In this document: one piece after another, positions 1 to 16,901 of the stretch
Layout: every line of letters starts with the position of its first letter
Position numbering within the stretch: position 1 is the first letter of the stretch
Origin: an uncultured Deinococcales bacterium
GTDB taxonomy: Bacteria > Deinococcota > Deinococci > Deinococcales > JAAFIG01
NCBI GenBank assembly: GCA_964247135.1
Contig: CAXTTL010000098.1
Coordinates: 1 to 16,901, forward strand
Length of the DNA: 16,901 nt
Reading direction: 5' to 3'
Program-made: the position numbers and the translations under genes
The notes under the pieces: generated by a model
The model's database searches: none
Told to the model about the DNA's origin: nothing
The model's input: only the letters and a program-made list of their open reading frames with translations

Positions 1-102
1 TGCGTGCCCGCTTGTCCGCTCAACCCGCTTTTCCCCGAAGAGGACGTTCCCGCCAATCAACAAGCTTTTATTGCCAAGAACCGAACGTACTTTGGTTTGT
101 AA
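1..102 (+). CDS. Ferredoxin, 3' partial (7Fe / dicluster FdxA-like)
   Basis: Frame 1 reads CVPACPLNPLFPEEDVPANQQAFIAKNRTYFGL then TAA at 100-102. C-x-x-x-C-P followed by F/Y-P-E-E-D-V-P matches the C-terminal half of Thermus/Deinococcus-type ferredoxins. Not in the ORF track because it is truncated by the window. Confidence 0.85.
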   Translation, partial: CVPACPLNPLFPEEDVPANQQAFIAKNRTYFGL

Positions 103-131
103 TCCCTAAGCTCGAGCCTGAGCAATCACGG

Positions 132-165
132 CTGTAATGGGTTCGTAACGTCTGCGAATCATCCT
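132..165 (+). promoter_or_regulatory. Putative activator-dependent promoter: 11-bp-period GTAAY direct repeat plus -10-like hexamer
   Basis: CTGTAAT (132-138) and TCGTAAC (143-149), 10 nt, then CATCCT (160-165). It lies upstream of the DoxX gene, and the same geometry recurs at three other sites. Confidence 0.55.
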
Positions 166-189
166 GAAGGCGAACAAAGGAGATTTAAC

Positions 190-780
190 ATGATGTCCGC
201 AACCCCAATCCCCGTTCGCAAATCGCACCTCGAGATTCCAGAACCCAACATTTCTAAATTTCTTTTCGCCGACACGCGTCTCGCCCCACTTTGGACGCTG
301 GTTCGCTTGTACGTCGGTTATGAATGGCTGCTGGCTGGCTGGGGAAAACTCACCAATCCTGCCGGAGTCTGGGTCGGAGAGAAAGCCGGAACTGCCGTAG
401 CCGGCTTTCTCAATGGCGCACTGACCAAAACCGATGGTGCGCATCCAGACGTTCAAGGCTATTTTGCTTGGTTCATTCAGCACATTGCCCTGCCAAATGC
501 GACCCTTTTCAGTTATCTGGTGACCTTTGGCGAGATCGCCGTCGGCATCGCCCTGATTCTGGGTCTGTTCACGGGCATCGCCGCATTTTTTGGCGGTTTC
601 ATGAACGCCAGTTACCTGCTGGCGGGCACGGTTTCGACCAACCCGATGTTGTTTATTCTGGCGACGCTGCTGGTGCTGGCATGGCGCACCGCAGGCTACT
701 GGGGTTTGGATTACTGGCTGCTGCCTCGAATCGGTGTTCCTGGTGCTCCAGGACCGCTCGAGCCAACCACCAACCCTTAA
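190..780 (+). CDS. DoxX family membrane protein (TQO small subunit DoxD-like)
   Basis: 196 aa. Motifs RLYVGYEWLLAGWGK, GEIAVGIALILGLFT, MNASYLLAGTVSTNP and AGYWGLD are typical of DoxX/DoxD. SD AAAGGAG upstream. Confidence 0.85.
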   Translation: MMSATPIPVRKSHLEIPEPNISKFLFADTRLAPLWTLVRLYVGYEWLLAGWGKLTNPAGVWVGEKAGTAVAGFLNGALTKTDGAHPDVQGYFAWFIQHIALPNATLFSYLVTFGEIAVGIALILGLFTGIAAFFGGFMNASYLLAGTVSTNPMLFILATLLVLAWRTAGYWGLDYWLLPRIGVPGAPGPLEPTTNP

Positions 781-859
781 GTTAAACCGTCTCTCTCGAG
801 CGACCCATGTTCTCTTGACACTTCTGCACTAAAGTCTTGCTTCATGCGGAGGTCAGGAC

Positions 860-3241
860 ATGACGAACAATGCGCAACTTGAAACCACATCACTTGAGCC
901 TTCAGAACTTCAACTTATAGACGCCTACTGGCGAGCCGCGAATTACCTTTCGGTTGGACAGATTTACCTCTTGGACAACCCATTGCTGCTCGAGCCTTTA
1001 AGTTTGGCACACGTCAAACCCAGGTTGCTCGGGCATTGGGGAACGACCCCAGGGCTGAACTTTATTTATGCGCACCTCAACCGTTTGATTCGCAAGCACG
1101 ACGTGAATGCCATGTTCATTGCGGGTCCAGGTCACGGTGGTCCTGGCGTGGTGGCGAACACTTACCTCGAGGGAACCTACAGCGAGGTTTACCCCAATAT
1201 TTCGACGGATGCGGCGGGAATCAAACGGCTGTTCAAACAGTTTTCGTTTCCTGGGGGCATTCCCAGCCACGTCGCGCCAGAAACGCCAGGTTCGATCCAT
1301 GAGGGCGGCGAACTCGGTTATGCGCTGGTTCACGCTTACGGCGCGGCGTTCGACAATCCCGATTTGCTGGTCGCCTGCGTGATCGGAGACGGTGAAGCCG
1401 AGACCGGACCGCTCGCCGCCAGTTGGCACTCGAACAAATTCCTCAATGCAGCCCGCGACGGCGCGGTGCTGCCGATCCTGCATTTAAACGGTTACAAGAT
1501 CGCCAACCCAACCGTGCTCTCGAGGCTCGCGCCCGAAGAGTTGACCAAGTTGCTCGAGGGTTACGGTTACAAACCATTTTTTGTCGAGGGCGACGATCCG
1601 AGCGTCATGCATGAGTTGATGGCGCAAACGCTTTATCAGGTTTGGCTCGAGATTATTGAGATTCAACGTGAGGCTCGAGCCTCTTCCTCGAGCGCCCGAC
1701 CCCATTTTCCGATGATCGTGCTGCGTTCGCCCAAAGGCTGGACTGGACCCAAAACCGTCGATGGCAAACCCGTCGAAAACACCTGGCGAGCACATCAAGT
1801 GCCGCTCGATAATATTTTCAAGAACCCAGAGCATTTGGCGCAACTCGAGGCGTGGTTGAGAAGTTACCGCCCCGAAGAATTGTTTGACGCAAACGGAAAA
1901 CTCCTACCCGAACTCGCCGCACTCGCGCCGACAGGCGAACGGCGCATGGGCGCAAATCCGCACACCAACGGCGGCTTGCTGCTGCGCGACCTGAAACTGC
2001 CGAACTTCCGCGATTATGCCCTAACCGTCGAACAACCTGGCACAACATCGGGCGAAGCCACGCGGGTGCTGGGCAAATTCTTGCGCGACGTCATGAACGC
2101 CAACCTCGAGTCAAAAAACTTTCGGGTCTTTGGTCCAGACGAAACCGAATCAAACCGTTTGGGGGCGCTGTACGAGGCGACCAACAAAGCCTGGGAGCTG
2201 CCAATTCTTTCCACCGACGAACACCTGGCGCTCGAGGGTCGCGTCATGGAGGTGCTTTCGGAGCATCTGTGCCAGGGTTGGCTCGAGGGGTATCTGCTGA
2301 CCGGACGGCACGGTTTATTTTCGTGTTACGAGGCGTTCATTCATATCATTGACAGCATGGTCAACCAGCACGCCAAATGGCTCAAAACCACCCGTGGAAT
2401 TCCGTGGCGGCGACCCATTGCGGCGCTGAATTACCTGCTGACCTCACACGTCTGGCGGCAAGATCACAATGGGTTTTCGCATCAAGACCCTGGTTTTATC
2501 GACCACATCATGAACAAAAAACCCGAGGTGGTGCGCATTTACCTGCCGCCAGACGCGAACACTTTGCTGTCCGTGACCGACCACTGCCTGCGCAGCCGCA
2601 ACCGCATCAACGTGATCGTGGCGGGCAAACAACCCGCCCCGCAATGGCTGTCGATGGACGCCGCGATCAAACACTGCAACGCCGGCATCGGCATCTGGAC
2701 TTGGGCGAGCAACGACGCCAACCTCGAGCCTGATGTCGTGATGGCGTGCGCGGGCGATGTGCCGACGCTCGAGACGCTGGCGGCGGTGGACTTGCTGCGC
2801 CAGCATTTTCCAGACCTGAAAATTCGGGTGGTCAATGTGGTGGATTTGATGACGCTTCAACCCGAGAGTGAGCATCCGAGCGGGCTTTCGGATCACGAGT
2901 TTGACAGTTTGTTCACCACCGACAAGCCCATTATTTTCGCCTATCACGGCTACCCGTGGTTGATCCATAGGCTGACCTATCGCCGCACCAACCACGACAA
3001 CTTGCACGTGCGCGGTTACAAAGAGGAGGGCACGACCACCACACCCTTTGACATGACGGTTTTGAACGACCTTGATCGCTTCCATTTGGCGGGTGACGTG
3101 ATCGACCGCGTGCCAAGGTTGCAAGCCATCGGTGGGCATTTCAAACAATTCTTGCGCGACAAACTGGTCGAGCACGGCGAGTACATTCGGCAGCACGGCG
3201 ACGACCTGCCCGAGGTGCGCGATTGGGTCTGGCGGTACTGA
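860..3241 (+). CDS. xfp: Xylulose-5-phosphate/fructose-6-phosphate phosphoketolase
   Basis: 793 aa. Hallmark motifs [31 protein letters not shown], the TPP-binding GDGEAETG...[29 protein letters not shown] and [21 protein letters not shown] upstream. Confidence 0.98.
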
Positions 3242-3327
3242 ATTAATTGAAGCTCGAGGTTTGCGCGTTGAAGGGAATCGGGATTGAATCGTAGTTACTT
3301 TCGCACAAGATCAAGGAGTCCTAACCC

Positions 3328-4449
3328 ATGACCGAGCAACAATCCCAATCCAATCTGAACCGACGAAATGTACTCAAACTGTTGGCGGCTGCTGGCGTGA
3401 CCGCAATCGGTGGATACGCCCTTTACGAGTATGCGCCGTGGCAAAATTACGATCAGCAAGCCGACCAGGCGCGGCAAGGCTTTGGCAACGACCTCGCCCC
3501 ATCAGCCCAGATGTTGGAACTGGTTCGCTTTGCCTCCTTGGCAGCCAGCGGTCACAACACCCAGCCTTGGAAGTTCGCAATCACGCAGAACGCCATCGAA
3601 ATTCACCCAGACTTAAGCCGTCGCCTGCCAGCCGTTGACCCGAACGACCGCGAACTCTGGATCAGTTTGGGTTGTGCGCTCGAGAATTTACTGATTGCCG
3701 CTCGAGCCGCAGGATTTTCGCCAAAGGTCAGCTACCCGAACGCGACGGATTTTATTCGTGTTGATCTGACCACCGACACCGCACAGAAAAGCGCATTGCT
3801 GGGCGCGATTGTCTTGCGCCAGAACACCCGTTCGATGTATGACGGCAAGCCACTGGAGCGCAGCGCACTGAACCAACTGCAATCCTTGCCGCTCGAGCCA
3901 GGAATAAATTTGAATTTTGAACTGGGGGCGGCTGGGTTGGAAACCGTGCTGGAATACGTCAATCGGGGCAATTTGAGCCAGTACGCCAACAAAGATTTTC
4001 TAAACGAGTTGATTGCTTGGCTGCGGTTCACCAAAAAGGAAGCCCTGGCGTCTGGTGATGGTCTGTACTCGGGCGCGTCTGGCAATCCGCAAGTCCCGCG
4101 TTGGCTTGGGCAGATGGTTGTGGCTGGCACAAAACCGCAAGCCCAAGCCGATAGCGATGCCCAGAAATTGCGCAGTTCTTCGGGCGCGGTGGTTGTCACT
4201 TCAGAATCGGACGATAAAACAGCCTGGGTACGAACCGGACAGGTGTACGAACGCCTGGCGCTCGAGATGACTTCGCTGAATATTAAATCGGCATTCCTGA
4301 ACCAACCCATCGAGGTCGCCGAGGTTCGCGGAGAGTTTCAAAGCGCTTTAAAACTCGAGACGGCGCTGCCGCAATTGTTGGTGCGTTTTGGTCACGCCGA
4401 GCCGATGCCAAACTCTTTGCGCCGCCCATTACAAGACATTCTGTTGTGA
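3328..4449 (+). CDS. Acg-family FMN-binding nitroreductase-like protein with twin-arginine N-terminus
   Basis: 373 aa. Motifs AASGHNTQPWKF, DPNDRELWISLGCALENL, RQNTRSMYDG, FLNQPIEV and PQLLVRFG. The N-terminus LNRRNVLKLLAAAGVTAIGG is Tat-like. SD AAGGAG. Confidence 0.85.
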   Translation: MTEQQSQSNLNRRNVLKLLAAAGVTAIGGYALYEYAPWQNYDQQADQARQGFGNDLAPSAQMLELVRFASLAASGHNTQPWKFAITQNAIEIHPDLSRRLPAVDPNDRELWISLGCALENLLIAARAAGFSPKVSYPNATDFIRVDLTTDTAQKSALLGAIVLRQNTRSMYDGKPLERSALNQLQSLPLEPGINLNFELGAAGLETVLEYVNRGNLSQYANKDFLNELIAWLRFTKKEALASGDGLYSGASGNPQVPRWLGQMVVAGTKPQAQADSDAQKLRSSSGAVVVTSESDDKTAWVRTGQVYERLALEMTSLNIKSAFLNQPIEVAEVRGEFQSALKLETALPQLLVRFGHAEPMPNSLRRPLQDILL

Positions 4450-4463
4450 TGCTCGAGCACAAA

Positions 4464-4497
4464 TAGTAATGCGTTGGTAATGATGACCTCGTAACCT
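4464..4497 (+). promoter_or_regulatory. Putative activator-dependent promoter (GTAAY repeat plus -10)
   Basis: TAGTAAT (4464-4470) and TGGTAAT (4475-4481), 10 nt, then TAACCT (4492-4497). Confidence 0.6.
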
Positions 4498-4664
4498 CGG
4501 CTCGAGATTCTTGACCCCGTGCAAGATTCTGAATTCTTCAAAATTCGTGGGTGAAGAAACGCAAGTCTCGAGGTCAAAATCAAACGAAGCACGTCACCGC
4601 CTAACTCGAGGCACGGTGCGGGAAATGCGTGATTTTCGGACTGAAATAAGAAGGGGCACACATC

Positions 4665-5624
4665 ATGAAAGCGACAGACCGCACTTTGATTCAACAAGAT
4701 GTTCCACCAGACAAGGCAGCACAGAATAGCAAATTGCCCCGCAGCCGCTGGGCGTACATTCTGATTGGGCTTGGCATATTTTTTCTGATCGAGAAAATTG
4801 GTTTCAACACCAATGGAATTTGGAACGCCATCGGCACGTGGTTTCCGCTGGTCTTCATTGTTTTGGGAATCGACTTTTTAACCCGTTCCTATCCTTGGGG
4901 GCGACAACTGACCCTTGGCTTGGTGGTCATCACAGCCTTGTTTATGCTGATTTGGGGTTTAAACCAACCGGCGATTCCGCAAGGCTTTAGGCAAGAAACC
5001 GTAAGTGAAGCCATCACCGCAGTTCGAGCCGAAATTCAACTGAGCACCACGGTTGGGAAGCTCGAGGTCAGCGCCAACAACACCGAAAAATTGATTGATG
5101 GCAAGCTCGAGTTAAACGGTGGTGATCGTCTCGAGCGCGAGGTTTCTACGCGCGACCAAACCCAATTTGTGCGGCTCGAGGCGGTCATGACTGGCGCGAA
5201 CGTTGGCTTGCCAACGTTTTTAAACGACCGCAACTCGAGTTGGGTCGTTGGTCTTTCGCCAAACGTCCCGCTCGCGCTGAAAATCAAAACGGGTGTTGGC
5301 AACTCGAGACTCGACTTGCGCGGCTTAAAGGTCACCGCTTTAACCTTCAACGGTGGCGTTGGTCAAACCAGCATCACGCTGCCCGCTTTGGGTCGTGTGA
5401 CCGCCCGAGTTGAAAGCGGTGTCGGCGAAACCAACATCTTCATTCCACGCGGCATGGAATCTCGGGTTCGCGTCTCGGGTGGGCTTGGTGCCGTCCAAAT
5501 TTCGGGCGATTACCGGCGAATCGGCGATGTGCATACCTCGAGCGGTTTTGAGACCGCCAGCAACCGCGTCGAACTCGAGGTGCAGGGCGGCGTTGGACGT
5601 ATTTCAGTTGAGACAGAACGCTGA
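4665..5624 (+). CDS. LiaF-related membrane protein: N-terminal TM region (DUF5668/LiaI-LiaF-like) plus Gly/Val-rich beta-repeat C-terminal domain
   Basis: 319 aa. Three TM helices including ILIGLGIFFLI and WFPLVFIVLGI. The C-terminus has repeated beta-strand motifs (KTGVGNSRLDL, GGVGQTSITLP, SGVGETNIFIP, GGVGRISV). Confidence 0.7.
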   Translation: MKATDRTLIQQDVPPDKAAQNSKLPRSRWAYILIGLGIFFLIEKIGFNTNGIWNAIGTWFPLVFIVLGIDFLTRSYPWGRQLTLGLVVITALFMLIWGLNQPAIPQGFRQETVSEAITAVRAEIQLSTTVGKLEVSANNTEKLIDGKLELNGGDRLEREVSTRDQTQFVRLEAVMTGANVGLPTFLNDRNSSWVVGLSPNVPLALKIKTGVGNSRLDLRGLKVTALTFNGGVGQTSITLPALGRVTARVESGVGETNIFIPRGMESRVRVSGGLGAVQISGDYRRIGDVHTSSGFETASNRVELEVQGGVGRISVETER

Positions 5625-5674
5625 ATCAGATTGAATCTTTTGGCAGGAATGCTCGAGAAGAAAGAAGGAACCCC

Positions 5675-6223
5675 ATGAAAAACGTGCTCGTCACCTACGG
5701 CAGCAGGTCAGGTTCGACCGCCGAGATCGCCAACAAAATCGCCGAGGTGCTGCGAACCAAAGGCGAGAACGTCACCGTTCTGCCCGTCGCCAGCGTGACC
5801 GACCTGAACCCGTACAACGCCGTGGTGCTCGGCAGTGCCGTCTATGTCGGTCACTGGATGACAGAGGCGGTGGACTTCCTTAAGCTCCACGAGGAGGCGC
5901 TCTCGACACGACCCGTTTGGATTTTCTCGAGCGGACCGACCGGTGCTGGCGATCCGGTCGAACGGATGCACGGCTGGCGATTCCCAGAGGCGCAGCAAGC
6001 CATCTTTGAGCGCATCAAACCCCAAGACATCGTTTTGTTTCACGGCAAGATCGACATGCACGACCTGAACTTCGGTGAGAAAATCATGCTCCGTGCGCTG
6101 GGCGCTCCGACCGGTGACTTCAGAGATTGGAATGCGATCAGCGCCTGGGCGGAGGGCATCGCGCAAGTGCTGCGTCCGCTCGAGGTTGTGACGGTGGGGC
6201 AAAACCCATCCATGCAACCCTGA
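5675..6223 (+). CDS. Flavodoxin domain protein (HemG/Flavodoxin_5-like)
   Basis: 182 aa. FMN loop VLVTYGSRSGSTAEIA, plus AVVLGSAVYVG, PVWIFSSGP and GDFRDWNAISAWA. SD AAGGAA. Confidence 0.88.
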   Translation: MKNVLVTYGSRSGSTAEIANKIAEVLRTKGENVTVLPVASVTDLNPYNAVVLGSAVYVGHWMTEAVDFLKLHEEALSTRPVWIFSSGPTGAGDPVERMHGWRFPEAQQAIFERIKPQDIVLFHGKIDMHDLNFGEKIMLRALGAPTGDFRDWNAISAWAEGIAQVLRPLEVVTVGQNPSMQP

Positions 6224-6326
6224 CCTTGTACGACTCGGGTGTCGATCTCGAGCCAGAAAATATTCGTTGTGACTTGGGTGCAATGTTCGGTTCGGGCACA
6301 ATCGACTTTCAGGGAAGGAAATTTTT

Positions 6327-6926
6327 ATGAAACGCAATGAGCCAATGTTGATTCCCGCGATCTTGCTGCTGATCGTCGGGGCGCTGGGGCTGCTCAGCAA
6401 GTTCGGATTCTTAACGGCATTCTCGAGCCTCGCATGGGGAAGCCTGTTCACCATCGGTGGTCTCGGATTCCTGGCTTGGTTCGCCCGCGACCGAGCACAA
6501 TGGTGGGCGTTGATTCCCGCCTCGAGCCTGATCGGGTTGGCGCTGACCTTCCTGATGGGTGAAAACTGGGGCGGCACCATCTTTCTCGGTTGCATCGGAC
6601 TGGGCTTCGCGGGCATTACCATGCTCAAACGCGATTTCTGGTGGGCGACCATTCCGGCTGGCACGCTGCTGACCCTCGCGCTGGTCAGCCGTTTGGGCGC
6701 TGCCGGCGGCACCGTGTTGTTCCTCGGGCTGGCGGCGACATTCGCCGTGGTCTGGCAACGTTCGCATCGCTGGGCAATCTATCCGACCATCGGCTGTCTG
6801 GCGATGGCGGCATTGACCGCAGACTGGCTGACCGGAATCTGGGGCATCGTTTGGTCGCTGGCGCTGATCGGGCTTGGCGCGTACCTGCTGCTGCGCCCAC
6901 ATCGGGACGGATCGGTTCGGCAGTGA
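6327..6926 (+). CDS. Hypothetical polytopic membrane protein
   Basis: 199 aa with about 7-8 hydrophobic segments and an internally repeated motif (WWALIPA / WWATIPA / RWAIYPT). Purine-rich SD upstream. Confidence 0.8.
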   Translation: MKRNEPMLIPAILLLIVGALGLLSKFGFLTAFSSLAWGSLFTIGGLGFLAWFARDRAQWWALIPASSLIGLALTFLMGENWGGTIFLGCIGLGFAGITMLKRDFWWATIPAGTLLTLALVSRLGAAGGTVLFLGLAATFAVVWQRSHRWAIYPTIGCLAMAALTADWLTGIWGIVWSLALIGLGAYLLLRPHRDGSVRQ

Positions 6927-6953
6927 CTGGACGCCCCGAGAGAAAGTGAAACC

Positions 6954-7157
6954 ATGAACCTCAAAGACAAACTCCATGAACAGATTGACAACATGCCGCT
7001 GCCCGACCTCGAGTTGTTCGATTTGATTTTTGAACAGCGCCGCCGAACCTTGGAAGCTCGAGTGCCACGCGATGCACAAGAAATTGCAGAATTTAGGCGT
7101 TTGCTCAAGCAACTGACCGAGCCGCGTTCGGCTGTCGCTTCTGGACAGGAGTCATGA
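6954..7157 (+). CDS. Small hypothetical helical protein (67 aa)
   Basis: Fills the gap between two genes. Its stop overlaps the next start (ATGA at 7154-7157). Charged, helix-like composition. Confidence 0.6.
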   Translation: MNLKDKLHEQIDNMPLPDLELFDLIFEQRRRTLEARVPRDAQEIAEFRRLLKQLTEPRSAVASGQES

Positions 7158-7510
7158 TGGAAATTGTCAAAACGATTTTTTTGTTCGTTCACTTTTTGGG
7201 GCTTGCCGCATTGATCGGCGGCGCGTTTGTGCAATGGAACGCTGCAACCAAACAAGCCTCGCCCACCATGATCTGGGGCGCTCGAGTGCAACTGCTGACG
7301 GGCATCATTTTGCTCGGATTGGTCGAGATGACCGAACAAAACGTGCATCATCTCAAGTTCACCGTCAAATTGGTGGTAAACCTGATTGTCGCTGTCATTC
7401 TCGAGTCCAGCCGTAAAAGTCTTTCAAACGCGGGGTTTCAGGCGGCAATGGGACTTTCGATTCTGAACGTGGCATTGGCAATGTTCTGGACGACCAGCAG
7501 CGCGGGTTAA
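7154..7510 (+). CDS. Four-TM hypothetical membrane protein
   Basis: 118 aa. Motifs FVHFLGLAALIGG, GARVQLLTGIILLG and HLKFTVKL. SD AGGAG upstream. Confidence 0.8.
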   Translation: MMEIVKTIFLFVHFLGLAALIGGAFVQWNAATKQASPTMIWGARVQLLTGIILLGLVEMTEQNVHHLKFTVKLVVNLIVAVILESSRKSLSNAGFQAAMGLSILNVALAMFWTTSSAG

Positions 7511-7539
7511 AAGTTGAACATCATTGCGGGAGGTATCCG

Positions 7540-7881
7540 ATGCGCGATTTGATGCGCTCGCTGTTGTTTATCAAATCAATTCATACAGCCATTTTTATCG
7601 TCATGAATGTATGTTTGGGAATTCTGATGCTCGAGGTTTTCGTGACCAGAATATCTTATCTTTCATGGATTGCCATTGCCGCACTGCTGACCGAATCCGT
7701 TGTGCTGGTCGCCAACGGTTGGCGTTGTCCGATTTCAATTTACGCCGAAAAGGTCGGGGCGACCAACGGGCACGAAAGCGATATTTTTCTGCCAATGTGG
7801 TTCACAGACCGAATTCCTCTTGTTTACGGCAGCCTTCTGGCAATCACACTGCTGTTCTTTGTGATGAAGTTGTTTCGCTAA
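7540..7881 (+). CDS. Small membrane protein (possibly DUF2784-related)
   Basis: 113 aa. SD GGAGG upstream. Motifs IKSIHT, NGWRCPI and SDIFLP, with 3 TM segments. Confidence 0.75.
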   Translation: MRDLMRSLLFIKSIHTAIFIVMNVCLGILMLEVFVTRISYLSWIAIAALLTESVVLVANGWRCPISIYAEKVGATNGHESDIFLPMWFTDRIPLVYGSLLAITLLFFVMKLFR

Positions 7882-7979
7882 ACCAAATCCAAGATGCCGT
7901 TTTGGGCTTGATACGGGTTAAAAATCAATACTCGAGAATCCAATTCTCGCAGAAACTAGAGTTGAGGGGAGGCAAGAAG

Positions 7980-9473
7980 ATCAGACCGATTGAAATCCTG
8001 TTGTTCCTTGCCAATCTGCTGACCTTCTTTGTCTTAACAGTTTCGCTGCCCCGTACAATGTTCTGGATGCGTTACGCAGCCCCTGTCGCGCTGCTGATTG
8101 CCGTCGTACAGTTGCTGCTGGAAGGTTCGCGTTGGCAGATGTTCCCAGCTTACGCCATGAGCGGGCTGTTCTTTGTGGTCTGGTTGTTGCAAAACTTTTC
8201 AGCCTCGAGCGGGACGGTTGGACATTTTTTGATGTACTGGCTTGCCGCTTTGTTGGGCGTACTCGGGCTGGTGGTTTCTGCGGTTTTGCCAATCATTCTT
8301 CCCGTGTTCCGCTTCTCGCAGCCAAGCGGGACGTATCCGATTGGCACGTTGACCTACCACTGGCTGGACGCAGCTCGCCAGGAGATTTTCAGCACCGATT
8401 TGAGGGCGAGTCGTGAGTTGATGGTGCAAATCTGGTATCCAGCCAAAGCAACCACCTCAACATCACGTGCGCCTTACCTCGAGGATGCCGACGCCATTTC
8501 CTCGGCGCTGGCACGACTTAAACATTTGCCAGGGTTTATCTTGTCGCATTTGAAATACGTCACCACGAATGCCATTGCGTCCGCGCCCGTGGCAGATGAC
8601 CAGCCCAATTATCCAGTGCTGATCTTTCTCGAGGGGGCGAGCGGCTTTCGCCAGATGAACACGTTCCAAGTCGAGGCACTGGTTTCGCACGGTTATGTTG
8701 TCGTCGCCATCGACCAGCCGTACACCGCCGCGTCGGTCATTTTCCCAGATGGACACCGCACAAGCTCAATCCCGCTCGAGCAGATGAAAACCTTGATTCA
8801 CCAAAGTTACAGTCCAGCCAAAAAAGCACCGATATTGAATGGTCGAACGCTCGAGAAAGGCATAATTCCATATCTGGCGCAGGATGTGACGTTCACGCTC
8901 AATCAACTTGCCGCACTGAACCGAGCCGACCCGAACGCCATCTTGACTGGACGCCTCGATTTAATGCACGTTGGCACGTTTGGCGTCTCTCTGGGCGGCA
9001 TTGTCGCTGGTGAAGCTTGCCGACTCGAGCCACGCCTTCGGGCTTGTCTGGTCATGGACGCCCCAATGCCGACCGAGGTGGTTCGGCTTGGTTTGCAACA
9101 ACCGACCATCTGGATCACCCGAGATGCCCAAACCATGCGACTCGAGAGACGCCGCTCTGGCGGTTGGTCAGAGCTGGACATCAGCGAAACCCTGAGCACC
9201 ATGCGGGCGACATTCGAGCACATGCAAGGCGACGGTTACATTGTGCAAATCCCTGGGATGTTCCATGTCAACCTGACCGACGTTCCGTATTGGTCTCCAA
9301 TTTTTTCGTGGTTGGGCATCACTGGACCAATTGATGGACGGCGGGCGTACAGCATCATCAACGCTTACTCGTTGGCATTTTTTGATCACTACCTGAAGGG
9401 TCGCTCGGCAGCGCCGCTCGAGAATTTGGCAAAACAATTCCCCGAAGTGCAGCTCGAAACACGTCGTCCTTAA
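7980..9473 (+). CDS. Membrane-anchored alpha/beta hydrolase (PAF-acetylhydrolase-like); inferred start is ATC
   Basis: Four N-terminal TM helices, then PSGTYPIG, RELMVQIWYPA, YPVLIF, LVSHGYVVVAIDQPY, nucleophile elbow GVSLGG, and GMFHVNLTD. SD GGAGG (7968-7972) lies 7 nt before an in-frame ATC (7980). The 7524 start in the ORF track overlaps another gene. Confidence 0.85.
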   Translation: MRPIEILLFLANLLTFFVLTVSLPRTMFWMRYAAPVALLIAVVQLLLEGSRWQMFPAYAMSGLFFVVWLLQNFSASSGTVGHFLMYWLAALLGVLGLVVSAVLPIILPVFRFSQPSGTYPIGTLTYHWLDAARQEIFSTDLRASRELMVQIWYPAKATTSTSRAPYLEDADAISSALARLKHLPGFILSHLKYVTTNAIASAPVADDQPNYPVLIFLEGASGFRQMNTFQVEALVSHGYVVVAIDQPYTAASVIFPDGHRTSSIPLEQMKTLIHQSYSPAKKAPILNGRTLEKGIIPYLAQDVTFTLNQLAALNRADPNAILTGRLDLMHVGTFGVSLGGIVAGEACRLEPRLRACLVMDAPMPTEVVRLGLQQPTIWITRDAQTMRLERRRSGGWSELDISETLSTMRATFEHMQGDGYIVQIPGMFHVNLTDVPYWSPIFSWLGITGPIDGRRAYSIINAYSLAFFDHYLKGRSAAPLENLAKQFPEVQLETRRP

Positions 9474-9547
9474 ATCTATCGAGGCTTGAGGTTTGCCTGA
9501 CCCACACCATAAATTTCAGACTCGAGCATCCCAGGCGTGCGGACATG

Positions 9548-9598
9548 ACGCCGTGGTAACGCCGTGGTAACGCCGTGATAACGGTCATGCAAGATGCT
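9548..9598 (+). promoter_or_regulatory. Triple 11-bp tandem repeat plus -10-like hexamer
   Basis: ACGCCGTGGTA (9548-9558), ACGCCGTGGTA (9559-9569) and ACGCCGTGATA (9570-9580). GATGCT (9593-9598) lies 10 nt after the last half-site (ATAAC, 9578-9582). Confidence 0.6.
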
Positions 9599-9840
9599 GC
9601 ACTGGCGAGAAGCGAAAGTAAATTTGAACGCGCTCGAGTGATACAGAAAAGGGGTGAAATCTGGTTTTCAGTCCATCCGTTCGATCAAACCCAGCCTCAA
9701 TGCTCCCTCAGCTTCTCTTTCGTATTCGGACAGATTGAGAGCCTAGGTTTAACTCAATCTGGTCGCTATTTGTGGGTTTCTCGAGTCTACACCTGACCCG
9801 TTGCCCATCTGCAAGATGATCAGATTGAAAGGAGTGACAC

Positions 9841-10269
9841 ATGGATACGAACCTGATGGCTCGGGCTTCGGTAACAGTCGAATCCACCAATTCCGAGGTT
9901 TGGGACGCACTCGTGAACCCCGAAGCCATCAAGCAATACTATTTCGGCACGAACGCCGTCTCGGACTGGCTCGAGGGAAGCTCGATTGTCTGGAAGGGCG
10001 AGTTTAAGGGCAAACCCTACGAGGACAAGGGCGTGATTCTTCGGCTTGAACCTGGAAAGGTACTCCAGTACAGTCACTTCAGCCCACTTTCTGGGCTGCC
10101 GGACAAGCCTGAGAACTACCACACCGTGACCATCGAGCTGTCTGGCGAGGGGAACCAAACTCGGATTTCGCTAACCCAGGACAACAATTCAACCCAAGAG
10201 GCTCGAGAACACTCCGAGCAGAATTGGGGGACGATGCTCGAATCCCTGAAGAAATTTCTGGAACAGTAG
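9841..10269 (+). CDS. SRPBCC/AHSA1 (START-like) domain protein
   Basis: 142 aa. Motifs EVWDALVNPEAIKQYYFG, EPGKVLQYS and NWGTMLESLKKFLE. SD AAAGGAG. Confidence 0.9.
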   Translation: MDTNLMARASVTVESTNSEVWDALVNPEAIKQYYFGTNAVSDWLEGSSIVWKGEFKGKPYEDKGVILRLEPGKVLQYSHFSPLSGLPDKPENYHTVTIELSGEGNQTRISLTQDNNSTQEAREHSEQNWGTMLESLKKFLEQ

Positions 10270-10330
10270 AACCGATCAAACTCGAGCTTTAGAGGGCAGG
10301 CTGAGCCTAAGTGGTGCAAGGAGAACAAAC

Positions 10331-10879
10331 ATGAGAAAACTGATCATCAACGAGATGCTGACCCTGGACGGCGTCATGGAAGCACCAGAGAACTGGTCTG
10401 GCCCCTACCAAAACGATGAAATAGCACAGGAGAACACGGCGGGCATGGGCGCTTCCGATGCAATGCTCTTGGGACGCGTGACCTATGAAGGCTTTGCAGC
10501 ATTCTGGCCTCACCAGACCGATGACAAGACCGGAATCACCGACTACTTGAACAAAATACCCAAGTTCGTCGTCTCCTCGAGCCTGAAAAAAGCCGATTGG
10601 GTCAACACGACGATTTTGAGTGGTGACGCCGTAGAGGAAATCACCAAGCTGAAGCAGCAACCTGGCAAGAGCATCACGGTCACTGGGAGCGCCAAGCTTG
10701 TCCAGTCGCTGATGCAAGCTGACCTGATCGACGAGTATTCGCTTTTGGTCTTTCCCATCGTTCTGGGGAAAGGGAAGCGTTTGTTCCACAACGGTATTGA
10801 CTCGAGCCTGAAGCTCATCAAATCCAAGGCGTTCAGTTCTGGCGTGGTTTCGTTGACGTATCAGCCTGCGAAAAAGTGA
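10331..10879 (+). CDS. Dihydrofolate reductase-like protein (RibD C-terminal domain family)
   Basis: 182 aa. Motifs TLDGVMEAP, LLGRVTYE, GSAKLVQSL and DLIDEYSLLVFPIVLGKGKRLF. SD AAGGAG. Confidence 0.9.
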   Translation: MRKLIINEMLTLDGVMEAPENWSGPYQNDEIAQENTAGMGASDAMLLGRVTYEGFAAFWPHQTDDKTGITDYLNKIPKFVVSSSLKKADWVNTTILSGDAVEEITKLKQQPGKSITVTGSAKLVQSLMQADLIDEYSLLVFPIVLGKGKRLFHNGIDSSLKLIKSKAFSSGVVSLTYQPAKK

Positions 10880-10915
10880 ACGCTCGAGATTCTGTCTGAA
10901 AATCTGAGGGATTGA

Positions 10916-10959
10916 GACGCTCGAGAAATTCTTGTGCCTTTAGAAATTTCTCGAGCGTC
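10916..10959. repeat. Perfect 15-bp inverted repeat (hairpin) with CTCGAG in both arms
   Basis: GACGCTCGAGAAATT (10916-10930), 14-nt loop, AATTTCTCGAGCGTC (10945-10959). Intergenic, with no clear U-tract. Confidence 0.8.
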
Positions 10960-11041
10960 ACTTCCAGCGAATTTGGTTTTACCCTCTTGATGCTCGAGAT
11001 TGAAAAAGTGCGTGATGTCGGCTTTAAGGGCAAGAGGAATT

Positions 11042-11470
11042 ATGAAAAAAGCGGCAGAAAAGAATTCAAGTATCACAAACGTCAAAGCAAGGCTTTCGAT
11101 GCTGTGGATATTTGTGATACTCAACATGTTCTACGCGGATATTCTTTCTTTGATGGATTCCTCGTCAGCAATCCGCACACGCATGGTGGGAATCCCAATG
11201 TCTTCAGGGTTTTTATTGGCGGGTGCAGTGGTGATGGAAACCGTGATCGCTATGATTATTCTGTCTCGGTTATTACCCTATAAGGCAAATCACTGGGCAA
11301 ACATCATCGTAGCCGCATTGAATATCGTTGCCGTCGTAACTGGCGGTCACGGTCTCTACTACATCTTTTTTGCAACCATTGAAGTCCTGTCGATGCTGCT
11401 CATTGCTTGGCTCGCTTGGAGCTGGTCTGAAGTTGAGCTTATCGAGGAAGATCAAAATGAATTCAATTAA
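11042..11470 (+). CDS. DUF6326-like membrane protein
   Basis: 142 aa from the ATG at 11042 (SD AAGAGG). Motifs RLSMLWIFVILNMFYADIL, LSRLLPYKANHWANII and YYIFFATIE. Confidence 0.75.
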   Translation: MKKAAEKNSSITNVKARLSMLWIFVILNMFYADILSLMDSSSAIRTRMVGIPMSSGFLLAGAVVMETVIAMIILSRLLPYKANHWANIIVAALNIVAVVTGGHGLYYIFFATIEVLSMLLIAWLAWSWSEVELIEEDQNEFN

Positions 11471-12155
11471 ACAAACCGTAAGAATGACAGGATTGCTTTA
11501 TCTCGTTTTCATGCTGACTTTAATTTTTTCGTCGTTTGTTCGATCTAGAATTATTGTGTTCAGAAATGTTGTCACTACTGCCAATAATATTATGGCTTCC
11601 GAGTGGCTGTTTTGCATCAGTTTCATGAGTGAGATACTTTCTGTGGTGTTTTTTCTTTTGGCAGCTTGGGGTTTATATGTAATATTAAAATCAGTTGACA
11701 AAAATTTTGCTTTACTGTTTTTATTATTGAACTTGGGTGGCGTCATCATAGAGTGTATTAATATGCTTAACTTATTTGTTGCCCTACTGCTTTTGAGCGG
11801 TACAGATTACTTAAAAATATTCCAAGAAAGTCAACTACAATCCTTGGCGATGTTATTTCTCAACTTGTATCAGAATGGGTTCATGATTGCCCAAGTATTT
11901 TATGGTGCTTGGCTGCTTCCACTTGGTTATTTGGTTTTCAAGTCGGGCTTTCTGCCCAGAATTTTGGGCATATTATTGATGGTTGATTGTATTGGCATCC
12001 TGGTCTGGTTTTTTCAGTTTTTCCTTCTTCCAAATTACCCAGCAATATCTTATCCAAGTTACGTGATTGGTTTTATTGCAGAATTATCACTTGGTTTATG
12101 GCTTTTGATTAAGGGTGTAAACAAACAGAAACCAAATTTAATTGAGGCTAGATGA
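11457..12155 (+). CDS. DUF4386-like polytopic membrane protein
   Basis: 232 aa from the ATG at 11457 (SD GAGGA), overlapping the upstream gene by 14 nt. Motifs RMTGLLYL, TANNIMASE, FYGAWLLPLGYLVFKSGFLPRILG and AELSLGLWLLIKG. Confidence 0.82.
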   Translation: MNSIKQTVRMTGLLYLVFMLTLIFSSFVRSRIIVFRNVVTTANNIMASEWLFCISFMSEILSVVFFLLAAWGLYVILKSVDKNFALLFLLLNLGGVIIECINMLNLFVALLLLSGTDYLKIFQESQLQSLAMLFLNLYQNGFMIAQVFYGAWLLPLGYLVFKSGFLPRILGILLMVDCIGILVWFFQFFLLPNYPAISYPSYVIGFIAELSLGLWLLIKGVNKQKPNLIEAR

Positions 12156-12319
12156 TGTCCAGAAACAAAATTTTCTAATCGTACACTGCCAGTTTGACGC
12201 AATTCGGCGAAAGACTGGTGACCCTCGAGCCACCGTCTGGCTTTGGTCTCGGTGGTCGCGGCGCTGTTGTCCGTGTTTAGTTGCTCGAGCGCGAGGGTAC
12301 AGGCTGAGAGGGTTGGATC

Positions 12320-13126
12320 ATGAAACAATTGCTGACTTATTTTGGACTGGCGTACCTGATCTCTTGGATCATTTGGTTGCCTTTGTACGGGCATATTTTC
12401 GGGTTGTCCAATCTGCCAACCCTACCGTTTCAGCACGCGCTGGGTGGGCTGGGACCGTTGATCGCTTCGGTTTTAACAACTTGGATTTTCTTGAAAAAAG
12501 AGGGTTTGAAGAATTTGCTGGCAAAATGTTTTCAACTCAAACCTTTATTGTATTTGGCAATCGCTTTATTCAGTCCGTTTTTGCTGGCACTTGTCGCATT
12601 GCTGATGAGTTCGGTTTTGAATCACACGCCGTTTGATGTTTCTGGATTGCTCAAAACCAAGGAATTCCCTCAATTTAACTTCGCGGTTTTTTTCATGTAC
12701 AACCTCGCGTTTTTTGGCTTTGGCGAGGAGGTCGGTTGGCGCGGGTTTGCCCTCCCTCGGCTTCAAAATCGATTCAATGCCCTCACCTCGAGCCTGATCT
12801 TGACGGGTTTTTGGGCGTTATGGCATATCCCATTGTTTTTTTACAGACCAGGCTATACCGCAATGAATATCGGAGGAATTTTCGGCTGGGTGTTCAGTTT
12901 GCTGACCGGCAGCATTTTACTTTCTTGGTTGTACAACTCCTCAAAAGCGAGCATTCTGATTTGCGCAATTTTTCATTCAACCATTGATATTGCGTTCACA
13001 GCCGATATTGCCAACACAAACGTGGTGAATGACATGGGATTTTTAATCACTGTTTGGGGAATTCTGACCATTGTTATTTTCAAGCCAAAAAACCTGGCGT
13101 TCAATGCTCGAGAAAGATTGCCTTGA
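12320..13126 (+). CDS. CPBP family intramembrane metalloprotease (CAAX type II / Abi)
   Basis: 268 aa. Motif 1 GEEVGWRGFALPRL, motif 2 FWALWHIPLF, and C-terminal AIFHSTID. Confidence 0.92.
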   Translation: MKQLLTYFGLAYLISWIIWLPLYGHIFGLSNLPTLPFQHALGGLGPLIASVLTTWIFLKKEGLKNLLAKCFQLKPLLYLAIALFSPFLLALVALLMSSVLNHTPFDVSGLLKTKEFPQFNFAVFFMYNLAFFGFGEEVGWRGFALPRLQNRFNALTSSLILTGFWALWHIPLFFYRPGYTAMNIGGIFGWVFSLLTGSILLSWLYNSSKASILICAIFHSTIDIAFTADIANTNVVNDMGFLITVWGILTIVIFKPKNLAFNARERLP

Positions 13127-13181
13127 GCTTCATCTTCATGAAACTCTCGAGCCTCTTGGCACTGATCAACAGGAGGGCGAC

Positions 13182-13898
13182 ATCACACCCAATATTGCGT
13201 TGCGCAACTCGAGCGTGAAGCAGCAATTCCAAGTTTTTGCGGGATTGTCGCTTGGCATTGCGGCACTGTCAGAACTCGGTTATGTTTTAAACCCGCATTT
13301 GTTTCAAAACTATTTTGGTCTTCTGCATCCGTTGCTGGTCATTTTTTTGCTGGTCGTGTCGGGATTTTTGCTTTTGTTTTTTCTGGTTTCGCAGCATTTT
13401 TTTGTCGTATTTTCAAAAATAACCTTAAAAGAATGCGCCATCGGTTTTGTCCTGGCGGCGTGTTTTGCTTTCATTGCCATTGTGGTCGATGTCAACGTCA
13501 AGTTTCCCAAGGGCATGAACATTTTATTCCCCGAATCTCTGCTTTTTTATCCAGTGATCGGGTTCTGTGTTGAAATTATTTTTCATGTCTTGCCACTCTC
13601 GATTCTGATCTTGATTTTCAGTCGGTTTTTTCGTCAAACCGAAAAACCAAAAATGCTTTGGTTGAGTCTCGCCATCGTGTCATTGCTTGAGCCTGTTTTT
13701 CAAACGGTCAGCGGATTTTCGGCAAAAGTCCCCAATTGGGTTCTGGTTTGGACTGGTGTTCACGTATTTTTAATCAACCTTGTCCAGTTGATGATCTTTA
13801 AACGCAGCGGTTTTGTCTGGATGTACCTGTTCAGATTGATGTATTACGTTTTTTGGCATGTCGCCTGGGGTTATTTTCGACTGCGTGTGTTGTTTTGA
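13182..13898 (+). CDS. Hypothetical polytopic membrane protein (possibly degenerate CPBP-like); start uncertain
   Basis: About 7 TM segments, with VEIIFH and VFWHVAWG motifs. SD AGGAGG (13171-13176) precedes an in-frame ATC at 13182. Alternative starts are ATG 13104 (overlapping, no SD), TTG 13200 and GTG 13215. Confidence 0.7.
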   Translation: MTPNIALRNSSVKQQFQVFAGLSLGIAALSELGYVLNPHLFQNYFGLLHPLLVIFLLVVSGFLLLFFLVSQHFFVVFSKITLKECAIGFVLAACFAFIAIVVDVNVKFPKGMNILFPESLLFYPVIGFCVEIIFHVLPLSILILIFSRFFRQTEKPKMLWLSLAIVSLLEPVFQTVSGFSAKVPNWVLVWTGVHVFLINLVQLMIFKRSGFVWMYLFRLMYYVFWHVAWGYFRLRVLF

Positions 13899-13926
13899 TT
13901 TGCTGACAAACAGCCCCACTGACGTT

Positions 13927-13960
13927 TGGTAACACTTTGGTAATGCCGAGTCTTTAGGCT
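13927..13960 (+). promoter_or_regulatory. Putative activator-dependent promoter (GTAAY repeat plus -10)
   Basis: TGGTAAC (13927-13933) and TGGTAAT (13938-13944), 10 nt, then TAGGCT (13955-13960). Confidence 0.65.
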
Positions 13961-14008
13961 TCAACTCGAGATAAAAACCCCTGCGAGGGTTTCTCGAGGA
14001 AGGTTGTT

Positions 14009-14827
14009 ATGAACCTAGCCATTAAAATCTTGTTCGTTCTATTCTCGAGCCTGCTGGCTTTGGTGGGGCTGGTATTTGTTGGTTTGCAAGTCAAACCTGC
14101 ATCCTTCCCAGCCCTTACTTCAAACCACCCCAAGCTCGAGACGATTCCCTTGCCGGCTGGATTGCCTGCGCCAGTCGTGAAGTTTTACCGAAAAATATAT
14201 GGTGATCGAATTCCCTTGATTCATTCGGTGGTGATTTCTGGACGGGCAAGCATTCGTCCCGTTGGACCGATTAACATTCCGGCGCGGTTTCGTTTTACGC
14301 ACAAAGCGGGTCAGGATTACCGCCATTACATCGAAGCCACGATTTTTGGAATCCCGATTCTCAAAATCAACGAATCGTACCTGAAAAGCTCGAGCCGCCA
14401 AGAAATGCCTTGGGGGACAACAACAAACGATCCTCGAGCGAATCAGGCGGCGAATCTTGGCTTGTGGGCGGAAACCCTTTGGTATCCCAGCGTTTTTTTG
14501 ACCGACCCTCGGGTGCAGTGGAACGCCGTGGACGATGTGACCGCAACCCTGACTGTACCGTTTGAGAAAAGCACCGAAACGTTTATTGCACGTTTTGATC
14601 CAATCACTCACTTGCTCACATACCTCGAGTCGATGCGCTTCAAGACCGATCACAAAGTCTTGTGGATCAATGAGGCTCGGGTTTGGGACGATGTTGGCGG
14701 GGTTACGGTTCTAAAAGAATCTGCTGTGATTTGGATGGATGACGGCAAACCTTGGGCGAATTTTGAGGTTGAAGAAATCGAATTCAACACCGATGTCGGC
14801 AAAACCATCGGCGGTACGGGCTTGTAA
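14009..14827 (+). CDS. N-terminally anchored protein, DUF6544-like
   Basis: 272 aa. N-terminal TM, then GLPAPVVKF, LWAETLWYPSVFL and VQWNAVDDVTA, with a beta-rich C-terminus. SD GAGGAAGG. Confidence 0.72.
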   Translation: MNLAIKILFVLFSSLLALVGLVFVGLQVKPASFPALTSNHPKLETIPLPAGLPAPVVKFYRKIYGDRIPLIHSVVISGRASIRPVGPINIPARFRFTHKAGQDYRHYIEATIFGIPILKINESYLKSSSRQEMPWGTTTNDPRANQAANLGLWAETLWYPSVFLTDPRVQWNAVDDVTATLTVPFEKSTETFIARFDPITHLLTYLESMRFKTDHKVLWINEARVWDDVGGVTVLKESAVIWMDDGKPWANFEVEEIEFNTDVGKTIGGTGL

Positions 14828-14842
14828 AACCCGAGGTGAAAT

Positions 14843-15223
14843 ATGTCCAAATGGATGCTGTACTTGGCTGGATTCGTGTTGATCGCGCACGGACTGATTC
14901 ACCTGATGGGAACGACGGTTTACCTGCGCCTGGGTGATGTTCAAGGTTTTGCTTACAAGACCACGTTGCTCGGCGGGCGCTGGGACGTTGGCGCTGCTGG
15001 CATCGGTATTTTTGGCACGTTGTGGGCGGTCGCCGCCCTGGGTTTTATCGTCTCGAGTGTCGGAATGGTGACTGATAAAAGTTGGTGGCAACCCGTGCTG
15101 ATTGCGGTCAGCGTTTTCTCGCTGGTCTTGACGGGTTTGGACTCGAGCCTCGCCTTTGCTGGGGTGATTCTAAACCTTGTCATTTTGGCGCTTTTGTTTT
15201 GGTCGCGCCGCTCGAGTATCTGA
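14843..15223 (+). CDS. Four-TM hypothetical membrane protein
   Basis: 126 aa. Motif LIAHGLIHLMG. SD GAGGTG. Starts 15 nt downstream of the previous gene. Confidence 0.8.
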   Translation: MSKWMLYLAGFVLIAHGLIHLMGTTVYLRLGDVQGFAYKTTLLGGRWDVGAAGIGIFGTLWAVAALGFIVSSVGMVTDKSWWQPVLIAVSVFSLVLTGLDSSLAFAGVILNLVILALLFWSRRSSI

Positions 15224-15270
15224 GCATCCCGAAATTCGTTGCAATCACCGATCAGAACTCGAGGAGCAAG

Positions 15271-15456
15271 ATGTTGAATAATGCCGTTTCACAACCCCTT
15301 CAAAACTCGAGCAGTGACGTTACAGAATTGAGAAGTCAAGCGCGTTTGGGCACAATGCCGATTGTGCCAGCGTCTTTGCAACTCATGCGCATTTGCGGGA
15401 TCGCGCTGGGCACAATTCAGATGATTGCCCGAGCCGTGCGTCGGTTGGGCGCATGA
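15271..15456 (+). CDS. Putative small protein (61 aa) translationally coupled to pyruvate kinase
   Basis: SD GAGGAG (15261-15266), ATG at 15271. Its TGA overlaps the pyk ATG (ATGA at 15453-15456). No recognisable family. Confidence 0.45.
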   Translation: MLNNAVSQPLQNSSSDVTELRSQARLGTMPIVPASLQLMRICGIALGTIQMIARAVRRLGA

Positions 15457-16901
15457 GTTCCAAGAAGCCAAGAATAAACTCGGCGCTGCAAGATCAGTAC
15501 GCCCGCATCACCGCCGACGTGACCCGTTTGCGTGACGAGGCGGTGAGGCTCGAGCAGGATTTCGCTTCCGACTTGAAACAAATTCGCGCCCCGTACCTCG
15601 AGAGCGCCCGCAACCTTGTGCATTACCTGGCGTTGCGGCGCAAGGATTTGCGAACCACCCAGCTAGAGCTGCAACGCCTTGGGCTGAGTTCGCTCGGCAG
15701 GATGGAAGCGAACGTCCTGCCAACCCTAGATGCGGTGCTGACCGCCCTAAACCGTCTGTCCGTCTCGAGCTTTCCAAACAACCTCGAGCCGATGCCTGAC
15801 CCCAGGGCGGGTGACCGCCTGCTGAAAAACCACACCGCAAAAATGTTCGGCGCAAGTCCAAAGCAGCGCTCGGTTCGGATCATGGTCACGATGCCGAGCC
15901 AAGCCGCCAACGATGACGGTTTGATCGGGCAACTGCTCGAGTTTGGCATGGACATCATGCGGATCAACTGCGCCCATGACGACGCGGACACCTGGTCGCA
16001 GATGCTCGAGCATCGCCGCGCCCAAACCGCACGCCTCGGGCGGACGTGCCGCGTGGTTTTTGATCTGGCTGGACCGAAATTGCGCACCGGTCAGATCGTC
16101 CTCGGTCCAGAGGTGCTCAAAATCAAACCGACCCGCGACGCGTTGGGGCGTGTGAACATTCCGGCTCGAGTGATCCTGACCAGTTCAACACTCGAGCCGC
16201 AGGTGGGCACAGGGCTTGGTTTGCAACGCATTCCAGTCGTCGAGGCATCGCTCCTCGAACACTGTCAGCCTGGTGACCATTTTGAGCTGACCGATGCCCG
16301 AGGTCGCGCTCGAGGGCTAGGGGTGATCGAAGTCGCTGATCAGGAGATCATTTGCACCACGGATCGCACCGTTTACCTGACCTCCGAGATGCCGATTCAT
16401 CTGCACCGCAAGGGCAAGCCTGTTTTGAAGGGTCAGATTGGCACACTGCCCGCCATCCCGCAATTCCTCGAGTTGAGTGTCGGGGATGTCTTGATCTTGA
16501 CGCGCGAGGCGATTCCTGGCGAGAACGCTAGCCTCGAGGCTGGCACCATAAAGCCAGCCCACATTGCCTGTACGCTGCCCGAGGTCTTCAACGATGTCCA
16601 GGTCGGTCAGCGCATCTTTTTTGATGACGGCAAGATTTCTGGACGCATCCGCAAAGTCGGGGCGCAGCGGCTCGAGGTCGAAATCACGCACCTCGTGGGC
16701 AGAACAGCAAAGCTTCGCGCCGAGAAGGGCATCAATTTGCCGGATACGGATTTTCATTTGTCCGCCCTGAGCAGCCAAGACCTCAAGGATTTGCAATTTA
16801 TTGTCGAGCACGGCGATATGGTCTCGCTCTCGTTCGTGCGCAGCCGCCATGACATCGAGGCGCTGATCGCCGAACTCGAGCGTCTGGGCGGAGGTCAGAT
16901 C
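15453..16901 (+). CDS. pyk: Pyruvate kinase, long form with N-terminal extension (3' partial)
   Basis: Open frame from ATG 15453 to the window end. Motifs SARNLVHYLALRR, LGLSSLGR, RIMVTMP, GMDIMRINCAH, DLAGPKLRTG, FFDDGKI, EKGINLP and SFVR. Absent from the ORF track because there is no stop in the window. Confidence 0.93.
   Translation, partial: MSSKKPRINSALQDQYARITADVTRLRDEAVRLEQDFASDLKQIRAPYLESARNLVHYLALRRKDLRTTQLELQRLGLSSLGRMEANVLPTLDAVLTALNRLSVSSFPNNLEPMPDPRAGDRLLKNHTAKMFGASPKQRSVRIMVTMPSQAANDDGLIGQLLEFGMDIMRINCAHDDADTWSQMLEHRRAQTARLGRTCRVVFDLAGPKLRTGQIVLGPEVLKIKPTRDALGRVNIPARVILTSSTLEPQVGTGLGLQRIPVVEASLLEHCQPGDHFELTDARGRARGLGVIEVADQEIICTTDRTVYLTSEMPIHLHRKGKPVLKGQIGTLPAIPQFLELSVGDVLILTREAIPGENASLEAGTIKPAHIACTLPEVFNDVQVGQRIFFDDGKISGRIRKVGAQRLEVEITHLVGRTAKLRAEKGINLPDTDFHLSALSSQDLKDLQFIVEHGDMVSLSFVRSRHDIEALIAELERLGGGQI

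Follow-up and report, generated by a model that had tools for sequence, protein, structure and literature searches.

The hexamer CTCGAG is a lineage-wide, highly iterated palindrome in this uncultured Deinococcales bacterium and its family, a description of which we are nearly certain, and it is a real HIP-like iterated palindrome outside the cyanobacteria. In the window, the whole 16,901-nt stretch of DNA that was analysed, an exact count gave 98 dispersed copies, the first at 111-116 and the last at 16875-16880, which agrees with the approximately 98 counted by hand in the sequence-only reading. Dinucleotide-preserving shuffles of the window held a mean of 3.69 copies (sd 1.97, max 10), and none of the 200 shuffles reached 98. 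The enrichment in the window is approximately 24-27-fold; the roughly 20-fold excess proposed earlier was therefore right as an enrichment and slightly low in magnitude. Across the genome (5.09 Mb), we counted 33,925 copies, 24.8x the zero-order and 35x the first-order expectation, or ~1 per 150 bases and 6,660 copies per Mb. CTCGAG is the commonest hexamer of the genome, and every other palindrome stays at or below 3.7x. In the terms of Robinson and Elhai, it is an outlier in observed/expected ratio among words of the same length, and it is dispersed over coding sequence in all frames and over non-coding sequence without conserved flanks. Confinement to this contig, which the earlier reading had named as a ground for giving up the idea, was not observed: all 297 contigs longer than 5 kb carry 2.56-10.5 copies per kb, and each of the 825 windows of 5 kb carries at least eight. 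A 4th-order Markov model, a check proposed in that reading, leaves an excess of just 1.24x; with 88% of all CTCGA pentamers already belonging to CTCGAG, the reasoning of such a model is circular. The related patterns NTCGAN, CNCGNG, and CTNNAG show no enrichment, indicating that all six bases are needed, and the single-mismatch neighbours of the hexamer are not depleted (0.5-1.7x).

The same enrichment is found in all 15 family genomes of the order sample, and all 18 family relatives hold 838-4,448 copies of GCTCGAGC versus 0-165 of a reversed control; the family with the trait spans at least five genera. In a closed family chromosome of 5.09 Mb, 21 of 21 evenly spaced 20-kb samples were enriched 9.6-16.8x. 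Elsewhere in the order, families vary from mildly enriched ones to ones that strongly avoid the hexamer. In order members at 63-64% G+C, CTCGAG is the commonest hexamer at 6-10x expectation in 20-kb samples, which makes plausible the earlier suggestion of its abundance in Meiothermus-like genomes, although we infer rather than observe that these members are Meiothermus. The viral contigs with a triple CTCGAG, among the matches listed, are mainly high in G+C with up to 20x enrichment, in a sample that was itself selected by the motif. The draft assembly of the genome comprises 386 contigs and is 84% complete, and no ribosomal protein L2 gene was found in it. The nearest named proteins to those of the genome come from Chloroflexota or Anaerolineales, in conflict with a kinship grouping that puts the genome with apparent Thermus (TaqI system, 68% G+C), Meiothermus, and Deinococcus; we consider the latter placement more likely. 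In the sequencing runs, the window was matched at small shares (0.07-0.09) in five runs of two studies, with no RNA run listed.

Composition-based binning of such a draft could favour motif-bearing contigs, but an assembly, k-mer-binning, or library artefact, or a dispersed REP/MITE repeat carrying CTCGAG, is refuted, and its probability is negligible, given the closed chromosome, the trait common to all relatives, the contigs from two other studies that are 90-99% alike and cover parts of the window (0 of 40 listed differences in CTCGAG), and the nearly random flanks. These flanks carry no more than 0.07 bit of information per position, and the sites are therefore not a repeat element. A palindromic 8-mer extension occurs in 21% of the sites, not above the roughly 25% expected by chance, and neither the conservation beyond a core nor the extended hairpin potential of REP/MITE elements was found.

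The copies are not confined to protein-coding sequence. With Pfam-supported gene bounds, 71 of the 98 copies in the window lie in genes (44/8/19 by frame) and 27 in the 2,816 non-coding bases. The three frame examples given in the sequence-only reading, at 989, 1674, and 1687, were confirmed, and 12 of its 13 intergenic positions are indeed non-coding, while the remaining one, 13146, falls within an ORF of uncertain start. Two intergenic copies follow directly on a stop codon (4452..4457 after the stop at 4449, and 10883..10888 after the stop at 10879), and another (3253..3258) lies 12 nt past the stop of the phosphoketolase gene, as an example of a peak of 11-12.5 copies per kb in the first 40 nt after stops versus about 6.5-7 elsewhere; the density profile across genes is flat. 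Genome-wide, the density is 6.57 copies per kb in coding and 7.19 per kb in non-coding sequence, the latter being 33.8x the expectation at intergenic G+C. In synonymous-codon shuffles that kept protein and codon usage, 3,974 +/- 49 copies were obtained versus 28,659 observed (7.2x), and the excess by frame was 5.8x, 14.3x, and 11.5x, largest in both frames that do not read Leu-Glu. The hexamer also leaves its imprint on the proteome: 63% of the coding sites are in-frame Leu-Glu, 77% of the Leu-Glu dipeptides are spelled CTCGAG, and Leu-Glu is the most over-represented dipeptide (2.35x). A by-product of codon, dipeptide, or amino-acid preference (Leu-Glu or the CTC/GAG codons) would fit this share of Leu-Glu sites, but it is refuted, with next to no probability left, by the non-coding density, by the excess over shuffles in the other frames, and by Glu-Leu, which stands at 1.01x; the earlier statement that codon or dipeptide bias alone is insufficient holds.

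The phosphoketolase gene of the window (860..3241, + strand; XFP_N, XFP, and XFP_C domains) contains 13 copies and served as a test gene, in which each site was compared with 80 distant and three congeneric homologs. The homologs of this gene are spread over many phyla (best identity 77%), and none of the 80 named homolog loci is enriched in CTCGAG (max 5.7x, median 1.0x). Eight of the 13 sites lie at positions where the distant homologs mostly have other residues. The in-frame CTC GAG at 989..994 (Leu-Glu, residue 44) is present in all three congeners, while the distant homologs have RE (38) or KE (11) and CTCGAG in 0 of 80; at the in-frame Leu-Glu of 2231..2236 they have PD (29) or RD (7). 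The frame-2 site CTC TCG AGA (Leu-Ser-Arg) at 1519..1524 faces LAR in 62 and LGR in 11 of the 80, and at the frame-1 site GCT CGA GCC (Ala-Arg-Ala, 1674..1679) GCTCGAG is kept in all three congeners. The frame-2 site TCC TCG AGC (Ser-Ser-Ser, 1687..1692) is private to this genome; it occurs in none of the 80 distant homologs, and the three congeners have Gly-Met-Thr or Gly-Met-Asn. At 1166..1171, LE occurs in 79 of the 80 distant homologs and two of the three congeners have CTGGAA; Leu-Glu is ancestral at this site and the change is one of spelling alone.

We aligned 282 kb of the genome to one congener at 85.4% identity. CTCGAG was retained at 0.73 in intergenic sequence and at 0.81, 0.71, and 0.79 in the three frames, whereas other hexamers in the same alignment were retained at 0.42-0.46; in this one genome pair, the hexamer is thus conserved beyond background, as HIPs are between relatives. 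Among the 211 in-frame sites private to this genome with respect to a congener, 156 differ in amino acids. The equal density in coding and non-coding sequence, the 7.2x excess over shuffles, and the high retention in every frame and between genes bear out the earlier proposal of a DNA-level process that preserves the hexamer. They show that a directional force on DNA itself keeps ~1 CTCGAG per 100-200 bp across the chromosome, and that this force overrides synonymous-site drift and, at variable positions, the protein sequence.

Locally, the copies also appear to be spaced more evenly than chance would place them. The variance/mean of the counts in 100-300-bp windows is 0.80 versus 1.00-1.08 for control hexamers, and gaps of 300-800 bp occur at 0.73-0.86x the geometric expectation. 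No gap in the 5 Mb exceeds 2.6 kb, and most of the 47 gaps longer than 1.2 kb are low in G+C, the longest CTCGAG-free stretches being islands of 27-40% G+C. The sole long CTCGAG-free stretch of the window (10999..12223, 1.2 kb) has 39% G+C, contains a DUF4386 gene, and looks like younger, foreign DNA. Private sites of the two aligned genomes come within 60 bp of one another in 75 cases; permuting the labels gave 50.1 +/- 5.4, and none of 2000 permutations gave as many as 75. No excess is seen at distances up to 15 bp, so misalignment is not the cause. This suggests that lost sites are replaced by private ones nearby, a compensatory turnover that, like the even spacing, rests on one genome pair and on crude gene calls.

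Conservation, locally over-even spacing, and nearby replacement lead us to selection, or a recombination-type molecular drive, acting on the local density of CTCGAG, with the motif read as a mark of resident DNA; we favour this mechanism tentatively, somewhat short of an even chance. The hexamer would serve as a cis-acting mark, a reading suggested because the longest stretches without it are the low-G+C islands, and a CTCGAG-specific DNA-processing factor would read it, e.g., when kindred DNA is taken up or recombined, or when a nuclease is controlled. The function is assigned by analogy alone because no reader or writer was found, and in the family the reader or writer would seemingly not be a recognisable methyltransferase. 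Other points also weigh against such a mechanism. A distance-dependent biased repair could mimic part of the spacing signal, and no known uptake sequence or Chi site is as short, or nearly as dense, as this 6-bp palindrome with its 1 copy per 150 bp.

Alternatively, the sites could be architectural, with an abundant nucleoid-associated or chromosome-organising dimer binding CTCGAG and selection keeping a site approximately every 150 bp. The need for all six bases fits a dimeric protein that reads a palindrome, and the locally even spacing, the nearby compensation of losses, and the flat profile across genes are in line with it. We nevertheless regard this explanation as improbable: no candidate protein was found, the pair distances show no discrete period, just harmonics of the analysis window, and the nucleoid proteins that are known bind without requiring an exact hexamer. 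Moreover, it leaves the avoidance of CTCGAG in other families of the order unexplained.

The selection or drive reading meets a stronger competitor in methylation-coupled biased repair, of the type of Elhai's HIP1 model or of very-short-patch repair, in which a methyltransferase marks CTCGAG, a mismatch nuclease or glycosylase converts near-cognate mismatches, and the sites are a mutational by-product. CTCGAG is a classic Type II target, and such repair would also account for its high conservation. A CTCGAG-specific enzyme was not found in the 84%-complete genome with PF04555, PF07669, PF00145, PF01555, PF02384, PF03852, PF02086, and PF12950; a gene for it may still lie in the missing part of the draft. 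The XhoI Pfam matched neither this genome nor five avoider genomes, nor any control genome, and is therefore a weak negative. Each recognisable DNA methyltransferase of the genome stands beside a nuclease of other specificity (NgoPII, Eco29kI, MvaI/BcnI, PvuII, NotI-like, SacI) or has a patchy distribution in the relatives. Host genomes normally avoid restriction targets, and the words matching nucleases encoded here are avoided, GAGCTC with 0 copies in the genome and GGCC, CCGCGG, and CAGCTG with O/E 0.01-0.02, in contrast to the over-represented CTCGAG. The absence of GAGCTC, like the reshaped proteome and the nearby replacement of lost sites, had escaped the sequence-only reading. Three methyltransferases for which no nuclease partner was recognised were rejected as candidates, being patchy in 30 relatives or half of a contig-split gene. 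In relatives, the Eco57I-family matches of ~500 aa have HsdS genes next to them and are Type I HsdM subunits, and a 574-aa TaqI_C methyltransferase of one family genome has been inserted between two genes that lie side by side in the present genome.

Elsewhere in the order, an orphan-looking methyltransferase of 582 aa with Eco57I and TaqI_C domains, whose best solved relatives are M.BseCI (ATCGAT) and M.TaqI (TCGA), is a candidate writer. It occurs in 11 of 151 order genomes, each of which has 940 or more copies of GCTCGAGC, but it is found in 0 of 15 genomes of the family, where the enrichment is strongest. Neither Vsr (PF03852) nor a TaqI_C-type methyltransferase was found in the genome (84% complete). 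A palindrome-specific methyltransferase of the kind that accompanies HIPs was not found in this assembly, and the earlier suggestion of a link to a cognate methyltransferase is not supported. Of 18 family genomes, 16 carry several copies of small Vsr-like DUF559 genes, yet these genes occur in three of three non-enriched genomes and are absent from three of three genomes of another family, two of which are clearly enriched; DUF559 does not track the trait and was rejected as reader or writer. In addition, the undepleted single-mismatch neighbours, together with the missing Vsr, speak against the methylation-directed repair suggested earlier. Transitions occur with equal frequency at positions 1, 2, and 3 of CTCGAG, and compensatory turnover is not predicted by a site-autonomous process. 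On balance, we consider biased repair a serious explanation but an unlikely one.

In its boldest form, the reading of the hexamer as a mark of resident DNA would have the family keep a 6-bp self mark at nucleosome-like spacing (~150 bp) without a cognate methyltransferase, maintained by a CTCGAG-reading recombination, uptake, or nuclease-control system and at the price of ~13,000 rewritten dipeptides. We regard this as possible, though still unlikely. If true, the HIP principle would have been invented independently here, in a case that could expose the mechanism of HIPs.

HIP1 (GCGATCGC) of cyanobacteria is likewise short, palindromic, and rich in G+C, over-represented by a factor of tens, genic and intergenic, conserved beyond background, evenly spread, common to its lineage, and of unsettled function (PMC4390886, PMC5861425, PMC13756078). 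The earlier analogy with HIP1 applies to abundance and conservation, to the distribution across a lineage, and, with counts locally under-dispersed but no discrete period, to even spacing. However, HIP1 is an octamer of cyanobacteria and CTCGAG a hexamer in a different phylum, and the 6,660 copies per Mb exceed the 300-2,700 per Mb given for HIP1 in PMC4390886. HIP1 is accompanied by the orphan methyltransferases DmtA and DmtC, a counterpart of which was not found in the CTCGAG family, and the proteome effect is shown here for CTCGAG. A mark of this kind, read in DNA processing, has lately been proposed as the role of HIP1, and it is established for uptake sequences. Single cyanobacteria have alternate HIPs, such as GGCGCC (Calothrix PCC 7103), GCsGC, rCCGGy, GGGATCCC, and TCGATCGA, some of them hexameric palindromes standing in for HIP1 with about 500-2,500 copies per Mb; according to the source (PMC4390886), every one of them is paired with a methyltransferase whose specificity matches, whereas the CTCGAG trait spans a family. 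CTCGAG is absent from the text of PMC4390886. It is the recognition sequence of the XhoI/PaeR7I restriction-modification systems. In Nocardia, an orphan CTCGAG methyltransferase has been reported together with motif clusters at the replication origin (PMC4752239), which is a local oriC cluster compared with the genome-wide excess observed here, and a preprint reports CTCGAG methylation for some environmental lineages (bioRxiv 10.64898/2026.06.24.734251). No paper describing a hyper-abundant CTCGAG palindrome was found in our literature search.

The uptake sequences USS of Pasteurellaceae and DUS of Neisseriaceae are over-represented, evenly spaced, and lineage-specific, are thought to be spread by biased uptake and recombination, and also intrude into coding sequence. 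They are non-palindromic 9-12-mers at ~1 per kb, and experiments have demonstrated that their uptake is specific. CTCGAG shares with them the strong over-representation and, locally, the even spacing across a single lineage.

To our knowledge, the role of HIP1 has been open for approximately 30 years and has been studied in cyanobacteria only. With a further iterated palindrome that is independent and denser, this question becomes comparative. The order holds milder cases, apparently including cultured genera, as well as outright avoiders, so that gene families can be correlated with motif density and cultured relatives are open to methylome typing, transformation, and mutation. As a strong lineage signature, CTCGAG matters for binning and host prediction, and it is relevant to codon and dipeptide statistics and to protein models trained on such genomes. 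For the organisms themselves, it means that a force at the level of DNA can bend a proteome, in which the commonest excess dipeptide exists due to a DNA word.

The window holds exactly 98 copies of CTCGAG, in agreement with the sequence-only reading in number and position, and 200 dinucleotide-preserving shuffles gave 3.69 ± 1.97 copies with a maximum of 10. The draft genome of which the window is contig C98 (G000; 5,091,702 bp in 386 contigs, 52.65% G+C, 84% complete) contains 33,925 copies, one per 150 bp, and CTCGAG is more than twice as frequent in it as any other hexamer, the runners-up being its own overlaps; no other 6-bp palindrome exceeds 3.7 times expectation. The claimed over-representation of about 20-fold stands against zero-, first- and second-order Markov models (24.8-, 35- and 14-fold) but shrinks to ratios of 3.45 and 1.24 under third- and fourth-order models. 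Since CTCGAG accounts for 88% of the CTCGA pentamers and 62% of the TCGA tetramers, such models already incorporate the motif, and the low ratios weigh against the excess only formally. The enrichment extends beyond the contig on which it was noticed: the site stands at 2.56–10.5 per kb in every one of the 297 contigs above 5 kb, all 825 5-kb windows carry 8–64 copies, and the observed/expected ratio (O/E) is 23–26 across every G+C class of 2-kb windows.

Each of the 18 other family genomes sampled (five genera) contains the octamer GCTCGAGC 838–4,448 times, versus 0–165 times for the reversed control CGAGCTCG, and when 151 genomes were sampled evenly across the order, 15/15 from the family proved rich. 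Each of 21 samples of 20 kb from a closed 5.09-Mb family chromosome contains 63–111 CTCGAG (9.6–16.8-fold), so composition-based binning is not the source of the uniformity. Parts of window 1–10000 are also covered by contigs that two other studies yielded in four runs, 90–99% alike, and none of the 40 best-supported differences concerns a CTCGAG. The abundance is a lineage trait; the library or assembly artefact against which the sequence-only reading had cautioned has a negligible probability, given the closed chromosome and the 18 other genomes. In single 20-kb samples compared by G+C-corrected O/E, the family reaches 12–32-fold (commonest hexamer in 5/5 samples), three genera from a second family, at 63–64% G+C, reach 6–10-fold with CTCGAG again the commonest hexamer, two further families reach 2.3–6.9-fold, and a species-rich genus at 66% G+C has no CTCGAG in 20 kb. 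A genus with ~2.2-Mb, 68% G+C genomes (G022, G025 and G026) avoids GCTCGAGC (4–19 per genome), unlike its accumulating sister genera, because it has a TaqI nuclease adjoining a TaqI-like methyltransferase (L319–L321) and contains little TCGA (20 in 20 kb). Judged by this TaqI system, G+C, species numbers and genome sizes, the order is probably Deinococcales-like, with genera resembling Thermus, Meiothermus and Deinococcus; two hints at the protein level point to Chloroflexota instead. Within a motif-selected set of public viral contigs, some (L224, L211, L213, L189 and L245; 58–69% G+C) carry 4–7 CTCGAG per kb (14–20-fold), a few of them without GAGCTC; these may be phages of CTCGAG-rich hosts.

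Our own, crude gene calls assign 86% of G000 to 4,416 genes. CTCGAG density is 7.19/kb in non-coding DNA (5,221 copies in 725,708 nt, 33.8-fold at its 46.9% G+C) versus 6.57/kb in coding DNA, where all three frames are used (17,995 CTC-GAG, 4,180 xCT-CGA-Gxx and 6,558 xxC-TCG-AGx), and the occurrence in every frame and between genes described for the window holds genome-wide. Ten within-gene synonymous shuffles, preserving every protein and each gene's codon usage, gave 3,974 ± 49 copies against 28,659 observed, a 7.2-fold excess (5.8-, 14.3- and 11.5-fold by frame). Codon or dipeptide bias, already judged insufficient from the window, is excluded as the origin with virtual certainty by this excess and by the non-coding density. 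Transport by a repeat element has next to no probability either, since the flanks show almost no sequence preference (at most 0.07 bit per position, even for the most favoured bases, which are G at −1 and C at +1 with 39% and A at −3 with 37%) and palindromic extension to 8 bp shows no genome-wide excess above chance, so CTCGAG is not a REP- or MITE-type element. The density profile along genes is flat except for peaks at the edges, with 8–9.4/kb in the 60 nt before starts and 11–12.5/kb in the 40 nt after stop codons, ~1.8 times that of gene bodies; terminators and least-constrained DNA are two candidate reasons for the latter. In the window, the long ORF from the TTG at 7524 (7524–9473) is probably too long: its homologs (471–537 aa) cover just the C-terminal 72–79%, so the real start probably lies near 8058 and the CTCGAG at 7931 is intergenic, as first read.

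CTCGAG has also altered protein sequences. No dipeptide in G000 is more over-represented than Leu-Glu (23,278 vs 9,918 expected, 2.35-fold), 77% of it being spelled CTCGAG, and Glu-Leu stands at 1.01 times expectation. The phosphoketolase gene (window 860–3241) contains 13 sites: at four in-frame Leu-Glu the dipeptide is shared by 67 or more of 80 distant homologs, and at six other Leu-Glu positions these homologs mostly have RE/KE, FI/FT, AE/DE, AE/AD, PD/RD and GE/AE, with LAR at the Leu-Ser-Arg site and G-x-T at the Ser-Ser-Ser site. Among 211 in-frame sites private to G000 relative to its congener, 55 are synonymous Leu-Glu and 156 have a different dipeptide in the congener (FE 27, LK 25, LQ 12, and others).

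We aligned 395 kb of the congener G005 to G000, obtaining 282 kb at 85.4% identity with 1,539 shared CTCGAG, 423 private to G000 and 221 private to G005. The site is retained at 0.73 in intergenic DNA versus 0.42 for all other hexamers, and at 0.81, 0.71 and 0.79 in frames 1, 2 and 3 versus 0.46 in each, at column identities of 0.83 (intergenic) and 0.72 (third codon positions), which bears out the DNA-level preservation first proposed. The 33,539 inter-site gaps of G000 (mean 148, median 108 bp) depart from a geometric law, with 0.25–0.39 times the expectation below 15 bp, 1.15–1.34 times at 50–200 bp, 0.73–0.86 times at 300–800 bp, and an excess tail above 1 kb. The variance/mean of counts is 0.80 in 100–300-bp windows versus 1.00–1.08 for five control hexamers, and counts are over-dispersed above 1 kb. 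Long gaps, up to 2,644 bp, are mostly islands of 27–40% G+C, the longest being probably recent acquisitions; one such island is the 1.2-kb, 39% G+C stretch at window 10999–12223, containing a DUF4386 gene (11370–12155). Gene content across window 3244–13998 is variable among congeners: G005 passes from 1–3243 directly to the counterpart of 13999–15543, other congeners have pieces of 4460–7865 on other contigs, and one metagenome contig joins 3239 to 4320 without the nitroreductase-like gene.

Private sites of G000 and G005 lie within 60 bp of each other in 75 pairs versus 50.1 ± 5.4 under genome-label permutation, and within 100 bp in 112 versus 80.7 ± 7.1, with 0/2,000 permutations matching either value. 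No excess exists at 15 bp or less (11 vs 9.4), so misalignment is not the cause, and against a null weighted by local divergence z is 2.6–3.5. CTCGAG turnover is compensatory, and a directional DNA-level force is shown to preserve the motif and its local density across the family. This turnover and the local evenness of the sites favour selection, or a recombination-type drive, on motif density over a site-autonomous mutational bias. An architectural binding site, as another reading of the motif, appears rather improbable.

GAGCTC, the two half-sites of CTCGAG in opposite order, has 0 copies in 5.09 Mb of G000 versus 1,369 expected and is likewise absent from 395 kb of congener sequence and from 420 kb of a closed family chromosome, which explains why CTCGAG pairs are never 6 bp apart. 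In G000, a D12 methyltransferase adjoins a SacI-family nuclease (L095:320–2244, contig C320), two C5 methyltransferases adjoin NgoPII-like (GGCC) and Eco29kI-like (CCGCGG) nucleases, and N4/N6 methyltransferases adjoin MvaI/BcnI-, PvuII- (CAGCTG) and NotI-like nucleases. This set fits the avoided words GAGCTC, GGCC (O/E 0.02), CCGCGG (11 copies) and CAGCTG (15). Further palindromes are nearly eliminated (GGGCCC 1, CGGCCG 3, AGGCCT 4, CGTACG 5, GGATCC 7 and GCATGC 17); several near-eliminated palindromes match the nucleases (L084, L085, L087, L088 and L089), and no matching system for the others was found in the assembled 84%. Two MmeI-like enzymes, a 798-aa HsdM-like protein, a methyltransferase–SNF2 fusion and a 466-aa methyltransferase complete the set. 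The last, adjoining prolyl-tRNA synthetase (L091/L096, contig C4), is intact in G000, has two stop codons in G005 (L097) and retains just its first 24–26 codons in the congeners G001 and G002, which shows a modification gene decaying within one genus. All these methyltransferases were rejected as CTCGAG enzymes, being nuclease-partnered or patchy among 30 relatives, and the cognate methyltransferase that the sequence-only reading proposed to look for did not emerge from the 84% of the genome that is assembled. A Pfam search for an XhoI-family nuclease had no match in G000, nor in any control genome.

The main rival is Elhai's methylation-guided repair model, as presented in the portion consulted of PMC4390886, which we consider unlikely though a serious contender. 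Outside the family, the order has a methyltransferase of 582 aa that combines Eco57I and TaqI_C domains. Its gene is flanked by a housekeeping gene and one for a Na/Ca exchanger, and among solved enzymes it most resembles M.BseCI (ATCGAT; full length, E = 2.7e-23) and M.TaqI (TCGA). Its orthologs occur in 11/151 genomes (six genera), all holding at least 940 GCTCGAGC, a co-occurrence that is a lead and not a test since kin are non-independent; they occur in 0/15 genomes of the family and just 3/12 of a Meiothermus-like genus. Compensatory turnover is not expected of a site-autonomous process such as this, and neither a near-cognate sink nor a deamination hot spot was seen among mismatch neighbours or congener differences. 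Single-mismatch neighbours stand at 0.5–1.7 times expectation, with transitions slightly favoured, excluding two that contain the generally avoided CTAG (0.08 times), and differences from the congener show no preference among positions 1/6, 2/5 and 3/4. No Vsr or TaqI_C domain was found in G000 (84% complete), and methylation-directed repair as initially suggested gained no support here. Vsr-like DUF559 genes are multi-copy in 16/18 family genomes, also occur in 3/3 genomes from the avoiding genus, and are missing from 3/3 sampled in another family, two of which are clearly enriched; the small ones reach 11 copies per family genome, several lying a few kb from large Eco57I-type methyltransferase genes.

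We found no paper describing genome-wide CTCGAG over-representation, in a search outside which lay REBASE, subscription journals and supplements, and none combining "highly iterated palindrome" with CTCGAG; literature pairing it with Meiothermus, Anaerolineae or Chloroflexi gave just cloning-site use or methylated-motif listing. CTCGAG is absent from Elhai's survey of alternate highly iterated palindromes in the available text of PMC4390886. For Nocardia, the accessible part of PMC4752239 describes an orphan methyltransferase acting on CTCGAG, with clusters of the motif at the origin, and the excerpt of bioRxiv 10.64898/2026.06.24.734251 lists CTCGAG as one of the motifs methylated in some hot-spring lineages. 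Compared with cyanobacterial HIP1, CTCGAG is hexameric, lies outside cyanobacteria, has no cognate methyltransferase found in G000 and exceeds the highest HIP1 density given in the passages seen of PMC4390886 by a factor of ~2.5. According to the part seen of PMC13756078, HIP1 correlates with genes for competence and DNA transfer and reportedly enhances transformation, and a role as a DNA mark is the one now proposed for it. Our favoured reading, which is tentative, is that CTCGAG may be a cis-acting mark of resident DNA in this family: a putative CTCGAG-specific system would read the mark, and selection or a recombination-type drive would keep its local density.
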